From Candidatus Omnitrophota bacterium (lineage in GTDB: Bacteria; Omnitrophota; Omnitrophia; Omnitrophales; Aquincolibacteriaceae): DNA of 64,000 bases. How positions within the stretch are numbered: position 1 is the stretch's first letter; every line of letters starts with the position of its first letter. The translations under genes were made by a program, and so were the position numbers. The stretch is from NCBI GenBank assembly GCA_030698625.1, contig JAUYMS010000047.1, forward strand, positions 12,210-76,209, in the 5' to 3' direction. The notes under the pieces were generated by a model. The model was not told the origin of the DNA. It saw only the letters and a program-made list of their open reading frames with translations, and searched no databases. Positions 1 to 64,000 of the stretch are shown piece after piece.

Positions 1-1501
1 CATCTAATTTATTAGAACGCTTCACAGCCGCCGGTCCACCGGCGCGAGACTCGTCTTCAGTTGGGGGCGCGGCCGCTTCTCTGCCGTCGATAATTCTCAA
101 GCGCTGTACCAAAGCCGCCAAGATCCAGAAATAGCCGGCCACTTCAAGATGATCCAGCCGTGAACCGAACATATTACTCATAAGAAGTCCGAACAAACCG
201 CCTAAATACCCTAACGCCACAGCCTTTGAAAATGGGTCCTTTGTGCGCGCGTACAACGAATACGCCATCCATATAGTGACTAATACAATCAGCAGGAAAT
301 TGAGCAGCGCCGGAATCCCCATTTCTGCGGCGATAATAATGTAGGAATTATGTGCGTCAATCGGGCGATTCTGTTCCCAGTAAGGTGAAATCCGGTAATA
401 AAAAAGTCCGTATCCGACACCCAGCATCGGGTACTCCGCGATCATTTTGACGGCCCCCTTCCAGACCTCTACGCGCGTCTTCGAACTCGTTTCCAACGAA
501 CCCTCCAACTCCTCGGCCGTTTCTATATAGCTCACATCTTTGTTGATCGTCTGCATCATGCGGTATCGAATACCCGCCGGCAAAATAATCGGGTTCAGAA
601 CTGCCAGGCCCGTGAGCCCCAGCAATACTATAAATAGAAACTTACTCCGAAACCAGGCGGCCGCATAAAGCCCAAGCGCAAAGGCCAGATAGCCCCCGCG
701 CGAAAACGTGACCATGATGCCGCGAAATTGGATCAGGAACGGCACCAGCAAAAGCCAGTACTTCGGCCGGTGCATATTCATCAGGAAGAACCCGAACGGC
801 AGGAACATGTAGTAGCAGAAAAACGCTGCCAGCGAATTCGAGTGCTCGGCAATACCGCCTACGCGCGATTTTTCAAGGGTCGATACTTCTCCGATCTCAA
901 TGTAATCGTAAATCGCCATAAGCCCCACAAGCGTGGTCACTATAATCATGATGCCGATAATATTACGTATCGTCTTTTTATCTTTAACCGTATTCAGCAC
1001 CAAGAAGTACAGGATCAACGGAGTAATCCACCGCTTATATTGGGTCAGAACATCCCAGTAATTAGCAGAACTATGCGTTACGCCGCGATAAACCGCCACT
1101 AACCCAAAGACCATAAACATAAAAATCAGGCCGTTCAGCGGACTGCTCAACCAGGGCGGCTCTCCTTCCGCATACTTGCCGGAAATCCATGCCACGATAA
1201 TAAAGATCATCAAGACGTTCGTCATATTGAGCGACTGGGCCGCGCCGCTGAAATCCCCGACCAAGATGCGGCTAAAAGGCAGGTACGCCACAAGCACATA
1301 CGTAATCACATGAGGCTTTGAAATGCCCTGCACGATCAATATGATGCCACCGATCAGCCCGGCACTGATCAAGACATAACTGGGCAGACTAACTTCCTTG
1401 AGCACGATATACGCAAAAATCGTTGCAATGATCCCCATCAAGAAATAAGTCTTGATGTTCTCTTTATCCGGAAAAATCTGAAGTGGTGCCGTTGTCGCCA
1501 T
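1..1501 (-). CDS. O-antigen ligase/polymerase family membrane protein (Wzy_C-type), truncated at the C-terminus by the window edge
   Basis: Manual translation of the reverse strand from the ATG at 1501 (MATTAPLQIFPDKEN...) stays open to position 1. The protein is polytopic and hydrophobic, with Wzy_C-like segments ...GGIAEHSNSLAAFF... and ...AHNSYIIIAAEMGIPALL... Its ATG overlaps the TAA of the upstream gene (TAATG). Confidence 0.65.
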   Translation of the reverse strand, partial: MATTAPLQIFPDKENIKTYFLMGIIATIFAYIVLKEVSLPSYVLISAGLIGGIILIVQGISKPHVITYVLVAYLPFSRILVGDFSGAAQSLNMTNVLMIFIIVAWISGKYAEGEPPWLSSPLNGLIFMFMVFGLVAVYRGVTHSSANYWDVLTQYKRWITPLILYFLVLNTVKDKKTIRNIIGIMIIVTTLVGLMAIYDYIEIGEVSTLEKSRVGGIAEHSNSLAAFFCYYMFLPFGFFLMNMHRPKYWLLLVPFLIQFRGIMVTFSRGGYLAFALGLYAAAWFRSKFLFIVLLGLTGLAVLNPIILPAGIRYRMMQTINKDVSYIETAEELEGSLETSSKTRVEVWKGAVKMIAEYPMLGVGYGLFYYRISPYWEQNRPIDAHNSYIIIAAEMGIPALLNFLLIVLVTIWMAYSLYARTKDPFSKAVALGYLGGLFGLLMSNMFGSRLDHLEVAGYFWILAALVQRLRIIDGREAAAPPTEDESRAGGPAAVKRSNKLD

Positions 1502-2664
1502 TAAGCCCACTCCCTTTCACGCAAGTATTTGTAAATTTCGCGCGCGGCAAAGGCATGGCCGCGGGCGTTCCAGTGGCCGTCATGCTTAAAGCAAAACTTC
1601 TTGGTTCCACCGGATTCTTCAAAAAATGCGTCGAATGAATTAAAATACAACGCACCCGCATCACCGGCCGCTCTTTCAATAACGGTTGTTTTACCCGGGC
1701 GACGCCCCTCACCCGCCGTAGTCTCATAAACCATGAAATGCGCGCCTATTGATTCAGAATATTCCCGCATTTCCGTAATGAGCCGAGACGTAATGCTCAC
1801 CTCTTGGGCCTCGACGGCCGCGGGAACCGATGCTCGCCCTGTCCGATTAGCCACACCCATCGCGAGCCTCTGACGTATCCAAGAGAAGAATCGTGACTTT
1901 ACCAGCAAGCGCTTAACGAAGCTTCTGAGAGAAACCGCTTTATCCTCTAGCGGCCCCTGAAAGGCGCCGGTGTAGAATGCCTGTGCCTCGGGCGTCGCTA
2001 AGACCCACTCCGAATCCGGCGACACATCAGGCACCGGCACACCTTGCAAGACCAGCTCCCCCGTTTCTTCAGCCAAAAAGTAAGGTTTAGCCTTGCGGCC
2101 CCTTTGATGGATTGTAATGTTCTCAAGTGGGTCATTGAGAACCGCGACATAAATGATTACGTCAGGCGCATAGCGATACCCTTCCGTCATGAGGTAAAGA
2201 AGACTTTGATCCCCACCATAAGCCCGCGTACCAGCGTTGATAACCTCATATTTCCCTTGATTGGCCAGAAGCGCTTCAAGCTGCGTGTCGATAAGCGACT
2301 GCTTGTCAACTTCATAACCAACGGTCACGGAATCGCCTAGCAAAAGAATCCTTTTTGTCCCGGGCGCCTTGGCATAATCGTATTCCTCGTCTCGCAATCC
2401 GTGCGAGTTGATGTTAATGACATTGCGATATTTGTTCCGTTTGCTCGCAAAAAAACCGGTTGTGTTTGCACGTTTACGCCAACCGAGTAATGGGTCGGCT
2501 TCATGCAACATGCTCACATTATCCTTTTCGGAGTAAAGCAGCTCCAGATAGCCATCGTAGGAATAGAAGCAAATTTCAATAAACACAAAACACGCCACAA
2601 GCGCGCCGATGGCGACCAGCAGATTAAAATACAATGGGTTTTGTTTTTGTTTTGTTACCGCCAT
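1501..2664 (-). CDS. SGNH/GDSL-family hydrolase with an N-terminal TM anchor (possible polysaccharide O-acetyl esterase/acetyltransferase-type)
   Basis: An N-terminal hydrophobic helix is followed by the block LLLGDSVTVGYEV (GDS motif) and GTRAYGGDQ. The gene sits inside the glycan locus. Confidence 0.55.
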   Translation of the reverse strand: MAVTKQKQNPLYFNLLVAIGALVACFVFIEICFYSYDGYLELLYSEKDNVSMLHEADPLLGWRKRANTTGFFASKRNKYRNVININSHGLRDEEYDYAKAPGTKRILLLGDSVTVGYEVDKQSLIDTQLEALLANQGKYEVINAGTRAYGGDQSLLYLMTEGYRYAPDVIIYVAVLNDPLENITIHQRGRKAKPYFLAEETGELVLQGVPVPDVSPDSEWVLATPEAQAFYTGAFQGPLEDKAVSLRSFVKRLLVKSRFFSWIRQRLAMGVANRTGRASVPAAVEAQEVSITSRLITEMREYSESIGAHFMVYETTAGEGRRPGKTTVIERAAGDAGALYFNSFDAFFEESGGTKKFCFKHDGHWNARGHAFAAREIYKYLREREWA

Positions 2665-3815
2665 TACCGCTCACTCCCTGCTAAACTATTGTATATACCT
2701 GCCACGGCAGCTGCGTTGCGTTCCATATCGAATTCTGTCTGCGCGATCCGCCGGCCTGCCTCCGCCAATTGTTCGCTTAACCGTGAATCCTGTGCCACTC
2801 GACTCAAGGCATCCGCCAATTCGGCGGCATCACCCGGTGCCGTGAGAATGCCCGTCACCCCATCCTTAATCATTTCGGAGACACCCCCGCCTCGGGCCGC
2901 AATCACAGGTTTCCCTGCCATCATGGCCTCTAAGATCACCAGGCCGAACGGCTCCGGCGTGACCGAGGCATGAACAACGATATCTGAGGCCTCATACACC
3001 GGGCTCATGTCTTCCTGCCAGTCGCAAAACTTCACCTTACCCGCCAAACCTAAAGACGCGGCCTTTTCCACCAACGCCCGGAGGTATCTCTGATCCGGCT
3101 CAGGGTCTTTACCCATCAACACACCGACAAGGTCCGGATTTGTAACCACCGCCTTGGCCAAAGCTTCAATGAATATCTCCTGCCCTTTCCACGGCACTAA
3201 TCGGCCCGCCATCAGAGCCACGACACTATCCTTATCGATTTGCCAGAGTTCGCGTTGGCGCCCGCGCAGTTGTGCTCGGTTACTTACCGTATCTTGCCAA
3301 ACCAGGCCATTACGAATCGTCATAACAGGGCGCTTCAACTGTTCCTCAAAATAAGCCGATCCGGCCTTTGAGATGCACGCAAATTCGTCCACGAAACGCG
3401 CAAGAAAGCTCTCGGAACGCGTCATCTTCCGCCAGCCGTGCAGATGACACAGCACCCGGCAGCCGGCCAGTTTCGCGGCAATTAGGAGCGGGATATGCGT
3501 CAGGATCTCGTTATTAAGATGCACCACGCGTATCTCCCGCATCCCGAGCAACACCGAGATCTTCCTGACCATGTTCAGAAGTTTGAAACCCGCCACCACC
3601 CGGCTGCCCCTCCACACAAATCGCCACCCAGGGCGATACCAAACATCATTACCCTCCGAACGCAGCTTTCCAATAAACGGACCGTCACCATAAGCCGCAA
3701 CGCTTACGTGAAACCCGCGCTCTTTTAGAAGCGGCACGAGGCTTGCAAGGTACTTCGCAGTCCCGCCGTAGCCCGTGCCCGATTCGGCTATTAATATTCG
3801 CGTCATAGTTTTCAT
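2664..3815 (-). CDS. Glycosyltransferase family 4 (GT-B, retaining)
   Basis: C-terminal EPFGLVILEAMMAGKPVIAARGGGVSEMIKDG matches the GT1/GT4 EX7E-type signature. Length 383 aa. Confidence 0.8.
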   Translation of the reverse strand: MKTMTRILIAESGTGYGGTAKYLASLVPLLKERGFHVSVAAYGDGPFIGKLRSEGNDVWYRPGWRFVWRGSRVVAGFKLLNMVRKISVLLGMREIRVVHLNNEILTHIPLLIAAKLAGCRVLCHLHGWRKMTRSESFLARFVDEFACISKAGSAYFEEQLKRPVMTIRNGLVWQDTVSNRAQLRGRQRELWQIDKDSVVALMAGRLVPWKGQEIFIEALAKAVVTNPDLVGVLMGKDPEPDQRYLRALVEKAASLGLAGKVKFCDWQEDMSPVYEASDIVVHASVTPEPFGLVILEAMMAGKPVIAARGGGVSEMIKDGVTGILTAPGDAAELADALSRVAQDSRLSEQLAEAGRRIAQTEFDMERNAAAVAGIYNSLAGSER

Positions 3816-3817
3816 TC

Positions 3818-5785
3818 TTACTTTATCACCGCCAGCGGAGCGGGCTTCGGCTTGTTGTAGTAGTGCCTGTTCTTCAAACCGACCATCCGCCTCACTTTAT
3901 TGATAGCGCGAGGCATGAAATAGGTGCTCTTCACCCTTGCCCGGTGCTCCCGCGCAAAAAACGCGCGCCTCATCACAGACTCTTCGTCCAAATTCCATTT
4001 CTCACACAACAGCTCGTGTGACTTTGACACCTTGTCGAGATCCCAGCGAAAGAGCATGTAGCCCCGATCCGCTCCGCGGAACTTAAAGATGCGTTCATAG
4101 TTGTAAGCAACAACCGATTTCGGCTCGAGCATAATACGAAACCCCGCTTCGGTGATGCGCAGCGAGTAATCCATGTGCTCGGCAATGTTCAGATCACGCA
4201 GCGGCCCCACCTTCTCCATTAACTTCTTAGAGAGAAGAACCGTATGCCACTCGAAGAAATCACTTGGCTTACGGTTTTGGTCCGGGTAGTCCTTAAGCTC
4301 CACGCCGGAGTAAGTGGGGATTGTATCCATGAGCCACTTGTCCCCGCGCTTCTCCTTATAGATCTTGCCCTCGGCGATATGGATCTTCCGGCTGGGGTCA
4401 CTCAGCTCCACCGTCAAATAGATGGGGTGAACACAATCCACCTTCTCTTCTTCAGCGCACGCGACGAGGTTTTCAAGCCACCCTTCCAGCACCTCGACAT
4501 CATTGTCGATAAAACAGGCGTACTTCGTATCGATCATGGGAATCGCCTGGTTCACGAACTGATGCGGGAACTGCCAGCGGTCCGAGTACACAATTTCGAC
4601 ATTGCTGTGCTTTCCGGCGATCTTCTCCAGCCCGGCAAGCCTGTCCTTCGGGCAATGCCCTTCCATAATGATCATCTTGAACGGGATCGTGGTCACATCG
4701 ATCATGCGCTGCACGACTTCCCCGAACGCATTAAAACTCTCCCGCGGCACGACGACCACGGTCACAATCGGCGCCTTCTTTTCTACAGACTTCATTTTAG
4801 ATTCCTCCTGAATTTTGTTTTGAGTAAACACGCACCAGTTCTTCCCGAAGCCAAAGGGAAGCCAGTGAATGAAAGTCTCTTTAACCATTGCGGCATAATG
4901 CCCGAGCCACATCTCTGAAGCAAAACGATTCGCCTCCGTCTCATGGATATTTAAATGGGCCCGATGAAACCGAATGAATGAAAACAACAGTCTCTTCCAC
5001 ACCCAAACCGGCGCAATCGTTACGCAGCGCTGCCTGCCGGCGGCCAATTCGTGCCCGAGGGTTATCCCCACATCGCGAAACCAACGTCTCATGTACTCTT
5101 TAGTAAGGCGATCCTTTTCTACTATGTGCATAACGAGCGAGGCGGGCTCATAATAAATGGCGCCGCTCTTCGCAAGGACGCGCTGATAAAACTCCCGGTC
5201 TTCTCCGCCAATCAGAGAGTCCCCGCGGCGGCCCAGATCCACATTGAAATCACCATAGAGCTCGAAGGCCTTCTTGCGAACCGCAAGAGCCGCAGTAACC
5301 AGATGCCTTCGGGGCGAGTCACACCGCATACGCGCCTGCCCGAAGTTTTGATTGATCAAGCACCCCCCCAGATCTTCCGAGTACCATTCGGGCACTTCGC
5401 AGCGCCATAACCGGTCAATCTTGCCGCCGACAACGTCTGCATCGGTCTCCTCAAAACAGCGCCGATACCCTGCCAGCCAGCCCTCCGTTACAATAACATC
5501 ATCATCCAGCGACACGACAATACTGCCCTCAGCCGCTCGAATACCCGCATTGCGCGCATGTGCGACGCCCTGCCGCGCTTCGAAAACATATCGTATCGCG
5601 GGCCCCGTCGCCTTTTGAAAGGACTCGACAACAACCCTTGTATGATCCTTCGAGTTGTTGTCGACGACCACAACGTCGCAGACCAGCTCATCAAAACCCG
5701 AGTCCGCTACGATAGAGGCCAGACATTCCCGCAGGCTCTCCGCACGGTTATAGGTGCATACCACAATGCTAAACTCTCGCTTCAT
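3818..5785 (-). CDS. Two-domain glycosyltransferase (GT2 + second GT2-like domain)
   Basis: The N-terminal domain reads FSIVVCTYNRAESL...VVVVDNNSKDHT...SLDDDV. A second domain reads APIVTVVVVPRESF...ACFIDNDVEV. Confidence 0.7.
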   Translation of the reverse strand: MKREFSIVVCTYNRAESLRECLASIVADSGFDELVCDVVVVDNNSKDHTRVVVESFQKATGPAIRYVFEARQGVAHARNAGIRAAEGSIVVSLDDDVIVTEGWLAGYRRCFEETDADVVGGKIDRLWRCEVPEWYSEDLGGCLINQNFGQARMRCDSPRRHLVTAALAVRKKAFELYGDFNVDLGRRGDSLIGGEDREFYQRVLAKSGAIYYEPASLVMHIVEKDRLTKEYMRRWFRDVGITLGHELAAGRQRCVTIAPVWVWKRLLFSFIRFHRAHLNIHETEANRFASEMWLGHYAAMVKETFIHWLPFGFGKNWCVFTQNKIQEESKMKSVEKKAPIVTVVVVPRESFNAFGEVVQRMIDVTTIPFKMIIMEGHCPKDRLAGLEKIAGKHSNVEIVYSDRWQFPHQFVNQAIPMIDTKYACFIDNDVEVLEGWLENLVACAEEEKVDCVHPIYLTVELSDPSRKIHIAEGKIYKEKRGDKWLMDTIPTYSGVELKDYPDQNRKPSDFFEWHTVLLSKKLMEKVGPLRDLNIAEHMDYSLRITEAGFRIMLEPKSVVAYNYERIFKFRGADRGYMLFRWDLDKVSKSHELLCEKWNLDEESVMRRAFFAREHRARVKSTYFMPRAINKVRRMVGLKNRHYYNKPKPAPLAVIK

Positions 5786-8036
5786 TGCCCCTCCCCACCC
5801 ATGAACTTTTGTCCAGACACAATTTGATCAGGAATTCGGGAAGAAACGAACCGGCATAATACCCGGCCACACGCGGCTGCCATCGTTTAAAACGGAGTGA
5901 AAGCTTCGCCAACGCACGGCTCTTCCGGAAGTGACCGGCTCTCAGATAGTGCCACGCTGCCATGCGCGAATTCTCCGCAATATGCGACTTCAACAGCCTC
6001 CTGCTGCGGCCCTTAACGTGACGATAATTGCGCGCCAGCGCAATCGCATCGTTCTCCCGCCTCGCATACGCCCGATCTTCCAAAGACCCCATAATGCTGT
6101 TCCCCTGGATCGTATACTCGAACAACGGCTTATCCACCAGCGCAAACAGAGTCTGTTGCGCCGATCGCAGCCAAAGGTCGTAGCCCTCACAGCCGTGCAA
6201 GTCAGAGGCATACCCCCCAACCCGCTCAAAAAGGTCCTTGCGCATCATCGCCGAAGACAATGTCACCACGTTCGCACGCAGCAGCACCGTGTCAATCGGC
6301 CCTCCCGACACATCGCTCAGCCCATAGCGTTCAGCGTCAATCCACTTCCGGAACTCAGGCACATTTCGCTGAAGAACCGTAGGCCGAAAGACCTGCCCGC
6401 CGCATACTGCTATGCCGTCCGTAAACACAACACCGACTTCAGGGTGTTCCTCGAGAACAGCGCCTTGCTCGGCCAGCTTCGCCGGCCGCCACGCATCATC
6501 ATCATCCAGAAACGCGATATACTCGCCCGCGGCTATACTTACGCCATGGTTACGCTTGACGGACACAAGGCACTTGAGCGGCAGGCGACAATATTTGATG
6601 CGGGGATCTCGCGCGGAAAGTTCCTGCACGTACTCTTTTGTCCCGTCATCCGAAAGATCATCGACAACAATCAACTCCCAATTCTTCACCGACTGTTTTT
6701 CAACGCTGGCAATCGCGCGCTTCAGGCTGCTCAACCTGTTAAGGGTCGGCATAATGACGCTGTACTTCGGCATGCCTTCGCTGCCCCCAGCGCCCGGCTC
6801 TTGCATGCCATCAAATGTATCCAGCACATTTTCCAGCACACGCTCCGCAATCCCCTGCGAATAATTCCCCTTCACCAGCGCAAAAGCCTTTTCGGCCATA
6901 TCCTGACGCCTGTTTTGATTCGTCAGTAAATCCACACAGCATGCCGCAAAGTCATCGGCGGCGTCCGCTAGCCTTATATCCACCTTATCGCTAACGGCGA
7001 TACCTTCCGCGCCAACCGTTGTTGACACAACCGGCCTTCCGTAAGCCATAGCTTCAAGAATCTTGATGCGGGTTCCGGCACCATTCAGCAAGGGAACGAC
7101 TGTTATGCTTGCCCGCTCATAATACGGCTGCGTGCTGGGCACAAACCCGACGATCTCGACCCCAGGCCTCTCGTTCAGCTTCAATAATCGGGCCGCAGGG
7201 TCTTTACCGATGACGGTAAATACGGCGCCCGGTACACGCTCACGAATGAGCGGAAATATCTTTTCACAAAAGAAAAAGACCGCTTCCTCATTATGAGGAA
7301 AACTAAGCAGGCCGCAAAAAAGGATCTCCGGTGAATTGCCGCCTGCCTTGGCGGCCGGACACGTAGCCGATGCAATCTCAATTGTGTTTGGTAGAACATA
7401 AGCTTTTGAAGCGTAGCCCCTCGACTCCAGATAGCGTGCGTCATCCGCTGAAGCCGCAAGCACCGCCCGACTCGCTTTCAGCTTCTTGTAATACGTTTTG
7501 AGAAAGTAAAGCTCCAGCCAATGACGAAATTTTCGATAACTGTACGGCATAGCACGCATGCGCCTTTGTTCCACATTGATTGCGATATCATCCACATCTA
7601 TGATTGTCCGGGGCAGCAATTGCCTCAGACTCTTATTCACGAACAAGTAATACGCCATAATCGGATACCGCACAAACACGGCGTCAACCCCTTCAGCGGC
7701 CGCTTCAACCAAAGCCTGTCTTAATTCATCAGAAATAAAGTCCTGCACATTCCACGGCTTCATCGCAAGCACATTCCACAGCCGCTCATAAAACGGCGCC
7801 GGCCTGCCGTGATATGATTCCGGCGGAAACTTGTTAGCAGAAATCACGACCACCTTATCGCAATACCGTTGCAACGCCTGGACATTGGCATGCACCTGAT
7901 CTTCCGCAAACTTGGATCGGCAAATCAGCGTGACCTTTCCCTTTTTGGCGAGACTCTTCAATATGGTCAACGACCGCATATTCCCGCCGCTATTCGGCGG
8001 ATAGGGCAAAGCATTGCATATGTAAAGAATTCTCAT
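5769..8036 (-). CDS. Bifunctional glycosyltransferase (N-terminal GT4 + C-terminal GT2)
   Basis: The N-terminal part is GT4-like: MRILYICNALPYPPNSGG ... VPLLNGAGTRIKILEAMAYGRPVVST. The C-terminal part is GT2-like: YSVIMPTLNRLSSL...LIVVDDLSDDGT...FLDDDDAW. Confidence 0.7.
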   Translation of the reverse strand: MRILYICNALPYPPNSGGNMRSLTILKSLAKKGKVTLICRSKFAEDQVHANVQALQRYCDKVVVISANKFPPESYHGRPAPFYERLWNVLAMKPWNVQDFISDELRQALVEAAAEGVDAVFVRYPIMAYYLFVNKSLRQLLPRTIIDVDDIAINVEQRRMRAMPYSYRKFRHWLELYFLKTYYKKLKASRAVLAASADDARYLESRGYASKAYVLPNTIEIASATCPAAKAGGNSPEILFCGLLSFPHNEEAVFFFCEKIFPLIRERVPGAVFTVIGKDPAARLLKLNERPGVEIVGFVPSTQPYYERASITVVPLLNGAGTRIKILEAMAYGRPVVSTTVGAEGIAVSDKVDIRLADAADDFAACCVDLLTNQNRRQDMAEKAFALVKGNYSQGIAERVLENVLDTFDGMQEPGAGGSEGMPKYSVIMPTLNRLSSLKRAIASVEKQSVKNWELIVVDDLSDDGTKEYVQELSARDPRIKYCRLPLKCLVSVKRNHGVSIAAGEYIAFLDDDDAWRPAKLAEQGAVLEEHPEVGVVFTDGIAVCGGQVFRPTVLQRNVPEFRKWIDAERYGLSDVSGGPIDTVLLRANVVTLSSAMMRKDLFERVGGYASDLHGCEGYDLWLRSAQQTLFALVDKPLFEYTIQGNSIMGSLEDRAYARRENDAIALARNYRHVKGRSRRLLKSHIAENSRMAAWHYLRAGHFRKSRALAKLSLRFKRWQPRVAGYYAGSFLPEFLIKLCLDKSSWVGRGNEARV

Positions 8037-9070
8037 GGGCTCGTCCTGCTTCCCTTCCTTTCCACTGGGCGTAAATTTGTGCGCTGGCCTAAGAAGCCGC
8101 GGACAGTATCCTCCAGCCTTGCTACGATTCGACCGGTCTGATGCCAGAAATAAAGCTCTGACTCCACGCCCTCTACCCTACGCCCCTTTAAATAATGTCG
8201 AACCACATTGCATGCTGTAATAAACCATTGCCTGTAATACCAAGGGGGCAGTTTTCTAGCCGCGGCAGGCTGTGACACATACTCCGATCGCCCGCCCTCA
8301 AACCGCCGCCGACGCATGTACGGAAGTCTCAGGCGCTCTGCAGCTACACGGTGATAAACCACTGATTCGGGCAGCCAGACGACCTTTTTCCCGAGCGACA
8401 AGATACGCCCTAACATTTCAGTTTCCTCTCCGCCTGCCAACTTGCTGCCCATGCGCCCTAAGTCAGTCCTGAAGAGCCCCACCTCCGCGAATAATTTACG
8501 ACGGAATGCCATATTTGCACCGTAGACAAAGTTCTCATGGCGGCCGGCGACGTCACGGATTAAGGGCAAATCGCCATGATCAAGTACCGCAAAAAGACCC
8601 TCACAATGGCGCTCCAACCGGGGGGCAGAAAGCCATGACGGTTTTTCTTCTTCCCAAAGCGGCAACACCTTACCACCCACGCAATCGGCCTCATGCGTAC
8701 TAAACCCCGCTACTGTTTTCGATACCCAGTCCATCTTCGGCATCACGTCATCATCCGTAAAAATTAGCAGCTCACCCATAGCGCTTTGAATGCCGGCGTT
8801 TCGCGCATAGCTAAGGCCCTGCCGCCCTTCAAATACGTATTGCATGGAAAAAGGCATATTCTTTTCTGCGCCTTCAAAGACCGCTTTCGTGCCGTCTGAG
8901 CTGTTGTTGTCGACGACAATTACGTCGAGGGCGTCGTTGTCGCCAACAATCTGCTCTGAGATTGCTTTTAAAGTAAACTGCAGGCTAGCAGCCCGGTTAT
9001 AAGTGCATATGATTACTGTTACCTTACGCATGCGACACCTCATCGGGCCACCCCACACCAGCCGGTTCAC
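8033..9070 (-). CDS. Glycosyltransferase family 2
   Basis: VTVIICTYNRAASL...DVIVVDNNSSDGT...FTDDDV is a typical GT2 DXD architecture. Confidence 0.8.
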   Translation of the reverse strand: MNRLVWGGPMRCRMRKVTVIICTYNRAASLQFTLKAISEQIVGDNDALDVIVVDNNSSDGTKAVFEGAEKNMPFSMQYVFEGRQGLSYARNAGIQSAMGELLIFTDDDVMPKMDWVSKTVAGFSTHEADCVGGKVLPLWEEEKPSWLSAPRLERHCEGLFAVLDHGDLPLIRDVAGRHENFVYGANMAFRRKLFAEVGLFRTDLGRMGSKLAGGEETEMLGRILSLGKKVVWLPESVVYHRVAAERLRLPYMRRRRFEGGRSEYVSQPAAARKLPPWYYRQWFITACNVVRHYLKGRRVEGVESELYFWHQTGRIVARLEDTVRGFLGQRTNLRPVERKGSRTSP

Positions 9071-10212
9071 TCATTTTTATTTGTAAGCCCTTTCGCAGAC
9101 ATACCATTACGAAGCTGACCCGTCTGCGACGCCAACAAGCCCTTAGCCATATCACGAGCCTCTTCAACCGTGTCGGCCCATAAGCTGATAGACGATTCAG
9201 TTCGCCACGTCTCGCGGAAATTCTTCAGCTTCCCATATTTATCACCAAGGCATACGTGCGGGATACTCATCAGCAAGCAGAGAATATGGCCATGCAATCT
9301 GTCCGTAATAACAACTTTCCCACGCGATAACATCGCGCAACCTCTGCGCAACCGCATACGCGCCATTCTTTCAGACTGGGTCGCATTAAGTCGCCACAAT
9401 CCCGCTAACCTGTTCGGCGCCCATGAAATGGCCCCACTTAAGAACTTAAGCGAAGTCTTCGTCGCAGATGGCGGCTCCGCGAGCCAATCCATGCACTCAA
9501 CCGTCACGCCGCCCATTGATGCCATCCTCACCCGATTACTTGCCTGCAGCATTCCACTTTCCAAGTCACTTCTACGCAGCCAAAGGGTGTCGCATGTATG
9601 CTGACCGAGCCTTTCCAAAGGGCCCAAAGCAAATGCCATATCAGGACACAGGATAACGCGCGCCCGAAATTCAGCCCGTGCAACGGCTGCGCTATGTCCA
9701 TCCCTTGCCAATATAATCACGTTCTCATGTCTATTAATTATTCTACGCGCGCGAGCAAGACTTTTATCGCTATTGAACTGGATCGACTGCGGCATCTGTA
9801 TAATCCGCCTGTCCGGGAAATCACTGATAATCCTTTCGCGAAACGCTTGATGCATCGGCCATAAGTCACCAAAATTACCCCCGCCATGGATTAACACATC
9901 CCCTTCAGGCAAGCACTTTTCAAGCACTGGCTTCGAATAGGATACTAAATCGCACACGTACGCCACTTTAACCCTACTCTGCAGGGCACTTTTCTCGCCC
10001 ATCCAAATTGCGCTATCTCCGCAGTTACTGTGCCCAGGAAAATCCACCAAGGCAACTTCCGTCGACAGCCTAAGCCGCCCAAGGCCGTCGCAAATCGCCG
10101 CGCCAAGCCGGCCCATCATGCAAACACCGGACGATCGCATAGCTGTCGATTCCGCAGCGACATCGCTAACCAGCCCTTTCATTTCCACATTGCCTATATC
10201 GCTCGTCATCAT
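9067..10212 (-). CDS. Polysaccharide pyruvyl transferase family protein (CsaB/WcaK-like)
   Basis: HGGGNFGDLW and surrounding blocks resemble the PS_pyruv_trans family. Size (~380 aa) and context fit. Confidence 0.55.
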   Translation of the reverse strand: MMTSDIGNVEMKGLVSDVAAESTAMRSSGVCMMGRLGAAICDGLGRLRLSTEVALVDFPGHSNCGDSAIWMGEKSALQSRVKVAYVCDLVSYSKPVLEKCLPEGDVLIHGGGNFGDLWPMHQAFRERIISDFPDRRIIQMPQSIQFNSDKSLARARRIINRHENVIILARDGHSAAVARAEFRARVILCPDMAFALGPLERLGQHTCDTLWLRRSDLESGMLQASNRVRMASMGGVTVECMDWLAEPPSATKTSLKFLSGAISWAPNRLAGLWRLNATQSERMARMRLRRGCAMLSRGKVVITDRLHGHILCLLMSIPHVCLGDKYGKLKNFRETWRTESSISLWADTVEEARDMAKGLLASQTGQLRNGMSAKGLTNKNE

Positions 10213-10315
10213 CTACGCAAAACAACCTTCCGTTTGATGAATTGCACGGCTCGTCGTGGCCAACCCCAGATGCCCCGCGCATACAGGCCAGCCAAACAAT
10301 CCTCTAGCGCCTCAA

Positions 10316-11005
10316 TCAACACACCATCTCGCGCCAATCGCACCGTTGTTGCAAGGCATTAATGTTTGCTACCGCCGTACGTGCGGCAAATAAGATGATG
10401 TTCTGACAATAGTAGCTCTCTATGTTCTCGTCGTGCCATATTTGCTTTCGCACATAATCACTCGCTATATAACCGGCACGACGAAAGCGCTCAACCCAAT
10501 AGTCCTGCCACTGCTCATTAACATGCAACACACCGCCTTGGTTCGGGACAGCGGCCGAAAAAGCAATAACATCGGCGTGCTTCACTAATGACTTTACAAA
10601 TAAATCCGCCGCATCCGGCGGCAAATGTTCCGCTACCTCAAACGACCACGCTAGATCGAAGTGTCTCCCAAGATCAAAACCACTTTTCAGATCGCATGCC
10701 AGAAAACACTCTGACGAAATATCTAGACTGCCTTTTTCTACCCAGTCGCCATCGATCCCCATAATTTCGTTAACGCCACACTGCTTCGCCGCCGCAAGCC
10801 ACAAACCTGTGCCGCAACCCACATCCAGAACAGACTTAGGCCTGATGAGCGCTACCAGCAAGGGAACGATCTTTGCAGCTGCACGCAAACGGTTCTCATG
10901 GGCATCGCCATAAAATGCCTTGGAATACAATTTTCGCTCAACGCACGAATCATTGCGTGTGTTCATCGCGTGAATCCTCCCTTTCTTAATGCGACGTTGC
11001 ATCAT
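10316..11005 (-). CDS. Class I SAM-dependent methyltransferase
   Basis: Motif I is VLDVGCGTGLWL and motif II-like is DLAWSFEVAEHL. Confidence 0.7.
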   Translation of the reverse strand: MMQRRIKKGRIHAMNTRNDSCVERKLYSKAFYGDAHENRLRAAAKIVPLLVALIRPKSVLDVGCGTGLWLAAAKQCGVNEIMGIDGDWVEKGSLDISSECFLACDLKSGFDLGRHFDLAWSFEVAEHLPPDAADLFVKSLVKHADVIAFSAAVPNQGGVLHVNEQWQDYWVERFRRAGYIASDYVRKQIWHDENIESYYCQNIILFAARTAVANINALQQRCDWREMVC

Positions 11006-12027
11006 CGATTGGCTTGGAAGTCACACCACTTAGCTGCTGAAATATCCCATTCCGGGATATCATCGGCCATAAAGTGCTTTAACTCCGTCAGGTCCGGTGA
11101 CACTGCTGACATTACGCGCACGTAATTCGCGGCGGAATAGCGAATTTCCCCGAATACCTTTCGAGTCCGCTGTTTGCCTTCATTGTAGACCTTAAAATTG
11201 CCCCCATCGTATTGCCGTGACTCGACACCCAGAAATTCAAACACATTCTTGAGAGTCGCGGGCACGTTCTTAACAAAGCGTTCAAAGACGATCACTTTAA
11301 AGCTTGCCTTTGGGAAGAAGCGCAGATAATGATTCAGTTGCGCAAAGTAGCGACTTAACTCAACGTATGCTCCAGGGTTCTCTGCAAGCTCCTCGTTGAA
11401 TGGCCGCTGCGTTAAGGCTACCGGTCTCCCACCGTTAAATGGCTGCTTCGCCACCGCTGCGTGATGGCGGTACTGAGCCACGATGCGTGCCAGCGGATTT
11501 CGTACCAGATAGATAAATTTCATGTCGGGACACAGCTTGCTAAGCCGCGCCGGAACTTCGCTGCCCATATAAGGGGCTTTTGTATAGAATGTTGATGACT
11601 CTCCAAACATTTTTTCACCGTGGTAGCCATTTAGCAAGGTACGCAGTAATTGGTCGTTGGACAGCCCCATCTTAATCTGATTCGCCGACATTGAAGAAAC
11701 GATCGGTATCTCGTTTGAATAGTCCAGAAAGAGGCCCGGCTCCTTAAGGTTTGGTGTATAGATGTCATCATGGCGTCCTAAGTAGTAATGCAGACTTGAT
11801 GTTCCGGACTTCATTGCGCCGATAATCAGAAAATTCGGCAGCACTGTCCGCAGCCGCAGTTGCTTAAGCTCAAGACACCGGCCGCGCCCCAAGTATATTC
11901 TTGAGGGTGAAAGGAACGGATTGCGGTGGTAACGAGCACTCTTGTTAGCAAAAGAGGCTGCGGAGCATTGCACAAGATTGACCTTTGGTGTTGTCCAGAA
12001 TGCATCATCTCTATTTCTAGTAGCCAT
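11002..12027 (-). CDS. Sulfotransferase-domain protein (PAPS-dependent)
   Basis: The 5'-PSB-like motif is PNFLIIGAMKSGTSSL. The 3'-PB-like motif is YLVRNPLARIVAQY. Confidence 0.7.
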   Translation of the reverse strand: MATRNRDDAFWTTPKVNLVQCSAASFANKSARYHRNPFLSPSRIYLGRGRCLELKQLRLRTVLPNFLIIGAMKSGTSSLHYYLGRHDDIYTPNLKEPGLFLDYSNEIPIVSSMSANQIKMGLSNDQLLRTLLNGYHGEKMFGESSTFYTKAPYMGSEVPARLSKLCPDMKFIYLVRNPLARIVAQYRHHAAVAKQPFNGGRPVALTQRPFNEELAENPGAYVELSRYFAQLNHYLRFFPKASFKVIVFERFVKNVPATLKNVFEFLGVESRQYDGGNFKVYNEGKQRTRKVFGEIRYSAANYVRVMSAVSPDLTELKHFMADDIPEWDISAAKWCDFQANR

Positions 12028-12033
12028 AATTGG

Positions 12034-13506
12034 TCACACTCCCACCGCACCGAACAATAAGCGCTTTACTTCATTGCTCGCCGTTCTGTCTATGCATTGA
12101 AACACCGTAACATGCGCCACAACCGCTGTGATTCCATAGGCAACAAGATGCGCGAAGCTGTCGAGCGACACGGAAGCCGATACGCCGACGTCCCGCAAAA
12201 GAAGCCGCATCACTATTATGGTTGTGCTCAAGGCTGCAGCCGCAAGAAACGATGGCAACAGCTGCGCCAGAAACTCGCACCATTGAAACGCTACGATCCG
12301 CCGAATGCGCGTCAAATAAAGCGGAACCATGACAGCGTGCATGATTAACAATGTCATCGCTGCGCCCGTGACACCAAATTTCAACGTCATTCCGATAAGC
12401 ACGGGAACTTTAATGACTAGATGAATCAGGCCGAGCTGATAACTATATTGTGGATTCCCGCTTCCCTGGAAGATCGAACCCGACGCAGCGATCATGGGCG
12501 ACAATATCTGTACCAACCCCATAACCTGAATCAGCGGAACAATAGGCAGCCATTTTTCACCATACAAGGCCAATGTAATCTCATGCGCAAGTAAGATGAC
12601 AACAAGGCTGAACGGTATCGTAAAAATCGAGGCGAGTTTGACTGTTTTCATGTAAGCCCGTTTCAGGGCGGCCGGATCGTCCTGGATCGCCGAATAGGCC
12701 GGAAACATTACGCGCGATATCAGCTGCGCAAAGTGAGTATTTACGAAATTAGTCATGTTGCGGGCAAGTGCGAAATAGCCGAGGAGTGTGGCACCCAGCA
12801 TTTTACCGACAACGATAATTCCGATCTGGCTGTTGATGAACCAGATGACATTCAGGCCCACCAGAAACTTGCCAAAGTGAAAGAGCTCCTTCGCGAGCTT
12901 CGGGTCGAACTGAAACTTCAGCCGGTAGCCGGACAACCACCAATTCATGGAAGTCATAACTATCTGTTTGGCGATGTACGCCACAACGAGGCTCCACACC
13001 GTGGGGCTAATCATCACGAGGGCTATCGCACAAAGCGAATTTGTGATCGAACTGACCAGCTCAGTGACCGCGGTTACCTTAAAGCGCATGTTCTTGACGA
13101 GCAATGACAGCGGAACTTTGCCGAGGCAGCTCATGATGAAGACCACCCCAAGCGCCCGCACGATCGATCCGACTTCGGGGTTATTGAAGAACTTCCCTGC
13201 CAGCGGGGCTGCAATGAAGCAAATTGCGAACATCGTGATGCCCATCGCCTGCAGCATGAAAAAGGCTGTGTGCTGCATGGCTTCGGGCGCGTCTCTTTTC
13301 TGGACGAGGCCGGCATCGAGGCCCATCGACTGGAACACGGCAAGACCGTCGATGGCGACGAATGCCATCGCGAAGATACCGAAGACCGACGGCTCGAGAA
13401 TGCGCGCCAGCACGGCAAAGGTCGCCACCGAGATGACCTTCTGGGCGACCTTGTTGATGACCTGCCACTTCACGCCTGATACTGTTTTTTCTTTTAGTGT
13501 TTTCAT
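12034..13506 (-). CDS. wzx: Wzx-type oligosaccharide flippase (MOP/polysaccharide biosynthesis protein family)
   Basis: 490 aa, about 12-14 predicted TM segments. The N-terminus (KWQVINKVAQKVISVATFAVLARIL) is typical of Wzx/PST proteins. Confidence 0.7.
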   Translation of the reverse strand: MKTLKEKTVSGVKWQVINKVAQKVISVATFAVLARILEPSVFGIFAMAFVAIDGLAVFQSMGLDAGLVQKRDAPEAMQHTAFFMLQAMGITMFAICFIAAPLAGKFFNNPEVGSIVRALGVVFIMSCLGKVPLSLLVKNMRFKVTAVTELVSSITNSLCAIALVMISPTVWSLVVAYIAKQIVMTSMNWWLSGYRLKFQFDPKLAKELFHFGKFLVGLNVIWFINSQIGIIVVGKMLGATLLGYFALARNMTNFVNTHFAQLISRVMFPAYSAIQDDPAALKRAYMKTVKLASIFTIPFSLVVILLAHEITLALYGEKWLPIVPLIQVMGLVQILSPMIAASGSIFQGSGNPQYSYQLGLIHLVIKVPVLIGMTLKFGVTGAAMTLLIMHAVMVPLYLTRIRRIVAFQWCEFLAQLLPSFLAAAALSTTIIVMRLLLRDVGVSASVSLDSFAHLVAYGITAVVAHVTVFQCIDRTASNEVKRLLFGAVGV

Positions 13507-13878
13507 ATTTGTCGGGTTTTGAGATCCTTCGCTTCGCTCAGGATGACAGCGGTAAACCTTTTTAAAAGCTGGTACTTAATTAGATAGAACTTTCCCGCTT
13601 TTGGGAGTCATAAATTTTTTGGTACAAATGTGTTAAAGCATACCCGGTGAATCACTTACATTCAAACCGATACCGTTTGCGATCTAGCACCGGCAGTCAA
13701 GTCTATGTTTTCCTCCTCTTTTCTGTTTGATCTTATGCTATTGATAATTCGTGTCGCATAGCGTCCTGCTGCCGGACGACCCGATAGTCCTCCCGGTGAA
13801 GCGCCGGTTGAATCATCGATTCAAGCTCGCAGCCGCGATTACACTTTTTTCCAACGCGTCCCACGATACCGGGCATAA

Positions 13879-14568
13879 TTAGGCCTCCTTTCCCGGGGCC
13901 ACATGGCTCAAGCGCAACACATTGGCATGACTGGTAAGACCAACCATCAGCACGCCCACACCTACTAATTCCATCAATTCCTCGGCCATCAAACGCGATG
14001 CACGCCAGAACATCGGCGTATCTTCCGTAATAAGATTCGTTAACATCTCGACGCCCACAGCCCCCCCAAAAAATAGCAGCAAGCCGCTTAACGCACATAT
14101 CGCGCCCGAGCCGTTACTGTCAAAACTTCGTTTTAACTCGGGGAAAACCCACACAACAAAAGCCAAAATAAACGGGCCGAAGAGGACGGGCCACGATGTT
14201 CTGTGCAACGCATCAAGAAACCACGCCGGCATAAAGTTACGCTCGATCACTCCCGAGAAGTTCTCGTGAAACATCACAACCTCATCGCATGACATAAACG
14301 CCAGGGCGCCCGCGGTCAAGAACCACGCCTGCCCTATGTCCCTGCCTGCGGAATTCCCTGCGGTCACAAATGCCGCATGCGCCGCCATAAAAAACATCAC
14401 GCTTGAAACCCATGTGGGGATATTCCCCTCGCGCTGCAAATTGAATAATCTCTCAAGCTGCCAACTCCGCCCATCCAGGAGCAATGCCAGCAAGTGCATC
14501 CCCGCCAATATCAGAATGACTAACCCAACGAGTGCTAACGCACTAGACTGTTTCATTGACGCCTTCAT
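13879..14568 (-). CDS. Small polytopic membrane protein of unknown function (paralog family member 1 of 3)
   Basis: Hydrophobic throughout. Shares ...RD.R.AW... and C-terminal EELMELVGVGVLMVGLTSH blocks with the proteins at 23865..24671 and 29482..30126. Confidence 0.5.
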   Translation of the reverse strand: MKASMKQSSALALVGLVILILAGMHLLALLLDGRSWQLERLFNLQREGNIPTWVSSVMFFMAAHAAFVTAGNSAGRDIGQAWFLTAGALAFMSCDEVVMFHENFSGVIERNFMPAWFLDALHRTSWPVLFGPFILAFVVWVFPELKRSFDSNGSGAICALSGLLLFFGGAVGVEMLTNLITEDTPMFWRASRLMAEELMELVGVGVLMVGLTSHANVLRLSHVAPGKEA

Positions 14569-16276
14569 TTGCTACTGCGTTTCTTGCAACATGCGACAGT
14601 CGGCATACCAAAATGTCATTCGGCGACGCGCCCGCCGTTTCGAATGTCGCCGCGCTTCCGTTCTGTCCATACCATATCGCCTCGCGCAGAAGAAATATCC
14701 TCACCGCGGCCGGCACCGACATCGGATCGTCGAAGTCAATTCGCTTAAGAAGAAACCATAGGTCCCGGCCCTCATAGTGTGACCGGAGTTTTGCGATATC
14801 AGCCGGCGAGCTGAGCATTTCGACAAACTGTTTCCGGTTGTAAAGGGGCAGCACCCTTCCCGGCCGCGGCGCATCGCTTCCGCTCTGGATATGGTTCGCG
14901 CTAAAAATCGGCTCGCGGAATCCGTAAAAGCGGGCCTCTTTGGAATGAGAGACGACCACCGGATTACCCGCGGCGATTCTGCCGCCGAATAGTTCATGCG
15001 CCCGGCCCCAGGCCGGCCTCACCTCGCGGCGCACATAATCGACGGACGTCAGGGCCCACGGATGCGCCGTCGGAACAAGCACGGCAATGCCCAGGCAGGC
15101 CAGGGAGCCGCTTATGGCAAAACGCCGCACGCGGCCGCGCGATGCCCACGCCTGCTTCATGCATTTCGCCACCGTGGCCGCCGTTGCCGCGATCGCCGGG
15201 GCCAGAGCAATATAAAAAAATGTCAGGTCGAACAAGATATACCGTTCCTCTTTTCGCAGAAAGACGAAGGTCTTCAGAAGAAACGGAACAGCAAAAAGAC
15301 ACACAACAAAAGCTCCGCGACGGCCGTATTTCCAGCACGCGTAGACGGCCGCCAACGGATAGAGCGTAAAGAGAACCGGATAGAGGTCTTCCATGGTCCA
15401 CTTGTAAAACAACACCCGGCTGACCGCCCACGAATGCAAAGGGACAGAGAAGGCCTCGGCGGCCATCTTCGTAATAATTCCGGGCTTGAGGACCGCCCCG
15501 ATGACCGCCAGCGCAAGGGTCACGATAAGAATTGCCGAATACTTCGAACTGAAGGGGCCCAGCTTCTCTTCACCGCGAGCCGCCAGGAACATCAGCGCGA
15601 TATACGCAAAGAATGCCGGCACAAAAAAGATAACCAGTTTATGCAATACCAATGAGATACAGAATATTGCGACTGCGCCGAACGCGAGCCCTGTCTGCTT
15701 TAGCCGGCTGCCGGCATATCCCCCCTCAAACAGCCGGAAAGCGAGATACGCGAAGACCGTATACAAAAGCTGAACGAGGGTGTACATGCGGCACTCCCGC
15801 GACATTTTGACACAGAGCGGCGCAAAGGCGATAAGAAGCGCTGCGGCGATCGCGGCCCCGGTTCCAAACCATCGGCGGGTCATCCAGAAGCCAAAGACGA
15901 TGACAGCAACGCCGAAGACAACGGCCGGCATTCTGGCCGCGGTCTCACTGACACCAAAAGTCCTGAACATTCCTGCGATAAGATAGGTGAAAGGCAATGC
16001 CCGCGTATACTCGTAGCCCCCGGGCAGAGTCGGTGAGCCTGTCTCGATCAGCGACTTTGCCGCAAAGACATGGTAAAGCTCGTCGGACCAGAAATTGCTG
16101 ACGCCCAGCTGGTACATGCGCACGCACAGTCCAGCGGCCAAGATAAGCGCCAAAGTCAACCAAACGAGTACACGCCCCCTACTTTTACTTACAGCCGGTT
16201 GTGCAGGGATGTCCAGCACATTGCGCGGCCCGCCGCGGCGGTCGATCCCTCTTTCCAATAGTGCTGAATGGCTCAT
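14543..16276 (-). CDS. GT-C fold glycosyltransferase (family 39/83, ArnT/PMT-like; polyprenyl-phosphate-sugar dependent)
   Basis: N-terminal FWSDELYHVFAAKSL (DE motif loop) followed by more than 10 TM helices. Length 577 aa. Confidence 0.6.
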   Translation of the reverse strand: MSHSALLERGIDRRGGPRNVLDIPAQPAVSKSRGRVLVWLTLALILAAGLCVRMYQLGVSNFWSDELYHVFAAKSLIETGSPTLPGGYEYTRALPFTYLIAGMFRTFGVSETAARMPAVVFGVAVIVFGFWMTRRWFGTGAAIAAALLIAFAPLCVKMSRECRMYTLVQLLYTVFAYLAFRLFEGGYAGSRLKQTGLAFGAVAIFCISLVLHKLVIFFVPAFFAYIALMFLAARGEEKLGPFSSKYSAILIVTLALAVIGAVLKPGIITKMAAEAFSVPLHSWAVSRVLFYKWTMEDLYPVLFTLYPLAAVYACWKYGRRGAFVVCLFAVPFLLKTFVFLRKEERYILFDLTFFYIALAPAIAATAATVAKCMKQAWASRGRVRRFAISGSLACLGIAVLVPTAHPWALTSVDYVRREVRPAWGRAHELFGGRIAAGNPVVVSHSKEARFYGFREPIFSANHIQSGSDAPRPGRVLPLYNRKQFVEMLSSPADIAKLRSHYEGRDLWFLLKRIDFDDPMSVPAAVRIFLLREAIWYGQNGSAATFETAGASPNDILVCRLSHVARNAVANEGVNETV

Positions 16277-16351
16277 GAGTCCTGCACTTCCTTTTCCGCG
16301 ACCGCAAGCAGCGACAAACCGGCCCGCATGGGTACATGTTTTTCCAAGGCT

Positions 16352-17098
16352 TCAACGGTCATTTCTGCCCTTCCTCACCACGAAGGCCTGGCCATGAACC
16401 TCGTATTCAAACAATGGTTCAAACGACAAGCTCGGAATTTCCGATAAAAATTGTTTCAATGCGCTTCGCTGCCCGGCTCCTGACTCCTCGCTAAAAGCCC
16501 GCCAATCGTCAAACAGGACAATTGACCCGCCCTCCAAATAAGGCGCAAGCCAGCGCATTGACTCAATCGTGGACGTGTGCAAGTCGCAGTCCAAAAGTGC
16601 TACAGCCACCCTCTTAAACGGGTACTTTTCCCGCAGTTCCTCGGTAAGAGAGTCTTCATAGAAGCCTTCGATCAAATGGGTGCGAGTCCAATCGACCCCA
16701 TTCTTTTCCAGAAATCGGGTGACTTGCTTCCGGGAGCAGGAAAACTGACCCTTGAAAAAGATTCCGTCACCTATTACTTTGTCTATGTCTTCAAGCTCGG
16801 GCAGCCCCTTGAACGAATCGAAGGCATAAAAGTTGGGCCCCTCAAGACCCAACTCACCGCACACCTTTTGTGCCCACCAATACGTATATCCTTTAAATAT
16901 GCCGAACTCGTAATAGTCGCCGATATCCCTGCCACGCTTTTCCGCCGCGTAGCGCAGTGCTCTGCTCACACCGGCCGGCGCTCCGGGGTTTCCCGGCTTG
17001 AAGGACCGATTGATCGCGTGATAGGCCTTGGATCCCAATGCATACAACGGCGGGTATCGGGCGACAACCTTCTCTACCATTTTCTTAAGAGACCGCAT
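16352..17098 (-). CDS. TylF/MycF-family O-methyltransferase
   Basis: YYEFGIFKGYTYWW (E-x-G-x-x-x-G SAM motif) and LLDCDLHTST (DxDxY metal motif) are characteristic of the macrocin O-methyltransferase family. Confidence 0.65.
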   Translation of the reverse strand: MRSLKKMVEKVVARYPPLYALGSKAYHAINRSFKPGNPGAPAGVSRALRYAAEKRGRDIGDYYEFGIFKGYTYWWAQKVCGELGLEGPNFYAFDSFKGLPELEDIDKVIGDGIFFKGQFSCSRKQVTRFLEKNGVDWTRTHLIEGFYEDSLTEELREKYPFKRVAVALLDCDLHTSTIESMRWLAPYLEGGSIVLFDDWRAFSEESGAGQRSALKQFLSEIPSLSFEPLFEYEVHGQAFVVRKGRNDR

Positions 17099-18062
17099 AG
17101 CTGCGCCTCACCTTGAGATTCAATCCACTTTTCAGATACATGAACACCCCCGGCAAATTGCCTATGCCAATGAGCAGCCTCATTAGAAGGGCAACGGCAA
17201 ATATCGCCGGCGCGGCCGCCCCCGCGATATTGAGAAAATAAACCAACGCGCCCTCCCGCACCCCCCAACCCGCGATCGAAATCGGGAGCATGCTCACCAA
17301 CAACGCCGGAGGAACTAAAATCGCGCAGTCGGCAAAACTTAAACTCATCGAAGTGCTCTTAGCCAAACTCCATACAATCAGAACCCGCATCAACTGGTTC
17401 ATTAGGGCCAGAGCAAACACGACTCCGAGAATACGGCCGTGCTCCTTGTAATCACACAGCGCCGAATAGGCCTCCCGAATCAATTTTATTCCCGGAAAAG
17501 CATTAAAGCGATTCAGGATTTTGTCGGCCAAATTCTGCAGTCCCGGCACTATGAGAAAAGCCACCATCGCCGCCACGGCAAAAGCCGGCGCGGCCATAAC
17601 AATCAGGACTTCATTGCGGCCCCACACGATTGCGGCCCATAGCGCGCCGACAAAAGCCGCAACCATCATGGACACCGCCCCGGTGATCCGGTCCATCGCG
17701 ACTGAGGAGACGGCTTCTGCATGCCGTCCGCTCGAAGCGCCCAAGCTATACATTCGAACAGCATCTCCACCCGCGGTCGCCGGCAAAAAGGATCCCAGAA
17801 AATTACTGACCCACACGCTCCACAATAAATGCCTGTAACCCACTTTTTCGCCTTTTGCCTCAATCAGCAACTGCCACTTATACGCGGTCAGAAAACGGAT
17901 CATAAGCACAGGAACCAGCCCGAGAGCAAAGATATCCCAACGGCAATCGGCAAAGACGCGGCCAATTTCGCTCCACTCGACTTTAGCGCTAAGCCAGAAA
18001 AGTATGGCGGCGCTAATAAAAGCGCGAACGATTGTTCCGCGAAGATTCCGTTTCTCGCTCAC
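17085..18062 (-). CDS. Flippase-like / LPG-synthase-TM (UPF0104) family membrane protein
   Basis: 325 aa, about 8 TM helices. The N-terminal LRGTIVRAFISAAILFWL...W pattern is typical of this family, which is often adjacent to glycosyltransferases. Confidence 0.5.
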   Translation of the reverse strand: MSEKRNLRGTIVRAFISAAILFWLSAKVEWSEIGRVFADCRWDIFALGLVPVLMIRFLTAYKWQLLIEAKGEKVGYRHLLWSVWVSNFLGSFLPATAGGDAVRMYSLGASSGRHAEAVSSVAMDRITGAVSMMVAAFVGALWAAIVWGRNEVLIVMAAPAFAVAAMVAFLIVPGLQNLADKILNRFNAFPGIKLIREAYSALCDYKEHGRILGVVFALALMNQLMRVLIVWSLAKSTSMSLSFADCAILVPPALLVSMLPISIAGWGVREGALVYFLNIAGAAAPAIFAVALLMRLLIGIGNLPGVFMYLKSGLNLKVRRSYAVS

Positions 18063-19246
18063 GTTACGACCTCGTCAAAAATAGATCCATCCGGGACAAG
18101 CACCTCATAGACGGCTCCAAGGGCGCCGGCATCATCTTCGTCTTCGGACGTTACATACGCTCTTGCTCTCGCACCCAGTGCCGCGGCAAGCTCTTTGTCG
18201 AGAGTCAGCCGGGCCAACGCATCCGCGAGTGCTTTCGTATCGCCGTCCTTTACGAGAAGGCCCGCATCACGCAATATCTGTCTTGTGCTCGTCGTGTCAA
18301 AACCCGCGACCGGCAGACCGCAAGCCATATAGGCATACAACTTACCGTTACCTTCGCTGCTTTCATGTTTGGGGCTCACCGCTACGTCCGCCGCATTCAA
18401 GTACGCCGGCAGATCTTCAAACCTCACTTGTCCGGTGAAGGTCACGTTCGCCGTCAAACCCATATCTTGGGCCTTGCTGCGATAATGCTGAACATTCGGA
18501 TAGCCTATAATCAGCGTGTGAAATGCATGTTTTTCACGGAGGATCCTCAAGGCCTCAAGCAAGGCATCGATTCCCTGGTACTCATTAAGGAGTCCGGCGT
18601 ACACAATCACAGGCATCTTCTCCGGGATTCCGTATCGCATTCTTATATGAAGGCCGTTTACTCCGGGGCGAAAATGCTCCGTATCCACACTGTCCACAGT
18701 ATGGGCAACAGGCACCGAACCGGTGTGCGGCTCTTCACTCAAGCGCTCCGCGCTATTCGCGGTGCTTGTAACAATCGCGTCCACGCGCATTTCAATGAAT
18801 TCCTCCAACCACGAGAAAAGACGGTAAAGCAGACCCCCGGCTCTCGCAAACTTGTGCGCCGCAATCTCGCCGGAAAGACTCCCTTGATAATCGAGTACCA
18901 ACGGAATCCGTTTGGACCCTCGAGCCAAGTAGGCAACGCAGGCGCCTTCATGCAAATGGGCATGAATCACATCGGGATTCCACGTTCTTATCCACTTCCG
19001 CGTCAGGGCCGTTAACATGACATCGATGTATATCTTGTGCCATGACGGGCCGGCCGCGAGCTTCCTATACCACGGCACCGGCCAGGTCCTGACCGTTTCG
19101 ACACCGTCAATATCCCGCCCAAGCGGGTAGGTGCATAAGACCACTTCATGCCCCTGCTCCCTAAGTGCAATGGCGGATCGATAGACGCGCACATGGCAGC
19201 CGCGGTCTGAAAAAAAAGGTGTCGGCACCACCATTAAGACCTTCAT
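18059..19246 (-). CDS. Glycosyltransferase family 4
   Basis: The N-terminal MKVLMVVPTPFF...GGCHVRVY GT4 N-domain and the C-terminal EGNGKLYAYMACGLPVAGFD signature. Confidence 0.75.
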   Translation of the reverse strand: MKVLMVVPTPFFSDRGCHVRVYRSAIALREQGHEVVLCTYPLGRDIDGVETVRTWPVPWYRKLAAGPSWHKIYIDVMLTALTRKWIRTWNPDVIHAHLHEGACVAYLARGSKRIPLVLDYQGSLSGEIAAHKFARAGGLLYRLFSWLEEFIEMRVDAIVTSTANSAERLSEEPHTGSVPVAHTVDSVDTEHFRPGVNGLHIRMRYGIPEKMPVIVYAGLLNEYQGIDALLEALRILREKHAFHTLIIGYPNVQHYRSKAQDMGLTANVTFTGQVRFEDLPAYLNAADVAVSPKHESSEGNGKLYAYMACGLPVAGFDTTSTRQILRDAGLLVKDGDTKALADALARLTLDKELAAALGARARAYVTSEDEDDAGALGAVYEVLVPDGSIFDEVVT

Positions 19247-20253
19247 GCCGTCACCATTTCACGCGTCTCGCTCTTCAGTGAACCTTCCGCGCGATAGGAC
19301 GTTGCTGTCTTGCTCAAGCCCTCGGCCAAACTAACTCGCGGTGCATACCCCAATCTGTCACGCGCCTTACTGATGTCGAATGCCCGGTTGTGAGTAAAAA
19401 AATCAACGCGGCGCTTATAAAGCGGCGGCCTCAATCCGAGCGGCAAGCACACCGCCTCGCACAAGGCTGCGGCGGCATAGAACGGCCACACGGGCAGATG
19501 CAGCCGCGGCACGCGAACGCCGAGGATGTGAGCAATTTTTCCGGCAAGGTCATTGAGAGTCACGTAGTTTTCATCTCCGAAAAAGAAGGCTTCGCCCGCT
19601 GCCCGGTCACTTTCAGCGCATTGGATCAACCCCTCAACCAAATCCGTCACATACACCATATGGTAGTAAGTCTTCCCGCTCCCGATCATGACAAAATATC
19701 CGCGCTGAATACTGCCGAAGAGCTTCACAAACCTCTCTTCCCCGGGCCCGTAAATCGCTGCCGGGCGGGCGATGCTCATCGCCAGGCCGCGCTCGGCAGA
19801 GGCTTTCCAGACTCTTCCTTCCGCCAATAACTTGGTTCGCTGATACTCATCGCCGGGATTGAACGGCGAGTCCTCATTGCCCGGTATTTCAGCGACCGCC
19901 CCGTGCACTCCCATCGTGCTGCAATGCACCAGCCGCTTCACGCCATGATTGAGACACGCGTCGATAATATTCTGCGTACCCTCGACATTAACGTTCCAGT
20001 AATCCTCTTTCGTCGCAGACTGGTCACGATAGAGCGCGGCGAGGTGAAAGACTTTCTCGCAACCGCCGACTGCCCTGTCCACCAGAGCGGCGTCGCGGAT
20101 GTCGCCCACCTCAAGCTCCACTCCCTTCGCGATGAGTTTGGTCACACCGCTCTTTCTGCGCACAAGCGCCCTGACCCGGTGCCCGCGCTCAACGAGGGCA
20201 TCAACGAGATATCCTCCCGTAAATCCTGTGGCGCCGGTTACGAGTATCTTCAT
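19243..20253 (-). CDS. NAD-dependent epimerase/dehydratase (extended SDR)
   Basis: MKILVTGATGFTGGYLV Rossmann motif. I place the start at the ATG at 20253, which overlaps the TGA of the upstream gene (ATGA). The ORF-track start at 20373 is probably an over-extension. Confidence 0.8.
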   Translation of the reverse strand: MKILVTGATGFTGGYLVDALVERGHRVRALVRRKSGVTKLIAKGVELEVGDIRDAALVDRAVGGCEKVFHLAALYRDQSATKEDYWNVNVEGTQNIIDACLNHGVKRLVHCSTMGVHGAVAEIPGNEDSPFNPGDEYQRTKLLAEGRVWKASAERGLAMSIARPAAIYGPGEERFVKLFGSIQRGYFVMIGSGKTYYHMVYVTDLVEGLIQCAESDRAAGEAFFFGDENYVTLNDLAGKIAHILGVRVPRLHLPVWPFYAAAALCEAVCLPLGLRPPLYKRRVDFFTHNRAFDISKARDRLGYAPRVSLAEGLSKTATSYRAEGSLKSETREMVTA

Positions 20254-21965
20254 GCTCCCACGCCCTCCATGATCTTTTCCGCCGCCGGGACCTGCTCCGG
20301 AATCATGATTCCCCGCTTCTCGTAAAGAGCTTTCACTTCGTTGACCTCTCGGCGCTTCCTCTCTGAATCCCACAGCAACTCATCACCCATGACCTCGGCG
20401 CAAACCTGAAGCGCATCGTCACTTGGGTATCCCATCGTGCCCAGGCCCGTCCGCCGAAAGACCACGTCGGCCAGCTTTACGGCCATTTCGTCTCTGACTG
20501 CGTAGACAATGTCGGCCTTCGTCACACTTTTTGAGCCCGGAATAGCCTCGCCCCACGCATAGTCATGCGCGATCAGGTGCAAAACTTCCATATACAGGCT
20601 GCCGTGGCGTTCGATAAGACGCTCGATCTGATCGCGGCTCATACCCCACGCCCGTCTGGCCCTCTCCGACTCCAAATATTCATCGATATTCTGGATATCT
20701 GCTCCGATGAGCGGTGTCACCGCGCTGCGAGACGCGGACACTTTCATGCCGATTTTTCCGAACACGCGGTCAATCACCTTTTCGACGACTGCCCGGGCCG
20801 TCGTGTATTTGACCCCGACAACGCTCAGAAGGCCCTCGATGTTGTCTGTCTTCTTGTGGTCCCAAATCTGATCATTGCGATCCACCTCACCCTTAGAACA
20901 ATCGCTGCGTGAATTGCTCGCCGGCAGCAAGCCTGTATTGGCATACGAGATATCCGAGCGCTGTAAATTCAACGTCGGGTATGCGGCTTTTAAATCCGCC
21001 AGGAACCGGTCCAGGTCTTCTGCGCTCACCTCGCGGCGCTCCGGCCTGTCGCTATATTTTGAATAGTCCGTCCCGACGATGCTTCCGGTTCTGTGGGTCG
21101 TCGCAAAGTAGTATCGTTTGCCGGTTCTTTCCGGGGCGGTGCTCGGCGCCGCCAGCGCAAAGCCCGGCGTCAATCGGCGGTTGAATACGAGATTCACGGC
21201 TTGCGCATATTTGACGCGGGGACGCCGCGTGATGTACCCCAAGCTTATCAGCAGATCCTGGACCCACGGCCCTGTCGAATTAAGCACACACCGCGCGCGT
21301 ACCTTTAATTTTTTGCCCGTGATTTGATCATGGGCCTCGACACCAGTCACGCGCCGGTTGTCCATTATCAAATTAGTCGCTTCAACATAATTGACGGCTA
21401 CGGCACCCCAAAACACGGCTGTCTTGATAAACGCTAACGTGAGGCGCTCCGGTTCTATAATTTCACCGTCATACCATACGGCCGCACCCGTCTGCCCTTC
21501 TGAAACCGCGCCAACGGTTTGTGAGTACTCGCCGTTTGTCATAAAGCGATTTGACGGAATCTTTCGGCTATCGGCTTCAATACCCGCGTTCCGCTTGCGG
21601 CCCATGCGATTATGCAGTTTCAGAGCCGTCTTCACACCCGCCCTGCCTCTAAGTCCCTTGCCGAAAACGGGCATGACACATTTCAACGGCTTCACCAGAT
21701 GCGGGGCTATCCGCATCCACACCGATCTTTCTTTGATTGATGAACGAACCCGGCGCAGGTCACCGTGCTGAAAGTATCTGAGTCCGCCGTGAATGATGCG
21801 CTGTGACTCTGCGCTCATTTCGCCGCCGAAGTCTGCCTTATCAATCAATGCCACAGATAGACCTCTCGACGTAGCTTCCCATGCCGCAACCGCGCCGTAG
21901 ATTCCGCCGCCTACGATTAATAGGTCATATTCCTTTGTTGTCAGATCAGATACCGTTCGTTTCAT
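20250..21965 (-). CDS. FAD-dependent oxidoreductase, GlpD/GlpA (glycerol-3-phosphate dehydrogenase)-like
   Basis: DLLIVGGGIYGAVAAWE...RIIHGGLRYFQHGDLRRV closely parallels the N-terminus of GlpD. Length 571 aa. Confidence 0.65.
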   Translation of the reverse strand: MKRTVSDLTTKEYDLLIVGGGIYGAVAAWEATSRGLSVALIDKADFGGEMSAESQRIIHGGLRYFQHGDLRRVRSSIKERSVWMRIAPHLVKPLKCVMPVFGKGLRGRAGVKTALKLHNRMGRKRNAGIEADSRKIPSNRFMTNGEYSQTVGAVSEGQTGAAVWYDGEIIEPERLTLAFIKTAVFWGAVAVNYVEATNLIMDNRRVTGVEAHDQITGKKLKVRARCVLNSTGPWVQDLLISLGYITRRPRVKYAQAVNLVFNRRLTPGFALAAPSTAPERTGKRYYFATTHRTGSIVGTDYSKYSDRPERREVSAEDLDRFLADLKAAYPTLNLQRSDISYANTGLLPASNSRSDCSKGEVDRNDQIWDHKKTDNIEGLLSVVGVKYTTARAVVEKVIDRVFGKIGMKVSASRSAVTPLIGADIQNIDEYLESERARRAWGMSRDQIERLIERHGSLYMEVLHLIAHDYAWGEAIPGSKSVTKADIVYAVRDEMAVKLADVVFRRTGLGTMGYPSDDALQVCAEVMGDELLWDSERKRREVNEVKALYEKRGIMIPEQVPAAEKIMEGVGA

Positions 21966-22930
21966 TACTGTCCAATGACCTCCTCAATGCCAACGTCCTC
22001 AAAATCCCTGGTCCGTGAGTAGACAATCATTTCACCGATCAAGCCGATCGAGATAAACTGCACGCCCATAACAATCAAAAGAATGGCGAGCAGCATAATC
22101 GGCCGGTCTGCCATGCCCTCTCCGAATGCGAACCGCTCAAACACCAAGCCGACATTCATGGCAACTCCTACACCTGCCGAAAATAGCCCGACGCCTCCGA
22201 AGAATCTGAGCGGTTTTTCGTTGAAGCGCGTAATAAAAAGGAGATTGAGAATATCGAGCACCCTTCTCACATACGAAGCCGGCCCATACACCGTCACGCC
22301 CTGCGGTCTCTCCCGCCGCGAGAGCGGTATGCCCGTAACGCGAAAGCCCTTTCGCTCCGCCAGCACGGGCAGGAAACGGAAAAAGTCGCCATAAAGAGGC
22401 ACCGCATTCAATATGGAGCGCCGAAAGATTTTGAGGGTTGAGTTCAGATCGTGAACTTCGCTGCCCGTTAACTTTCGAGTGCACCAGTTAAACAGCTCAG
22501 ACTGCCACTGATTGACCTTCGGCTGACCGCGCCAGCTGCGCACCCCGTTAACAAAGTCATAACCTTCACGCATGCGCGCGATCAGTTGGCGTATGTCGTC
22601 TGCCCTGAACTGGCCGCCCGCTTCCACGATCATGACCCAGCGCCCCCGCATCGCGCCCCGCGCAGTATTCATAGAACTTGCCTTTTCGGCCTTCGGCATG
22701 AGCCTGACCACCCTGGCTTCCACTTCCGGATCCAAATCGATCTCATCACTGGGTTTCGCCAGCACCAGGAATTCATACGACAACCCTGACTCGGCCGCCA
22801 CATGATCCAGATCACGCCACAGATTCCGCAGCACACGCGGCCCGTTGGTTAAGATAATGCAAATCGTCAGGTCGATCGTCTCTGAAAACTGCTCTGACAA
22901 TGTGCCTAGCCCTCTCTCTTTAACCTGCAT
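21965..22930 (-). CDS. Polyprenyl-phosphate glycosyltransferase (GT2, DPM1/ArnC/GtrB-like) with C-terminal TM helices
   Basis: The GT2 catalytic domain is followed by two C-terminal TM helices (FFGGVGLFSAGVGVAMNV...LLAILLIVMGVQFISIGLIGE). Confidence 0.65.
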   Translation of the reverse strand: MQVKERGLGTLSEQFSETIDLTICIILTNGPRVLRNLWRDLDHVAAESGLSYEFLVLAKPSDEIDLDPEVEARVVRLMPKAEKASSMNTARGAMRGRWVMIVEAGGQFRADDIRQLIARMREGYDFVNGVRSWRGQPKVNQWQSELFNWCTRKLTGSEVHDLNSTLKIFRRSILNAVPLYGDFFRFLPVLAERKGFRVTGIPLSRRERPQGVTVYGPASYVRRVLDILNLLFITRFNEKPLRFFGGVGLFSAGVGVAMNVGLVFERFAFGEGMADRPIMLLAILLIVMGVQFISIGLIGEMIVYSRTRDFEDVGIEEVIGQ

Positions 22931-23810
22931 AATTTCGCTCCCGGGAAAAGTGAAATAGCCACTCCGCCATTAGCCCGCAGCTCACCAGCGTAAAAGCCCC
23001 AAAGGCGTAAAGAAACGAAGCGCCGTAATAGGTCATGCCGCCTTGCAGTGCGGTTAAGACCGCAAAAAACATGAAGGGCGCGGCGGCGAGGAAAAAATAG
23101 ATCCGCGGTTCTTCACGAAACCGCGCAAAAAGCGCCAAGGCGATGAGGTCAAGAAACACTTTGAAAGTGCGCGAGAGTCCGTACTTCGAGTTTCCGCGCA
23201 CTCGGGGCCGATGGTTCACTTCGATCTCTGCGATGCGGAAGCCCTTGAGCGACAAAAGGAAAGGGATGAAGCGATGTCTTTCTGAATAAAGCGAAATACT
23301 GCCGAGCGCACTCGCCCGATAAAGCTTCAGAGAGCAACCGGAGTCATGCAATGAGAGACCGGTGATCAAAGCTAAAATCCAGTTTGCAATACGCGACGGC
23401 AGCGTTCGCGTCAGGCTATTATCTTTACGATTCTTGCGCCAGCCGCTGACCACGTCATAGCCTTCCTGCGCCTTCGAAATCAGTTTCGGCAAATCGGCCG
23501 GATCATTCTGCCCGTCGCCGTCCATGGTAAGGATCCAATCGCCCTGCGCCTGTTTAATGCCCGCTGCCAGCGCACGGGTTTGCCCGAAATTGGTCCTTAA
23601 ACGGACGAGTTTTAGCTCCGGAGAGTGCTTTTGCAGGGATTCGAGTTCCTGCCAGGTGCGGTCCTTCGACCCGTCGTCGACGGCTATGATTTCAAACGGT
23701 ACGCCGTGGCTCCGAAGTTCTCCCAGCGAAGTCTGGATAACAGGGCGTGCGTTCTCTGCCTCATTATAGAAAGGAATGACTTGTGATATGAAATGGATTG
23801 AGTTCTTCAC
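22920..23810 (-). CDS. Polyprenyl-phosphate glycosyltransferase (GT2, DPM1/ArnC/GtrB-like), tandem paralog
   Basis: VIPFYNEAEN...IIAVDDGSKDRT...TMDGDGQNDP plus C-terminal TM helices. Confidence 0.7.
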   Translation of the reverse strand: MKNSIHFISQVIPFYNEAENARPVIQTSLGELRSHGVPFEIIAVDDGSKDRTWQELESLQKHSPELKLVRLRTNFGQTRALAAGIKQAQGDWILTMDGDGQNDPADLPKLISKAQEGYDVVSGWRKNRKDNSLTRTLPSRIANWILALITGLSLHDSGCSLKLYRASALGSISLYSERHRFIPFLLSLKGFRIAEIEVNHRPRVRGNSKYGLSRTFKVFLDLIALALFARFREEPRIYFFLAAAPFMFFAVLTALQGGMTYYGASFLYAFGAFTLVSCGLMAEWLFHFSRERNYAG

Positions 23811-23864
23811 GGTTACCCGAGAGGATTCGTATCATCCTCTTCCTTTCATCGCCAGATGATGGCT

Positions 23865-24671
23865 TTATTTGCTGATTTTTTCTTGTTTTTTCGAGGGCAC
23901 AGGCTCGTCTTCTTCAGCGCCCTCGCCGATAAGCCTGAGTGCCAACCGCGCGGACGATTCCGGCACCGGCATCCCGAAGGACTCTTGCACCGTTAACAAT
24001 CGAACCGCCAACCGAAAAAGCTGCCGCTCATGGATCGCAAAACCCGTTAATATCGCGGCAGCTCCAATCATCTGTAATGTTTCAAGGGTAACAACCATGT
24101 ATCCCAGGCCGACTTCGACTAATTCTAATTCCTGGTAGAGATGCAGGAACGTACGCACCAGCGAACAGCCGAAGAGAAGGACAAAACCCGGAAGGGCGAG
24201 TGTTCTGCCTTCGCGTGTATCATCAAAGGCATCGCTCATGGGCAGCATCAGGAGAAGAATAATGCCCGTCTTAAAAAGCGCGAGAGGAACTGAAAATGTT
24301 CCGACCGCATAATCGAAGGAAGTCAAGACCAGGAAAATTGCCGTAATCGACCAGGCACGAGTGTCACGCACCCGTGTTGCCAGTCTTGCCATTCGGCAGC
24401 TTACCACACTGGAAATCACCAAGAGAGCAGCGATAAACCAAGCCGCGCCTGAGCCCCCGCCGTAAATCCCTGAGGCCCATTCGGCAACTTTACTTCCGCC
24501 ATCACCGACCCAAACATAAGCACCGGCGGCCACAATGACCGACCCGACGATTCCAAGAGCCGCAAAGATCGGACTCAACGGCAAAAATTCTCCTACCGCA
24601 TCAAGCATTAAACTTTTGGATTCCCGTTTTTTCACGAGCTTTGGTTCCTTTCTTAGGGATTGGTGTGCCAA
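23865..24671 (-). CDS. Small polytopic membrane protein of unknown function (paralog family member 2 of 3)
   Basis: AAWFIAALLVISSVVSCRMARLATRVRDTRAW and LETLQMIGAAAILTGFAIH match the blocks in members 1 and 3. Confidence 0.5.
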   Translation of the reverse strand: MAHQSLRKEPKLVKKRESKSLMLDAVGEFLPLSPIFAALGIVGSVIVAAGAYVWVGDGGSKVAEWASGIYGGGSGAAWFIAALLVISSVVSCRMARLATRVRDTRAWSITAIFLVLTSFDYAVGTFSVPLALFKTGIILLLMLPMSDAFDDTREGRTLALPGFVLLFGCSLVRTFLHLYQELELVEVGLGYMVVTLETLQMIGAAAILTGFAIHERQLFRLAVRLLTVQESFGMPVPESSARLALRLIGEGAEEDEPVPSKKQEKISK

Positions 24672-24675
24672 TCCC

Positions 24676-25692
24676 TTACTTGGCGTTAAGCTGCTCTTCC
24701 GACTCGACTTCTGCTGCTTGTTTCTCTTTCAAAACCTTCTTAGTCCACCAGCTGTTCAATTTGTTTTCCATGCCTTCAAATCCCCAGCCGGCCTTTTTAA
24801 AATGCATCTTGGTCTGATGCTTCATGCCCGTTTTCATTCCTGCCGTGTAGTGATCGTAATAGCTCTGATAGTAGCGATAATCCCCGGAATGCATCTCCAC
24901 ATTCGTGAGGATATAGCCCAGCACCTTCGCTCCCGATTGCTTAAACAGCTGGTTCGCGTGGGAAATTACCGTCTTCGGGGTCCGGCCGACCTGAATGATA
25001 AAGACCACCCCGTCGACGTACTTCGCCATGATGCCGGGGTCGGAAACCGACATGATCGGAGGCGCATCGATGATGACATAATCAAAGTGCGCCCTAAGTT
25101 CTGCGATGAGCATCTTGAAGTTGTCTGACGACACAAGGGCCGCCGGACTCTTCATGATGTCGCCGCGAGGCATGACCGCAAGGTTCGCCCTCGAGTTCTT
25201 CACGAAGACTTCTTTTGGGTTCAGGCTCTCCGTAAGAAGATTCGAGAGTCCTCGGAGTTTTCTTCCGAACCCGAAATACTCCGCAATCTTACCGCGCCTG
25301 AGGTCCGCATCGATCAGGGCGACCTTCACGTTCGGGTCCTCGGACAGGCACATGGCGAGGTTCGTGGCAGTGACACTCTTCCCCTCACTGTGGATCGAGC
25401 TCGATACCAGGATCACCTGAGTCGCATCTTTCTGGATGCGGTTGATGAGACTCGTACGCGTCATGCGGTACTGTTCCGAAATAATGGATTCCGGAAAGTG
25501 ATAAGTCACGAGCCGCTGATCGGGCTTTGTGTTCTTCATCACTTTGATGCCGGCATCCCACGACGGGCGTTTCTCGGTAATCTCGTTAGGCAATTGAAAG
25601 GTCGGCACCTTGCCGCGTGAGCGTTTCGGAGAATCATCGGCCTCCTGGCGCTTGTCTTGGATCTTCTGTAATGCCTCAGTGAACTTGCTCAT
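24676..25692 (-). CDS. BY-family protein tyrosine autokinase (polysaccharide co-polymerase kinase subunit)
   Basis: Walker A is SSSIHSEGKSVTATNLA, Walker A' is VALIDADLRRG, Walker B is DYVIIDAPP, and the C-terminal Tyr cluster is YRYYQSYYDHY. I prefer the start at MSKFTE (25692); the ORF-track start is 25746. Confidence 0.75.
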   Translation of the reverse strand: MSKFTEALQKIQDKRQEADDSPKRSRGKVPTFQLPNEITEKRPSWDAGIKVMKNTKPDQRLVTYHFPESIISEQYRMTRTSLINRIQKDATQVILVSSSIHSEGKSVTATNLAMCLSEDPNVKVALIDADLRRGKIAEYFGFGRKLRGLSNLLTESLNPKEVFVKNSRANLAVMPRGDIMKSPAALVSSDNFKMLIAELRAHFDYVIIDAPPIMSVSDPGIMAKYVDGVVFIIQVGRTPKTVISHANQLFKQSGAKVLGYILTNVEMHSGDYRYYQSYYDHYTAGMKTGMKHQTKMHFKKAGWGFEGMENKLNSWWTKKVLKEKQAAEVESEEQLNAK

Positions 25693-26518
25693 ATGCGTCT
25701 TCTCCTTGAAATCGAATTTCATATATAGCTTCATCAATAATTTCACGGTTTATCGACTCTGATTCCCGCACAAATCCGGTTAAAAGCGCGTGGTCGCACA
25801 GCACATTGATCATGCGCGGAATTCCCTGCGAGTACTCAAAAATGCGCCCGCATACATCTTCATCAAAGAGGACACTCAGATCGCGGCCGTTCGCGTTCGC
25901 ACGGTTCAGGCGATGCTGGATATACTTTTTCGTCTCTTCAAAACTGAGCGGCGTGATGTGGTAGTGTATCGCCACGCGCTGGCGCAGCTGCTCCAGGTTG
26001 ACCGCTTCAAGCTTGCGGCGAAGTTCCGGCTGGCCGATCAAAACGATCTGGATCAGCTTCTCTTTTTCGGTCTCGAGATTGGAAAGCATTCGCACCTCTT
26101 CCAAACAGGCCGGACTCAGGTTCTGGGCTTCGTCGATGATGAGCACCACGTTGTGACCTTCGAGGACCTGCTGCACCAAATATTTGTTCAGCTGGATAAG
26201 GAGCCTGTCTTTGGAACCGTCCCTGTAGGCGACCCCAAGGTCCTCCAGAATCATGGTGATAATCCCCTTCGGGCTTAAGTGTGTATTTGTGATCACGGCG
26301 GTCTTAATCTTCCCACTCAAATTACGCAGGAGCGTGCGCGTGACCGTGGTCTTGCCGCACCCGATCGGCCCCGTCACCACAACAAATCCTTTACGCTGTT
26401 TGATCGCATAGGTCAGCGCATCAAGCGCAGACTGATGCTGCTCCGACGGATAGAAGAAATCCGAATCCGGCGTAATGGTGAAGGGATTTTCTTTAAAACC
26501 ATAGAATCGCTTATACAC
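25676..26518 (-). CDS. ExeA/GspA-like AAA ATPase (PEP-CTERM-type EPS locus ATPase)
   Basis: Walker A is VVTGPIGCGKTT, followed by IIDEAQNL. Length 280 aa. Placement beside the Wzz/BY-kinase/Wza genes is characteristic. Confidence 0.7.
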   Translation of the reverse strand: MYKRFYGFKENPFTITPDSDFFYPSEQHQSALDALTYAIKQRKGFVVVTGPIGCGKTTVTRTLLRNLSGKIKTAVITNTHLSPKGIITMILEDLGVAYRDGSKDRLLIQLNKYLVQQVLEGHNVVLIIDEAQNLSPACLEEVRMLSNLETEKEKLIQIVLIGQPELRRKLEAVNLEQLRQRVAIHYHITPLSFEETKKYIQHRLNRANANGRDLSVLFDEDVCGRIFEYSQGIPRMINVLCDHALLTGFVRESESINREIIDEAIYEIRFQGEDAYEQVH

Positions 26519-27725
26519 TGAGTTCGGCCCTCATCCTTTCGCCCAGGAGCAGTTCTTCCGGCTTAATCGTCGCAATCGCGCCGAATATCGGAAGCTCCAG
26601 CAGCTGCCTGGCCTCTTCCACGGTTCGTATTGAATTATTAGACATTTCGATCAAGAAAACGAGTCCGGCGCCGAGACCGAAGCCCAGAACCAAACCCATA
26701 ATTACGATAAGCGGCTTATTCGGCTTATAAGGCTCGAGCGGCAAACGGGCCGGCTCCAACACCTTGAAACGCATCCCCTTGTCGGCATCTTCCAGGGTTT
26801 GCGAGAGTTTCGCCGTTTCGAGACGTTCCAACAGCCGCTGATAAATCCCCGCGTTCACACTGTAGTCGCGATGAAGCTTAGCAAGCTGCTGCTCCTGCAA
26901 GGGAACACTCGAGATGAGTCTTGCATAATCTTCGGGAGTGATTTCTACGCCCAGATCGCGCATTTGATCCATCTGTTCATTACGGCGCAATTCCAGCCTC
27001 TTGATCAGACTGCGCGTCTCGATAACCCGGGGATGCTTCTCGGTGTTATCCACCAGCAGATTGTTGAGCTGAATCTTTAGGTCCACTAACTGCTGGTTCA
27101 TTCCGGTCGCAACCGGCAGTGTGTAATTATAGATTTCTCTGAATTCACGCAGAGTCGTTTCGGATGCCTCGAGCTTTGCGCGATATTCCTCGAGCTGATT
27201 TTCGATAAACTGAATTGCGCTATTGGTCTCCATATTGGTCGAAGTGATACTTCCTTCAACCACGATGTCGGAGAGCGTCTGAACGACTTCCTGCACCTTC
27301 TTCGGGATCTGCCCTTCAAAGGTCAGAAGGACCAGGTCGCCGCCTCTCAAATTGATCGATATCTTATCCCTAAGATTCTTGATTAACTTCTCATAAGCAA
27401 TCGGATTGTTTGCATTGACATCCAATTTCATCTTCTCTGCGAGCAATGTCAGGCGGGGCCACGACATCAGCTGATCCCTCAGGGTGCGCAGGCGCTCGCG
27501 TGAGGCCGGCGTGATGGCTAGGCCTGCGATCAAGGGATTCAGGATTTGTTCGGTCTCAATTAAGAGCACTGTCTGTGCCCGGTAGACCTTCGGCATTGCT
27601 ATCGCAATCGAGGCAGCAATGACCATCGCGGCAAGAGTGGTGATAAGAAGCACGAACTTGTGCCGCATCATCATATAGTAGTATTCGCGTATCCTAAATC
27701 CTTGTGTCATATTTTCTATGGCCAT
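26511..27725 (-). CDS. wzz: Polysaccharide co-polymerase / chain-length determinant (Wzz-like, PCP-2b periplasmic subunit)
   Basis: An N-terminal TM (FVLLITTLAAMVIAASIAIA), a long coiled-coil periplasmic region, and a C-terminal TM (LIVIMGLVLGFGLGAGLVFLIEM). Confidence 0.7.
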   Translation of the reverse strand: MAIENMTQGFRIREYYYMMMRHKFVLLITTLAAMVIAASIAIAMPKVYRAQTVLLIETEQILNPLIAGLAITPASRERLRTLRDQLMSWPRLTLLAEKMKLDVNANNPIAYEKLIKNLRDKISINLRGGDLVLLTFEGQIPKKVQEVVQTLSDIVVEGSITSTNMETNSAIQFIENQLEEYRAKLEASETTLREFREIYNYTLPVATGMNQQLVDLKIQLNNLLVDNTEKHPRVIETRSLIKRLELRRNEQMDQMRDLGVEITPEDYARLISSVPLQEQQLAKLHRDYSVNAGIYQRLLERLETAKLSQTLEDADKGMRFKVLEPARLPLEPYKPNKPLIVIMGLVLGFGLGAGLVFLIEMSNNSIRTVEEARQLLELPIFGAIATIKPEELLLGERMRAELSV

Positions 27726-27909
27726 GAGTTCTAAATTCCTCCGAAAGAGTATTTTTTAAGGCTCGATAACATCCCAGATATTGAGAATCACCCGTACCAC
27801 TAGGCGGCCGCCCATCACAATCAAGGGCCAAAAAAACATCGTGTGCCCCAATGCCCTATTGCTGATTTTTAGCCATCTGTGCTTCTGCATTAAAGACCGG
27901 CCTTTTATT

Positions 27910-28920
27910 TTAGTTATTATTATTACCGGCATTGCGGAAGTAGCCGCCTTCGCTCGCCGCATTTCCCCAGCCTAGCTCATAGACTGAGGCCGCTTGAAAT
28001 AGCGGGCCCGTAATGCGCGAGAACGCGTTGACAAACTTGTCGAAATAGCGCTGTTTCACGAGAATGGTGTCGCCCGGCTCCAAGAAGAAGTCCTCGGCCG
28101 AGTCACCTTTCTCGAGGAGTTTCGAGAGGTCAATTTTTTTCTCCGACGCATTCCCGCTATCGGTAAATTCCGACGGACGAATTACGTAAACCCGCTTCAG
28201 CGAGCCGTCTGCGCGGATGAGCCCTGCAGCCACCACGGCTTCTTTAACCGTGATATTGTCGCCTTTCATCGCGTATTTACCGGGACGGCTGACATACCCA
28301 AATACATAGACAGCCTTGCTGCGGTATTCTGAGATCATGACGGCTACTTCGGGATAACGGACATACTCGCGAAGCCGCTCTACCAATTCGGCTTTTAGCT
28401 GTTCCTTGGTCTTGCCGACTGCCTTCACGTCACCTACGAAGTTGTACTGCACATTGCCCTCCGGATCGATAACGAACCGCCCGGAGAAGTCAGGCTGATT
28501 TCTGACGATGATGGTGACAACGTCGTCTATGCCCAGCGTATAATCGGATCCTTCACCAATGATTTCGATGTATGGAGAATAATGCGAATAGGGAGAAACC
28601 TCGGAGGCGAAGTAAGGATCCTGGCCTTGCTGCGGCGCTCCCGCCTGCCCCATTCCGGGAGATCCCGCATACTGAACGGGAGCCGGGCCCTGAGAGTAAG
28701 GTGAGGTCATAAAGCTAGCATAGGGAGAAAATTGCGTTTCATAATTCGTGCCGTATTGCACTTGCACGGCAGAGGTCTGCCCCGGCTGTGCATTTGATGG
28801 CCCCATATCCTGGCTATTTCCCTGATAGGACAAGGGCGGGGCAAAAGCCTTGGGCGTAAATACGCAGATCGCCAGTGCGATCAAAAGGGCTTGTTTGGTT
28901 AAATGATGATATTTAGTCAT
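27910..28920 (-). CDS. wza: Polysaccharide export protein (Wza-like, Poly_export + SLBB) with N-terminal Q/P/Y/S-rich low-complexity region
   Basis: A signal peptide, then LGIDDVVTIIVRNQPDFSG...YNFVGDVKAVGKTKEQL...VYVFGYVSRPGKY (PES + SLBB pattern). Confidence 0.7.
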   Translation of the reverse strand: MTKYHHLTKQALLIALAICVFTPKAFAPPLSYQGNSQDMGPSNAQPGQTSAVQVQYGTNYETQFSPYASFMTSPYSQGPAPVQYAGSPGMGQAGAPQQGQDPYFASEVSPYSHYSPYIEIIGEGSDYTLGIDDVVTIIVRNQPDFSGRFVIDPEGNVQYNFVGDVKAVGKTKEQLKAELVERLREYVRYPEVAVMISEYRSKAVYVFGYVSRPGKYAMKGDNITVKEAVVAAGLIRADGSLKRVYVIRPSEFTDSGNASEKKIDLSKLLEKGDSAEDFFLEPGDTILVKQRYFDKFVNAFSRITGPLFQAASVYELGWGNAASEGGYFRNAGNNNN

Positions 28921-28961
28921 TACGTTAGTAACCTCGCTTGAATTATTTTTTTAAATCTCTT

Positions 28962-29162
28962 TTAAATCTCATAGACCGACTCGACGACACGCTTGATCGC
29001 CGCAAAATCATCTTCCATGTACACGCGCCAGCCTTTCCAATCGCGCTTGGGCTTCCGGATTTTCCCGGCCTTTTCCCAGCGCACGATGGTTTTAGGGGTA
29101 ACGCCAACTTTTTCCGCTACTTCCGTGATTGTGAGTCTTCCGTTCAACACTGGACCTCCCAA
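28962..29162 (-). CDS. Small helix-turn-helix DNA-binding protein (MerR/excisionase HTH_17 family)
   Basis: LTITEVAEKVGVTPKTIVRWEKAGKI. The true start is probably the internal GTG/TTG downstream of GGGAGG, which gives about 61 aa. Confidence 0.6.
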   Translation of the reverse strand: MGGPVLNGRLTITEVAEKVGVTPKTIVRWEKAGKIRKPKRDWKGWRVYMEDDFAAIKRVVESVYEI

Positions 29163-29481
29163 GTTATAAAAAGTTGAAACTTAAGTATATAGACTTTCCC
29201 ACTATGTCCGGGAAGGTCCTGGTAATTACACGAATCGTGCCAACTTTCCGTGAGGAGCAGTTATAGACTCACCTGGGGGGAATATTAGCGGGATGCTATC
29301 GATTGCGTGTTAGGGAAATCGGACTTAACGAACTTCGTGTACGTTGCAAGAATGACCATATGTCTATTTCTTTGAACGTAAACATTTGGATTGGCCTTTA
29401 ATACGATTGTCTGTAAGGACTTAAGGGTGCGTCGATTTATATGAACGCTATGTGGTACACGTTCATCTTTATTTTAGACGC

Positions 29482-30126
29482 TTAAGCGAGAACCGGGTCG
29501 ACCCAGATGACCTTGTTATCTATGAGGGCTTTGATTCTATCGGGCATCAGACGTCCATTCACACGTCGCATCTGTGAATTGGTCGCCTTCTCTTGATCGA
29601 GAAGAAGCAGAAACAGGACAACGGCTCCCATCATCTTCAGAGGCTCGAATACAGGCATCAGCACCGAGGTCATCCCCATGAGACTGCCGCCGATCATCAT
29701 AAGGAGCGCAACCATCAGGACCTGACGATTTCTGGGCATATCCCACAGAGCCCTATAAAGTCGAACCATGGTCACGGCAGCAAAACACGCGGCAATGCCC
29801 ATGACGATCACATGAGTCTGGGATGCGATTTCGATAAAAGACACGGCCAGCATGAGCATAACCAGCATACCCCATGAACGCTTGTCCGTGGCTCGAGTTG
29901 CCATATTTCTCATACTGTTGGCGACGACACTGCTTAGAATTGCCAGCACAGCGGCAAACCACCTTACGGCTGAGCCCTCCCAATATATGTCAAGCGTGGA
30001 ATTCTGTCCTGCGGTTGAACTTAAATGAGCATATACGGCGCCACCGGCAATAATGCCTCCGATAACCGATAGTGACGTAATCATCGCCTTGTGGGGTAGA
30101 TATTCTGCAATTGATTTTCTGTCCAT
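29482..30126 (-). CDS. Small polytopic membrane protein of unknown function (paralog family member 3 of 3)
   Basis: VRWFAAVLAILSSVVANSMRNMATRATDKRSW aligns block-for-block with member 2. Confidence 0.5.
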   Translation of the reverse strand: MDRKSIAEYLPHKAMITSLSVIGGIIAGGAVYAHLSSTAGQNSTLDIYWEGSAVRWFAAVLAILSSVVANSMRNMATRATDKRSWGMLVMLMLAVSFIEIASQTHVIVMGIAACFAAVTMVRLYRALWDMPRNRQVLMVALLMMIGGSLMGMTSVLMPVFEPLKMMGAVVLFLLLLDQEKATNSQMRRVNGRLMPDRIKALIDNKVIWVDPVLA

Positions 30127-30278
30127 AACAGCCTCCTTTTATTGCTTTAATCGCCCCCCTTTAAAAAAGCGATAAGGCGCTTAAAGGTTACCCGATGATG
30201 TCTCAAACTTCAAGAATGGGAGTCAAAATAGGTAGACAAAATTGTTCTATCTTGGAAGGCGATGATGTTAGAAGGGCT

Positions 30279-30779
30279 CTATCTGCTATATCTCTTGGTG
30301 CGAGGCATCATGTCTGTCTTCAGGCGGTCAATACGGTCAAAGAAGAGGACGCCATTGAGGTGATCTAGCTCATGCTGGATACAAATGGCCTCTATGCCTG
30401 CGGACTCCTTTTCATGCATAAACCCCTCCACATCAAGCCAGCGCACCCGGATTCGGTTGTAGCGGTTTAGGTTTCCCGTATAGTCGGGAACGCTCATGCA
30501 GCCCTCTCGACTGGGGCAAGGCTCCTGCTTGTCCAAGATAATGGGATTAATCAGGACCAGGCAAACCGCGTCCGCTACTCGGGGTGACACATCCACGATT
30601 GCGATCTGACGGGGAATGCCGACTTGGGGGGCGGCAATACCAATACCATGAGGCTGGCTGCGCATGGTCTTTTCCATCGCATGCACGATCGTACTGAGCT
30701 TTGCATCAAAGAAGCGCACGGGTTTTGCATGCTGCCGCAAAACCGAATCTGGGAATATGCGAATGGATAATGCCGGCAT
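30279..30779 (-). CDS. def: Peptide deformylase
   Basis: GIGIAAPQVG, EGCMS and QHELDHLNG are the three deformylase motifs. Confidence 0.9.
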   Translation of the reverse strand: MPALSIRIFPDSVLRQHAKPVRFFDAKLSTIVHAMEKTMRSQPHGIGIAAPQVGIPRQIAIVDVSPRVADAVCLVLINPIILDKQEPCPSREGCMSVPDYTGNLNRYNRIRVRWLDVEGFMHEKESAGIEAICIQHELDHLNGVLFFDRIDRLKTDMMPRTKRYSR

Positions 30780-30788
30780 GAGTAAGAT

Positions 30789-31337
30789 TTAAAACTCGAA
30801 GCGCTCGACGGCCTTCAGCTCAACAGCTGTTTTGAGCTTCGTGGCCAGGTTAACCGAGATGCGCTTAATCTTCGCTGGGGCAAAATTACGCGGAATATCC
30901 ACTTCAAGGAGCATGGCGTACAAGGTCTTTGAGCCCTTTCCCAGAATCTTGGAATTTAGGTCTGTAATATTGAGACCGTGGCGAGCAAGTATCTGACTCG
31001 TCGTATACACGATGCCCGTCTTATCCCGGGCAACGATGCTCAGAATATGCGGCACGGTTCCCTTTCCGTGCTTCTCGCCCCGTTTTAGCTCGTGGTGAAT
31101 CTCATTAAACCGAACCTGGACTCCGGTCTTTTTCTGCCAAGCCTTGAGCTTCCCTTGGACGGAGTCGTTCTTTCGGGCGCTTGGGATCGCGACAATCAAC
31201 ATCATCGCAAACTCACCTTCGAGTATTGTCATGCTGATGTCTTCTAAATTCAGACGCTCCTTGTAAAGGATTCCTGTTACTCCGGCGATAATTCCCGGCT
31301 GATCTTTGCCGATCACTGTGATTATGGCGTGTTTCAT
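30789..31337 (-). CDS. Tandem ACT-domain protein (GcvR/UPF0237-like)
   Basis: Two ACT-like units: ITVIGKDQPGIIAGVTGIL and LSIVARDKTGIVYTTSQIL. Confidence 0.6.
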   Translation of the reverse strand: MKHAIITVIGKDQPGIIAGVTGILYKERLNLEDISMTILEGEFAMMLIVAIPSARKNDSVQGKLKAWQKKTGVQVRFNEIHHELKRGEKHGKGTVPHILSIVARDKTGIVYTTSQILARHGLNITDLNSKILGKGSKTLYAMLLEVDIPRNFAPAKIKRISVNLATKLKTAVELKAVERFEF

Positions 31338-32743
31338 CGCGCTTCTCCACTCGGTTCACCCAGCAGCTCGGCAAGTTTTCCGAGCCCCACCTGAACCAGT
31401 TCTTGGCCCCGCTCCTGAAATAGCTGGCGAGACAGATAATTAAGATCCGGCTGTACCGTAGCATTCGGAAGCAGACCCCGATAGACAAAGGGCAGGACAA
31501 TCCTTCCCTGCTGATTTTTCACAACAGCCAGCTCTTTGACCTTCTTAAGCAGAAATTGACTAAGGTACTCCAGCATCACGAGCTTCGCACGAAAATCGAC
31601 ATCCTGCTGCAGCAAGCCGGCGCTTCCGTCGGCTTCCATCATATAGTGCTCGTGCTTAACTTGAAGACCCGTGAGGAAAGCACGGCTCTGAAGGATCTGA
31701 AAATTAGCCTTTAGGAGTTCAAACGGGGTGTCCTCGCCCTGCATGACCGGGGTGAGCTCTTCAGGCACGCGCTCTAGGAGAATCTGCCCCAATCCCGGGA
31801 TCGGCGTCAATTGCGACAGCACGCGGCTTATAAAGTTAATATTCTTGAAAGCTCCGTTTCGCACGTCCACGGCCCCCTGCATAGCCAGCGTACGCTTCAG
31901 CATATCAGGGTGAGTTCCCTCAGCCGAACCTTCGAGCTTAGCCGTCAGAATACCCGTGAGATATTCACGATCCTTCATCTCTGCCGGAGTCACAGACTCC
32001 AGATCCAACTGATGAACGTTTAGGTTCCCCTTAAATTGAGGCTGCGAGGCAAGGTTCGAGATCTCCCCTTCCAAGACCACCTTATCGGGCCCATAAACCG
32101 CTTTAAACACAAGGATGCCGATCGCATGGTCGTAGACCCCATCTATATTCAGGTTTGGTTGCCTCGAACCAAACAAGCCCGCGCTTCCATTCATCCGCAA
32201 GGGGGCTCCAAAACTCTGCTGTCTCATCGTAAATTCAATATGATCCACTTGAATTACGAACGGCATTTGATAAGACTCGTCCTGATAGTGCAGTTTTCCC
32301 TCGTGAACACGCACTGATGAAATGAAGACGACCCAGGCACTCGATAGCCCCGGCTCCGCCCCGGGCTGCTTTGGCTGCCAATTCCACTGACCCGTTCGAG
32401 ACTTCCGGATATAGATTTCGGGCCGATGCAGTTCAAAAAAGGGAATCGAGACCTCCTTGTTGAGCAACCCCCGCAGGTTAAATCCCGCAGTAGCACTTCC
32501 GGTCTTTAACAGGATTTCATCTGACTTGGGATCACGCAGTTCTACGCCGCTGATCTCAAACTGCATGTCAATCCCCCACCGCACCGAGATATATCCCAAT
32601 TGAGCCTTGGCTCCCACAGCATCGCCGATTGTCTGCTCAATAGAGGGTTTTAAATCATTGGGGTCGAATTGCAACAGCAGTACGGCACCAGCGCCTATAG
32701 CGACAACGACCATAACCAGCACGACAACTAAAATTATTTTCAT
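31334..32743 (-). CDS. AsmA-family outer-membrane assembly protein
   Basis: An N-terminal TM followed by LLLQFDPNDLKPSIEQTIGDAVGAKAQLGYISVRW, which is typical of the AsmA N-terminal domain. Confidence 0.65.
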   Translation of the reverse strand: MKIILVVVLVMVVVAIGAGAVLLLQFDPNDLKPSIEQTIGDAVGAKAQLGYISVRWGIDMQFEISGVELRDPKSDEILLKTGSATAGFNLRGLLNKEVSIPFFELHRPEIYIRKSRTGQWNWQPKQPGAEPGLSSAWVVFISSVRVHEGKLHYQDESYQMPFVIQVDHIEFTMRQQSFGAPLRMNGSAGLFGSRQPNLNIDGVYDHAIGILVFKAVYGPDKVVLEGEISNLASQPQFKGNLNVHQLDLESVTPAEMKDREYLTGILTAKLEGSAEGTHPDMLKRTLAMQGAVDVRNGAFKNINFISRVLSQLTPIPGLGQILLERVPEELTPVMQGEDTPFELLKANFQILQSRAFLTGLQVKHEHYMMEADGSAGLLQQDVDFRAKLVMLEYLSQFLLKKVKELAVVKNQQGRIVLPFVYRGLLPNATVQPDLNYLSRQLFQERGQELVQVGLGKLAELLGEPSGEAR

Positions 32744-33225
32744 ACGTCTTCAGCCCAAACCTCTTCGTACGACCAGATGCCGTCGGCACGGTTCTTCGCC
32801 TCCTCCTGCACCTTCAGGAATTCGTTTCTCTTTTCAAACACATATCGTCTCGGGACGCGCGCCGCCCCAATAGACAATAACCACTCATTAATCATCATCC
32901 GTGTTGTCTTATACTTTCCCCCGGGTTCAAAAGGGAAATTAATCTCATTGGCATCGATATATAAATACACCGGCGTGGCGGCAAAACTATCCGTTTCACT
33001 AAGTTCATCGTCACGCTTTACCGTAACATCTTTTCCCGCTAGCAGAGCCGGCAGCATACGAATCGTCTCCGGACTCAGCTGCACACCCGCAAGCATAACC
33101 GACTCATCGGTCCCAAGCACAAGAATGCCCTCTTCAGAAACGCGTACAACTTGCTCCGCTAGAGCATATCCGTTGGGAATGAGATTGAAACTGAGGAGAA
33201 CAAGAAGAAGCTGGGTAGAGCGCAA
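32740..33225 (-). CDS. Secreted SNase-like (thermonuclease-fold) protein, probably catalytically degenerate
   Basis: A signal peptide, an SNase-like layout and the C-terminal AKNRADGIWS motif. The canonical D-D-T/IDAPE catalytic positions are substituted (VQLSPE). Confidence 0.3.
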   Translation of the reverse strand: MRSTQLLLVLLSFNLIPNGYALAEQVVRVSEEGILVLGTDESVMLAGVQLSPETIRMLPALLAGKDVTVKRDDELSETDSFAATPVYLYIDANEINFPFEPGGKYKTTRMMINEWLLSIGAARVPRRYVFEKRNEFLKVQEEAKNRADGIWSYEEVWAEDV

Positions 33226-33226
33226 C

Positions 33227-33637
33227 TCAGGATGTGATTGGTTCTTTTGGAAACGGTTGATATCGGATCATTTCGCCACGCGCGTATATAAGCCCTTCGG
33301 GGAACTCGCCGTTGCTCGGCTCCGGCCAGTACTGCACATTGACCACTCGGTGCGCCCCATAGCGTTTTTTGGCTGTTGACGCCAATTTATCACGAAGGGC
33401 CTTTTTGTACAAGTCCGCCCGGGACGGGGTATTTGCCAGGTTGAAGGTCATAAGCTTTATCCCCGACCACATGCCGGCCTCCGGCGCAAGCAACACTGCG
33501 TTTTCACTAACCTCAAGTTCTCCAAGGGAAATAAAGGCGATATCCGAATCCTTCTCGGTGGCGCGCACCTTTTCCACGCTTGAACACCCGGTTATAAAAG
33601 ACACGCTTATAGCAGCTAGTATGACCCAGTATCTCAC
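33227..33637 (-). CDS. Lipoprotein of unknown function
   Basis: The signal peptide carries a lipobox (FITGC). Confidence 0.5.
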   Translation of the reverse strand: MRYWVILAAISVSFITGCSSVEKVRATEKDSDIAFISLGELEVSENAVLLAPEAGMWSGIKLMTFNLANTPSRADLYKKALRDKLASTAKKRYGAHRVVNVQYWPEPSNGEFPEGLIYARGEMIRYQPFPKEPITS

Positions 33638-33719
33638 CTTTATAACATCGGGCTCTTGACGGAATTCTTTAGCATAATTGGAGTTACGTTCGCATGGTAA
33701 AGAAATAGCATAATATAGC

Positions 33720-33748
33720 TTGCAAAGGGACTTCTTATGCTATATTAT
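33720..33748 (+). promoter_or_regulatory. Putative sigma-70 promoter for the FecR-domain gene
   Basis: TTGCAA-N17-TATTAT lies about 40 nt upstream of the start, in an AT-rich divergent intergenic region. Confidence 0.35.
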
Positions 33749-33788
33749 TATCTATGAGTGACTGAGTCTGCGATATATTGAGCTTTTA

Positions 33789-34829
33789 TTGATGGTGAAA
33801 AAAGTGAAACTAAGCAGAATCGTGACTCAGACAATTTTAATACTGATCTTGAACCTCGGAGCTGGCGTTGCACCTCCGGCGCCTCTCGCGATATCGCCCC
33901 CATCAGCCCAAGATCAGGCTAAATCCCTCATAGATCACAAAGCCCAAATATTGACACTCCAGGGCAAAGTCACCGTACTTCGTACTGGTAAAGATCAGTG
34001 GCGAGCGCTGACTTCACAGGACATTATCTATGAAGGGGATCAAATCAAAACAGGGCCGGGTGCCCATCTGGAATTATACTTTGACGACTATTATCTGAAT
34101 ATCGCGCGAGTCGGCCCAAACAGTTTGGTGCATTTCCGCGCCATCGAACCCACCGACATATTAATTTACGATGGGGAGCTCTTCAACTCTTTGGATGCAC
34201 TGCCGCCAGGTTCCACCTACGAAGTGGCAACTCCCACATCCGTCGTAGGCGTTCGAGGAACTCAGTTTCTCCGCCGGCACAATGCCGCCACCGGCGTGTC
34301 TAGCACCTATGTCATTGAAGGCGTCGTGCAACATCTTATCATCGACCGCGTCGGCAAGCTCTTAGACGTCCAACAGATTCACGCTGAACAGTTCATGCGC
34401 GTAAGTCAAACCGCCGTCGACCAAAATTTAATTCCCGAACCCCAAACCATTCCGAAAACAGCATTCAAAGCGGTGCAAAACCAATTCACACAATCACGAT
34501 CTGAGATGACGCGGTTTTCTGGGCAAGAAAATCACTACACTGACGGCAAAGAGCGTTATCACAAAATGATTGCAAGTAAATCCGCTCAAAAAATGATGGC
34601 GCGTGAATTTGACATTGCCGATGACCGAGCTGTCTTCACCGGAGAATCCCAGGACTTCGTCCTCCCTGAACCTGTCGAGCGCTTGGAAATAAGCACAGAA
34701 GTTGCAGAGGCTATCGAGCAGTCAATCGTTGAACACGACTTTGCCCAGCGCGGCCCAACAGTTGACAGATTAACAGCACCAGCGATGGGTGCATCTCTTC
34801 TGAGGAAGGACTCGGACGACGATAAATAA
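33789..34829 (+). CDS. FecR-domain protein (periplasmic sensor/anti-sigma-like beta-sandwich), secreted
   Basis: Signal peptide, then LTLQGKVTVLRTGKDQWRALTSQDIIYEGDQIKTGPGAHLELYFDD, the FecR-domain pattern. This is the only plus-strand gene. Confidence 0.6.
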   Translation: MMVKKVKLSRIVTQTILILILNLGAGVAPPAPLAISPPSAQDQAKSLIDHKAQILTLQGKVTVLRTGKDQWRALTSQDIIYEGDQIKTGPGAHLELYFDDYYLNIARVGPNSLVHFRAIEPTDILIYDGELFNSLDALPPGSTYEVATPTSVVGVRGTQFLRRHNAATGVSSTYVIEGVVQHLIIDRVGKLLDVQQIHAEQFMRVSQTAVDQNLIPEPQTIPKTAFKAVQNQFTQSRSEMTRFSGQENHYTDGKERYHKMIASKSAQKMMAREFDIADDRAVFTGESQDFVLPEPVERLEISTEVAEAIEQSIVEHDFAQRGPTVDRLTAPAMGASLLRKDSDDDK

Positions 34830-36158
34830 TCACCGTAACGTTAGCTGTGAGCGGGCCCACGTCATCGCTTCTTCTCGAGTCTTTATCTTCCCTTCCAACT
34901 GCAGTTCATAGGCCTCTTCGAGCAGCGGTTTCATCTTAGGGCCCGGCTTCATGCCGAGTTCTTTGAGGTCATTGCCGTTCAGGACGGGTTCCGGCTTCAG
35001 TTCTTCTGCTGCATACTCAAGCATTTTTTCTTTAAGAAAAATGTAATTATCTAAAATGCCGTGACACGCCCTGCAGTCGATCTTATGCAGCTCCAACTCT
35101 TCGCTGAAAGTGGGCCTCGAGACAAAGCGCTTCAGCTTGCCCTCTCGCATCTTCTGCACATCCCCAAATTTCATATGGTTCGCAACGGCCTCGGCCACGT
35201 CTGCTATTTCCCGATTTGAAAAACGCAGTCGCCGCATGATCTCCTCAGTCATGCGCGCGCCGATCGGAGCGTGCTCATAAAAGCAGATCCGCCCGTTCCG
35301 AACCGCATAAGTCCTGGGTTTCGCAATATCGTGGAAAAGGGCACCGAAAGCGAGCGCTATCGAGTCATTGCCCTCAAGTTGTTCGAGGAGCATCCGGGTG
35401 TGCACGAACACATCCCCTTCCGGATGATATTCGGGAGGCTGCTGGACGCCCTTCATGGCCTCTATTTCCGGAAGAATCTCTTTCATGAGGCCGGAGTCGG
35501 AAAGAAGCCTATAGCCCTTGGCGGCGCCGGATCTTGTAAACGTCTTAATCAATTCGTCGCGAATGCGCTCCGCACTCACAGCATGAATTTCTTTGGCCTG
35601 CTTGCAGATCGCTTGCCACGTTTGGCCTTCGATCTCGAAGTTCAGATTCGCGGCAAATCGCACAGCTCTAAGCAACCTCAATTTGTCTTCAGCAAACCGC
35701 TTAGCCGGCTCCCCGATCGCCCGAATGCGCTTCGCGGCGATATCGGCTTCACCACCGACGTAATCGATGACCTTTTTCCCGAAGGGATCGTAGAAGAGCC
35801 CGTTGACCGTAAAATCCCGCCGATGGGCATCTTCTTCCGGTCCGGTAAATTTTACATTGCTCGGATGACGCCCGTCCTGGTAGCCGTCCTCCGTCCGAAA
35901 CGTGGCTACTTCAAAATGCTTCGCGTCATCCTGAACCACGATAATGACGCCAAACTGTTTTCCGACAGCTACGGTTTTGGGGAAAAGGGCCTCGACTTCA
36001 GCCGGCGCGGCGGATGTCGCAATGTCAAAATCCTGCGGCTCCTTCTTCATCAGAAAATCTCGGACGCAGCCACCCGCGAAATAGGCCTTATGGCCGGCAG
36101 ATTTTAAACGCTCCGCAATCGTATATGCGATCGTGCCTGTGCCGCGCGATAAATCCAT
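34830..36158 (-). CDS. cca: CCA tRNA nucleotidyltransferase (class II, with HD domain)
   Basis: YFAGGCVRDFLM...DFDIATSA head domain and an HD region (LFHDIAKP). Confidence 0.85.
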   Translation of the reverse strand: MDLSRGTGTIAYTIAERLKSAGHKAYFAGGCVRDFLMKKEPQDFDIATSAAPAEVEALFPKTVAVGKQFGVIIVVQDDAKHFEVATFRTEDGYQDGRHPSNVKFTGPEEDAHRRDFTVNGLFYDPFGKKVIDYVGGEADIAAKRIRAIGEPAKRFAEDKLRLLRAVRFAANLNFEIEGQTWQAICKQAKEIHAVSAERIRDELIKTFTRSGAAKGYRLLSDSGLMKEILPEIEAMKGVQQPPEYHPEGDVFVHTRMLLEQLEGNDSIALAFGALFHDIAKPRTYAVRNGRICFYEHAPIGARMTEEIMRRLRFSNREIADVAEAVANHMKFGDVQKMREGKLKRFVSRPTFSEELELHKIDCRACHGILDNYIFLKEKMLEYAAEELKPEPVLNGNDLKELGMKPGPKMKPLLEEAYELQLEGKIKTREEAMTWARSQLTLR

Positions 36159-36160
36159 AA

Positions 36161-36475
36161 TTAACCGAAAAAGTCCCGGGCCTTCTTTTTGCCGACAACC
36201 TTGTGGTAGTCGCCGTAATCAATAAAAGTCAGATCGGGCCGCTGTTCCTGAGCTCTCTTCACGATCCTGAATCGCTCTCCTTCGTGCTGGTCCGCCCGTC
36301 TGCTGCTCAGATACTTGAACTGCACTCCGCACTCCGGACAGGCATGGGCGTCAAAGGAAATGCCCAGCGCCCGGCAAGCGCTGCAATCTGCTTTCAAGTC
36401 GCCCATAATCAGCAGATGCTTCTCGACATCCGTAATATCAAATTCCTTATAGATGCGTAAGTAAGACTTGCTCAT
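36161..36475 (-). CDS. Small zinc-ribbon protein (two CxxC pairs)
   Basis: CSAC ... CPEC, 104 aa. Overlaps the downstream-transcribed partner by 4 nt. Confidence 0.4.
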   Translation of the reverse strand: MSKSYLRIYKEFDITDVEKHLLIMGDLKADCSACRALGISFDAHACPECGVQFKYLSSRRADQHEGERFRIVKRAQEQRPDLTFIDYGDYHKVVGKKKARDFFG

Positions 36476-36942
36476 AGCCTGTAGACCTCGTCGTTTTCGC
36501 GAACCCGCGATTTGACCCCCAGCCCCACTTCTTCACCCTTCATGCCGCGGTCAACCGGTATTCGATTAATTTGGAGCGACCGTACTTTCATTTTAAGATC
36601 GGTCGTGGATCCCTTTATGTGAATTTTATCACCGTTACTCAGCGCTTCTTTATCGAGCTTGATGGCACACGCGCGAGCCCCGGTATAATAATGCGTCACG
36701 TAGCCGACAAGGATCTGCTTACTTTTTACCGCCTTCTTCTTTTTGCCAGTTTTTCTTTTTTTGACGGTTTTCAGAGGCTTACGCTGCGGCTTTTTCTTGC
36801 GGACTACCTTCTTCTTAGCAGCGGTTTTCTTTTTTTTGAGCTTTTTCGGCTTTTCATAACTCGGACTGCTAGCCTTCTTGATAACATTCAGCATTTTTTT
36901 AAACCAATTCGCCATACGGTTACTTTGCTTCTCCTTTGACAA
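36472..36942 (-). CDS. Lysine-rich (histone H1-like tail) protein with a small C-terminal beta-barrel-like domain
   Basis: Residues ~30-75 are more than 50% K/R. The C-terminal ILVGYVTHYYTGARACAIKLD...IHIKG resembles EF-Tu domain-2-like barrels. Confidence 0.4.
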   Translation of the reverse strand: MSKEKQSNRMANWFKKMLNVIKKASSPSYEKPKKLKKKKTAAKKKVVRKKKPQRKPLKTVKKRKTGKKKKAVKSKQILVGYVTHYYTGARACAIKLDKEALSNGDKIHIKGSTTDLKMKVRSLQINRIPVDRGMKGEEVGLGVKSRVRENDEVYRL

Positions 36943-37660
36943 GCGGCACGAAGCGCACCGGCAATACCTCCTGTGTAATCAATCGCCCGCCTCGTTTTAC
37001 TCCGACGATCAGATTTTGAGACTTCTCGCCGACAGGCAGAATCATCCGGCCGCCGTCTTTCAACTGGTCCACCAAGGCCTCCGGCACATGCGCCGCGGCA
37101 GCCGTCACCATGATCTTATCAAAGGGAGCAAACTCGGGCCACCCCTTCCAGCCATCCCCGAGTTTGCAGCTGATGTTTCTATAATCCATCTGCCCCAGCC
37201 GCTCCTTGGCCTGTTGATAAAGCGGTTCCACGATCTCAATCGTGTAAACTTCGGCCGCCAGCCTCGCCAAAACAGCCGCCTGATACCCCGACCCCGTCCC
37301 AATCTCGAGGACCCGGTCATCCGGCGCAATTTCAAGAGCTTCCGTCATAAAAGCCACTATATACGGCTGCGAAATAGTCTGATCATGTCCGATCTCGAGA
37401 GGGCCGTCCTCATACGCTTTCAATTGTAAGTGCAGGGGCACAAAGAGATGGCGCGGTATGTCCCGCATGACCTTCAAAAGCCGCGGATCATGGATTCCGC
37501 GCGCCTCGATTTGCCTCTTCACCATGCCTTCCCGCATTCGGTCAAACCTCTCCTTGTTTGCGCTGAGATAGCTTTCGAAATCAGTTCCACGCGCCGCTTG
37601 TCCCGCGCACAATAAAACCGTCAGCATGCCTGTGAGAACAATCAATGTATTCCGCTTCAT
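36920..37660 (-). CDS. pcm: Protein-L-isoaspartate O-methyltransferase
   Basis: VLEIGTGSGYQAAVLA. I prefer the start at MKRNTL (37660), which carries a signal-like N-terminus; the ORF-track start at 37921 would overlap rmuC. Confidence 0.85.
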   Translation of the reverse strand: MKRNTLIVLTGMLTVLLCAGQAARGTDFESYLSANKERFDRMREGMVKRQIEARGIHDPRLLKVMRDIPRHLFVPLHLQLKAYEDGPLEIGHDQTISQPYIVAFMTEALEIAPDDRVLEIGTGSGYQAAVLARLAAEVYTIEIVEPLYQQAKERLGQMDYRNISCKLGDGWKGWPEFAPFDKIMVTAAAAHVPEALVDQLKDGGRMILPVGEKSQNLIVGVKRGGRLITQEVLPVRFVPLVKGEAK

Positions 37661-37661
37661 G

Positions 37662-38717
37662 CTACTCCTGATTTTCGGCAATGAGGGGTCTTTCCTGATG
37701 GGATTCAATCGCGGTAAGTTTATCCTGAAGCTTCTCAAACTGGCGGCGCGTACGGTCGAAGGCGGTTTGCGCATTCCCCACATGGGATCCCACTTTTTCA
37801 AATTCCGTAAAGCACTTCTTGAAGTCAGTTTCAAGCTGTCCGAGGCTTTGCAATATGACTTGCGCGGAGCGCTCAATTCGAAGTCCCCGCAAGCCGTGCA
37901 CGATCGCCTGAAGGTAGGCATAAAAGCTGTTCGGTGAAACGGGGATAACGCGCCGCTTCATGGCATATTCGACGAGACCGTCCGTCTGCGCCTCGTCCTT
38001 AATGATCGTCTCATAATAAACATTCTCGGCGGGAATATACATGAGCGCGAAATCAAAGGTACCCTCCTCGGGGAGAATATATTTATCCGAGATAGCGTCG
38101 ACATGCTTCTTTACATCCTGGACGAATCCCTTCTTTGCGCTTTTCTGACCGGCTTCATCCTGGGCCTGCTGAATCCGTTTGAAGTTTTCAAGAGGGAATT
38201 TTGCATCGACGGGGATAATCCCCTGGCCGAGCTTGATCACCGCATCGACCTGCGTGCCGTTTCTAAAACTGTACTGCAGTGAAAAGTGATCTTCGGGAAG
38301 GATTTGCCGTAAGAGTTCTCCGAGCAGAAACTCCCCGAACCCGCCCCGCAATTTGGGCGCCCTCAGGATATCCTGCAGAGACGCTATGTCCTTTCCTATG
38401 GCCATCATGGCATGGGTTGCTTCCTGAAGCTGTCCCATGCGGTTTTCCAGCTTGCCCACGGCGTCGCGATAGCCATGGTGGGTCTCACGCATCAGCTCTG
38501 TATTCTGCCGGAGTTGTTCATTGATCTGGCGTGTTACCTCGACTCCCTGATCCTTCAGAACAGACTTGAGATCAATCATCTGCTGCTGCATATCAAGGAT
38601 AATCTGGGTATGCATATCCTGTTTCGGCCGGCTGGAATTCTGACGCAGCACGATAACGGCCAGAGCGGCAACTCCCATTAAGGCACACAGGGCTAGGACG
38701 CCCAGTAGGATGGTCAT
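37662..38717 (-). CDS. rmuC: DNA recombination protein RmuC
   Basis: An N-terminal TM, a coiled coil, and the RmuC C-terminal domain (FDFALMYIPAENVYYE). Confidence 0.8.
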   Translation of the reverse strand: MTILLGVLALCALMGVAALAVIVLRQNSSRPKQDMHTQIILDMQQQMIDLKSVLKDQGVEVTRQINEQLRQNTELMRETHHGYRDAVGKLENRMGQLQEATHAMMAIGKDIASLQDILRAPKLRGGFGEFLLGELLRQILPEDHFSLQYSFRNGTQVDAVIKLGQGIIPVDAKFPLENFKRIQQAQDEAGQKSAKKGFVQDVKKHVDAISDKYILPEEGTFDFALMYIPAENVYYETIIKDEAQTDGLVEYAMKRRVIPVSPNSFYAYLQAIVHGLRGLRIERSAQVILQSLGQLETDFKKCFTEFEKVGSHVGNAQTAFDRTRRQFEKLQDKLTAIESHQERPLIAENQE

Positions 38718-38757
38718 GGCGTATTATACCATGAGGGGTCAAGTTGAGACTTCACCC

Positions 38758-40254
38758 CTATTTTACGAAGGTGATGTTGACCTCTTCAATGTGCATGCCC
38801 GGTTGTGAAAAAATGAAGATGTGACTGCGGCTCGTCTGCTCAACCCGCTGAATCGCCTTCTTTTCCTGATTGAGCAGCCGATCGGCAACATCCGGATGAA
38901 CATAGGCGTTGATCGTACGCCCTCGGGTGTGCCCGATGGACTTTCGCAATTCTTTAACCGCCTGGATCGCCATCGAGGTCGGCGACTTGACGATCCCCTT
39001 CCCGTCACAATAAGTACAGGTCCGGTGGACAGCGCTCTCCAGCGAAGGTTTGATTCGCTGCCGCGTCATCTCAACAATTCCCAATTCCGATATATTCAAG
39101 ATATTGGTTTTAGCGCGATCCGGAGAAACCGCCTCGCGGAAGGCGCGCGACAGCCTCCTGCGATGCTCATGGATTTCCATATCAATGAAGTCAATGATGA
39201 TGATCCCGCCGATATCGCGAAGCCGCAGCTGGCGCGCAATTTCCCAGGCCGCCTCCATATTTGTTTTAAAAACCGTGTCTTCGAGGTGTTTCGTCCCGGT
39301 GAATTTACCCGTATTGACATCGATGGAGACCAACCCCTCGGTCTGCTCAATAACGATATGCCCCCCGGACTTCAGATAGACATTTTTCTGAAATGTGCGA
39401 TCGATTTCTTTCTCGACATTGTATTTGTCGAACAAGCTCAGATTGCCGCGGTAATGCTCCAAGACGACCTTTTCACCCGGGGTGTACAACTGCAGGAATC
39501 GCTTTACCTTGCTTAGGAGATCGCGATTGTCGACTATAATTCGGTCGGTCTCTTCCGTCAGATGATCCCGAATCACCCGCTCCACCAAATCGAGTTCTTG
39601 ATGGATCATCGTGGGCGCTTTGCGGCGGTCAATGGAGGCGTGAACATTCCGCCACAGACGCGTCAGATATCGCATGTCGCGCATAAATTCCTTTTCACCG
39701 CGGCCGCTGGCTGCCGTCCTAACGATGAAGCCAACGCCCTTCGGCGTCTCCATCTTGCGGAATATCTGGCGGATACGGTCGCGCTCCTTCTTATCGTCAA
39801 TTCGGCGGGACACACCGACTTTCGACTCTCCCGGCATCATGACTAAATAACGTGCAGGTATCGAAAAATGAGTGGTGAGACGGGGGCCTTTGTTGCGAAT
39901 GGCATCCTTAACAACCTGAACGATAATTTCCTGGCCGATTGACAGGATCTTGTCGATCGGCTTTTGGCGCTCGCGCCGTTCATCCTTGCGCGTCTGCTCA
40001 TCAAAATCTGCATCCAGATCCATCGGCGCCCTGACTGCGTCGGCGACATACAAAAAACCATCCTTCTTCGTTCCGAGATCCACAAATGCGGCTCCGATAC
40101 CCGGAATCACGGTCTTTACCCGGCCCTTGTAAATGTTCCCGAACATGCTCTGTTCGGTCTTTCTTTCCATGTAAAGCTCTTCGAGCCGGCCATCTTCGAG
40201 AATAGCGACACGTTTCTCGTTGGTTTCGAGGCTGATTAAAATCTCGCGTTTCAT
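38758..40254 (-). CDS. rng: Ribonuclease G (RNase E/G family)
   Basis: S1 domain GNIYKGRVKTVIPGIGAAFVDLG. Size 498 aa, with conserved DNase I-like and Zn-link regions. Confidence 0.85.
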   Translation of the reverse strand: MKREILISLETNEKRVAILEDGRLEELYMERKTEQSMFGNIYKGRVKTVIPGIGAAFVDLGTKKDGFLYVADAVRAPMDLDADFDEQTRKDERRERQKPIDKILSIGQEIIVQVVKDAIRNKGPRLTTHFSIPARYLVMMPGESKVGVSRRIDDKKERDRIRQIFRKMETPKGVGFIVRTAASGRGEKEFMRDMRYLTRLWRNVHASIDRRKAPTMIHQELDLVERVIRDHLTEETDRIIVDNRDLLSKVKRFLQLYTPGEKVVLEHYRGNLSLFDKYNVEKEIDRTFQKNVYLKSGGHIVIEQTEGLVSIDVNTGKFTGTKHLEDTVFKTNMEAAWEIARQLRLRDIGGIIIIDFIDMEIHEHRRRLSRAFREAVSPDRAKTNILNISELGIVEMTRQRIKPSLESAVHRTCTYCDGKGIVKSPTSMAIQAVKELRKSIGHTRGRTINAYVHPDVADRLLNQEKKAIQRVEQTSRSHIFIFSQPGMHIEEVNITFVK

Positions 40255-40399
40255 GATGTGCTCCTTCTAGATCCTAGAGGAGACAAGGAACAACCTTGAG
40301 GAGGTAGCAAATCTACGTGGTATGCGTATCAATGTCTAACCATTCCTCAAAAGTCGCATGTGCTTTGTCTCAGCGCTTTGAGGATGGATCCGGAAGGTA

Positions 40400-41971
40400 T
40401 TACGTAACCGCGGAACTTCCCATCGTTAGGTCATCCTGTTTCATGCCTACCGGGCTTCCGTCATCTTCTTCAAGTTGATCCCAGGAGTTATCTCCAGCTG
40501 TTGCACTGCTTTGATTGCTGGCGGTCTTGGCCTTTGCGTAAATCTTTTCGGCCATTGCTCCCGTCGGTTGTCCTTCCGTATCCACCATAGTTACTGTTAT
40601 AAAAAATAAGGTTTCTTTTTGTTCATTACTAGTCTCATCCTGGCGCTTTGAGCGAAAGAGTTTGCCGACAAGCGGCAGATCGCCGAAGAACGGGATCTTG
40701 GCCTCTGCGTATTGGGCCTTATCCGTTCTGAGTCCGCCGATCGCGATCGTTTGTCCGCTCTTAATGAGCACCTGAGTCTTTGCTTCAGTGATATTAAAAC
40801 GGGGTGCACTAAAATCCCCAAAATTCAACAAGGCAGCCTCTGAGCTAACCTCGGGCTTCAGATCAACTAATATCTCCTCCGCCGAGTTTATGTGCGGTGT
40901 CACGGTCAGCACAACGCCAACCTTGCGATAGTCAATATCGGTAATTTCAAGACTGCCCGTCGTTTCGTTGCGCTCAAAATTGGGAATCGGCACTTCGGTT
41001 CCGACCTGAACGGTTGCTTCCTGATGGTTAAGTACAGTAATCCTCGGATTCGACCGTATCTTCGTGTTACTCTTCGTCTCTAAAAACTGCATAATCGCTG
41101 ACATGCTTGAGAAATTCAGCGTCCCAAAACTGAAGGCCTGCCCGGCCGTCGCCTGCACGGGGTTCGTAGGAAATGCGCGATTATCGCTAGAGAGGCCTGT
41201 TGTACTGCCCGCGATATTGATCGGAAGAAACTGCCGTATGAAGTGCCCCAGCTCTTCGTCATTCTTTGTTGTGCTCGTAAAAAACGGAAAAGTCGTCGGC
41301 CTTGATGAACCTGTAAGCGCGCCCAGGTTATTGTTCGCACCGCCGGTGTTCCATTGAATACCGATATCCTCAGCCTCGCTAACTGACGTCTCGATTATTT
41401 TTGAATCGATGTAGGCTTGCGGCGTTTGCTGGTCGAGCCTTTTAATGATGACCCCTATCTGATACACGTTCGTAGGAATATCAGTCACAATCACTATATT
41501 GGTTCGCTTGGAAGTCCGGATGTCGCCGCGTTCGGTGAGCATCCGCTTAATTGCATCCTCAACTTCCGCGGCGGGAATATAGTTTAATATGAAGGTCTGA
41601 GTGATGACCGGTTCTTGCTCCATCCGGTCGCGCGTTGTAACGCGTATGATATTTCCGTCTCTCTCATACACATAGTTATAGGTGCGTAAAACCACTTGAA
41701 GCGCCTTCTCCCAGGGTACATCTTCTAAGCGAATCGTCACGGTCCCCAATACTTCAGGACCGGCAACGATATTGACCCCGCTTTTCAGGCTCATAACGCG
41801 CAACACGGTCTTGATGTCGGCATCCTTGAAATCGAGGCTGACTATACCGCTGTCTTCGGGAGCAACTTCAGGAGCAACTCCGGGGACAGCCCCAGGGGTC
41901 AGGGCGTATCCGCTTGGGACGCCCGTAATGAGGAATGCGGCTAGAATTAGATAGCTGGCTTTTCTCTTCAT
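40400..41971 (-). CDS. pilQ: Type IV pilus secretin PilQ
   Basis: A C-terminal secretin domain (VLIKSGQTIAIGGLRTD...IPFFGDLPLVGKLF). I prefer the start at MKRKASY, which has a signal peptide. Confidence 0.8.
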   Translation of the reverse strand: MKRKASYLILAAFLITGVPSGYALTPGAVPGVAPEVAPEDSGIVSLDFKDADIKTVLRVMSLKSGVNIVAGPEVLGTVTIRLEDVPWEKALQVVLRTYNYVYERDGNIIRVTTRDRMEQEPVITQTFILNYIPAAEVEDAIKRMLTERGDIRTSKRTNIVIVTDIPTNVYQIGVIIKRLDQQTPQAYIDSKIIETSVSEAEDIGIQWNTGGANNNLGALTGSSRPTTFPFFTSTTKNDEELGHFIRQFLPINIAGSTTGLSSDNRAFPTNPVQATAGQAFSFGTLNFSSMSAIMQFLETKSNTKIRSNPRITVLNHQEATVQVGTEVPIPNFERNETTGSLEITDIDYRKVGVVLTVTPHINSAEEILVDLKPEVSSEAALLNFGDFSAPRFNITEAKTQVLIKSGQTIAIGGLRTDKAQYAEAKIPFFGDLPLVGKLFRSKRQDETSNEQKETLFFITVTMVDTEGQPTGAMAEKIYAKAKTASNQSSATAGDNSWDQLEEDDGSPVGMKQDDLTMGSSAVT

Positions 41972-42002
41972 AATTTGTGTAACTTGTTCTATATACGGCC
42001 CT

Positions 42003-42377
42003 CTACCTGTTTTCTTGACCTGCATTTTCGGGCGCAATTTCCTCTCTGAGCCAAAGGGTCTTCTCCTCATCCTCTGAGAAGAGAATTATCCGATCGGTGT
42101 AAATGTGTAATAGGGTCGCCCCGTGAATTTCTTCGCCCGGCCGATACAACTCGCCGTCAATCAGCGCCACCGATCCCCCTTCGGGGTCGTAGATAATGCC
42201 CTCAATGACGAAGGTGCTCTGCACTTTCGGGACACCGCCCTGAAGCAGGCCCTCAGGCCCGATAAGCGCCACCATGGGGTCTCGACGCGAGCCGGTATCA
42301 TAAGCGATTTCCCCGGCATAGGCCATGGAAAAACACATAATGCTATACAAAGCTATAAATGCGGCCGGTCGTCTCAT
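42003..42377 (-). CDS. pilP: PilP-like pilus assembly protein
   Basis: A signal peptide and the beta-sandwich pattern ...GGSVALIDGELYRPGEEIHG... Confidence 0.5.
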   Translation of the reverse strand: MRRPAAFIALYSIMCFSMAYAGEIAYDTGSRRDPMVALIGPEGLLQGGVPKVQSTFVIEGIIYDPEGGSVALIDGELYRPGEEIHGATLLHIYTDRIILFSEDEEKTLWLREEIAPENAGQENR

Positions 42378-43051
42378 TTCTTTTTCGCCTTTTTACGACT
42401 CTTTTTCTTATCTTTGGGATTCGCGGCCTGTTTCAACGCCTGGTAAACCTCTTTGCCCGGCTGATAAGTTACTGCGGCAAGAGTGATAGTCGCCAGATGG
42501 CTCTCTGGATTTCCCTCCCGAGGGCTGACCTCAAAGAGCTCAATACGCAACATCTTCGGGTTTGACTCAATCCGGCTCACGAATTCACCCAGTGCGTGAT
42601 AGCCCCCCTCGACCGTCAGGTTGATATACTCGGCCTTATACTGAAGGTGGAATGGAGGGGGGAAATCCGGGGTGTCTCGGTGAGGCCTTGAGGCAATTAT
42701 TTGAACCCCGCTTTCCTCGGCAAGTTTTGAGATCGTGCCTAGGAGAAGCGAAATTTCGTCCGACCGATAAAGTCTGCCGGCAATGTCTGCAATGAAGTCG
42801 GCGTAATTCTTCTTATCCTGAATCCACTGGGGCCGCTTTCTTTTAAGCGACTCGACCCGCACGATCTGTGATTTCGTGTCTTTAAGCTCCTGGAGAAGTT
42901 CGGGCCTTCTCATCCAAGCGGGCCAAGCGAATACGATCAAGAAGAGGGCTATGCCCGCGGCCACAATGCCGATCTTCATCCACATCTCTCGGTCGACCGT
43001 CTTCAGATACGAGACGACATCCTGGCCTGTCCACTCAGTAATCGGTTTCAC
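42374..43051 (-). CDS. pilO: Type IV pilus assembly protein PilO
   Basis: Single TM plus a PilO periplasmic domain. Confidence 0.65.
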   Translation of the reverse strand: MKPITEWTGQDVVSYLKTVDREMWMKIGIVAAGIALFLIVFAWPAWMRRPELLQELKDTKSQIVRVESLKRKRPQWIQDKKNYADFIADIAGRLYRSDEISLLLGTISKLAEESGVQIIASRPHRDTPDFPPPFHLQYKAEYINLTVEGGYHALGEFVSRIESNPKMLRIELFEVSPREGNPESHLATITLAAVTYQPGKEVYQALKQAANPKDKKKSRKKAKKK

Positions 43052-43626
43052 GAAGCCTCCGGAACGATAAACTCAAAAACGGCAACAAAATGTGTTACTT
43101 GAACGCTATACTGTATCTGTCGCGAAGTCGTCAGACTAAGCTTCGCATCCGCAATTTCCGTCTTTAGATTGTGGAGGTAATCTTCGATCTGCTCGATGCT
43201 TGTTTTTTCTTTCGTAGATAAGCAGAGCCCCGTAATAACAATGGAATTGCCCTCGGCATCGTTGCGCCGCTTCACCTGCGTTAACCACGCTGAGGACGGC
43301 AGGTATTGACTCGCCCACTCAAGCATATTCGTCAGCGGGCGCTCAGTGGTAACCGTCGTTTCCAAAAACTGTTTTTCCTTGCTCAACACTTTTTCGACTT
43401 CGGCCTCGAGATCATTCAAGACAACGGCCTGCGGCTCTACGACCTTCCACGAAGCACTCGCTTCTTTCAATTTGCCGCGAGCCGACAGATAGCCGAAAAA
43501 GAAGTACGTCGTTAATATCACAAATAGAACGCCGAGACCGATCGCGAGTTTCAACCACGGGACAGGCTCCTTGGTCCGGGTTTTGACGACTCGCAATTCT
43601 TCCGGCAAGAGATTGATCGTTATCAT
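43048..43626 (-). CDS. pilN: Type IV pilus assembly protein PilN
   Basis: MITINLLPEE is the PilN N-terminal motif; it is followed by a TM. The start overlaps the pilM stop by ATGA. Confidence 0.7.
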   Translation of the reverse strand: MITINLLPEELRVVKTRTKEPVPWLKLAIGLGVLFVILTTYFFFGYLSARGKLKEASASWKVVEPQAVVLNDLEAEVEKVLSKEKQFLETTVTTERPLTNMLEWASQYLPSSAWLTQVKRRNDAEGNSIVITGLCLSTKEKTSIEQIEDYLHNLKTEIADAKLSLTTSRQIQYSVQVTHFVAVFEFIVPEAS

Positions 43627-44711
43627 TCGGATCTCAGACAAAGCCCCAGACAAACCGGGAGCAATTTCGCGTAACTCACGAGGAGGTTGCGGTCGACGCC
43701 GGCATCGACATCCACCTTATTTAGGATATCCATCGTCTGGACCGGAATCCCGAGCGACTCGCTCAGGATGGGGCTGATGAGACTGGTATCCCCGGCGCCC
43801 CCGCCGATAAACAGCTTTGTCACCGGTATGGCTTGCGGTACCTGGCCTAAATAGTAGTCCAAAGAAACCTTGAGATCTGTCGCAAGACTCGTGTAACTTT
43901 CCTTGAGAGCCTCTTCAGCCTCTACGCTCGGCATGCTGGATGCTGCCATAAGTTTGTCCGCATCCTCAGAATTAAGACCCAGCTTGCGGCGAAACCGTTT
44001 GGAGACATCCAGATCGCCGAATGAGATATCCCGAATAAATCGAGGTTTGCCGGCGCGTAGAACGCAGAGACTCGAGGAATCATTTCCCAAATCCAAATAA
44101 GCTATGGATCGGGCGGCATCTTCCGGATGAAAATATTCCAAGGCATTCACTGAAGCCAGGATATCGCAGTCAACGATATCCGGCTCGAGTCCGGCATCGT
44201 TAAACAATTTCATCTGCACATAGACTTCCTCTTTCTTCACCGCGATGAGGAGGATGTTCATCTCCTCGCCCTTTTCAGTTGTCACGCTATCCTCAAGGAC
44301 GTGGTAATCGATCACAACCTCGCTCATCTTAAACGGAATATAACTTTCGGCTTCGAAACTGAGCGCGCTCTTCAATTCGTCCGGGGCCATCTTCGGGAAT
44401 TGAATGAAGCGGACAATGACCCCCTGCCCTTTAAGCGATATTCTGATTTTTTGAGTCTCCAATCCGGCGAAGGCATGGCCGGCTTTAATAATGTCGGAGA
44501 TTTTTGCGTGCTCGGCCGGTCGAGGCTCAACACCCAGGCCTTTGATGCGAAGCTTCCCTGCGGTGGTTTCGGCAGTGAGCAGGACAATGTTAGAAGCACC
44601 CAGGTGACAGGCCATGGAGACCACGGGCCTCGCAGGTCCTGCGGGCTTTCGGCGGAGGATCTTTTCCAGGATAAAGCCTTGTATTTGTTCTACAGGTAAT
44701 GTAAGGCTCAT
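43623..44711 (-). CDS. pilM: Type IV pilus assembly protein PilM (actin-like ATPase fold)
   Basis: PilM/FtsA-like fold. The start is set at MSLTLPV (44711); the ORF-track start at 44900 would overlap the pilin gene. Confidence 0.8.
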   Translation of the reverse strand: MSLTLPVEQIQGFILEKILRRKPAGPARPVVSMACHLGASNIVLLTAETTAGKLRIKGLGVEPRPAEHAKISDIIKAGHAFAGLETQKIRISLKGQGVIVRFIQFPKMAPDELKSALSFEAESYIPFKMSEVVIDYHVLEDSVTTEKGEEMNILLIAVKKEEVYVQMKLFNDAGLEPDIVDCDILASVNALEYFHPEDAARSIAYLDLGNDSSSLCVLRAGKPRFIRDISFGDLDVSKRFRRKLGLNSEDADKLMAASSMPSVEAEEALKESYTSLATDLKVSLDYYLGQVPQAIPVTKLFIGGGAGDTSLISPILSESLGIPVQTMDILNKVDVDAGVDRNLLVSYAKLLPVCLGLCLRSE

Positions 44712-44732
44712 GATTTTAAATATCGGCGTTTT

Positions 44733-44776
44733 GTGGAAAAAAGAAACCCACCCCGCTTTAGAGCGAGGTGGGTTTC
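44733..44776 (-). terminator. Rho-independent terminator downstream of the pilin gene
   Basis: A perfect 11-bp stem AGAAACCCACC/GGTGGGTTTCT with a 14-nt loop, followed on the minus transcript by a UUUUUU tract. Confidence 0.7.
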
Positions 44777-44802
44777 TGAACACATATGCACTTGACGAAA
44801 CG

Positions 44803-45279
44803 TTACGCGATTGGTGTTCCGTCAGCACAACCGTCTGCATCGCCAGTCGGAGGATCTTCCCCTTCGACCGAACCGACAACAACACCACTCTGATCCACAC
44901 AGTACGTGTTTACAGCTGAGTTGTCATCAAACGGTTCTGCGAATGCCGAATAACTGTTGGGAGTATCTTCACCCCCGCCAGTATAAGTCACGGTAAAACC
45001 ATGCTTCTGATCCTCCGTCCATGACGAATCCAAATAGGACGGATCAGCATCAATTAATGCATCTAAATCTTCGGCATACTCGGGAGGATTCTGCGCAGCC
45101 CGAAAACTCTCGTTGGCTGAGCTGAATGCTCTCAGATCCGTCTTAACCGCACCTTCATTTGCGTTAATTCTGGCGCGAAGAAGATTCGGAATCGCAATCG
45201 CCGCTAACAGACCAATAATAGCTACGACAATCATGATTTCTACTAAGGTGAAACCTTTCTGATTTAGTTTACGATACAT
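44803..45279 (-). CDS. pilA: Type IVa major pilin (prepilin N-terminal cleavage/methylation domain)
   Basis: KGFTLVEIMIVVAIIGLLAAIAIPN; a C-terminal Cys pair (D-region); an AGGAGG RBS upstream. Confidence 0.85.
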   Translation of the reverse strand: MYRKLNQKGFTLVEIMIVVAIIGLLAAIAIPNLLRARINANEGAVKTDLRAFSSANESFRAAQNPPEYAEDLDALIDADPSYLDSSWTEDQKHGFTVTYTGGGEDTPNSYSAFAEPFDDNSAVNTYCVDQSGVVVGSVEGEDPPTGDADGCADGTPIA

Positions 45280-45324
45280 ATCTACACCTCCTAGGGTATT
45301 TTATTAATCGTACTTGTTAGTATT

Positions 45325-45354
45325 ATACCTGTATAAATCCCATTAACGCAAATT
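45325..45354 (-). promoter_or_regulatory. Putative sigma-70 promoter for the pilin gene
   Basis: On the minus strand: TTGCGT-N18-TATAAT about 55 nt upstream of the ATG. Confidence 0.35.
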
Positions 45355-45497
45355 CTTACAAAACTAATATTCATGTTATTCCTATACTTACTTTAGGGCT
45401 AAAACAATCTCCTTTACCCTTATCCCATAGTGATTTGGCCGCCCTAGAGGTGGTCCCAAGGCCCTGAGAGCCGTGCAAAAATAATTCGCTCCCGGCC

Positions 45498-46727
45498 CTA
45501 CTTAATGTGCTGCGTGAGGGTCAAAATAGGCAGGAACATAGCGATCACGATACCCCCGATGACCACGCCCAGAAACAGGATAATCAGCGGCTCTATCAGG
45601 GAGGTTAGCCCGCTGACCGCCGCATCTACCTGAGCCTCATAAAAGTCGGCAATCTTCATAAGCATCTCTTCGAGCTCCCCCGTCTCCTCGCCGACGGCGA
45701 TCATACGCACCACCATGGTCGGGAAGGCCTCGTGCTTACCCAGCTGTTTCGAGATGCTTTCCCCCTTCTTGACCGACTCTGTCAGGGAAAGAATGATCTT
45801 TTCGATCTTCCTATTCCCCGCTGTTTTGGACACAATTTCGAGCGCCGAAAGAATCGGGACCCCGCTGCGTACCAGGGTCGCCAGCGTCCTGGCAAATTTA
45901 CTGACAGCAACTTTCTGGAAAAGTTGCCCGAAGATGGGCATTTTCAGCTTAAAGCCATCCCATGCCAGCCGGCCGGGCGGAGTACGAATCACCTGCATAA
46001 ACAGGAAAATAAACCCGCCTATGCCTCCGAGCACAAGAACCCAATTCGCCGCCAAGTAATTACTGAAGTCGATGAGGATGCGGGTCGGCGCGGGCAAAGG
46101 GGCGCCAAGGCCGTCAAAAATTTCGCCGAATTTCGGAATAACGAATGTCATCATACCGAACGTAATAAGGAAGGCGATCGCGGTCACCGAAATCGGGTAC
46201 GTCAAAGCTGATTTCACCTTTTTCTGAAGCACGCTGGTCTTTTCCAGGTAATTGGCAACACGGTCGAGGATCTCTTCGAGGCTGCCGCTGGTTTCACCGG
46301 CGCGGACCATATTGATGTAGAGTTGCGAAAATACCTTGTCATGCCTGCCCATCGCCTCAGAAAAGCTCTTACCCCCGGTGACGTCCTGGTGCATGGCGCG
46401 AAGAATTGTCTTGAAGGAATCCTTATCAACCTGGTCGGCGAGAATGTCGAGGGCCTGGATGAGCGGGATACCGGCTTCCACGAGCGTGGCCATCTGGCGC
46501 GAGAAGACGACAAGATCATCAAGCTTAACTTTACCCCGCTTGCCGGGCTTAGCGCTGCTGCCGCGCCCGACACTGAAGGCCTTGGTATCCTTCAACTCCT
46601 GAATCTTTACAACGATATAACCCTGAGAGCGCAGAGAAGACACAAGCGTCGCCACATCCGGCGCTTCCTGCACTCCGGTTTGATCCTTACCCTTGGAATC
46701 CTTAACCCGATATTCGAACGCTGCCAT
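45498..46727 (-). CDS. pilC: Type IV pilus platform protein PilC (GspF family)
   Basis: Two GspF repeats and three TM segments. Confidence 0.85.
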   Translation of the reverse strand: MAAFEYRVKDSKGKDQTGVQEAPDVATLVSSLRSQGYIVVKIQELKDTKAFSVGRGSSAKPGKRGKVKLDDLVVFSRQMATLVEAGIPLIQALDILADQVDKDSFKTILRAMHQDVTGGKSFSEAMGRHDKVFSQLYINMVRAGETSGSLEEILDRVANYLEKTSVLQKKVKSALTYPISVTAIAFLITFGMMTFVIPKFGEIFDGLGAPLPAPTRILIDFSNYLAANWVLVLGGIGGFIFLFMQVIRTPPGRLAWDGFKLKMPIFGQLFQKVAVSKFARTLATLVRSGVPILSALEIVSKTAGNRKIEKIILSLTESVKKGESISKQLGKHEAFPTMVVRMIAVGEETGELEEMLMKIADFYEAQVDAAVSGLTSLIEPLIILFLGVVIGGIVIAMFLPILTLTQHIK

Positions 46728-46740
46728 TACCCGTTTTCTC

Positions 46741-48450
46741 CTAGTCGCTGCTGACCCTGAGCACTTCTTCCAAAGTAGTGCATCCGGCCTTGAACCTGCC
46801 TAAAGCGTACTCGTAAAGCGTCTCCATACCTTTTTCGACCGCAGCCCGGTGGATCTGATCACTTGAAAGCTTTTCGATAATCATTTCGCGTATCTGATTA
46901 TCGACTTCCATGAGCTCAATCACGGCCATGCGCCCGTAATATCCCGTGTGGTTACATTTCACACAGCCCTTTCCTTTATAGGGCGTAAACCCTTTCATAT
47001 CCTCAGCCGTTAAATTGCATCGCCGTAACACTTCCGCGGGAACTTCATGCGGGGCTTTACAATACTGGCACACCCGCCGCACAAGACGTTGAGCCGCAAC
47101 GCAAATGACCGATGAAGCGATCAAGAACGGCTCCACCCCCATGTCGATAAGACGCGTGACCGCGCCGGCGGCGCTGTTCGTATGAAGAGTGCTGAACACA
47201 AGATGCCCGGTCAACGCCGCCTTGACCGCAATATCGGCCGTTTCCGAATCGCGGATTTCACCGACGAGGACGATATCGGGACTCTGACGCAGAAGAGCAC
47301 GTAGGCCGCTTGCGAATGTCAAACCGATCTGAGCATGGGTCTGAGTCTGAGTTATCCCTTCCACCTGGTACTCCACGGGGTCTTCAATCGTCATGATATT
47401 TCTATCAATCGTATTGAGTGTATTCAATATGGTATAGAGAGTCGTCGACTTTCCGCTGCCGGTCGGACCCGTAACCAGAATCATGCCGTAGGGGTGCTTC
47501 ACGGCCCGAGCCAAAATATTGGTGGGCCCTTCGGTCAAACCAAGTTTGTCCAATCCGGACTTCATGCTTGCTCTGTCAAGAACACGCATCACGATCTTTT
47601 CCCCAAAATAGATAGGAAGCATTGAGACACGGAAATCGATTTCGCGGTTTAGAAGTTTCACACGGAAGCGTCCGTCTTGAGGAACACGCTTCTCCGTGAT
47701 ATCCAATTGCGACATGATCTTGATTCTCGCGACCACCGCACTGTACATATCGCGAGCATGACTGAAGGCGTCTTTGAGCGCCCCGTCGATACGATAACGG
47801 ATGCGGAATTCTTTTTCGTAGGGTTCAAAGTGAATGTCGGAGGCTCTCATCCGGATCGCTTCTTCGATGATAAGATTCACCATTCGAATGACGGGCGCAT
47901 CGTCCAAGCTATGCTTCTTGGTGTCGTCATCCCCTTCTTTGGCACCCCTATCAGCGACGACTTCCAGGTCGTCCTCACCGATGCCCTCGATAATCTCATG
48001 AAGACTGCCGCCCTGTGAGTAGTAGTGCTCGACAGCGGCGCTGATCGCTTTCGGCGTCGCTAGGATCAAACTGATATCACAGTTCGTCAGACCGCGAAGA
48101 TCGTCCTGAAGCATTAGATCCAGAGGCCGGCTCGTTGCTACGGTAAGGAGATTCTTGATGCGCGACACGGGCATGGCGCGGTACCTGTCTGCCAGTTTCT
48201 TAGGGATAAGATCAAGGGTATCCTTGGGAATACGATATGCCGAGAGATTGAACATAGGTATTTCCAAATGGTCACTCAGAAAATGAGTCATGTCTTCTTC
48301 GTCGATGAGCCCCTTTTCAACAACAAGCTCAAAGACATCTTTTTTGTCTTTCTTTGCCAACTTCAAGACATTCTGAAATTCCTTGGCGTCGACCTTGCCG
48401 CTATCGATCAACATCTCAGCGAGTTGTGTCTTTGATATTTGCGAAATCAT
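46741..48450 (-). CDS. pilB: PilB/GspE-family secretion ATPase (copy 1, adjacent to pilC)
   Basis: Walker A is LVTGPTGSGKSTTLY; Asp box; His box; a tetracysteine CQYC...CVKC. Has an N-terminal T2SSE_N-like domain. Confidence 0.85.
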   Translation of the reverse strand: MISQISKTQLAEMLIDSGKVDAKEFQNVLKLAKKDKKDVFELVVEKGLIDEEDMTHFLSDHLEIPMFNLSAYRIPKDTLDLIPKKLADRYRAMPVSRIKNLLTVATSRPLDLMLQDDLRGLTNCDISLILATPKAISAAVEHYYSQGGSLHEIIEGIGEDDLEVVADRGAKEGDDDTKKHSLDDAPVIRMVNLIIEEAIRMRASDIHFEPYEKEFRIRYRIDGALKDAFSHARDMYSAVVARIKIMSQLDITEKRVPQDGRFRVKLLNREIDFRVSMLPIYFGEKIVMRVLDRASMKSGLDKLGLTEGPTNILARAVKHPYGMILVTGPTGSGKSTTLYTILNTLNTIDRNIMTIEDPVEYQVEGITQTQTHAQIGLTFASGLRALLRQSPDIVLVGEIRDSETADIAVKAALTGHLVFSTLHTNSAAGAVTRLIDMGVEPFLIASSVICVAAQRLVRRVCQYCKAPHEVPAEVLRRCNLTAEDMKGFTPYKGKGCVKCNHTGYYGRMAVIELMEVDNQIREMIIEKLSSDQIHRAAVEKGMETLYEYALGRFKAGCTTLEEVLRVSSD

Positions 48451-50204
48451 GCCGCTTTCTTCTCCTCGCTCTTCTGGTCATTTGTCGACACGCGGTAGAT
48501 TTCCTCCACAGTTGTCTCACCTTCCAGCGCTTTGGCCACGGCGCTTTGCCTCAGAGTCGTCATTCCTTGCCGAACAGCGATCGCCTTCAAGTCATCTGAA
48601 GAGGCGCCTTGCATGATCCCCGCCATGACGGTAGGCGTCATTTCCATAATCTCGGTAATCACCCGCCGGCCCTGATACCCCGACTGGCGGCAGCGCACAC
48701 ATCCCTTAGCCTTATAAAACTGATGTGTTTTAGCGGGATCCAGCCCAAGATCTTTGACGAGGTCAGCTTCTGCTTCATAGGTATAGCGACACCTCTGGCA
48801 TATGCGCCTCACCAAGCGTTGGGCGGATACCATAATCACCGTCGACGCGATCAAGAAGGGCTCAAGCCCCATGTTGACCATACGGGTAATCGAACTCGGC
48901 GCGTCATTGGTGTGCAGTGTACTCAGCACCAGATGACCGGTCATGGCAGCCTTAACGGCAATGTCCAAAGTGTCCGTGTCACGAATTTCGCCGATCAGCA
49001 CGATATCGGGGTCCTGGCGCAGAATCGAGCGCAGTGCCGCGGGAAAGGTTAGTCCGATCGCCTCTTTCACATTCACCTGATTGATCCCGTGCACTTGATA
49101 TTCCACGGGTTCTTCCACCGTCGTGATGTTGACTTCCGGTTTATCCAGAAATTTCAACACAGAGTACAGCGTCGTGCTCTTTCCGCTACCCGTCGGGCCC
49201 GTCACCAGAATCATGCCGTGCGGTTTGCGCGAGCAATCCTTAATGATCTGCTGTTCCCGGTCACTGAAACCTAGCTTGGTTATGTCGTGACCCTGATTCG
49301 AGGTGTCCAGGATACGCAAACACACCTTTTCCCCGAAACTCGACGGCAAGATACTCACGCGCAAATCGACACTTCGCTTTTCTACCCGCACTTTAATGCG
49401 GCCGTCCTGCGGCACCCGATGTTCGGCGATATTGAGATCGCTCATGATCTTCACACGCGAAACAATGGCCGGCCCCATTCCGACAGGCGCTTTTATGAGC
49501 TCTTCGAGCATCCCGTCTACACGCACCCTCACTCTGACAAAGTTTTCCCATGGCTCGATGAAAATATCGCTCGCTTTCCTCTTGATGCCCTCAAGCAAGA
49601 CCATATTCACAATCTTGATGGTCGGCGACTCATGGGCCACCTTCGCCAGTTCCGCTTCCTCCGCGGCGGATTCCCCCGGATCTTCCATATCAATCATCTT
49701 GACCAAATCGTCGAGTTCTCCCCCGCGATCTTCGGTCTCGATATCCGGTGCATCGGTTTTCTTAAGGCTATAGTACTTTTCGATAAGCTTTCTCAGCGTG
49801 GCATAGCCGGCCACGCAGGCGCGAATCCGCAGGCCGGTAATAGCGTGGATCTCATCGATGGCTGCGAGGTTGGTCGGGTTGGCAAAAGCTACGGTCAGTG
49901 TCTTCTCATGCTGGCTGATCGCGAGAGCCGTGTATTTCTCCGCGACCTCCTTCGGGAAGCTGGCAATAACTGCATCGTCAATGATAAAGACGGTGGGATT
50001 CGTGAGGGTGTACCCAAACTCTTTGCTCAAGACACGGGCAAGTTTTTTCTCGTCAAACTTGCCCTTCTCAAAAACGGCATCGATGAGCGATTTCTTACCG
50101 TGTTCGGCTTCCATGAGCGCTTCGTGGAGGTCTTCGGCGCTCATGACCTTCTCGCCGATCAGCGCTTTCTGCAAATCACCGTAATAGGAATCTTTAGAAC
50201 CCAC
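48447..50204 (-). CDS. PilB/GspE-family secretion ATPase (copy 2, tandem paralog)
   Basis: Walker A is LVTGPTGSGKSTTLY and the tetracysteine is CQRC...CVRC. Overlaps copy 1 by ATGA. Confidence 0.85.
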   Translation of the reverse strand: MGSKDSYYGDLQKALIGEKVMSAEDLHEALMEAEHGKKSLIDAVFEKGKFDEKKLARVLSKEFGYTLTNPTVFIIDDAVIASFPKEVAEKYTALAISQHEKTLTVAFANPTNLAAIDEIHAITGLRIRACVAGYATLRKLIEKYYSLKKTDAPDIETEDRGGELDDLVKMIDMEDPGESAAEEAELAKVAHESPTIKIVNMVLLEGIKRKASDIFIEPWENFVRVRVRVDGMLEELIKAPVGMGPAIVSRVKIMSDLNIAEHRVPQDGRIKVRVEKRSVDLRVSILPSSFGEKVCLRILDTSNQGHDITKLGFSDREQQIIKDCSRKPHGMILVTGPTGSGKSTTLYSVLKFLDKPEVNITTVEEPVEYQVHGINQVNVKEAIGLTFPAALRSILRQDPDIVLIGEIRDTDTLDIAVKAAMTGHLVLSTLHTNDAPSSITRMVNMGLEPFLIASTVIMVSAQRLVRRICQRCRYTYEAEADLVKDLGLDPAKTHQFYKAKGCVRCRQSGYQGRRVITEIMEMTPTVMAGIMQGASSDDLKAIAVRQGMTTLRQSAVAKALEGETTVEEIYRVSTNDQKSEEKKAA

Positions 50205-50208
50205 AACT

Positions 50209-50688
50209 TCAACCCGCTTTTTTTAGTTTCTTCGTTTTTGATTGAGATGCGTTAGCAAGATCTATGAGTTCTAGAATTTCTCCGCTCGTCGACATAAATA
50301 CCTGCGGCTTCTTTTTCGTTTCCTGACGCGCCCGCTCAACACCCGGACAATGCAACGGATCTGAAACCGCTAAATAGATTCGCTGCTCGTCAACATCGAA
50401 GGCCACCATGGCGTGCTCCCGGCAAAAATCGGCATCGAATAGACGGACGGCGTCCATGTTAATCGAGTAATTTTGTAGGGCGATGAACGGAACCTTGAGC
50501 TGCTTACCAAGGGCTCCGATCAATTGTTCCTCCGAAATATGGCCCTGCTGCAGGAGAATGCGGCCGAGCAGACCGCCTTCCCCCTCCTGAACGAGGAGAG
50601 CTTCCTGGATATTCTCGTTCGTAAGCAGACCATCCTCGAGAAGGATCTCGCCCAAGCGTTTGCTTGAACTTTCCCCCATAATAAACAA
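50209..50688 (-). CDS. Stand-alone MshEN/T2SSE_N domain protein (predicted c-di-GMP receptor)
   Basis: Two tandem 24-aa motifs: RLGEILLEDGLLTNENIQEALLVQ and LLGRILLQQGHISEEQLIGALGKQ. Both fit RLGxxLLxxGLLxxxxLxxxLxxQ. Confidence 0.7.
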   Translation of the reverse strand: MFIMGESSSKRLGEILLEDGLLTNENIQEALLVQEGEGGLLGRILLQQGHISEEQLIGALGKQLKVPFIALQNYSINMDAVRLFDADFCREHAMVAFDVDEQRIYLAVSDPLHCPGVERARQETKKKPQVFMSTSGEILELIDLANASQSKTKKLKKAG

Positions 50689-50838
50689 GTATAGCCAGAG
50701 AGATTTGCATTTACAAGTTATGCCGTGACTCTTATTTAATTGAATTGTTATATATTGATATCAGATGATACTGTAACCATAAATATGTTAAAAAACATTA
50801 CTAACAATAATTTCAAACCAATCAGCAGGAGAGCCAGA

Positions 50839-51525
50839 CTACAGGTAGGTTCTGAGGGGGCATTTCTCGCAGTGAGCGACTCGCGCTTTACAGTAGTCTT
50901 TGGCCACATTCACAATCTGTGCATGGTAGTCATTAAAAAGCGGCACGCTCTTAGGGAGGGCAGCTACGAAAAGCGACTGCCACTCGTGATAATCCGCCTC
51001 TAATTTGTGCAGGTGATGCCGGGAAAATACGCGCTTGGTATAGGTGTCAATCACGAAATGAGCCTTCCCGGCCGCATAGAGGAGAATAGAATCCGCTGTC
51101 TCCGGACCAATGCCGTTCACAGCAAGAAGCTCTTCCCGCAATTTGCTGCCGTTAACCGCAAACATCCGGTTCAGGCTTCCTTTATACCGAAGAAACAGAT
51201 AGTCAATGAAACACTTCAAACGCTTTGCCTTAACATTAAAGTAGCCGGCAGGACGAATCAAACGTGCGAGCGACGAATGGGTCATCTCCTTTAGCGCGCA
51301 CGGGCTTAACTTTTTGGCAGTCTTCAGATTGGCAATCGCTTTTTCGACATTCGTCCACGCCGTATTTTGCGTGAGGATGGCACCCACGATGACTTCAAAT
51401 GAGGTTTCCCCGGGCCACCAGTTTTGGTGGCCGTTAATGCGGCGCATCGTGCGGTACACACGCGCAAGGTCACGCGGCTTAAGTGCCCTTTTAGCCGGAG
51501 AGCGGAAATGTTTCAAGCGGCTCAT
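50839..51525 (-). CDS. Endonuclease III-related HhH-GPD domain protein
   Basis: LLAVNGIGPETADSILLYA HhH-GPD motif and a C-terminal Cys cluster. Start preferred at MSRLKHF. Confidence 0.6.
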   Translation of the reverse strand: MSRLKHFRSPAKRALKPRDLARVYRTMRRINGHQNWWPGETSFEVIVGAILTQNTAWTNVEKAIANLKTAKKLSPCALKEMTHSSLARLIRPAGYFNVKAKRLKCFIDYLFLRYKGSLNRMFAVNGSKLREELLAVNGIGPETADSILLYAAGKAHFVIDTYTKRVFSRHHLHKLEADYHEWQSLFVAALPKSVPLFNDYHAQIVNVAKDYCKARVAHCEKCPLRTYL

Positions 51526-52060
51526 AGCGGGGGCCCCCGGGGGCGGGAAGGCTCTGGTATAAAATAATTTTATCGATGATACGCGTTTCGGTCGGCTGCA
51601 TCTCAACGGCGTCCAAGCTTCCGACCGCGCTTTCTCCTTTGCGCGTTCGGCCCACAGTCACATGCGGACGAAACGGCCGTTCTTCCACAGGGAAACCCCT
51701 GAGCTTTAACGAATGTTCGAGACTCTGCTGCATAGTCAGTAAATCATCGAGTTTGCCGCCGAGGCCAATCCAGGTAATGCGCGGCTGCTGCTGATTCGGA
51801 AAGTAGCCCACCTCCCGCAGGTTGACCGCAATCGGCGCGCATTTTTCAGCCAGGGGCCCGGCAACATCTTTGATCACCGCGACATCATCACGGGAAGTAC
51901 GGCCGAAGAAATGAAGTGTCACATGTGTGTTTTCCGCGCGCACCCAATTAATGCCGTCAACCCGGCTGCTGATAAACTCGAGGAAAAATTTGATTTCTCT
52001 CGGGAAGGATTCTGCAATCGGCAGGGCCAGGAACGTACGCAGGTTCTCTTCAGGCATCAC
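51491..52060 (-). CDS. thpR: RNA 2',3'-cyclic phosphodiesterase (2H family, ThpR/LigT)
   Basis: Two H-x-T/S-x motifs: HVTLHF and HVTVGR. Confidence 0.8.
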   Translation of the reverse strand: MMPEENLRTFLALPIAESFPREIKFFLEFISSRVDGINWVRAENTHVTLHFFGRTSRDDVAVIKDVAGPLAEKCAPIAVNLREVGYFPNQQQPRITWIGLGGKLDDLLTMQQSLEHSLKLRGFPVEERPFRPHVTVGRTRKGESAVGSLDAVEMQPTETRIIDKIILYQSLPAPGGPRYEPLETFPLSG

Positions 52061-53291
52061 GTCTCAATTGACGCCACAAGTACTCCAATGCCTTCATGGA
52101 CGCCTTCTGCTGAACCTGATGACGGTCGCCCCAAAACTCATGCTGCCACACCCGCGAGCGCTTTCCGTTCGCAAGAGCGATATAAACAAGTCCCACCGGC
52201 TTCTTTCGCGTACCGCCGTCGGGACCCGCGACACCGGTGATCGCAATGCCATAGGTTGTTTTGAGTTTTCGGCGAACGCCTTCGGCCATCTGTAAAGCAA
52301 CGTCATCGGAAACCGCGCCGTACCTCCGCAAGTCGGCCGGAGACACGCCGAGGAGGTCCTCTTTGACGGCATTGGTATAGGAGACAATACTCCCCTTGAA
52401 GTACTTGCTCGCGCCCGAGACTTTCGTGATCTCAGAAGACAGCAGTCCCCCGCTGCAGCTTTCCGCCGCCGAAAGTGTCTTTCTGCTTTTTGTTAAAAGC
52501 TTTCCGACTGCCTCCGGAAACTTGATGTCTTCATAGGCGTAGACAGAACTCCCCAACCGCCGCCTCACCATCGCCTTCAAACGAGCCACCGTTGCCCGCC
52601 TCGGTGCATAAATCCGTATCGAAACTTCCCCGACATGCGGATAGATTCCAAACTCGAACTTTTCGCGGAAAAAACCCTTCCCCAACTTCTGCATGATTTC
52701 CGGTTCCGAGATGCCCACAAACTTTGCCACGAACGGGACCTTGGGTTTCACCCGCCGGAAGTGCCTGAGCGCGAGCGGCTTAACGCGGTGCGCGAACATC
52801 TTCTCCAACTCACGCGGCACTCCGGGCAAAACCACAATCATCCGGCTGCCGCACACGATATAAAAACCGAGAGCAATGCCGTGGCGATTCACGAGCGGCA
52901 CCGCATTATCGGGAAAAAGAGCCTCACGCCTTACCAGTTCCGGTACAACCTTATGACGCTTGGCGTAGTACTTCGTAATTTGGTTGTATTGAGTTTTGGA
53001 GAGGACGAGGGGTACCTGAAAAAACTCGGCGACACCGTCTCGCGTGACATCGTCAGGCGTGGGCCCCAACCCCCCCGACATAATGACAAGATCAGAGCGC
53101 GAAATCGCAGTGGCAATGCGCTCGCAAATCTCTTCAACCTCATCCGGACAGCTCCCCTGGGCCTTCACATCAAAGCCCAGTTCGGTGAGTTCCCGCCCCA
53201 GGAATTTGGCGTTGCTGTTCAGGACGCTCCCTTTCAACAGCTCATCGCCTATCGTAATGAGCTCTGCGGTGTGTCTCCCCGGAACCTTCAT
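52050..53291 (-). CDS. cinA: CinA-family protein (MoCF-like N-domain + nicotinamide-nucleotide amidohydrolase C-domain)
   Basis: N-terminal ITIGDELLKGSVLNSNAKFLG and C-terminal AESCSGGLLSSEIT. Confidence 0.85.
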   Translation of the reverse strand: MKVPGRHTAELITIGDELLKGSVLNSNAKFLGRELTELGFDVKAQGSCPDEVEEICERIATAISRSDLVIMSGGLGPTPDDVTRDGVAEFFQVPLVLSKTQYNQITKYYAKRHKVVPELVRREALFPDNAVPLVNRHGIALGFYIVCGSRMIVVLPGVPRELEKMFAHRVKPLALRHFRRVKPKVPFVAKFVGISEPEIMQKLGKGFFREKFEFGIYPHVGEVSIRIYAPRRATVARLKAMVRRRLGSSVYAYEDIKFPEAVGKLLTKSRKTLSAAESCSGGLLSSEITKVSGASKYFKGSIVSYTNAVKEDLLGVSPADLRRYGAVSDDVALQMAEGVRRKLKTTYGIAITGVAGPDGGTRKKPVGLVYIALANGKRSRVWQHEFWGDRHQVQQKASMKALEYLWRQLRRDA

Positions 53292-54307
53292 GCGAACACC
53301 CACCACATAATCAGCCAAGCATAAAAGCCCGCAACCAGATCATCGCAAAGAATGCCCCAATACCCCGGTAGTCTTTCCGCGCGCCGCGCAGGAAAGGGTT
53401 TCCAGATATCGAAAAGGCGAAAGAGCAGAAATCCGGTAAGCAACGACAAAGGCGAAAGCGGGATGAGCAGAAAAGTCACGAACATTCCTGCGCCTTCATC
53501 GACGGTGACAAAAGACGGGTCCTTATTTTGACTCAAATCCAGGCGCGAGACCGCCCAATAACCGGCCCAAGCGATTGCCGCGCCCGTCAGGATATAGAGC
53601 CACACGCTGTGGGCGGTCAAGAGAATGAGAGGGATAACAAAGAGACTGCCCCACGTGCCGGGAGCGATGGGTAACAAACCCACGCCCATCGCAGAAGTGA
53701 ACTTTGCAAATGACGGGCTTTGCAAGATTTCGCGATTAGCCGCAAAAACAGAGTAGCCCGAAACGAGGGTGAGTATTAGGGTGATAATCAAAGTTCCGAA
53801 CATGGTCCACCGGAGACTTTCTGTGATGAGTTCCGAGAGGCCGAGGTCTAAAGCCACCACATACGCTATCGCGAAAGCAAGCACCACGACCTGAAAAGTC
53901 AGCTTAACCTTGCCGAGCATCTCGGCGCCTACCGCCTTCTTATCAATCAGCCACCCAATACGGCAAAACGTAACAATCAACTCCCGCGCAAAAATCGGGA
54001 CAAGCCAATACCCCGAATACAGGCCGCGCAAGCTGAAAGCCGCAAGCGTGGTCAGAATAAGCACCTTATCGGCAATGGGATCCATAATCCTGCCGAAATC
54101 GCTCTCGAGGGAAAGTTTGCGGGCGAGATAACCGTCGAAGTAGTCGGTCACTGCGGCCACCGTAAAAATAATCGCTGCCCAGATATGGGCCGTCAGTGAA
54201 TTACTGAGGATAAGGAACGGCAGACTGAGGCTCAGAAGAATGCGCAGGTAGCAGAGAATATTCGGGGGTTGTAACAGCTCGCGTCTACCGCTCGCCCAAG
54301 AGGTCAT
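53288..54307 (-). CDS. pgsA: Fusion: CDP-diacylglycerol--glycerol-3-phosphate 3-phosphatidyltransferase (PgsA) + phosphatidylglycerophosphatase A (PgpA)
   Basis: CDP-alcohol phosphatidyltransferase motif DYFDGYLARKLSLESDFGRIMDPIADK. C-terminal PgpA motifs LPIAPGTWGSL and VDEGAGM. Confidence 0.7.
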   Translation of the reverse strand: MTSWASGRRELLQPPNILCYLRILLSLSLPFLILSNSLTAHIWAAIIFTVAAVTDYFDGYLARKLSLESDFGRIMDPIADKVLILTTLAAFSLRGLYSGYWLVPIFARELIVTFCRIGWLIDKKAVGAEMLGKVKLTFQVVVLAFAIAYVVALDLGLSELITESLRWTMFGTLIITLILTLVSGYSVFAANREILQSPSFAKFTSAMGVGLLPIAPGTWGSLFVIPLILLTAHSVWLYILTGAAIAWAGYWAVSRLDLSQNKDPSFVTVDEGAGMFVTFLLIPLSPLSLLTGFLLFRLFDIWKPFPARRAERLPGYWGILCDDLVAGFYAWLIMWWVFA

Positions 54308-55619
54308 ATTCCCTGCACCCTGTGATGCGAACCGGATAAAACTCTCCGATTCGGAGTTCCTGCTTCGGGCTGCGCACAATCACATTACCGTCTACTTCGG
54401 GTGCATCCATCTCTGAACGGCCGATCCACTGCTGGGAATCTTTTTCGTCCCGCTCTTCAACCAAGACTTTGAGAGTTTTTCCGACCATGCGCTCGTTGTT
54501 TTCAAGCGAGACGCTTTGCTGCAGCCGCATGGCTCGATCCAAGCGGTCTTGTTTAACGTCTTCGTTGATCTGATCGCCGAGCTTCGCGGCCGCTGATCCC
54601 TCTTCCTGCGAATACGTGAATATACCGAGACGTTCAAACTTCATCTCTGCCATGAATGCCATGAGCTCCTCAAAATCTTCTTCCGTCTCACCGGGGTATC
54701 CCACAATAAAGGTCGTGCGAATTGCCAAATTCGGAACCGTCTCGCGAAACTGCCGGAGCAGATCCACGGTCCGCCGCTTTGTGATGCCGCGATTCATGGC
54801 AGTGAGCATGCGGTCGCTGGCGTGTTGCAGCGGCATGTCCAGATACTTGCAAACCCGGTCGAGATCGCGCATGGCTATCATCAGATCCTTGTTAAGGCAT
54901 GAGGGATACGCATAGAGTACGCGAATCCACTCCAGCTCGGATATGCCGTTAAGCTCATGGAGGAGCCTCGGCAGAAGATATTCGCCGCCGTGATCTCGTC
55001 CGAAGTAGGACGTATCCTGCCCCGTGAGGACGAGTTCTTTGGCGCCGCTCCTTGCCAAGCCCTGAGCCTCGAGCACGACGTCCTCGATGGTTCGGGAACG
55101 ATGTTTGCCGCGAAAAGACGGGATCACACAGAAGGCGCAAGTATGATCGCAACCTTCTGATATTTTCAAATACCGGTAATGCGCGGGGGTCAACGCGATG
55201 CGGTTCTCGCCCGAGGTCGTCAGATAACCGGGCCTGCCGATCTCGAAAACCTTCTTGCCGGCAGCAACCTCGTCCACGATCTCGGCGATCTTTTGATACT
55301 CCCCCGACCCCACGAACGCGTCCACCTCTTTGAGGTCTTTTTGCAATTCGCGCGGAAAACGCTGCACGAGGCAGCCCATGACGATGACCGCTCGGATCTG
55401 TTTCTGTTTCTTGAGTTCAATCAACTCCAGAATGCGGTCGACTGACTCCTGCTGAGCCTCTTGAATGAATGCGCAGGTATTGAGCAACGCAATATCACAA
55501 TCCGTGACCGAATCCACGATCTCATACCGGGATGCGGGAAGCTTGCCGAGAATGACTTCACTATCAACCAGGGTTTTGGGACAGCCGAGTGAAAGCATCC
55601 CGATCTTTACATGAGTCAT
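54285..55619 (-). CDS. rimO: Ribosomal protein S12 methylthiotransferase RimO
   Basis: An MTTase N-domain, radical-SAM CDHTCAFC, and a TRAM domain. Start preferred at MTHVKIG (55619). Confidence 0.85.
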   Translation of the reverse strand: MTHVKIGMLSLGCPKTLVDSEVILGKLPASRYEIVDSVTDCDIALLNTCAFIQEAQQESVDRILELIELKKQKQIRAVIVMGCLVQRFPRELQKDLKEVDAFVGSGEYQKIAEIVDEVAAGKKVFEIGRPGYLTTSGENRIALTPAHYRYLKISEGCDHTCAFCVIPSFRGKHRSRTIEDVVLEAQGLARSGAKELVLTGQDTSYFGRDHGGEYLLPRLLHELNGISELEWIRVLYAYPSCLNKDLMIAMRDLDRVCKYLDMPLQHASDRMLTAMNRGITKRRTVDLLRQFRETVPNLAIRTTFIVGYPGETEEDFEELMAFMAEMKFERLGIFTYSQEEGSAAAKLGDQINEDVKQDRLDRAMRLQQSVSLENNERMVGKTLKVLVEERDEKDSQQWIGRSEMDAPEVDGNVIVRSPKQELRIGEFYPVRITGCREYDLLGER

Positions 55620-55659
55620 TGATGTGGGGTTTGTGGTTTTCATGGGAAAATTGGCTCGT

Positions 55660-55668
55660 ATTATAGCA
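55660..55668 (-). promoter_or_regulatory. Possible extended -10 promoter (TGCTATAAT) for rimO
   Basis: Located in the 61-bp gap between the giant ORF stop and the rimO start. No good -35 element. Confidence 0.3.
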
Positions 55669-55680
55669 TATTTAGCGGGA

Positions 55681-58600
55681 TTATGCCGCAGCGGCGGCGA
55701 ATTCGGCGAAGCGCTCGGCATCCAGCATAGCCGAGAGGAAGGCGTCCAGGCCTATAAGGGCCGCTGCGTCGCGAGCATAAAAGCGATCATCTGCGCCCTG
55801 GAGGAGGAATCGAGCTGCTTCATCAACCTCGGTGGCATTCAACAGAAGCGCCGAAAAGGCCCCCGCCACAAAAGAACCCAGGTGGCGGCGGATCTGAGTC
55901 GCGTCTATCGGCAACGCCTCACCGCTCGGGAGGCGGTTAGTCACCACACTCACATGGGGCGGTATCTGCGACTCAAGCCCCCCCTCAAAAGAGGCGGTTG
56001 CGGCGAAAGCCACCTGGCGCCCTGAGAGCAGGGCCGCACCCAATCGCTCGAAATCGGTACGCCCGGTGAGGCGTATCCGCGGTCGCAGGCTTCTTAGCTC
56101 GGAGCGAAATCCTGCCAACTTTTCATCCAGAATACGCGCAAACAGCCTGCGAAAGTCTCGAATATTATCTCCATCGACAAGAACGACAACCCCGTGCTCA
56201 CCCGATTCGTTTCGGATAAGCGATCCGATCACTGCGTCCACATAGATTTCCATTTCGTCCGCGGTAAAATCCTGCGGTACCACCGACACAACTGTAAGCG
56301 GAAGATCGCTGTGTCGAATCGCATCACTCACGAGGACTTCGTTCGGGCTCAAGGCGCGGACTACCGCGGCTGGTAATATTTCTGCGACAATCGCACTGCG
56401 AACCTCCGGGCCGACATTCAAACCGGCAAGATTCTGCAGAAATCTGGCGACACTCGCACGCGTCTCAAATCTCACTTCGACACTTTTGTTCGCTTCGTTC
56501 TGCTCACGCAATTCCGATCTCTGAAACGCGAAGTGAACCTCCGCCCCGTCTCTGGCCCTCTCCTGTTGGACATGGTCTCGCAGGGCCTGCTCCGAGGCGG
56601 CCGTATCTCCGCGCCTCCCGGCAATGGCGCGCAAGGACTCCTGCGTTTCCGAACTGAGGAGCAGTCGCGAAAAGGCCGTCCGAAGCGACTCGGCGTCACT
56701 AGGCCCCGACGCCAAAAAGCGTTTGAGCGTGACTTCAAAAATGGCCTCACCGCCATTTTCACCTCGCGCAAAGAGCCCGAAGGCCGCGAGCACCTCTCCG
56801 TCCCCATGGCTCAAATTCCAGTCCCGTGAAAACTGAAAACGATGCCGCTCGCCAGCGCTGAGGCGGCTTTCCAACGCGCCGACCAATCCGGTTAAGAAAT
56901 CGTCAAAAGCAGCAAGGACAGCGAATTTCCCGCCGTTGACCTGAGTCACCTTGGCAAGTTGCCGCGCCACATCCGCCGCTTCTGCCCCTCTATCAGAATC
57001 CTTCAATTCCCGCTTGAAATCCCTAAGAGATTTGCCGTCCCTGACCGGAATTCCGATGATTAGCTCCTCCGCCAGGGCCTCATTGCCGGATTGTCCGTAC
57101 TTTGAAAAATCCACGGCTGAGGGATTCGCGCGCTCACCTGTGAGCATTAGAAGGTCGGATTCGACTTCATCTGCAAAGACATCCTTCCCCAGGTTCGCCT
57201 CCACGTATTGCTGAGCGGTTAGTTCCAGAGACGGGAGTGCTTTCTTGCCGCCGATCTCCAGATCGCCCCGGGCATAAAGTGTCGCAACCGCGTGATACAC
57301 ATTGTAGGCCGCAATCCGCGCGAAAGAACTGCGGTCCTTAGCCGCAAAGTTTTCGGCATAGACGGCTTCGCGAAGCCGGGGATCCGCATCAAATGTCTGC
57401 TTCACCCAAGCCGGCGTATTCCCGAAGAACAGTTCCACTTTCTCGTCAAAGATACTGCGCCGATTTCCGTTCTCATCCGGCGTTTTCACGTGAAGCATCA
57501 GCGCCGCAAAGAGTTTCGCGTCACTCCCGTACGCCTCCCACCGCTCGGCGGCAATAGCTTCAGCCCTGCCGCTGTTGATATGATCCGCATCACTGAGGAC
57601 CTGTGGATCATTAAGCGGAAGCTCCGCACTCGACTGAAAGAACCTGGGGCTACCTAATAATCGCTCATAAGTTGGCAACAGCCCCGGCGCGTTGAAGTCA
57701 CCGCGGCGGTAAGCATCCGCTGCGGCACTCAAGGTCCCTACAGCCACCTCCACCCTGTGTTCTTCCGGATAGAGAAGTGCCGTACGGGCCTCCGTCGGTT
57801 CTGTCCCCGCCACGAAATCATAATTGATTCCGTTCGCACGCACCCACTCCACGAAAACGGTTTCCGGAACATAGGCAAACAATTCACGCTTTCCCGGATC
57901 TTGGATATACAGTCTATTGATCGTTACGCGGGAAATACCATACTCGCCCTGCCTAACGTTCAGGGCGCCGTAACTCGCAAGATCTACCTGCGGGTCGTGA
58001 ATCGCAACATTTAGGGGAGCGCCATCCGCATCCACAAAGATAATTTCGACTTCCTCCGGACTCACGGCACCCACGTATTTCATGAGATTGTAGCGAATAC
58101 TGCGGTCTTCCAAATCGGCACGGCGTCGGCCTTCAGGGGTGTTCTCAACGTATTTGATGCGCTCGATCAACGTCCCCTTGTATTTGTTCTTAGGATCCTC
58201 ATATACCTTAAACGACAGAACACGCGGGACAACACGTCCAACGGGATCCCGCTCGGCAAGAATATGAAGTTCGTACACCTTTCCATTAATTCCCGTGCGG
58301 ACAGTCACTTCATCGGTGTCTTCATAGATCGTGTAATTCCCGACCCCAAAGAACCCGGAACTCTTGGTCTCATCCATCAATCCCTGGCTTTCCAACCAAT
58401 CATGAATCTGGGAAGCCGGCGTCGACGGATCCTCGAGCATCCGAACGATCTCTGCCGTCACCTCATTCAACCGGTCTTCCTCCAACTTACCGACGAGGGC
58501 TTTGATGATTTTCCGGGCGATGTCCTCAGCCGGCCCGCCCCGGTCAACCAGAGTTTGGATGAATTCCAGCGGTGACTTCGTGGTTGCCTGCGGCGGAATA

Positions 58601-61600
58601 AATTTCTTGATCAAAATTTCAGGCTCCATCCCGTGAGCATCTTCAGTGGTGGTTTTGTGGAGGAGCTTTCCGTCTGAGGTCCGCCGGTGAAGAAAACTGC
58701 GCACCCTCACCTGCCGCTTCCCCCCGAATCGCTTGAATTCCACCTCCGGGTCGACGTCGGGATTTCTCGTAATATCACGCGCGTTCTGAATGATCTCGCG
58801 TAACATAACCATACCGGGCTGGCGTTGTCTTTCAATGGTGGTAATGACCTCGTCGCGGTAAGCCGGATGCGAGGAGCTCTTCCACGCGTTCCACAGCGCT
58901 ATCGTGACCCTCTGACGGGGGAATTTCTCCAGACCGGAACGCGTCTGAAGAATATCCACCAATTCACTCAATCCGTAATCTTCCTCGCCGCTCAAATCAG
59001 GGACCCGGTCTACCCAGCCCTGAACATCATCCCTCAATCTGCCGTCGCTAAAATTGATCCCCAAATCGATCGCGCCCTGTTTATCGCTTAAAGCGACCGC
59101 TCCGGTCGCAAAGTTCGCCAGAACAGTTGCCGGCTCCGTTTCATTGCGAAAGGCATTTAGAAACGCGGCTGCGACGCGCGGCGCATTGAAGGTGCCCGTT
59201 CTGTCCTGCTCCCCAAGTATATTCACGAGCACGTCAAGACCCAGGTCGTCGCGATTCACCCAAGCTTCAAAAGCAGCCGATACGCCCGCCCGGACCTTGG
59301 CGTCGTTCAGATCGTAGCCAAATGCGATAGCGCCTTGCTCATCACGAAGCGCCACACGCCCCAACACATAGGGTGCGAGGGATCGTTTGAAGGACCGGAT
59401 CATTCCGCTTTGAATATCGGGGCGCCCGTTCACATAAACATTTCTTTCCCGCAGATTTTCAGCCGCATCCACCAGCCACGCCAATTCAAAATCATTTCGT
59501 CCGAGCCAAGTGCTGACATCCCCTTCCGCCAAATCACCTTCGAGGACAAGGTCGTCATCCTGAGCCAAGTTGTGCTCAGCCTCTTCTTTAAGCACTTCCT
59601 TGCCGGCAAGGTACTCCGCCCAAGTCCTGCCGGGAAACGGGAAGATGCTGTCAACATTGGGTTGTTTCGGGTCATTAAAACGCCACAGCTCCAGCAGGCG
59701 AGATCCGTATCCTTCCGGGCTTTCTACCAGGTAGGCATAAAGCTCGTTGGTTGTGTTGAGGTTTCCATTCCTCCGCAGATCATCGGCCACCAGTCCAAAA
59801 AGCCGCTCCAGAAAATCGTCCGCATTCTCAAAGGGCCTCGTCCCTTTGTCGTGGAAAAACGCCAGATACGGACCGCTGCGAGTTAGAACCGCATTAGCGA
59901 GCGTAAAAACCGGGGTTAATTGCGCGAGCAGCTTGAGATCCTGCGCAAGTTCCAGGACTTCCTCACCCGCCTTACGCGTCGCGGGACTGAGCGACGCTTG
60001 CGGGCCGAGATAGAGATACAAGGGCGAAAAGGTTGTCGGCGCTTCAACGATATGCTTGTCGCGCTTCTCGTCCGTCGGCTTGGCAATTTCGTAAGACGCG
60101 CTCTTGCCGGCTTCCGCAAACTTCTCGGCAACGCTGCCCTCAACCTTGGCTCCAATCCGAACACTCGCCGCGTCTTTAAGACCGGCCGCATTCATCTGCG
60201 GTAATGTGTTTTCATCCACCTTGTATCGGAATTCTCCCACTCCGTTTGCGGCTTCGTTGCCCGCTGCCGGCCGCCACATGCGGAACAGAGCGCCCAACAC
60301 CGCGAGCTCGGCATCGTCCCCCTGACTCTGATGGTATTGGTAAAGATGCCGGAGCAAAGATTGATTGTCGTAGTTGAGCACATGATTCAAGTAGTAGAAG
60401 TCGACCGCGGCGCCATTGGCGCGAATCGCTTTGAGGTTCCCCTTATAGAGATTCCAGGCAAGCCCGTTGATGATCTTTCTGGATTTCGACTTTTTCGGGG
60501 CGCCCAGGGAGTCCAGCAGCTTTTTGATCCTTTTCAAGTTTCTGCGATAACCGAAAAACGCGGCAATCCCCTGCCCGACATGAAGGAATGCCCGCACCAC
60601 GAACATGATCAGCCCGCCTATCAGCGTAAACAGAACGAAGCGGATCGGAGCAACCACCAAAACGCCAAAGACAATCCCGATGCGGTTAGCAATAAACCTC
60701 GGTCGCGTATACGGATTCTCTGCGAGATTTGCCTCCCAGCTGAACCGGAACCACGTCGACGGGTTTTCGCCCTTGGCGTCGGAATCCCGGCCGTAAACGT
60801 CCACTTGCCCCTTATTACCGCTCAACCACGCATCCACGGCCGCAGCTTCGGCAACGTCGCCGGAATCAGGGACACCGATCAGGGCCTCAAAATACGTGCT
60901 TCTCTCCGCATTCAACCAACCATTCTCATCAGGAACGATCTCAACAATCGCGAACTGGAAGCCCAAGTAACCCGCGACGATGCCGCGCAGTAATGCCGCT
61001 GCTCGCGGCGTAGCGCGAATCAACCGGCCGCGCCCCGCAATATCGCCGGCCGCCTGTGCCCAGCTCGCATGTCCTTCCCTGCGCGCGAGATCATCTTTTC
61101 CGTCCGCAGCGTTAACCTCGAGGATTATGTGCCTTCGCGTAAAATCATCGAGCACGCGTAATTTCTCGGCAGGCGACGCATCGCGATAAGCGTCCAGTTC
61201 GCTGCCAAAAAATTGCGCCAGCCCGGCGCGCTCGTTTTCAGGCAATGGACTCCCTGCAATGTGGACCCCAACGTCGCTCGGCGCATAATTCCAGAGGTGA
61301 TAGCTGATTTCGACAAGATCGCCCTTATTAATGCCTTTCCCGACCACCACATGACTGTTTTCGACTTTGGATTCGATGGGAACCCTGATCTCGTTGCCGT
61401 CTCGTTGCACCGCATAACCGTCCTTGTCAGTCTTGATCAAAGTTACGCTGACCCCGCCATGCGCATCATCATCGGCGATAGTCCCACGCGGAATATGGTA
61501 CAGAGCAATACGGGGGGTTAGAATGTAGTCCCTAAAAACCACGTTGACAGGCTTTGACGAAGACCGTTTTATTTCCTCTGATAATCTGCTTTTCGGGGGA

Positions 61601-64000
61601 ACCCCCTGCCAGTGCCAATTCCCGTCTTCATCCAGGTTGCTGTAGACCGCACGAATTAAGGACTCGGTTTTAGGCAAATCGGCAACACTTCCGTACGCTG
61701 GGTAAGTCGAAGAAATTTCTGCCGCGTCACGCGGACCGCTCGTGATCGTCTTCGGCAGGCTCTTCCGGAGCGGTGAGCTATGCCCCGGACCATTTTCTAG
61801 AAGTCTGCGCGCCGCCGCGTCGTCGCGATTCAGCTTTGCCCGCGAGAACCAACCGGCCACGCGTACCATCCACGACCAAATAGCTGAAGCAATGCCCGTC
61901 ACAAATTCATAGAGCCCAACAAAAATCGACCCGTAAAATGCCAGGGCCTCCCAGGCCAGATGCAATGCATAGCGGATGCGGCCGTTAAGATTCTCCTTCA
62001 AGTTTTTGTCCCCTTCAAAGAGAAACCATTGCACCCGGGAATTACCGCCGGGCGCAGTCTGAGAACCGTAACGAATCACACCGTTGTCCTCCGTCGCAAA
62101 ATCATTTGCCTCATCCACGAGGGTCTGGTCCTGGCTCCCGTAGGGCACGCCGATTAACGCCTCGTGATGCACTTGGTTATATGCATTGAGCTCACCCTTC
62201 TCTCCGGTTTCCGTACTGGCGACCAGGGCAACGTGCAGCCCGAGATAGCCGGCAAGAAGGGCGCGAATCAGTGCTACACCGCTTTCATCGGCACGCACAT
62301 GGCCGTGGCGGCTGATGATGTATTCGATCTTTCTCGCCCACGAAACTTGGTCAGCCGAAAACTTCAACAAGTCGCGCCTATTTTCTGACGCGTTATCGAT
62401 AATCACGTATCGCGATGTGAACTCATTGATAAAGCGCAATTTTTCGGCCGGCGTCGCATCGCGATAAGCGTCGAGGCCCAAGCGCTGTCCAAAATAGTCT
62501 TTCATGGCTTCAGCTTCATTTGCAGGAATGCCGAGCGTCGGTAAATTCAGCTCGACCTGATCTTCGCTGTATCGCCACACTTCATAGCGAATAAAAACCG
62601 TCTGCCCGACTAGTTCGGCAGGCAGCGTTACCTTTCCGTTCTGTACGCCGACCCATGCAACCCATTCCCCTTTATGATCTCCGCTATCGGTGGTAATCTG
62701 CTTGAATATTTCGACCTGGTCCGGGTAATAACCTTCCTTTCCGTCGGCTTTTTTCTTTTTGCCGCCTATTTCGCCCCGGGCATAGGTATACAGCTCGATC
62801 CCGCGCGTGGCGGGAATTCCTTCAATCACGAATTGATGACGGTTTTCCGCGGGAGGCCCGACCCGCGGAAAGACTAGCGCCGTGCTCGGGACTTTCTGCC
62901 ATACTCCTATTTGGTTAAGCGACGCGTAGTAACCGCGAATAACGCGCTCACCTTTTGGGTGATTCGAAATACTGCCGTAAAGTCCGAAGATCCCCTTTGA
63001 CCTGTCGTGTTCGTTCTTGTCCGCACTCACATGAAGCGTCGGCAGCGCTTGCTCAAGAGGCGGAGCGTGGGGTGATTGCGTTGTGCCGCGCCGTTTCTTA
63101 TTGTCCGCTTCGTTGTATTCCTTTCTGCCTGCCCTGAATTTGAACAGTGAAACAATAAATGCAATGAGTCCGATTATCCCAAAGAGACCCGTAAAAAAGT
63201 ACGCGGCCACCACGTCACCGGTATCAAGCGGTGATGTCTGCACGCGAAGGGGCGCCGTCGTTTCGATGGACTTCCAGTACTTATTGCCCGTACCGTCCCA
63301 ATCCCCGAACGCCGCCAGCTTCGCATGGCCATCCTTATTGGCATCAAAGTGTCCCTCCGCATCCGGAGACACAACCGCCTGGTAGGCGATGGGAATGCCC
63401 GCACGCTGCAGGAATACTCCGGCGGCCGCACATGAAGAATTACATATAAACAAGGCATCTCCTTCTTCGGCGCCGGTATAAGCCTTATTCCGCTCGATGG
63501 CGGCAGCAATAGCCTTGGCCACCGGCATGTAGCCATCCAAGCTAAATGCCCCCTGCCGTGGAGTCGCCGTGAGGTCATAGGCCGCGTGATCGGCAAGCCA
63601 CTGCAGAGTAATCTCCAGGGCCCTTTGGTCCGTGGCCCCTCTGAGCTGCCGAGCAAGATCCGGGAAGTACTTGTCGACAGCGGCATTTTGCACTCGGATA
63701 TTTTCGGGATCATTTTCAGCCAGATCGATGACGATGTCCGTCGGATCGTAAAAATTCGATTCCGTTTCGATTCGGATATGCCCCTTATGACTTAGAGTGA
63801 TCTCATCACCATTACGGGCCCAGTCTTGGCCCTCAACAAGCTCGGTGCCCCGTTCCTGCCCCGTGCTATCGGATTCGAATACGCGGACTCCTGTGATAAT
63901 GCCGGAGTGCGGGTTGTAAAGCGGAAAGGTTTGTCCGTCACGAACTTTCCCGAAAAATTCCGCTTGTATCGGTTCGGAGTTCAGCCGCGAAGCACCGGCT
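55681..64000 (-). CDS. Giant multi-module membrane-associated protein of unknown function (more than 2,770 aa; 5' end lies beyond the window)
   Basis: The frame is open with no stop from 55,681 to the window end. The ORF-track start at 63,693 is only the first GTG after the window edge. At least 3 TM helices, each ending a tandem ~425-aa module. Hsp90/sacsin/MORC-like GHKL motifs lie at ~58.3-58.8 kb. Confidence 0.75.
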   Translation of the reverse strand, partial: AGASRLNSEPIQAEFFGKVRDGQTFPLYNPHSGIITGVRVFESDSTGQERGTELVEGQDWARNGDEITLSHKGHIRIETESNFYDPTDIVIDLAENDPENIRVQNAAVDKYFPDLARQLRGATDQRALEITLQWLADHAAYDLTATPRQGAFSLDGYMPVAKAIAAAIERNKAYTGAEEGDALFICNSSCAAAGVFLQRAGIPIAYQAVVSPDAEGHFDANKDGHAKLAAFGDWDGTGNKYWKSIETTAPLRVQTSPLDTGDVVAAYFFTGLFGIIGLIAFIVSLFKFRAGRKEYNEADNKKRRGTTQSPHAPPLEQALPTLHVSADKNEHDRSKGIFGLYGSISNHPKGERVIRGYYASLNQIGVWQKVPSTALVFPRVGPPAENRHQFVIEGIPATRGIELYTYARGEIGGKKKKADGKEGYYPDQVEIFKQITTDSGDHKGEWVAWVGVQNGKVTLPAELVGQTVFIRYEVWRYSEDQVELNLPTLGIPANEAEAMKDYFGQRLGLDAYRDATPAEKLRFINEFTSRYVIIDNASENRRDLLKFSADQVSWARKIEYIISRHGHVRADESGVALIRALLAGYLGLHVALVASTETGEKGELNAYNQVHHEALIGVPYGSQDQTLVDEANDFATEDNGVIRYGSQTAPGGNSRVQWFLFEGDKNLKENLNGRIRYALHLAWEALAFYGSIFVGLYEFVTGIASAIWSWMVRVAGWFSRAKLNRDDAAARRLLENGPGHSSPLRKSLPKTITSGPRDAAEISSTYPAYGSVADLPKTESLIRAVYSNLDEDGNWHWQGVPPKSRLSEEIKRSSSKPVNVVFRDYILTPRIALYHIPRGTIADDDAHGGVSVTLIKTDKDGYAVQRDGNEIRVPIESKVENSHVVVGKGINKGDLVEISYHLWNYAPSDVGVHIAGSPLPENERAGLAQFFGSELDAYRDASPAEKLRVLDDFTRRHIILEVNAADGKDDLARREGHASWAQAAGDIAGRGRLIRATPRAAALLRGIVAGYLGFQFAIVEIVPDENGWLNAERSTYFEALIGVPDSGDVAEAAAVDAWLSGNKGQVDVYGRDSDAKGENPSTWFRFSWEANLAENPYTRPRFIANRIGIVFGVLVVAPIRFVLFTLIGGLIMFVVRAFLHVGQGIAAFFGYRRNLKRIKKLLDSLGAPKKSKSRKIINGLAWNLYKGNLKAIRANGAAVDFYYLNHVLNYDNQSLLRHLYQYHQSQGDDAELAVLGALFRMWRPAAGNEAANGVGEFRYKVDENTLPQMNAAGLKDAASVRIGAKVEGSVAEKFAEAGKSASYEIAKPTDEKRDKHIVEAPTTFSPLYLYLGPQASLSPATRKAGEEVLELAQDLKLLAQLTPVFTLANAVLTRSGPYLAFFHDKGTRPFENADDFLERLFGLVADDLRRNGNLNTTNELYAYLVESPEGYGSRLLELWRFNDPKQPNVDSIFPFPGRTWAEYLAGKEVLKEEAEHNLAQDDDLVLEGDLAEGDVSTWLGRNDFELAWLVDAAENLRERNVYVNGRPDIQSGMIRSFKRSLAPYVLGRVALRDEQGAIAFGYDLNDAKVRAGVSAAFEAWVNRDDLGLDVLVNILGEQDRTGTFNAPRVAAAFLNAFRNETEPATVLANFATGAVALSDKQGAIDLGINFSDGRLRDDVQGWVDRVPDLSGEEDYGLSELVDILQTRSGLEKFPRQRVTIALWNAWKSSSHPAYRDEVITTIERQRQPGMVMLREIIQNARDITRNPDVDPEVEFKRFGGKRQVRVRSFLHRRTSDGKLLHKTTTEDAHGMEPEILIKKFIPPQATTKSPLEFIQTLVDRGGPAEDIARKIIKALVGKLEEDRLNEVTAEIVRMLEDPSTPASQIHDWLESQGLMDETKSSGFFGVGNYTIYEDTDEVTVRTGINGKVYELHILAERDPVGRVVPRVLSFKVYEDPKNKYKGTLIERIKYVENTPEGRRRADLEDRSIRYNLMKYVGAVSPEEVEIIFVDADGAPLNVAIHDPQVDLASYGALNVRQGEYGISRVTINRLYIQDPGKRELFAYVPETVFVEWVRANGINYDFVAGTEPTEARTALLYPEEHRVEVAVGTLSAAADAYRRGDFNAPGLLPTYERLLGSPRFFQSSAELPLNDPQVLSDADHINSGRAEAIAAERWEAYGSDAKLFAALMLHVKTPDENGNRRSIFDEKVELFFGNTPAWVKQTFDADPRLREAVYAENFAAKDRSSFARIAAYNVYHAVATLYARGDLEIGGKKALPSLELTAQQYVEANLGKDVFADEVESDLLMLTGERANPSAVDFSKYGQSGNEALAEELIIGIPVRDGKSLRDFKRELKDSDRGAEAADVARQLAKVTQVNGGKFAVLAAFDDFLTGLVGALESRLSAGERHRFQFSRDWNLSHGDGEVLAAFGLFARGENGGEAIFEVTLKRFLASGPSDAESLRTAFSRLLLSSETQESLRAIAGRRGDTAASEQALRDHVQQERARDGAEVHFAFQRSELREQNEANKSVEVRFETRASVARFLQNLAGLNVGPEVRSAIVAEILPAAVVRALSPNEVLVSDAIRHSDLPLTVVSVVPQDFTADEMEIYVDAVIGSLIRNESGEHGVVVLVDGDNIRDFRRLFARILDEKLAGFRSELRSLRPRIRLTGRTDFERLGAALLSGRQVAFAATASFEGGLESQIPPHVSVVTNRLPSGEALPIDATQIRRHLGSFVAGAFSALLLNATEVDEAARFLLQGADDRFYARDAAALIGLDAFLSAMLDAERFAEFAAAAA
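60480..62900 (-). repeat. Intragenic tandem duplication (period 1,278 bp) inside the giant ORF
   Basis: The 15-mer atcgcgataagcgtc occurs at 61180..61194 and again at 62458..62472, with about 40 nt of flanking near-identity. Protein blocks LDAYRDATPAEKLRF and LDAYRDASPAEKLRV; each copy ends in a TM helix. Confidence 0.8.

Follow-up and report, generated by a model that had tools for sequence, protein, structure and literature searches.

The window, i.e., the whole 64-kb stretch of DNA that was analysed, carries a sulfotransferase gene at positions 11002..12027 (341 aa; NCBI MDP3921352.1; PF13469 and PF00685) within a run of genes extending from 28920 down to 1501, all of which lie on the same strand and mostly overlap or nearly abut. 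All features described below are encoded on the minus strand. The open reading frame (ORF) of the sulfotransferase is intact, with an ATG start and a TGA stop, and no opposite-strand ORF of at least 100 aa lies over it. The protein, which belongs to a Candidatus Omnitrophota MAG, was already labelled as a sulfotransferase in NCBI, and searches of the window with phmmer and a clade HMM detected no second sulfotransferase. Judged from its sequence, the gene product is a predicted carbohydrate-modifying type of sulfotransferase encoded in a 27-kb surface-polysaccharide cluster.

As originally predicted, the sulfotransferase follows a Wzx/MOP-family flippase (12034..13506, 490 aa, 12 predicted transmembrane segments; PF13440, 245 bits; NF007773, 231 bits), whose stop codon lies 6 nt ahead of the sulfotransferase ATG. 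The class I SAM-dependent methyltransferase expected to adjoin the sulfotransferase was recovered at 10316..11005 (PF13489, 47 bits), its start aside. The longest ORF of this gene (10316..11005) overlaps the sulfotransferase stop via the ATGA at 11002..11005, and translational coupling had been deduced from this overlap. The overlap exists but is probably not the real start, since a GGGAGG Shine-Dalgarno motif is located 9 nt upstream of an in-frame ATG at 10966; such a motif is missing ahead of the ATG at 11005, and genes called independently on a Logan contig also include one that begins at ATG 10966 (216 aa). A start at ATG 10966, 35 nt downstream, which gives a gene at 10316..10966 with a likely product of 216 aa, is hence more likely than one in the ATGA overlap, and the sulfotransferase and methyltransferase are co-operonic with a 35-nt gap. 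Further downstream, the polysaccharide pyruvyl transferase (9067..10212; PF04230, 104 bits) was confirmed and is followed by four glycosyltransferases assigned via Pfam, which probably build the repeat unit jointly (2664..9070): a GT2 (8033-9070), a GT4-GT2 fusion (5769-8036), a two-domain GT2 (3818-5785), and a GT4 (2664-3815). The last gene of the run, the anticipated SGNH hydrolase (1501..2664), held up as an SGNH/GDSL-family protein, with PF13472 barely passing (34.5 bits, cutoff 32.9). It has one N-terminal membrane anchor (transmembrane segment 9-37) and probably acts on O-acyl groups of the polymer outside the cytoplasm. GC3 is somewhat lower in the genes for the sulfotransferase, the methyltransferase, and the pyruvyl transferase (0.52-0.55) than in most genes of the window (0.60-0.68); since several unrelated window genes are equally low, horizontal acquisition was not concluded.

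Upstream of the flippase, a second sub-module (14543..23810) comprises two ArnC-like polyprenyl-phosphate GT2s, a GlpD-like FAD oxidoreductase, an SDR epimerase/dehydratase, a GT4, a flippase-like LPG_synthase_TM protein, a GT-C/PMT_2 membrane glycosyltransferase (14543-16276), and a TylF-like O-methyltransferase (16352-17098; PF05711, 52 bits). The latter had been counted among the decorating enzymes of the locus; it is present, but in this separate sub-module and thus outside the Wzx-sulfotransferase sub-operon. The export module (24676..28920) consists of an OPX/Wza-like exporter (27910-28920, Pfam), an XrtA-system chain-length determinant (26511-27725; TIGR03007, 287.7 bits, cutoff 278.85), a probable XrtA/PEP-CTERM-associated ATPase (25676-26518; TIGR03015, full-length match at 321.6 bits, slightly below the cutoff of 324.5), and a tyrosine autokinase (24676-25746; TIGR01007, 144.8 bits, cutoff 108). 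Neither a Wzy polymerase nor a priming phosphoglycosyl transferase was detected in the window, no exosortase (EpsH/XrtA) family match was obtained among nearly all window ORFs of at least 150 aa and selected smaller ones, and no window protein with a C-terminal PEP motif (PEP-CTERM) was found. The pathway as seen here is therefore incomplete; exosortase and PEP-CTERM proteins may be encoded elsewhere in the genome. Homologues of APS kinase, ATP sulfurylase, and CysN were likewise absent from the window at E ≤ 1. Promoter and terminator consensus scans over positions 1..14600 returned sites no more frequently than in shuffled sequence, so operon boundaries are not defined by such sites, and an Rfam scan of the whole window gave no matches.

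The original prediction of a PAPS-type sulfotransferase proposed a profile search as a check, and both Pfam models scored above their gathering thresholds (Sulfotransfer_3, PF13469: 60.7 bits, cutoff 27, E 3e-16; Sulfotransfer_1, PF00685: 46.1 bits, cutoff 22); fold and operon context agree with this assignment. The best sequence match in the PDB was 3rnl (E 1e-22); 3-OST-3/-1/-5 and NDST ranked next. An AF2 model of the protein reached a pLDDT of 79.5 overall and above 90 in the catalytic core (pTM 0.79), with the catalytic domain spanning approximately residues 62-335 and residues 1-55, modelled at low confidence, probably disordered. A Foldseek search of the PDB with this model yielded 76 matches at E ≤ 1e-3, the best 50 of which all have the sulfotransferase fold; among these 50, PAPS sulfotransferases rank at the top with carbohydrate types leading (3rnl, NDST1, 3-OST-3/-1/-5), and natural-product and tyrosylprotein sulfotransferases occupy the lower ranks. 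The best structural match, 3rnl from Alicyclobacillus acidocaldarius (E 3.5e-14, target-normalised TM-score 0.79), stems from structural genomics and is titled only "sulfotransferase", and thus gives no information on the acceptor. The closest solved structures of known function are 3-OST-1/-3/-5 and the N-sulfotransferase domain of NDST1 (Foldseek E 1e-8 to 3e-10), with target-normalised TM-scores of 0.6-0.73 for single-domain 3-OST and NST chains and only 15-23% identity. The animal 3-OST and NDST enzymes are Golgi-lumenal and act on finished polymer. No signal peptide or transmembrane segment was predicted for the Omnitrophota protein, which as a soluble protein would be located in the compartment where PAPS exists.

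Both signature regions named in the original prediction are present, the second one in a not fully canonical form. The 5'-phosphosulfate-binding (PSB) loop (residues 69-79, IGAMKSGTSSL; 11791..11823) aligns with the PSB loops of 3-OST-3 and NDST and includes the predicted catalytic Lys73 (codon 11809-11811) at the head of KSGTSSL (residues 73-79, nt 11791-11811). In homologue alignments, G70 of this loop is invariant, and K73, G75, and T76 show little or no variation; the 67 nearest relatives have Lys at position 73 in 61 cases and Arg in 5. Glu96 (11740..11742), the predicted general base, was located by HMMER alignment to 1t8t, which places the KEP of the query on the "EP" of 3-OST-3, and is conserved in 66/67 nearest relatives. 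We take it to be the equivalent of the catalytic Glu in the EPHFF motif of heparan-sulfate 3-O-sulfotransferases. The 3'-phosphate-binding (3'-PB) motif (residues 176-186, RNPLARIVAQY; 11470..11502) retains the conserved Arg176 and Arg181, and its RNP aligns with the RDP of 3-OST-3 (Arg176 present in 65/67 relatives). The PSB lysine, the glutamate-base position (EP motif), and the 3'-PB arginine are thus shared with 3-OST and NDST. Overall, G70, K73, G75, T76, K95, E96, R176, P178, and R181 are retained, and K73, E96, R176, and R181 vary little or not at all among relatives. The non-canonical position is residue 184, where Ala (codon GCT, 11476-11478) stands in place of the canonical Ser of R-x-P-x-x-R-x-x-S-x-Y.

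The sulfotransferase family is large, with 19,540 cluster representatives at E ≤ 1e-3. Genes for glycosyltransferases, Wzx, PCP, or OPX were found within 10 kb in 58/82 related loci from many phyla; a conservative search detected no polysaccharide gene within 10 kb in the remaining 24. Examples are a locus with Wzx directly upstream of the sulfotransferase (L008), one with tyrosine kinase, Wzx, and glycosyltransferases (L051), one with glycosyltransferases, a Sat-CysC fusion, and Wzx (L009), and one with an exosortase and XrtA ATPase (L004). A homologue of the methyltransferase (query 10316-10966) occurred near only one of the 82 loci (L073). Pfam-verified APS kinase genes lie within 10 kb in 7/80 related loci, which ties the sulfotransferase family to PAPS. 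The earlier statement that sulfated bacterial exopolysaccharides are uncommon hence holds for chemically characterised polymers but not for genomes, given the 19,540 representatives and the location of most sampled relatives in glycan loci. Sulfotransferase genes placed in polysaccharide clusters have already been described in cyanobacteria and a number of other bacteria, and they are frequent in metagenomes; the locus described here is a new example.

Among characterised systems, XssA (Sll5042) of the synechan (xss) cluster on plasmid pSYSM of Synechocystis sp. PCC 6803 belongs to the same subfamily (33% identity over 206 aa, E 4e-26) and shares the 5'-PSB loop, the KEP base motif, and the R-x-P-x-x-R motif with the query. 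Deletion mutants of xssA no longer accumulate the sulfated EPS synechan. Like the query locus, the xss EPS cluster combines a Wzx with glycosyltransferases and a PCP. It differs in its cyanobacterial host and in containing a second, XssE-type sulfotransferase (22% identity to the query, E 1e-5), Wzy, and its own regulators, whereas the pyruvyl transferase and methyltransferase of the query locus have no counterpart among the xss genes as published. A further system, likened here by description only, is found in Pontiella sulfatireligans F21, a member of the Kiritimatiellae and, like Omnitrophota, of the PVC superphylum. It is a putative EPS cluster for a sulfated glycosaminoglycan-like polymer, in which GT4, GT2, a TuaB/Wzx-type flippase, a methyltransferase, and a PF13469 sulfotransferase adjoin (tuaB-met-stf), together with a polyprenyl-phosphate GT2 and a GtrA-like protein. 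A sulfated exopolymer was detected experimentally in strain F21; this polymer is mainly N-sulfated and hexosamine-based, and neither a pyruvyl transferase nor an XrtA-type export module was reported for the cluster. In the marine Gammaproteobacteria Vibrio sp. KMM 8419 and Cobetia marina KMM 1449, sulfotransferase genes lie within polysaccharide (capsule) clusters whose product is sulfated according to structure determination. The Vibrio capsule is exported by a Kps-type ABC transporter, and cysNDC genes for PAPS are part of its locus, a hallmark according to the authors of that study; the window described here has none.

Based on these data, we consider it fairly probable (roughly 0.6) that the protein is a cytoplasmic PAPS-dependent carbohydrate sulfotransferase of the structural lineage of heparan-sulfate 3-O/N-sulfotransferases and XssA, which modifies a Wzx-dependent repeat unit. 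In such a pathway, an oligosaccharide repeat unit would be built on undecaprenyl diphosphate by the glycosyltransferases of the operon, on the inner face of the membrane. The sulfotransferase would bind its presumed donor PAPS via Lys73, Thr76, and Arg176, and Glu96 would deprotonate a sugar hydroxyl (or amine), followed by in-line transfer of the sulfuryl group. The neighbouring methyltransferase and pyruvyl transferase would decorate the unit further, and the finished unit would be flipped by the adjacent Wzx. Flipped units would then be polymerised and exported through the PCP/tyrosine kinase/OPX module, and the GT-C transferase may add further sugars in the periplasm. The predicted chemistry of the polymer would accordingly include sulfate, O-methyl, and pyruvate ketal groups.

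An active sulfotransferase could also serve an acceptor other than a Wzx-dependent repeat unit, i.e., a glycolipid or lipo-oligosaccharide, the glycan of a secreted protein, or a small molecule. Characterised bacterial family members include glycolipid and lipo-oligosaccharide sulfotransferases (NodH, Stf0, KpsS, LpsS), and the acceptor-binding regions are not conserved, so that the acceptor is not readable from sequence; the natural-product and tyrosylprotein enzymes lower among the Foldseek matches listed and the 24 related loci with no polysaccharide gene nearby point in the same direction. However, the gene stands 6 nt behind Wzx, and the co-directional genes that follow it encode the methyltransferase, the pyruvyl transferase, and four glycosyltransferases. 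Moreover, its nearest relatives by structure and sequence are carbohydrate sulfotransferases and XssA, and Pfam scans of the window found no genes for polyketides, NRPS, RiPPs, or lipid A nearby. A different acceptor is hence regarded as rather unlikely.

Residue 184 bears on whether the enzyme is active at all. According to PMC3733922, all known sulfotransferases share the 3'-PB serine (equivalent to Ser137/138 of estrogen sulfotransferase), which is mechanistically relevant in that it gates the catalytic lysine. This serine is present in 66/67 nearest relatives, with the query as the sole exception, and in 195/207 fetched homologues, and it is kept by XssA (RHPIDRLVSQY), by 3rnl (RNPVDRAFSAY), and by the animal 3-OST and NDST enzymes; the latter also keep the His of EPHFF, where the query has Gly98. 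Ala184 might thus impair PAPS binding or gating in a weakened or inactive homologue and leave the polymer unsulfated. A second clade-typical serine is also replaced (position 284, Gly in the query, Ser or Thr in 55/67 nearest relatives), and the PAPS genes are missing from the window. Against such a loss of function, the ORF is intact and all other catalytic and PAPS-binding residues are retained. Moreover, Ala occurs at the equivalent position in 14 of 88 homologous sulfotransferase ORFs (~16%); these 14 come from other phyla, have a median pairwise identity of 35%, and all keep K73, E96, R176, and R181. Because Ala recurs in such diverse ORFs that keep these residues, the Ser-to-Ala exchange looks, from the alignments, like a stably maintained, tolerated state rather than decay, and an inactive enzyme is considered unlikely. 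We regard as highly doubtful the further idea that Ala184 marks a functional sub-type with altered donor handling, e.g., loss of the Ser-Lys gate or acceptance of APS, which is without the 3'-phosphate. The protein retains Arg176, which also binds the 3'-phosphate, and this speaks for use of PAPS in the ordinary way. If such a sub-type did exist, a small-genome Omnitrophota cell could sulfate its surface polymer without APS kinase. A recurrent Ala variant of a supposedly universal serine is a small, testable enzymological point.

A chance ORF or assembly artefact, which might be suspected for a singleton cluster (no relative above 41% identity among ~15 billion proteins) encoded on one NCBI contig and one 6.4-kb Logan contig, probably from the same sample, is effectively refuted by the HMM, PDB, and fold matches at E 1e-14 to 1e-22, the identical protein in the two assemblies, and the fit of the gene into the operon spacing.

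These results leave the current understanding of how such systems work unchanged. Omnitrophota are a phylum of uncultured, mostly ultra-small bacteria, and nothing relevant was found in the literature on their sulfur assimilation or EPS. If the polymer is sulfated, the locus would give the first sign of a sulfated, also pyruvylated and methylated, surface polysaccharide in this phylum. It would also further support the view that sulfated polysaccharides occur far more widely among non-cyanobacterial bacteria than would be expected from the small number of chemically characterised cases, as is indicated by a large family that occurs in many phyla, mostly in glycan loci and sometimes beside APS kinase.

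The product of the gene at 11002..12027 (minus strand, 341 aa), proposed in the original prediction to be a PAPS-type sulfotransferase, was upheld as such by HMM searches, in which two Pfam models scored above their cutoffs, Sulfotransfer_3 (E 3e-16) with 60.7 bits (cutoff 27) and Sulfotransfer_1 with 46.1 bits (cutoff 22); NCBIfam models gave no match. Both peptides quoted in support were located (KSGTSSL, residues 73-79; RNPLARIVAQY, residues 176-186). The best solved relative by sequence was the Alicyclobacillus sulfotransferase 3rnl (E 1e-22), followed by the heparan-sulfate 3-O-sulfotransferases (3-OSTs) 3, 1, and 5 and the N-sulfotransferase domain of NDST. An AlphaFold2 model built with 53 homologues (mean pLDDT 79.5, pTM 0.79) exceeded a pLDDT of 90 over most of the catalytic core and fell below 50 at residues 1-55, and Foldseek comparison of the model with the PDB ranked 3rnl, NDST1, and the 3-OSTs highest (E 3.5e-14 to 1e-8), with tyrosylprotein, natural-product, and cytosolic sulfotransferases at lower ranks. 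Residues G70, K73, E96, P178, and R181 were invariant in alignments of the nearest relatives and R176 almost so; Glu96 was aligned to the EP(HFF)-motif Glu of 3-OST-3, the residue that serves as general base in these enzymes. As a hydrophobic segment is absent, the protein is cytoplasmic. Its N-terminal extension is disordered in the model, but part of the clade shares a motif around residues 34-60, making the ATG at 12027 a plausible start.

Every gene from 28920 down to 1501 is on the minus strand, and most overlap the next or are a few bases apart, with a single gap above 200 nt (372 nt, upstream of the flippase gene wzx). The locus falls into three parts, given here in the order of transcription. 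The export and chain-length module (28920-24676) comprises an OPX exporter, a chain-length determinant of the XrtA system (TIGR03007, 287.7 bits, above cutoff), an XrtA/PEP-CTERM-associated ATPase (TIGR03015, 321.6 bits, slightly under the cutoff of 324.5), and a tyrosine autokinase. The following eight genes (23810-14543) encode two ArnC-like polyprenyl-phosphate GT2s, a GlpD-like FAD oxidoreductase, an HpnA-like SDR, a GT4, an LPG_synthase_TM flippase-like protein, a TylF-like methyltransferase (16352..17098; PF05711, 52 bits), and a GT-C/PMT_2 membrane glycosyltransferase, and resemble a periplasmic glycosylation system that uses a lipid carrier and handles a modified (oxidised, reduced, or methylated) sugar. 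The Wzx sub-operon (13506-1501) begins with the Wzx/MOP flippase (12034..13506; PF13440, 245 bits), the sulfotransferase, a class I methyltransferase (PF13489, 47 bits), and a pyruvyl transferase (9067..10212; PF04230, 104 bits), and continues with a GT2, a GT4-GT2 fusion, a two-domain GT2, a GT4, and an N-terminally anchored SGNH/GDSL protein (1501..2664), whose assignment is marginal (PF13472, 34.5 bits, cutoff 32.9). The decoration enzymes and flippase named in the original prediction were thus all recovered at the positions given there. Neither a Wzy polymerase nor a priming phosphoglycosyl transferase was recognisable within the window, and the same holds for exosortase and PEP-CTERM proteins. 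In the three genes from 9067 to 12027 (pyruvyl transferase, methyltransferase, and sulfotransferase), GC (0.49-0.52) and GC3 (0.52-0.55) are below the values of most window genes (GC3 0.60-0.68), a weak hint that this decoration cassette was acquired separately.

The sulfotransferase does follow Wzx, its ATG lying 6 nt past the Wzx stop codon. The sulfotransferase and methyltransferase genes are co-operonic, but the proposed translational coupling by an ATGA overlap is unlikely: the overlap is real for the longest methyltransferase ORF only, the start of which (ATG 11005) is preceded by no Shine-Dalgarno-like sequence, whereas another in-frame start, ATG 10966, has GGGAGG 9 nt before it and was chosen by an independent gene call on a Logan contig, giving 216 aa. 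For PAPS supply, Pfam-verified sequences from related loci were used as queries, and a search of all frames across the 64-kb window found no homologue of APS kinase, ATP sulfurylase, or CysN (E<=1).

Two relatives whose contigs were inspected both lie in glycan loci, one near GT2, GT4, and GT8 genes and a second sulfotransferase, the other near a WecG-type glycosyltransferase, exosortase EpsH/EpsI, and the XrtA ATPase. A genome scan for relatives, of which the best 80 loci were kept, covered Cyanobacteriota, Actinomycetota, Desulfobacterota, Planctomycetota, Verrucomicrobiota, Bacteroidota, Chloroflexota, Myxococcota, Pseudomonadota, and others. Within 10 kb, a conservative single-sequence search placed a glycosyltransferase, Wzx, PCP, tyrosine kinase, or OPX gene in 58/82 loci; a Pfam-verified APS kinase, in some cases fused to CysN or ATP sulfurylase, lay within the same distance in seven. 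Three loci mirror the window: in a Desulfobacterales locus (L008), Wzx lies immediately upstream of the sulfotransferase; a Phycisphaerales locus (L051) has a tyrosine kinase, Wzx, GT4, sulfotransferase, and then more glycosyltransferases, and a Desulfobacula locus (L009) has glycosyltransferases, Sat-CysC, sulfotransferase, and Wzx. Pairing with a methyltransferase is not conserved (1/82 loci).

The main interpretation of the original prediction, a sulfotransferase of an exopolysaccharide locus, is sound. The enzyme would use PAPS as donor, with Lys73 stabilising the leaving phosphate, Arg176 binding the 3'-phosphate, and Glu96 activating the acceptor. The predicted target is a sugar in the undecaprenyl-diphosphate-linked repeat unit, modified on the cytoplasmic side of the membrane, with both O- and N-sulfation compatible with the sequence. 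Methylation and pyruvylation would accompany sulfation, after which Wzx would flip the decorated unit for polymerisation and export via the PCP/kinase/OPX module. The SGNH protein would handle O-acyl groups, and the GT-C enzyme may add sugars in the periplasm. An active enzyme with another acceptor (a glycolipid, protein glycan, or small molecule) is a distinctly less probable reading, though the strongest of the alternatives.

The sole feature at odds with textbook expectation lies in the 3'-phosphate-binding motif, where the predicted peptide and Arg176 are present but the canonical serine of R-x-P-x-x-R-x-x-S-x-Y is replaced by Ala184 (codon GCT). Serine occupies this position in 66/67 nearest relatives and 195/207 fetched homologues, and likewise in XssA (see below) and 3rnl. 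It is described as conserved in all known sulfotransferases, holding the catalytic lysine back from the bridging oxygen until substrate is bound (PMC3733922). A weakened or inactive homologue owing to Ala184 is a reading to be weighed; we consider it somewhat less probable still than another acceptor. Alanine was found at the equivalent position in 14 of 88 sulfotransferase ORFs from the 80 related loci, these being of other phyla and including ORFs of Actinomycetota, a Deltaproteobacteria MAG, and a cyanobacterium. These have a median pairwise identity of about 35%, and K73, E96, R176, and R181 are kept in all 14; their typical motif is RDPxxRIAAHW. The Ala-variant ORFs lie near position 10000 of loci L040, L043, L044, L046, L052, L053, L063, L067, L069, L076, L082, and L083. 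Retention of the catalytic residues despite such divergence suggests a recurrent, stably maintained state in the bacterial family, which argues against simple loss of function and lowers confidence in the inactive reading. Ala184 is still unusual inside the protein's own clade. An APS kinase lay within 10 kb in 0/12 Ala-variant loci and in seven other loci, counts too small to interpret.

The ORF has 341 intact codons from ATG to TGA, and no opposite-strand ORF of at least 100 aa was found overlapping it. The same protein is encoded by a 6.4-kb Logan contig (run SRR13727534). That the ORF is an artefact is highly improbable. The sulfotransferase annotation pre-exists: the identical NCBI protein MDP3921352.1, on a 119,864-bp contig, is named 'MAG: sulfotransferase [Candidatus Omnitrophota bacterium]'. 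Among about 15 billion proteins the sequence is a singleton, its nearest relative being 40-41% identical, and the wider family is very large (19,540 cluster representatives at E<=1e-3, 5,486 at E<=1e-10, and 61 at E<=1e-30).

Several other features of the window were recorded. Two small multi-pass membrane paralogues (23865-24671 and 29482-30126, both minus strand; 268 and 214 aa; BLASTP E 4e-14), one encoded inside the polysaccharide locus and one a short way upstream of it, have a W-F-x-A-x-L-x-x-x-S-S-V-V...A-T-R-x-x-D-x-R-x-W stretch in common and matched no Pfam or NCBIfam family. A third unassigned protein, of 229 aa with four TM segments (13879-14568, minus strand) and encoded between the GT-C gene and Wzx, showed no significant similarity to the 214-aa paralogue. 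The roughly 1.5 kb that follow the last cluster gene (positions 1-1500) are unusual in an otherwise tightly packed window, the longest ORF in any frame having 124 aa (728-1102, plus strand; no Pfam match), and gave no Rfam match. A type IV pilus/type II secretion-like cluster (40400-50688, minus strand) encodes a secretin, PilO, PilM, a prepilin, a platform protein, two tandem PilB/GspE-type ATPases, and a separate 159-aa ORF consisting of an MshEN domain only. At 53288-54379 (minus strand), CDP-alcohol phosphatidyltransferase and PgpA phosphatidylglycerophosphatase domains are fused in one ORF, so that a single protein would carry out two successive steps in the synthesis of phosphatidylglycerol. 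A giant Ala/Leu/Gly/Arg-rich ORF of more than 2,772 codons (55681-64000, minus strand) extends past the window end and contains no Pfam domain; Omnitrophota are noted for giant genes.

Among known systems, tblastn against plasmids matched a Synechocystis pSYSM sulfotransferase (40411-41316), identified from gene order as xssA (sll5042) of the synechan cluster; XssA is 33% identical over 206 aa (BLASTP, E 4e-26), XssE being only distantly related. Maeda et al. 2021 (PMC8205485) showed that accumulation of the sulfated EPS is abolished on deletion of xssA, and stated that sulfotransferase genes were then unknown from other bacterial EPS clusters. Later work weakens the latter statement. Pontiella sulfatireligans and Omnitrophota both belong to the PVC superphylum. 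The former makes sulfated exopolymers, and in its cluster GT4/GT2, tuaB (flippase), methyltransferase, and sulfotransferase genes adjoin (PMC7356697). A structurally proven sulfated capsule of Vibrio sp. KMM 8419 is associated with a locus carrying sulfotransferases and cysNDC (PMC11641403), a sulfated capsule is likewise reported, together with genomic analysis, for Cobetia marina KMM 1449 (PMC11766843), and a 2024 review lists sulfated polysaccharides in six bacterial genera (PMC11625862). The searched literature on Omnitrophota is silent on a sulfotransferase in such a polysaccharide setting. The setting of the gene is a known arrangement, common in metagenomes, and it is the phylum that is new to the discussion.

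Follow-up and report, generated by a model that had tools for sequence, protein, structure and literature searches.

Three minus-strand ORFs in a sugar-polymer export locus of an uncultured Omnitrophota bacterium, all within the window, the whole 64,000-nt stretch of DNA analyzed here, encode three diverged copies of one unnamed family of proteins with six transmembrane helices. We designated them M1, M2, and M3 (Table 1); the window contains exactly these three members. They represent two subtypes, a canonical M1-type and a rarer M2-type, in which M2 and M3 are sister copies. An earlier note on this DNA had described a family repeated three times; the copies are indeed paralogs, but they are not equivalent, as M1 retains a conserved acidic/histidine site that is gone from M2 and M3.

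Relationship of M1, M2, and M3

The three ORFs reported in the earlier note are real, and the motif strings quoted there were located at residues 76–107 and 195–203 of M2, residues 54–85 of M3, and residues 196–203 of M1. The block that had been assigned to the first cytoplasmic loop does include this loop, but also takes in helix 2 and the start of helix 3. The note had asked for pairwise alignments, with an E-value limit of 0.01 after compositional correction. By BLASTP with compositional adjustment, M2 and M3 were clearly similar (E = 4e-14, 24% identity over 148 aa), M1 and M2 gave E = 0.009 in an alignment confined to the C-terminal 72 aa, and M1 and M3 gave E = 3.1, so that the membership of M1 is insecure on pairwise comparison alone.

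We then compared the proteins by profiles. An alignment of M2 and M3 matched that of M1 and P0004 with 81% probability (hhalign; E = 1.2e-5) over 180 collinear columns. Against an HMM built from 54 M1-like proteins, all from outside the window, M2 and M3 scored 37.5 and 27.5 bits, and M1 scored 53.6 bits against a second HMM, made from 5 external M2-like sequences; own-type scores are given in Table 1. As controls, we used 500 global and 500 block shuffles per protein, reversed sequences, and the window's other polytopic proteins. Shuffles set against M2 and M3 reached at most 9.7 bits (M1-like HMM) and 15.7 bits (M2-like HMM), the other polytopic proteins at most 0.9 bits with the family HMMs, and the maximum over all controls was 15.9 bits. 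In addition, W53, W82, S93, and G203 are common to all three proteins. The weak BLASTP values of M1 could be read as chance likeness among hydrophobic proteins; this reading has next to no probability given the collinearity, the four retained residues, and scores of 27.5–86 bits for the window proteins from independent HMMs, and it was rejected on the HMM scores versus the shuffle controls. Judged by sequence, M1 is a distant relative of M2 and M3, visible only with profiles, and the paralogy proposed in the note holds, for M2 and M3 by BLASTP and for M1 by profiles.

Table 1. Family members, their motifs, and neighboring genes in the window
Feature	Position	Strand	Basis or remark
M1, canonical M1-type member	13879..14568	-	229 aa; 205.4 bits with external M1-like HMM
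M1 motif EGNIPTWVSS, residues 47-56	14401..14430	-	outer start of helix 2
M1 motif SCDEVVMFHEN, residues 93-103	14260..14292	-	helix 3 outer end to start of outer-face helix
M1 motif EELMELVG, residues 196-203	13960..13983	-	helix 6, outer part
M2, degenerate M2-type member	23865..24671	-	longest ORF, 268 aa from TTG; 86.1 bits with external M2-type HMM
M2 cytoplasmic tail IHERQLFRLAVRLLTVQESFGMPVPESSARLALRLIGEGA, residues 213-252	23916..24035	-	aligned to conserved tail of M2-type subfamily
M3, shorter sister paralog of M2	29482..30126	-	214 aa; P0002, Q8R76_11250; 64.8 bits with M2-type HMM
Polytopic Wzy / O-antigen-ligase-like polymerase (≥500 aa)	1..1504	-	open frame past window start; 7tpg_B E=3.7e-7
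Wzx (MOP) flippase, 372 nt downstream of M1	12034..13506	-	Polysacc_synt_3 E=9e-73
GT-C glycosyltransferase (PMT_2 / Agl23-like)	14543..16276	-	PMT_2 29.8 bits, TIGR03663 54 bits
ArnC-like polyprenyl-phosphate GT2, directly downstream of M2	22920..23810	-	Glycos_transf_2 E=1e-33, NF007986 155.6 bits
Cytoplasmic BY-type tyrosine autokinase	24676..25746	-	TIGR01007 144.8 bits; ends 4 nt before M2 ORF
Conserved export block	25676..28920	-	Pfam and NCBIfam matches for each gene
AAA_22 ATPase	25676-26518	-	Pfam/NCBIfam
Wzz/GNVR	26511-27725	-	Pfam/NCBIfam
Wza/OPX	27910-28920	-	Pfam/NCBIfam
Small putative HTH gene (66 aa), flanked by M3 and Wza	28962..29162	-	HTH assigned by eye

Conserved site, topology, and the M2-type subtype

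The NCBI start of M1 lies at 14556 and gives 225 aa (P0003, Q8R76_11175). AlphaFold2 predicted six long helices with short outer-face helices for M1 (pLDDT 92.9, pTM 0.88). To score conservation of the site, we used 117 M1-type representatives that are mutually no more than 50% identical. Retention across the site was 91–100%: E47 93%, W53 97%, and S55 91% in the first motif; S93 97%, D95 99%, E96 98%, H101 100%, and E102 96% in the second; and E196 97%, E197 98%, E200 97%, and G203 96% in the third, with residue 174 in helix 5 being E in 91% and otherwise D (9%). Seven near-invariant carboxylates sit at outer helix ends of M1, together with a histidine and a near-invariant serine. C94 is retained in just 47% and is therefore not a catalytic cysteine, and R40, the sole Arg of the site, is moderately conserved (63%). 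In M1-type proteins, E47, S93, D95, E96, H101, E102, E174, E196, E197, and E200 lie, fairly safely, within a few turns of the periplasmic ends of helices 2, 3, 5, and 6. Clustered in this way, as deduced from the helix boundaries, these near-invariant residues would, again fairly safely, make up a single acidic pocket on the outer side of the inner membrane. Seven carboxylates with one moderately conserved Arg speak for cation binding more than for direct binding of phosphate.

It is fairly safe that both termini are cytoplasmic: K and R are enriched at both ends of the protein and in loops 2 and 4 (9.7 K+R vs 5.4 D+E), and the remaining loops are net acidic. Three fusion proteins (L042, L044, and L060), all of which retain the acidic residues, have an extra, seventh helix preceded by a basic stretch. 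Beyond it, L044 and L060 carry a domain of about 600–650 aa with GH127-like matches (25.4 bits in L044, against a cut-off of 24.9), and the shorter domain of L042 had no Pfam match. The seventh helix would bring this domain, which looks glycan-active, to the side of the membrane where the acidic residues lie. Among the 150 best matches, 18 contain the full-length unit twice, with a short linker in between, and in P0104, P0108, P0139, P0109, and P0111 the site is partly or wholly gone from the first half; adjacent pairs of family genes were found in L001 and L064. The tandem fusions suggest a parallel dimer in which one half is sometimes degenerate.

M2 probably starts at GTG 24635, giving 256 aa, because AAGGA lies upstream of this codon; its database copy, P0001 (239 aa), is without the conserved N-terminal motif. 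The M2 model (AlphaFold2; pLDDT 83.8, pTM 0.80) comprises six helices plus tail helices. Of the M1-type site, M2 keeps only W78, W107, S118, D120, E197, and G203. The acidic/His site is missing from M2, M3, and the M2-type subfamily, and the H-E-bearing loop is also lost in M2 and M3, which alone have an 18-column deletion in the outer loop between helices 3 and 4. The cytoplasmic tail of M2-type proteins, with the consensus HE(R/Q)FL..Q..RV.SG..P.G(L/I)P...AEWALRMIGTPTRDE, is degenerate in M2 and vestigial in M3.

The family and its genomic settings

An exhaustive HMMER search detected 4,306 relatives, mainly of 200–260 aa, and clustering at 50% identity gives at least 4,306 family clusters, found in many bacterial phyla, both monoderm and diderm. 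No Pfam or NCBIfam model matched the family, no relative was found in the PDB by sequence or fold search, and 'hypothetical protein' was the only label among the source names found, in agreement with the note's term "uncharacterised". Foldseek with the AlphaFold2 models gave no match (best E 0.89 and 0.29 in PDB and 0.14 in BFVD; TM-score normalized to the query at most 0.46), and no known metal-binding or catalytic motif matched the family. The family is large, widespread, and without previous functional study. None of the remote relatives suggested in the note (exosortase, acyltransferase_3, and DUF families) was found.

The neighbors of the three genes are those named in the note, namely Wzx, a GT2 pair with a BY-kinase, and a small HTH gene. 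The GT-C gene is directly upstream of M1, whose 5′ end overlaps the 3′ end of GT-C by 26 nt. M3 separates def from the HTH gene; in L082, these two genes are immediate neighbors. The HTH gene is 43–75% identical across syntenic loci. The gene at the window start matched 7tpg_B, a WaaL-type polymerase/ligase. The export block is syntenic in nine loci (L001, L002, L004, L005, L006, L007, L010, L066, and L082; no HTH and Wza match in L002, at a contig end, and no AAA22 match in L006) from Omnitrophota and MAGs labeled Elusimicrobia or Planctomycetia. There, the family gene shares the strand of the HTH-Wza-Wzz-(AAA22)-BY-kinase genes and lies downstream of them, in most cases ahead of Wzx, which directly follows it in L002 and L066, overlapping it in L066. 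Other overlaps involve an AsnB-like gene (L001) and a YdjM-like gene (L003, L081, L082, and L083). In L082, an M2-type copy is alone in 20 kb of EPS cluster, indicating that M2-type proteins can serve without an adjacent M1-type partner, and three genes separate it from the kinase gene; adjacency of M2 and kinase is not conserved. About 70 further loci from many phyla have heterogeneous neighbors, and the family gene is often monocistronic; in most phyla other than those of the nine loci it is solitary. Hence, the link to polysaccharide loci noted earlier is real but lineage-limited, and a dedicated EPS role is not generalizable to the family.

Candidate roles and comparison with known systems

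GtrA-like proteins (PF04138, e.g., mycobacterial Rv3789), a possible lead only, accompany polyprenyl-phosphate GT2 and GT-C glycosylation modules and measure 120–140 aa, with about four helices. Like them, the proteins here are small polytopic inner-membrane proteins beside an ArnC-like GT2 (abutted by M2) and a GT-C (overlapped by M1), but they have six helices and an acidic/His site without GtrA counterpart, and 0 of 60 family members matched PF04138. ArnE/ArnF, an SMR-type heterodimeric flippase of undecaprenyl-phosphate-aminoarabinose (four helices, ~110 aa), are a further possible lead: they are likewise paralogous small membrane proteins of a lipid-linked-sugar locus, and act as a pair. 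YdjM/DUF457 (PF04307) proteins are similarly small and uncharacterised, but not homologous to the family (0.2% probability by hhalign), and the window has no YdjM-like gene. BacA/UppP and PAP2 proteins are small polytopic inner-membrane proteins of monoderms and diderms with outer-face Glu/His/Ser sites, often stand-alone and sometimes encoded in glycan loci. They may offer a functional analogy only: no sequence or fold similarity to the family was detected, and the M1-type site consists mainly of carboxylates with few basic residues. EpsH/XrtA of PEP-CTERM loci, which has a Cys/Arg/His active site, resembles the present proteins in being a polytopic membrane protein of EPS loci with an OPX exporter, chain-length protein, ATPase, and tyrosine kinase, and AsnB-like amidotransferases occur in the relatives' loci.

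It is highly improbable that the three proteins are very divergent members of exosortase/EpsH, GtrA, SMR-type ArnE/ArnF, Wzy/O-antigen ligase, acyltransferase_3, or YdjM. The locus does resemble PEP-CTERM-type EPS loci, in which exosortase is often present (TIGR03018 and TIGR03027 matched below cut-offs), and M3 alone had sub-threshold matches to Multi_Drug_Res (15.4 bits, cut-off 23.7) and PMT (15.1 bits, cut-off 22.7). However, the candidate families matched neither M1 nor M2, and at most 2 of 60 members at E ≤ 0.01; Exosortase_EpsH matched none of M1, M2, M3, and the 60 members, and Multi_Drug_Res none of the wider family. Homologs of EpsH possess eight helices or more (PMC1569441) as opposed to six here, the SCDE cysteine is poorly conserved, a distinct Wzy-like gene is already present, and the fold search gave no match.

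Two further readings are unlikely, the second slightly more so. The proteins might be small cation channels or transporters of two six-helix halves (6+6), with an outer carboxylate ring as entry or selectivity site, M2 and M3 as inactive or regulatory halves, and the EPS locus incidental or concerned with cation supply or sensing. Tandem 6+6 fusions and adjacent gene pairs, a site resembling that for a hard cation, the mostly solitary genes with unrelated neighbors (like those of housekeeping transporters), and the presence in monoderms and diderms are all consistent with transport. On the other hand, the near-invariant polar residues, except S55/S56, lie close to one membrane face, with little sign of a bilayer-crossing path or cytoplasmic gate; transporter families gave no match by sequence or fold; and both the fusions to a large outer-face GH127-like domain and the recurring position in one conserved EPS cluster favor glycans. 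Alternatively, the proteins would perform no chemistry and act as scaffolds or adaptors for the Wzx-Wzy-Wzz-kinase machinery, the M2-type tail docking a cytoplasmic partner, for instance the BY-kinase or AAA_22 ATPase. Retention in EPS clusters of M2-type proteins lacking the acidic site, even solo in L082, their conserved tail, and the 4-nt distance of M2 from the kinase gene point this way. Against it, scaffolding alone would hardly account for ten polar residues being 91–100% conserved among M1-type proteins of different phyla, the M2-kinase adjacency is not maintained, and most family members have no EPS machinery nearby.

We favor, with confidence just short of even, a site that faces outward, depends on cations, and acts on envelope glycan, M2 and M3 being non-catalytic partners. 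The M1-type pocket is predicted to bind one or more divalent cations, and may be where a lipid-linked or nascent envelope glycan, or its polyprenyl-(pyro)phosphate carrier, is bound or acted on catalytically. At this locus, M1 might act alongside the translationally coupled GT-C enzyme, Wzx, and Wzy, and M2 and M3, having lost the pocket, would be partner or adaptor subunits. The working unit would be a parallel dimer tolerating 'active plus degenerate' pairs, as in some natural tandem fusions. Because the majority of family genes are located away from polysaccharide loci, with no conserved partner, the substrate may be general rather than EPS-specific.

Homology and novelty of the three membrane proteins

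All three minus-strand membrane-protein ORFs (M1, M2 and M3) of the earlier note, together with the motif strings quoted for them, were present in the window. The paralogy it proposed was evident for M2 and M3 by pairwise BLASTP (E = 4e-14, 24% identity over 148 aa). M1 matched M2 in the last 72 aa with E = 0.009, and its similarity to M3 was undetectable by this method (E = 3.1). The note had taken E-values above 0.01 to speak against homology; M2–M3 and, barely, M1–M2 fall below this limit, but M1–M3 does not.

This pairwise ambiguity over M1 was settled by profile comparisons. hhalign aligned M2 plus M3 with M1 plus P0004, its one 41% relative, over 180 collinear columns (81% probability, E = 1.2e-5). 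Two HMMs were built without any window sequence, from 54 M1-like and 5 M2-like proteins, respectively. M1, M2 and M3 scored 205.4, 37.5 and 27.5 bits with the former, and 53.6, 86.1 and 64.8 bits with the latter (M2-type). As controls, we used 500 global shuffles, 500 twelve-residue block shuffles, reversed sequences, and the Wzx, GT-C and LPG_synthase_TM proteins. Shuffled M2 and M3 reached at most 9.7 bits with the 54-sequence HMM and 15.7 bits with the M2-type HMM, for which the highest shuffle of any of the proteins was 15.9 bits; the real polytopic control proteins of the window scored no more than 0.9 bits. When the window was tested for members, exactly three were found, M2 matching better with the M2-type HMM and M3 being matched by that HMM only. 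The framework residues W53, W82, S93 and G203 (M1 numbering, as below unless stated) are all invariant in the four-way alignment. We are practically certain that M1, M2 and M3 are homologous, forming one family with two subtypes and six helices; the chance that the likeness is accidental, a reading to which the M1–M3 BLASTP value alone would point, is negligible. The observation made in the note is confirmed and extended; its interpretation found support in part.

Word-indexed searches of 5.8 billion proteins with M1, M2 and M3 returned only the queries themselves and P0004, and are useless for M2 and M3. When 1.84 billion representatives were searched exhaustively with a four-sequence HMMER profile, 4,306 proteins, nearly all of 200–260 aa, passed E ≤ 1e-3; 432 of them reached E ≤ 1e-10 and 27 E ≤ 1e-30. 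Scanning one genome per GTDB species gave 147 relatives, in phyla that include Omnitrophota, Chloroflexota, Cyanobacteria (Nostoc, Fischerella, Tolypothrix), Actinomycetota, Acidobacteriota, Bacteroidota, Armatimonadota and Verrucomicrobiota; Gammaproteobacteria (Pseudohongiella) also carry the family.

The note had called the proteins uncharacterised, and rightly so. Pfam and NCBIfam scans of M1–M3 and 60 aligned members gave no shared match: any one Pfam family was matched by at most 2 of the 60 and any one NCBIfam model by at most 1, all weakly, and neither Acyltransferase_3, nor DUFs, nor any other model matched the members in common at E ≤ 0.01. The relationship to acyltransferase_3 and DUF families suggested in the note is accordingly not borne out. 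The only source name found for members was 'hypothetical protein'. Profile searches of PDB sequences (best E 0.06), Foldseek against PDB (best E 0.89 for M1 and 0.29 for M2; query-normalised TM-score ≤ 0.46) and against BFVD (best E 0.14, nothing significant), tblastn of M1 against PLSDB plasmids, and a full-text literature search with family motif strings and Omnitrophota EPS yielded no relative, match or relevant paper. This is an undescribed, widespread family with no relative detected in Pfam, NCBIfam, PDB or BFVD.

Several known families were considered individually. GtrA-like proteins (PF04138) have about four helices; neither M1–M3 nor the 60 members match them, and the M1 and M2 models have six. 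SMR/ArnE-ArnF proteins (PF00893) are four-helix proteins of about 110 aa; M3 alone matches, at 15.4 bits vs a cut-off of 23.7, and PF00893 is absent from the 13 Pfam families matched by any of the 60 members. Wzy polymerases and O-antigen ligases have about ten or more helices and a Wzy_C-type loop; the family proteins have six helices in 214–268 aa and no such Pfam match, and the locus has its own Wzy/WaaL-like gene. A role as stand-in for a missing Wzy was rejected on the presence of that gene at the window start and because most family genes are orphans. Homology to the neighbouring YdjM/DUF457 protein (PF04307) of L082, a syntenic EPS locus with an M2-type copy, received 0.2% probability in hhalign and was rejected. 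Exosortases/EpsH (PF09721), which the note had named as possible remote relatives, are recognised by conserved Cys, Arg and His residues; none of M1–M3 matched at E ≤ 0.1, nor did any of the 60 members. EpsH has at least eight helices (PMC1569441), whereas the family proteins have six. The low conservation (47%) of C94 in their 'SCDE' motif speaks against a cysteine nucleophile. AlphaFold DB or HHpred-level searches could still tie the family to something known; every membership test run against known families (Pfam, NCBIfam, EpsH helix count, YdjM hhalign, fold search) failed, and a hidden member of an already known family is very improbable.

Predicted topology, probable outer-face site and degenerate copies

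The AlphaFold2 model of M1, based on a 60-sequence alignment (pLDDT 92.9, pTM 0.88), has six long helices; its first and third outer loops contain further, short ones. The M2 model (pLDDT 83.8, pTM 0.80) has the same six and two tail helices, and lacks the third-outer-loop helices; M3 has six hydropathy segments. Among 127 aligned single-domain proteins from the search matches, the positive-inside charge pattern fits N-in/C-in: K+R outnumber D+E (9.7 vs 5.4) in the two termini together with loops 2 and 4, and the remaining loops have a net acidic charge. Three fusion proteins from Acidobacteriota and Anaerolineae (L042, L044 and L060) contain an intact M1-type domain, a basic stretch and a seventh helix. 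In L044 and L060 a domain of ~600–650 residues follows, with weak GH127-like and pectate-lyase-2-like matches (L044, 25.4 bits vs a cut-off of 24.9); the extra domain of L042 (about 340 residues) has no Pfam match. Because a GH127-like domain is expected outside the cytoplasm, the fusions independently support the N-in/C-in topology, which is likely.

Conservation was counted in 117 single-domain M1-type representatives that are pairwise ≤50% identical. The conserved residues are E47 (93%), W53 (97%), S55 (91%), S93 (97%), D95 (99%), E96 (98%), H101 (100%), E102 (96%), W126 (92%), E174 (91% E, 9% D), E196 (97%), E197 (98%), E200 (97%) and G203 (96%), and M1 carries every one. By the helix limits in the model, all the polar residues but S55 are at most a few turns away from the outer end of helix 2, 3, 5 or 6, or belong to the first outer-loop helix that follows helix 3; S55 is slightly deeper in helix 2. 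This arrangement suggests that the residues form one acidic pocket, open on the periplasmic side, whose simplest role would be as a site for one or more divalent cations. Ten polar residues conserved at 91–100% on one membrane face are among the most striking conservation patterns for a membrane protein, and the set probably represents a real functional site on the outer face.

Only M1 of the three has the complete acidic/His site (E47, D95, E96, H101, E102, E174, E196, E197, E200). Of this site, the four-way alignment leaves M2 with only D120 and E197 and M3 with only E50, E99 and E161 (own numbering), and the H-E loop is absent from both. Judged by their sequences, M2 and M3 belong to a degenerate subtype. 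This small M2-type subfamily (P0037, P0053, P0060, P0072, P0110, P0132 and the metagenome loci L081–L083) has lost nearly all acidic/His residues and has an N-terminal motif, (K/R)x(L/I)(A/S)(E/D)Y(F/L), and a cytoplasmic tail, HE(R/Q)FL..Q..RV.SG..P.G(L/I)P...AEWALRMIGTPTRDE. M2 has GEFLPLS and HERQLF...ARLALRLIGEG at these places; M3 has IAEYLPHK and only a vestigial tail. Two of the subfamily, P0060 and P0072, retain 'SCQE' followed by an H-D or R-D pair, which suggests that the M2-type descends from an M1-type ancestor. An 18-column deletion in the outer loop between helices 3 and 4 is common to M2 and M3 alone, which are therefore sister copies. M3 is an extra copy specific to this lineage; the two genes that flank it, def and the HTH gene, are direct neighbours in L082. 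Where M2 starts within 24600-24671 is ambiguous: the TTG at 24671 opens the longest ORF, and the GTG at 24635 is preceded by AAGGA and yields an N-terminus resembling family members. The public M2 protein (P0001, 239 aa) starts later, losing the conserved GEFLP motif.

Two complete copies joined by a short linker were found in 18 of the 150 best matches (445–513 aa). Since each copy has six helices, the two halves must be parallel. Most of these tandem fusions keep the site in both halves; in five (P0104, P0108, P0139, P0109, P0111), the first half lacks part or all of it. Two family genes are also adjacent in two loci of relatives, L001 (4-nt overlap) and L064. The fusions with a degenerate half are natural precedents for pairing an intact with a degenerate copy, as M1 with M2 or M3, and by analogy a physical M1–M2 or M1–M3 complex may exist. 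We regard a parallel dimer as the working unit as an evenly balanced proposition; M2 and M3 might, somewhat more tentatively, serve as non-catalytic partners or adaptors.

The polysaccharide locus and its relatives

M1–M3 lie in one polysaccharide locus, in which gene order rises with coordinate as tabulated. The DNA belongs to a MAG annotated 'Candidatus Omnitrophota bacterium', in which M1 and M3 are recorded on a contig of 119,864 bp.

Features of the window and of related loci
Feature	Position	Strand	Remarks
Polysaccharide locus	1-30126	-	
Wzy/WaaL-like polymerase	1-1504	-	polytopic, ≥500 aa; 7tpg_B match, E = 3.7e-7; runs off window start
GDSL-like, several GT4 and GT2, pyruvyl-, methyl- and sulfotransferase genes		-	
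Wzx		-	
Gap M1–Wzx	13507-13878		372 nt
M1	13879-14568	-	Q8R76_11175; overlaps GT-C gene
Eight-gene module	14543-23810	-	exactly between M1 and M2: PMT_2/Agl23-like GT-C, TylF methyltransferase, LPG_synthase_TM protein, GT4, SDR epimerase, GlpD-like FAD oxidoreductase, GT2-like protein, ArnC-like GT2
M2	23865-24671	-	
BY-kinase		-	separate cytoplasmic protein
AAA_22 (ExeA-like) ATPase	25676-26518	-	between BY-kinase and Wzz/GNVR
Wzz/GNVR		-	
Wza/OPX	27910-28920	-	336 aa
HTH-like gene	28962-29162	-	66 aa; directly upstream of Wza
Gap M3–HTH gene	29163-29481		319 nt
M3	29482-30126	-	Q8R76_11250
def		-	
Type IV pilus / type II secretion-like cluster	40400-50204	-	secretin, PilM, T2SSF platform protein, two tandem MshEN-T2SSE ATPases
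Giant ORF	55681-63693	-	2,670 aa; no Pfam match at E ≤ 1e-5
YdjM-like gene, L003	1178-1804		overlaps family gene
YdjM-like gene, L081	778-1425		overlaps family gene
YdjM-like gene, L082	10776-11474		overlaps family gene
YdjM-like gene, L083	452-1084		overlaps family gene
Fusion protein, L042	9941-11857		
Fusion protein, L044	3529-6240		
Fusion protein, L060	4722-7589		

The match to 7tpg_B, a WaaL-type polymerase/ligase, indicates that the locus has its own polymerase, and this ORF has an O-antigen-ligase/Wzy-like loop (…FSRGGYLA…, …HNSYIIIAAEMG…). Positions 1-31,500 showed no initiating phosphoglycosyl transferase. Translation of M1 is coupled to that of the GT-C gene. The eight-gene module looks like a unit for polyprenyl-phosphate-sugar synthesis, oxidation/epimerisation, flipping and transfer, and presumably resembles DprE1/DprE2 plus GT-C. 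It is absent from the syntenic L082 and L001, in which only sugar-nucleotide genes precede the family gene; M2 and M1 thus bracket an inserted lipid-linked-sugar module.

Other features of the locus were also recorded. The HTH-like gene (…LTITEVAEKVGVTPKTIVRWEKAGKI…), assigned to its family by eye and 43–75% identical in syntenic loci, is a candidate locus regulator. Wza begins with ~120 aa in which P, Q, G, S and Y abound; its only domains are Poly_export and SLBB, and no more than about 45 residues follow SLBB. The AAA_22 ATPase is 53–72% identical in eight loci (L001, L002, L004, L005, L007, L010, L066, L082). Neither of the two long gaps in this tightly packed locus has a convincing ORF, promoter, terminator or Rfam match. 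Scans for promoters, terminators, Rfam families and tRNAs around and across the window were equally uninformative.

Nine loci (L001, L002, L004, L005, L006, L007, L010, L066, L082), with proteins 32–75% identical to their window counterparts, have the common same-strand order HTH–Wza–Wzz–(AAA_22)–BY-kinase–(epimerase, GlmS-like, UDP-sugar dehydrogenase)–family gene–...–Wzx. Exceptions are L002, whose contig ends before HTH and Wza, L006, which lacks an AAA_22 match, and L004 and L010, in whose retrieved stretch no Wzx was seen. In L002 the family gene is followed directly by Wzx, and in L066 the two overlap. The gene for an AsnB-like amidotransferase overlaps the family gene in L001 and abuts it in L004. 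The YdjM-like (PF04307) membrane-protein genes that overlap family genes cover all three external M2-type loci, and none was found in the window. M2 and the BY-kinase were not taken to be specifically linked, as their adjacency is not kept in L082.

Outside this group, neighbours are heterogeneous, and only 44 of 139 flanking genes share the strand of the family gene at a distance of 150 nt or less. SLH (6) and GHL10 (5), the Pfam families most often met in flanking genes, come from five closely related heterocystous cyanobacteria. Neither Pfam analysis of the 139 flanking genes nor all-against-all clustering of 734 ORFs within 6 kb revealed a universal partner, and the largest cross-phylum cluster comprised unrelated ABC ATPases. 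The family as a whole is therefore not EPS-specific: the dedicated EPS-locus role envisaged in the note agrees with the nine syntenic loci but not with the family at large.

Possible function

The closest analogues, in function and not by homology, would be the partners of GT2 plus GT-C modules of the GtrA/Rv3789 type, the heterodimer ArnE/ArnF, the exosortases of PEP-CTERM loci and the BacA/PAP2 carrier-lipid phosphatases. The reading we favour, itself doubtful, is that the outer-face site would bind cation(s) and act on a lipid-linked or nascent glycan or on its carrier lipid, working in this locus beside GT-C, Wzx and Wzy. Two facts above all weaken it: the majority of family genes are orphans, and in the 20 kb of L082 seen an M2-type copy is the sole family gene. 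In a more specific and improbable form, M1-type proteins would be metal-dependent enzymes of a class not recognised so far, facing outward, with polyprenyl-(pyro)phosphate carriers or else lipid-linked or nascent glycans of the envelope as their substrates. They could represent a third undecaprenyl-pyrophosphate phosphatase type or a glycan-modifying hydrolase/transferase, to give two examples, and would act as parallel dimers with M2/M3-like degenerate copies as regulatory pseudo-subunits.

Parallel six-helix halves, a putative cation site and the heterogeneous neighbours of most family genes could likewise belong to a 6+6 cation channel or transporter, which we consider unlikely; the recurrent place of family genes in one conserved EPS cluster points to glycans. 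That the proteins are a pure scaffold, as the loss of the site from M2 and M3 might allow, is quite unlikely, and the near-invariance of the M1-type residues speaks against it.

Taken together, the results delimit a family that comprises at least 4,300 sequence clusters across many phyla, and its newness lies in an undescribed family without detectable relative, not in a demonstrated mechanism. The family is a well-defined target for structure determination and biochemistry, and culturable cyanobacteria and actinomycetes carry single deletable copies. The locus itself is a natural experiment, with one intact and two degenerate copies beside GT-C, Wzx and export machinery.

What the first reader, a model, noticed from the sequence alone, without database searches (positions are those of the whole stretch)
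19243..23810. Candidate lipid-linked sugar remodelling module: two DPM1/ArnC-like GT2s + GlpD-like FAD oxidoreductase + SDR epimerase, with a GT-C transferase and flippase-like protein nearby
Two paralogous polyprenyl-phosphate glycosyltransferases (21,965..22,930 and 22,920..23,810; GT2 domain plus C-terminal TM helices) lie directly upstream of a GlpD-like FAD oxidoreductase (20,250..21,965). Its stop overlaps the start of an NAD-dependent epimerase/dehydratase (19,243..20,253) by ATGA, a sign of translational coupling. The same locus has an ArnT/PMT-like GT-C enzyme (14,543..16,276) and a flippase-like LPG_synthase_TM protein (17,085..18,062). By analogy with ArnC to ArnT and with DprE1/DprE2 (oxidation then reduction of decaprenyl-P-ribose to decaprenyl-P-arabinose), this set could make a polyprenyl-phosphate sugar, epimerise or modify it by an FAD oxidation and SDR reduction, flip it, and transfer it in the periplasm onto the polymer. 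The FAD enzyme is GlpD/DAO-type rather than VAO-type, so this is an analogy, not homology. Alternatively it could generate a glycerol-phosphate or glycerone substituent.
Basis: inference. Interest (0 to 1): 0.65.

Follow-up and report, generated by a model that had tools for sequence, protein, structure and literature searches.

The report
GlpD-like flavoenzyme in EPS sugar-remodelling cassette
An exopolysaccharide operon in an Omnitrophota genome carries a relative of glycerol-3-phosphate dehydrogenase that has lost two hallmark active-site residues, is coupled to a reductase, and recurs in polysaccharide loci of many phyla, so it probably performs an undescribed oxidise-then-reduce step on a lipid-bound sugar.

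Summary
Eight co-directional, mostly overlapping genes (14543-23810, minus strand) sit in an EPS locus of a Ca. Omnitrophota MAG. They encode an ArnC-like GT2, a GT2 paralog, a GlpD-fold flavoprotein, an extended SDR, a GT4, an LPG_synthase_TM protein, a TylF-type methyltransferase and an ArnT-like GT-C.

Three corrections:
- The second GT2 lacks the DxD motif, as do its orthologs in 8 other loci. It is probably a non-catalytic partner.
Among 41 full-flank loci from many phyla, the SDR accompanies the flavoprotein in 35, a GT4 in 31-34, the GT2 in 17, LPG_synthase_TM in 16-18 and the GT-C in none.
- The flavoprotein is not a canonical GlpD. All 79 family members replace E. coli His233 (Asn in 74) and Arg317 (Leu/Val/Ile in nearly all), whereas five glycerol-context GlpDs keep both.

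Best reading (about 0.35): a three-component periplasmic glycosylation system whose polyprenyl-phosphate sugar is oxidised and re-reduced before flipping. This would be a non-homologous analogue of DprE1/DprE2. The substrate is unproven, and a glycerolipid or a soluble precursor remain live rivals. I found no description in the literature searched.

The parts
22920..23810 (-). GT2a: ArnC/GtrB-type polyprenyl-phosphate glycosyltransferase. DxD is intact (VDDGSKD at residue 44, MDGDGQND at 96) and there are two C-terminal TM helices.
   Evidence: Pfam Glycos_transf_2 at E=1e-33. ArnC structures 9hwj/9bhc/8vxh at 144-146 bits and GtrB (sll0501) at 111 bits. TM segments at 237-255 and 264-282. Orthologs of 41-51% identity in 17 of 41 full-flank loci.
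21965..22930 (-). GT2b: ArnC-like paralog without the DxD motif. Probably a non-catalytic partner of GT2a.
   Evidence: Aligns to ArnC residues 88-300 with VEAGGQ opposite LDADLQ. Its orthologs in 8 other loci (L003, L004, L011, L012, L033, L043, L053, L067) also lack DxD (FFxTRVRIN, TLGSFLQVE, TLSPYFQVE), while every adjacent GT2a keeps DGD. Two TM helices. Overlaps GT2a by 11 nt.
20250..21965 (-). GlpD-fold FAD oxidoreductase of a distinct clade. It has Asn258 in place of E. coli GlpD His233 and Leu347 in place of Arg317.
   Evidence: DAO plus DAO_C. NCBIfam GlpD model at 211 bits against a cut-off of 360. AlphaFold pLDDT 84.8 and full-length Foldseek matches to GlpD/GlpO at TM 0.75-0.88. 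Residue tables.
19243..20253 (-). Extended SDR of the 3beta-HSD/HpnA/OleD-like kind. GxxGxxG at residue 7, Ser112, YxxxK at 137-141. Translationally coupled to the flavoprotein.
   Evidence: Pfam Epimerase and 3Beta_HSD. NCBIfam HpnA 174 bits, OleD 162, SdmB 138, against GalE 69. ATGA overlap. Motif positions. Ortholog downstream of the FAD gene in 35 of 41 loci.
18059..19246 (-). GT4 (GT-B) glycosyltransferase. Acceptor unknown.
   Evidence: Pfam Glycos_transf_1 and Glyco_trans_4_4. Overlaps the genes on both sides by 4 nt. A GT4 lies upstream of or next to the FAD gene in 31-34 of 41 loci; 54% identical in L001.
17085..18062 (-). LPG_synthase_TM (UPF0104) membrane protein, a candidate lipid flippase.
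   Evidence: Pfam at E=2e-41. NCBIfam flippase-like domain. At least 7 hydrophobic segments. Present in 16-18 of 41 loci and fused to a hexapeptide acyltransferase in 5-7. GpgF precedent.
16352..17098 (-). TylF-type (sugar) O-methyltransferase, last gene of the overlapping run.
   Evidence: Pfam TylF at E=6e-14. Overlaps the LPG_synthase_TM gene by 14 nt.
14543..16276 (-). ArnT-like GT-C glycosyltransferase with a conserved loop-1 DE motif (D65 E66).
   Evidence: PMT_2 at 29.8 bits. Invariant W-x-DEL-x-HV in 6 homologs. AlphaFold pLDDT 69.6; the top 36 Foldseek PDB hits are GT-C enzymes, with ArnT 5ezm/5f15 best. A contiguous GT2a-like, GT2b-like, GT-C arrangement in L087.

Best explanation
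The block is the core of a mobile, widely distributed polysaccharide-decoration cassette. In this window it is assembled as a three-component extracytoplasmic glycosylation system with an added on-lipid redox step.

Proposed sequence of events:
1. GT2a, probably in a hetero-oligomer with the DxD-less GT2b, transfers a sugar from a nucleotide donor to polyprenyl phosphate at the cytoplasmic face.
2. The GlpD-fold flavoprotein oxidises a secondary hydroxyl of the phosphate-linked sugar. It keeps the FAD site and part of the phosphate site but has lost the His and Arg of the glycerol-3-phosphate site. The P-O-C1-C2(OH) arrangement of a glycosyl phosphate mimics the P-O-C3-C2(OH) of glycerol-3-phosphate. 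Electrons go to quinone or O2.
3. The translationally coupled 3beta-HSD-type SDR reduces the keto intermediate with NAD(P)H, giving an epimer. The TylF-type methyltransferase may O-methylate the sugar.
4. The LPG_synthase_TM protein flips the lipid-linked product.
5. The ArnT-like GT-C transfers it to the polymer outside the membrane.
6. The GT4 either extends the lipid-linked intermediate or acts on the main repeat unit.

Shown here: the folds, the motifs, the operon structure, the family-wide active-site substitutions and the cross-phylum FAD-SDR-GT4 linkage. Inferred: the substrate, the position oxidised, the order of steps, flipping by LPG_synthase_TM and the GT2a/GT2b complex.
For: - Operon with overlapping genes from GT2a to the methyltransferase.
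- GT2a is most similar to ArnC/GtrB, with intact DxD and two TM helices.
- Full-length GlpD fold, yet all 79 family members, plus a 32%-identical plasmid homolog in an O-antigen-type context, lack His233 (Asn in 74 of 79) and Arg317 (Leu/Val/Ile in all but two). Five GlpDs next to glycerol or sugar kinase genes keep both.
- No signal peptide. The FAD-binding beta-alpha-beta motif starts at residue 12.
- The SDR scores higher against lipid-acting reductases (OleD 162 bits, SdmB 138, HpnA 174) than against GalE (69) or RmlB (67).
- FAD-SDR synteny in 35 of 41 loci from Cyanobacteria, KSB1, Calditrichota, Nitrospirota, Chloroflexota, Spirochaetia, Planctomycetota, Elusimicrobiota and a Methanoperedens MAG.
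- GT2a, GT2b and GT-C are contiguous in L087. GT2b-like, GT4, FAD, SDR, LPG_synthase_TM and two GT-C genes co-occur in L053.
- The GT-C fold matches ArnT best.
- LPG_synthase_TM::acyltransferase fusions in the cassette have an MprF-like layout, which implies a membrane-lipid-bound substrate.
- Published precedent for epimerases acting on Und-P-sugars before flipping (PMC11127046).
Against: - GT2a accompanies the flavoprotein in only 17 of 41 full-flank loci, and the GT-C in none of them. The flavoprotein's function therefore cannot depend strictly on this GT2/GT-C route unless those genes lie elsewhere in the genome.
- A GT4 and a Bac_transf priming enzyme are equally frequent or more frequent neighbours.
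- 6-8 loci carry the flavoprotein with none of the cassette, beside PFK in L016 and glycogen synthase in L044.
- The closest SDR relatives (52-54% identity) in Acidobacteriota work without any such flavoprotein.
- The roles assigned to His233 and Arg317 rest on my recollection of the E. coli GlpD structure paper, which could not be retrieved.
- No biochemical data exist.
Confidence: 0.35

Rival explanations
1. Glycerolipid glycolipid module. The GT4 glycosylates a membrane glycerolipid, such as the head group of phosphatidylglycerol or diacylglycerol. The GlpD-like enzyme recognises the glycerol-phosphodiester moiety and, together with the SDR, oxidises and re-reduces it or the attached sugar. 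LPG_synthase_TM flips the product, as proposed for GpgSDF and HexSDF. The glycolipid serves as an anchor, a primer or a surface lipid.
For: - The only known substrates of the DAO+DAO_C family are glycerol phosphates. Loss of one Arg fits a less charged phosphodiester.
- SDR, GT4 and LPG_synthase_TM are contiguous and overlapping in the window.
- A GT4 is a steadier partner than the GT2.
- GT4 plus a UPF0104 flippase makes and exports GlcN-PG in P. aeruginosa (PMC12713373).
- Acidobacterial GT4-SDR-GT4 clusters also carry LPG_synthase_TM genes.
- No priming transferase was found in the window.
Against: - The GT4 scores only 57 bits on the GpgS model (cut-off 480), and no deacetylase is present.
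- The cassette normally sits among Wzc, Bac_transf and Wzx genes of polymer synthesis.
- This reading does not explain the ArnC-like GT2 pair or the GT-C in the same operon.
Confidence: 0.2
2. Remodelling of the Und-PP-linked repeat unit. The flavoprotein and SDR epimerise the reducing-end sugar installed by the Bac_transf priming enzyme, or the sugar added by the GT4, on undecaprenyl diphosphate. The GT2a/GT2b/GT-C genes form a separate side-chain system that merely shares the locus.
For: - Bac_transf, GT4, FAD and SDR lie together in 19 of 41 loci. Bac_transf is directly upstream of the FAD gene in L001 and L075.
- GT2a is absent from more than half of the loci.
- The same P-O-C1-C2(OH) geometry argument applies.
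Against: - No priming transferase occurs anywhere in this 64-kb window.
- In the window the FAD gene is sandwiched between and overlaps GT2b and the SDR.
- I know of no precedent for redox epimerisation on Und-PP-glycans.
Confidence: 0.15
3. Soluble precursor pathway. The flavoprotein oxidises a small phosphorylated polyol or sugar, as EryB-type enzymes are said to do (from memory). The SDR reduces the product. The result is a precursor for a non-standard residue or substituent that a GT4 or another enzyme then incorporates.
For: - In cyanobacteria and on the Antarctobacter plasmid the FAD gene is tightly linked to an uncharacterised protein with an HxH metal-hydrolase-like motif (c11), and to YdjM-type hydrolases. 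These could be phosphatases.
- Some family members stand alone near central-metabolism genes.
- R54, K354 and R359 of the phosphate region are retained.
Against: - No nucleotidyltransferase and no LicD/TagF-type transferase is among the conserved neighbours to activate and attach a polyol phosphate.
- The anion-binding Arg of the GxRP motif is lost family-wide.
- The Shinella and Rubrobacter homologs in sugar/polyol-kinase contexts keep His and Arg.
Confidence: 0.2
4. It is simply the organism's housekeeping glycerol-3-phosphate dehydrogenase that happens to lie in the EPS locus.
For: Public annotation calls it glycerol-3-phosphate dehydrogenase/oxidase. It has the full GlpD fold. The HGGLRY and GxKxTTxR motifs are conserved.
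Against: - It scores below the NCBIfam GlpD cut-off (211 bits against 360).
- His233 and Arg317 are replaced in every member.
- It is translationally coupled to EPS genes.
- Synteny with the SDR and GT4 is conserved across phyla, and no glpK or glpF lies nearby.
Confidence: 0.03

Closest known systems
Three-component extracytoplasmic glycosylation systems with auxiliary epimerases (Citrobacter youngae O1/O2 ORF15-ORF14-ORF12 plus SDR ORF13; Kelly et al. 2024, PMC11127046). Classical relatives from my own knowledge: GtrA/GtrB/GtrC and ArnC/ArnEF/ArnT.
   Same: A polyprenyl-phosphate sugar synthase, a candidate flippase and a GT-C transferase are encoded together. An SDR is positioned to alter the lipid-linked sugar before export. 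The function is side-chain decoration of a polymer made by a separate pathway.
   Different: The synthase here is a GT2 (ArnC/GtrB type) with a dead paralog, not a PRPP-dependent synthase. The candidate flippase is LPG_synthase_TM, not MATE, SMR or GtrA. A GlpD-fold flavoprotein is added. The GT-C is PMT_2/ArnT-like, not GT136.
DprE1/DprE2 decaprenyl-phosphoribose 2'-epimerase of mycobacteria
   Same: The proposed logic is the same. A flavoenzyme oxidises a hydroxyl next to the glycosyl phosphate of a polyprenyl-P sugar, and an SDR reduces the ketone to the epimer. A GT-C enzyme uses the product.
   Different: There is no homology. From my own knowledge DprE1 is VAO-type and DprE2 a classical SDR. 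Here the oxidase has a DAO/GlpD fold and the reductase is an extended 3beta-HSD-like SDR. No PRPP-dependent synthase is present in the locus.
GlpD/GlpO FAD-dependent glycerol-3-phosphate dehydrogenases/oxidases (PDB 2qcu, 3da1, 2rgh)
   Same: Same two-domain DAO plus DAO_C fold over the full length (TM 0.75-0.88). Same FAD motif, HGGLRY and GxKxTTxR motifs. 23-31% identity.
   Different: His233 becomes Asn and Arg317 becomes Leu in the whole clade, and Arg332 is mostly Lys. The protein scores below the equivalog cut-off. The context is EPS, not glpK/glpF.
GpgSDF (P. aeruginosa GlcN-PG) and HexSDF (C. difficile) glycolipid operons (PMC12713373)
   Same: A GT4, a sugar-modifying enzyme and a UPF0104/LPG_synthase_TM flippase candidate are encoded contiguously.
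   Different: The modifying enzymes here are an SDR plus a flavoprotein, not a deacetylase. The GT4 is not a GpgS ortholog (57 bits against a cut-off of 480). The genes are embedded in a Wza/Wzc/Wzx polymer locus.
Hopanoid-associated HpnA (SDR), HpnB (GT2) and HpnL (LPG_synthase_TM) trio
   Same: The same three protein families are co-encoded. HpnA is the best NCBIfam hit of the SDR (174 bits). The function of HpnL is still unknown (PMC12324291); that of HpnA and HpnB as well, as far as I know.
   Different: Scores are far below the Hpn cut-offs (HpnA 368; HpnB only 23 bits). No squalene or hopene genes are nearby.

Membership tests
GlpD/GlpO (FAD-dependent sn-glycerol-3-phosphate dehydrogenase/oxidase) | DAO plus DAO_C two-domain fold with an N-terminal GxGxxG FAD site | tested here: met
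   Pfam DAO and DAO_C. GGGIYG at residue 19. Foldseek full-length matches to 2rgo, 3da1 and 2qcu at TM 0.75-0.88.
GlpD/GlpO (FAD-dependent sn-glycerol-3-phosphate dehydrogenase/oxidase) | Substrate-site His (E. coli H233, KGxH motif) and Arg (R317, GxRP motif). Their roles are taken from my own knowledge of the E. coli GlpD structure. | tested here: not met
   The window has N258 and L347. None of 79 family members has His or Arg at these positions. E. coli, Thermus, two Rubrobacter and one Shinella GlpD, and PDB 3da1 and 2rgh, keep both.
GlpD/GlpO (FAD-dependent sn-glycerol-3-phosphate dehydrogenase/oxidase) | Curated equivalog score | tested here: not met
   Best model PRK12266 scores 211 bits against a cut-off of 360.
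GlpD/GlpO (FAD-dependent sn-glycerol-3-phosphate dehydrogenase/oxidase) | Oxidation of sn-glycerol-3-phosphate to DHAP | not testable with these tools
   Needs an enzyme assay or glpD complementation.
ArnC/GtrB-type polyprenyl-phosphate glycosyltransferase (GT2) | GT-A domain with DxD, followed by two C-terminal TM helices | tested here: met
   GT2a has VDDGSKD and MDGDGQND, TM helices at 237-255 and 264-282, and scores 145 bits to ArnC structures. It is not an ArnC ortholog (155.6 bits against a cut-off of 529).
ArnC/GtrB-type polyprenyl-phosphate glycosyltransferase (GT2) | The same features in the second paralog, GT2b | tested here: not met
   The TM helices and C-terminal half are conserved, but DxD is replaced (VEAGGQ) here and in 8 orthologs.
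Three-component extracytoplasmic glycosylation system | GT-C transferase with an acidic loop-1 motif, encoded with the synthase | tested here: met
   GT-C fold with ArnT as the top match. D65 and E66 are invariant. It lies in the same strand run, 75 nt after the operon. GT2a-like, GT2b-like and GT-C genes are contiguous in L087.
Three-component extracytoplasmic glycosylation system | Dedicated flippase for the polyprenyl-P sugar | tested here: inconclusive
   An LPG_synthase_TM protein is present, but it is not one of the established flippase families. Its flipping activity is unproven even for GpgF.
Three-component extracytoplasmic glycosylation system | Conserved co-occurrence of synthase, flippase and GT-C with the redox pair | tested here: not met
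   Among 41 full-flank loci: GT2a in 17, LPG_synthase_TM in 16-18, GT-C in 0. Only the window and L053 carry all of them.
DprE1/DprE2 epimerase | VAO-type flavoprotein, a classical SDR and a PRPP-derived polyprenyl-P-ribose substrate | tested here: not met
   The oxidase has a DAO/GlpD fold. The reductase is an extended SDR. No UbiA-like phosphoribosyltransferase was found in the locus. The relationship is analogy only.
GpgSDF/HexSDF glycolipid operon | GpgS-type GT4, a deacetylase and a UPF0104 flippase | tested here: not met
   A GT4 and a UPF0104 protein are present. There is no deacetylase, and the GpgS model scores 57 bits against a cut-off of 480.
Extended SDR (NAD(P)-dependent epimerase/dehydratase/reductase) | GxxGxxG, catalytic Ser and YxxxK | tested here: met
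   GATGFTGG at residue 7, Ser112 in HCSTMG, and YQRTK at 137-141.

The most novel reading that the evidence does not exclude
A large, cross-phylum clade of GlpD-fold flavoenzymes has been recruited from glycerol-3-phosphate oxidation to oxidise lipid-phosphate-linked sugars. Together with a dedicated 3beta-HSD-type SDR it would form a convergent, non-homologous counterpart of DprE1/DprE2. Post-lipid-attachment epimerisation would then be a general route to rare sugars in environmental exopolysaccharides, from Cyanobacteria to candidate phyla and possibly archaea.
Probability: 0.25. Interest if true: 0.8.

Novelty: new variant of a known kind. Interest (0 to 1): 0.6.

Why it matters
Public annotation labels hundreds of these proteins as glycerol-3-phosphate dehydrogenase/oxidase. 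The residue and synteny evidence says that this label is probably wrong for a whole clade: at least 150 clusters at 50% identity score 332 bits or more.

If the clade acts on lipid-linked sugars, three things follow:
- A second, independently evolved oxidase/reductase epimerisation system on polyprenyl-phosphate sugars would be known. Until now such systems are known only from the DprE1/E2 drug-target pathway and one SDR in Citrobacter.
- The origin of unusual residues in cyanobacterial and candidate-phylum exopolysaccharides could be explained.
- New enzymes would become available for glycoengineering.

The conserved active/dead GT2 pair is also a testable example of a pseudo-enzyme partner in the ArnC/GtrB family.

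Tried and rejected
- Literature support for the roles of GlpD His233 and Arg317. The Yeh 2008 and Elkhal 2015 papers are not held. A residue-term search gave only irrelevant hits. The Sulfolobus and Giardia papers and the Sulfolobus supplements gave no residue detail. The roles are therefore stated from memory. The only check is that all five recalled E. coli positions carry the recalled residue types.
- Literature on a GlpD-like gene in polysaccharide clusters. Three full-text searches found nothing relevant.
- Extending beyond the window start to look for a priming transferase. Three exact-protein look-ups were not on record.
- Gene fusions of the flavoprotein with partner domains. The two longer representatives (P0340, P0387) have low-complexity N-terminal extensions that look like mis-called starts, not domains.
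- Identity of the c11 partner protein. No Pfam, NCBIfam or PDB match.
- The idea that loci lacking the cassette hold a different, canonical subtype. Rejected, because they carry the same Asn/Leu signature.
- Plasmid collection search for a characterised close relative. All hits were 32% identical or less. It did yield useful controls (Thermus, Rubrobacter, Shinella) and one distant EPS-context member (Antarctobacter).

Full report
**Source and locus.** The flavoprotein, the SDR and the GT-C are each 100% identical to proteins of a Candidatus Omnitrophota MAG on a 119,864-bp contig. The region from about 1,500 to 28,900 is one minus-strand exopolysaccharide locus. It encodes:
- Wza (27910-28920), a GNVR/Wzz protein, an AAA_22 ATPase and an AAA_31 ATPase;
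- the block under study;
- a Wzx flippase, a sulfotransferase, a methyltransferase and a pyruvyl transferase;
- five further GT2/GT4 proteins and a GDSL protein.

The rest of the window encodes type IV pilus-like and housekeeping genes. No priming glycosyl-phosphate transferase is present anywhere in the window.

**Check of the observation.**
- The junctions were read from the sequence. FAD/SDR share ATGA, GT2b/FAD share TAATG, and GT2a/GT2b overlap by 11 nt.
- By coordinates, SDR/GT4 and GT4/LPG_synthase_TM overlap by 4 nt and LPG_synthase_TM/TylF by 14 nt.
- The unit therefore has seven genes (GT2a, GT2b, FAD, SDR, GT4, LPG_synthase_TM, methyltransferase). The GT-C follows after 75 nt.

**The two GT2 proteins are not equivalent.**
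- GT2a matches ArnC structures at 144-146 bits and GtrB at 111 bits. It keeps both acidic motifs and has two C-terminal TM helices.
- GT2b aligns to the same ArnC structures only from residue 91 onward. It has VEAGGQ opposite the catalytic LDADLQ.
- In eight other loci with a second GT2 of this type, the DxD position is also destroyed (FFxTRVRIN, TLGSFLQVE, TLSPYFQVE), while each adjacent GT2a keeps DGD.
- From my own knowledge ArnC and GtrB are tetramers. A conserved active/inactive hetero-oligomer is therefore the simplest reading. This is inference.

**The flavoprotein has the GlpD fold but not the GlpD site.**
- AlphaFold gives pLDDT 84.8 and pTM 0.88. Foldseek aligns the full length to GlpD and GlpO at TM 0.75-0.88.
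- The protein scores 211 bits on the best NCBIfam GlpD model, against a cut-off of 360.
- Aligned with E. coli GlpD, the family keeps HGGLRY (R54), T270, K354 and R359. It replaces H233 (KGSHIVV) by Asn (KAMNLV; window N258) and R317 (GVRPL) by Leu (GGLLP; window L347). R332 is mostly Lys.
- Across all 79 family members recovered from 80 genome loci, none has His or Arg at these two positions. Asn occupies the first in 74.
- Controls keep both residues: E. coli GlpD; Thermus GlpD adjacent to glpK; a Rubrobacter GlpD adjacent to glycerol kinase; a second Rubrobacter copy and a Shinella copy near FGGY kinases; and PDB 3da1 and 2rgh.
- A 32%-identical homolog on an Antarctobacter heliothermus plasmid lies next to two GT2 genes and an O-antigen-ligase-family gene. 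It carries the Asn/Ile variant.
- The signature therefore tracks the family rather than the context. It is present in every member of the clade, including those that stand alone, and in the Antarctobacter homolog in its polysaccharide context. It is absent from all glycerol-context controls.
- That H233 and R317 line the substrate site is my recollection of the E. coli structure paper, which I could not retrieve. All five residue numbers I recalled do carry the recalled residue types.

**Conservation of the neighbourhood.** A scan of one genome per species returned 80 loci. They come from Cyanobacteria, KSB1, Calditrichota, 'Cytophagia'-labelled MAGs, Spirochaetia, Nitrospirota, Chloroflexota, Planctomycetota, Elusimicrobiota, Proteobacteria and a Methanoperedens MAG. 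The counts below are for the 41 loci with at least 8 kb on both sides.

| Neighbour | Loci (of 41) |
|---|---|
| SDR ortholog, on the same strand downstream in 34 | 35 |
| GT4 | 31-34 |
| Hexapeptide acyltransferase | 29 |
| SAM methyltransferases | 23-24 |
| Bac_transf | 19 |
| AsnB | 18-19 |
| YdjM | 18 |
| LPG_synthase_TM | 16-18 |
| GT2a (at least 40% identity) | 17 |
| A distinct GT2b | 9 |
| GT-C | 0 |

- The typical order is Wzc, SDR', Bac_transf, (UGD), GT4, AsnB, MT, FAD, SDR, LPG_synthase_TM, Hexapep, AsnB, YdjM, GT2a, GT2b, GT2.
- Cyanobacteria have GT2a, GT4, FAD, YdjM, c11, MT, SDR, and then often Hexapep; some also have a pyruvyl transferase, c28 and a Wzx-like gene.
- The window's Wzx, sulfotransferase and pyruvyl transferase have essentially no detectable orthologs in these loci: none for Wzx or the pyruvyl transferase, and one 27% match for the sulfotransferase. 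The linkage is therefore specific to the core rather than to EPS loci in general.
- Six to eight loci carry the flavoprotein alone.

**Accessory links.**
- In 5-7 loci LPG_synthase_TM is fused to the hexapeptide acyltransferase. This layout resembles MprF and points to a membrane-lipid-bound substrate.
- The GT-C has only five detectable relatives in 5.8 billion proteins. Among them, L087 shows GT2a-like, GT2b-like and GT-C genes in a row, and L084 shows a GT-C followed by a 3beta-HSD-like SDR.
- The Elusimicrobiota locus L053, recovered in the genome scan, carries GT2b-like, GT4, FAD, SDR, LPG_synthase_TM and two GT-C genes.
- The GT-C model (pLDDT 69.6) matches only GT-C enzymes, with ArnT best. 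D65 and E66 in the first loop are invariant.
- The closest SDR relatives (52-61% identity) are numerous. In Acidobacteriota they sit in GT4-SDR-GT4 clusters with LPG_synthase_TM genes but no flavoprotein. SDR, GT4 and LPG_synthase_TM thus form an older module to which the flavoprotein has been added.

**Mechanism.** For this window the most economical reading uses every gene of the operon.
1. GT2a, with GT2b, loads polyprenyl phosphate with a sugar.
2. The flavoprotein and the coupled SDR oxidise and re-reduce the sugar. The methyltransferase may modify it.
3. LPG_synthase_TM flips the product.
4. The GT-C transfers it to the polymer.

The glycosyl-phosphate P-O-C1-C2(OH) arrangement resembles the P-O-C3-C2(OH) of glycerol-3-phosphate. 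That offers a rationale for recruiting a GlpD scaffold while losing one arginine. The SDR scores higher on lipid-acting reductase models (OleD, SdmB, HpnA) than on nucleotide-sugar epimerase models. Kelly et al. 2024 showed genetically that an SDR determines whether Ribf or Xylf is added as the side chain, and proposed that it converts Und-P-Ribf to Und-P-Xylf before flipping. They also found that DprE1/E2 homologs accompany Araf systems. The concept therefore has a precedent, but the flavoprotein family here is different. I give this reading 0.35.

**Rivals.**
- A glycerolipid-based glycolipid pathway like GpgSDF: 0.2.
- Remodelling of the Und-PP-linked repeat unit made by Bac_transf and the GT4: 0.15.
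- A soluble phosphorylated precursor, hinted at by the tightly linked uncharacterised c11 protein with an HxH motif and by YdjM hydrolases: 0.2.
- A housekeeping GlpD: very unlikely, 0.03.

**Verdict.** I found no description of this clade or cassette in the searchable literature. It is best filed as a new variant of known kinds: a neo-functionalised GlpD-family clade inside a three-component-type decoration system.

Noticed in passing
L088 8204-8992 (Antarctobacter plasmid pSMS3-1); L048 12361-13212 and 17 other loci: The 'c11' protein is about 280 aa, has an N-terminal D-x-H-V-H-x-H motif and matches nothing in Pfam, NCBIfam or PDB. It is tightly linked to the flavoprotein: a 4-nt overlap in Antarctobacter, and a position between FAD/YdjM and MT/SDR in cyanobacteria. 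It may be a metal-dependent hydrolase or phosphatase of the same pathway.
   Followed up: partly
L078 14733-16511 (and 6 other loci): Fusion proteins of 592 aa join an N-terminal LPG_synthase_TM domain to a C-terminal hexapeptide-repeat acyltransferase. The architecture is MprF-like and occurs inside the same cassette.
   Followed up: partly
L093 and L094 (Acidobacteriota), about 8800-15200: A conserved GT4, SDR, GT4, unknown protein (637-655 aa, no Pfam), GT4 cluster. Divergently encoded LPG_synthase_TM, methyltransferase and radical SAM genes lie alongside. The SDR is 52-54% identical to the window's, and no flavoprotein is present.
   Followed up: no
window 23865-24671 and 13879-14568: Two predicted multi-pass membrane proteins (268 and 229 aa, 4 hydrophobic segments each) flank the block. 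Neither matches any Pfam or NCBIfam family. The second overlaps the GT-C gene by 26 nt.
   Followed up: partly
window 53288-54379: A single ORF combines CDP-alcohol phosphatidyltransferase (PgsA-like) and PgpA phosphatidylglycerophosphatase domains. This would be a fused two-step phosphatidylglycerol synthase.
   Followed up: no
window 55681-63693: A giant minus-strand ORF of 2,670 aa. Not analysed.
   Followed up: no
window 1-64000: The EPS locus has Wza, Wzz/GNVR, two ATPases, Wzx and at least nine glycosyltransferases, but no Bac_transf or WecA-type priming enzyme within the window. Attempts to read the contig beyond the window start failed.
   Followed up: partly
window 3818-5785 and 5769-8036: Two composite glycosyltransferases: a 655-aa protein with two GT2 stretches, and a 755-aa GT4-GT2 fusion.
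   Followed up: no
L016 8843-9943; L044 7309-8760: In some genomes the Asn/Leu-type flavoprotein stands alone, next to 6-phosphofructokinase (L016) or glycogen synthase (L044), with none of the cassette genes within 10 kb. These assignments were read from the sequences only, not scanned against Pfam.
   Followed up: partly
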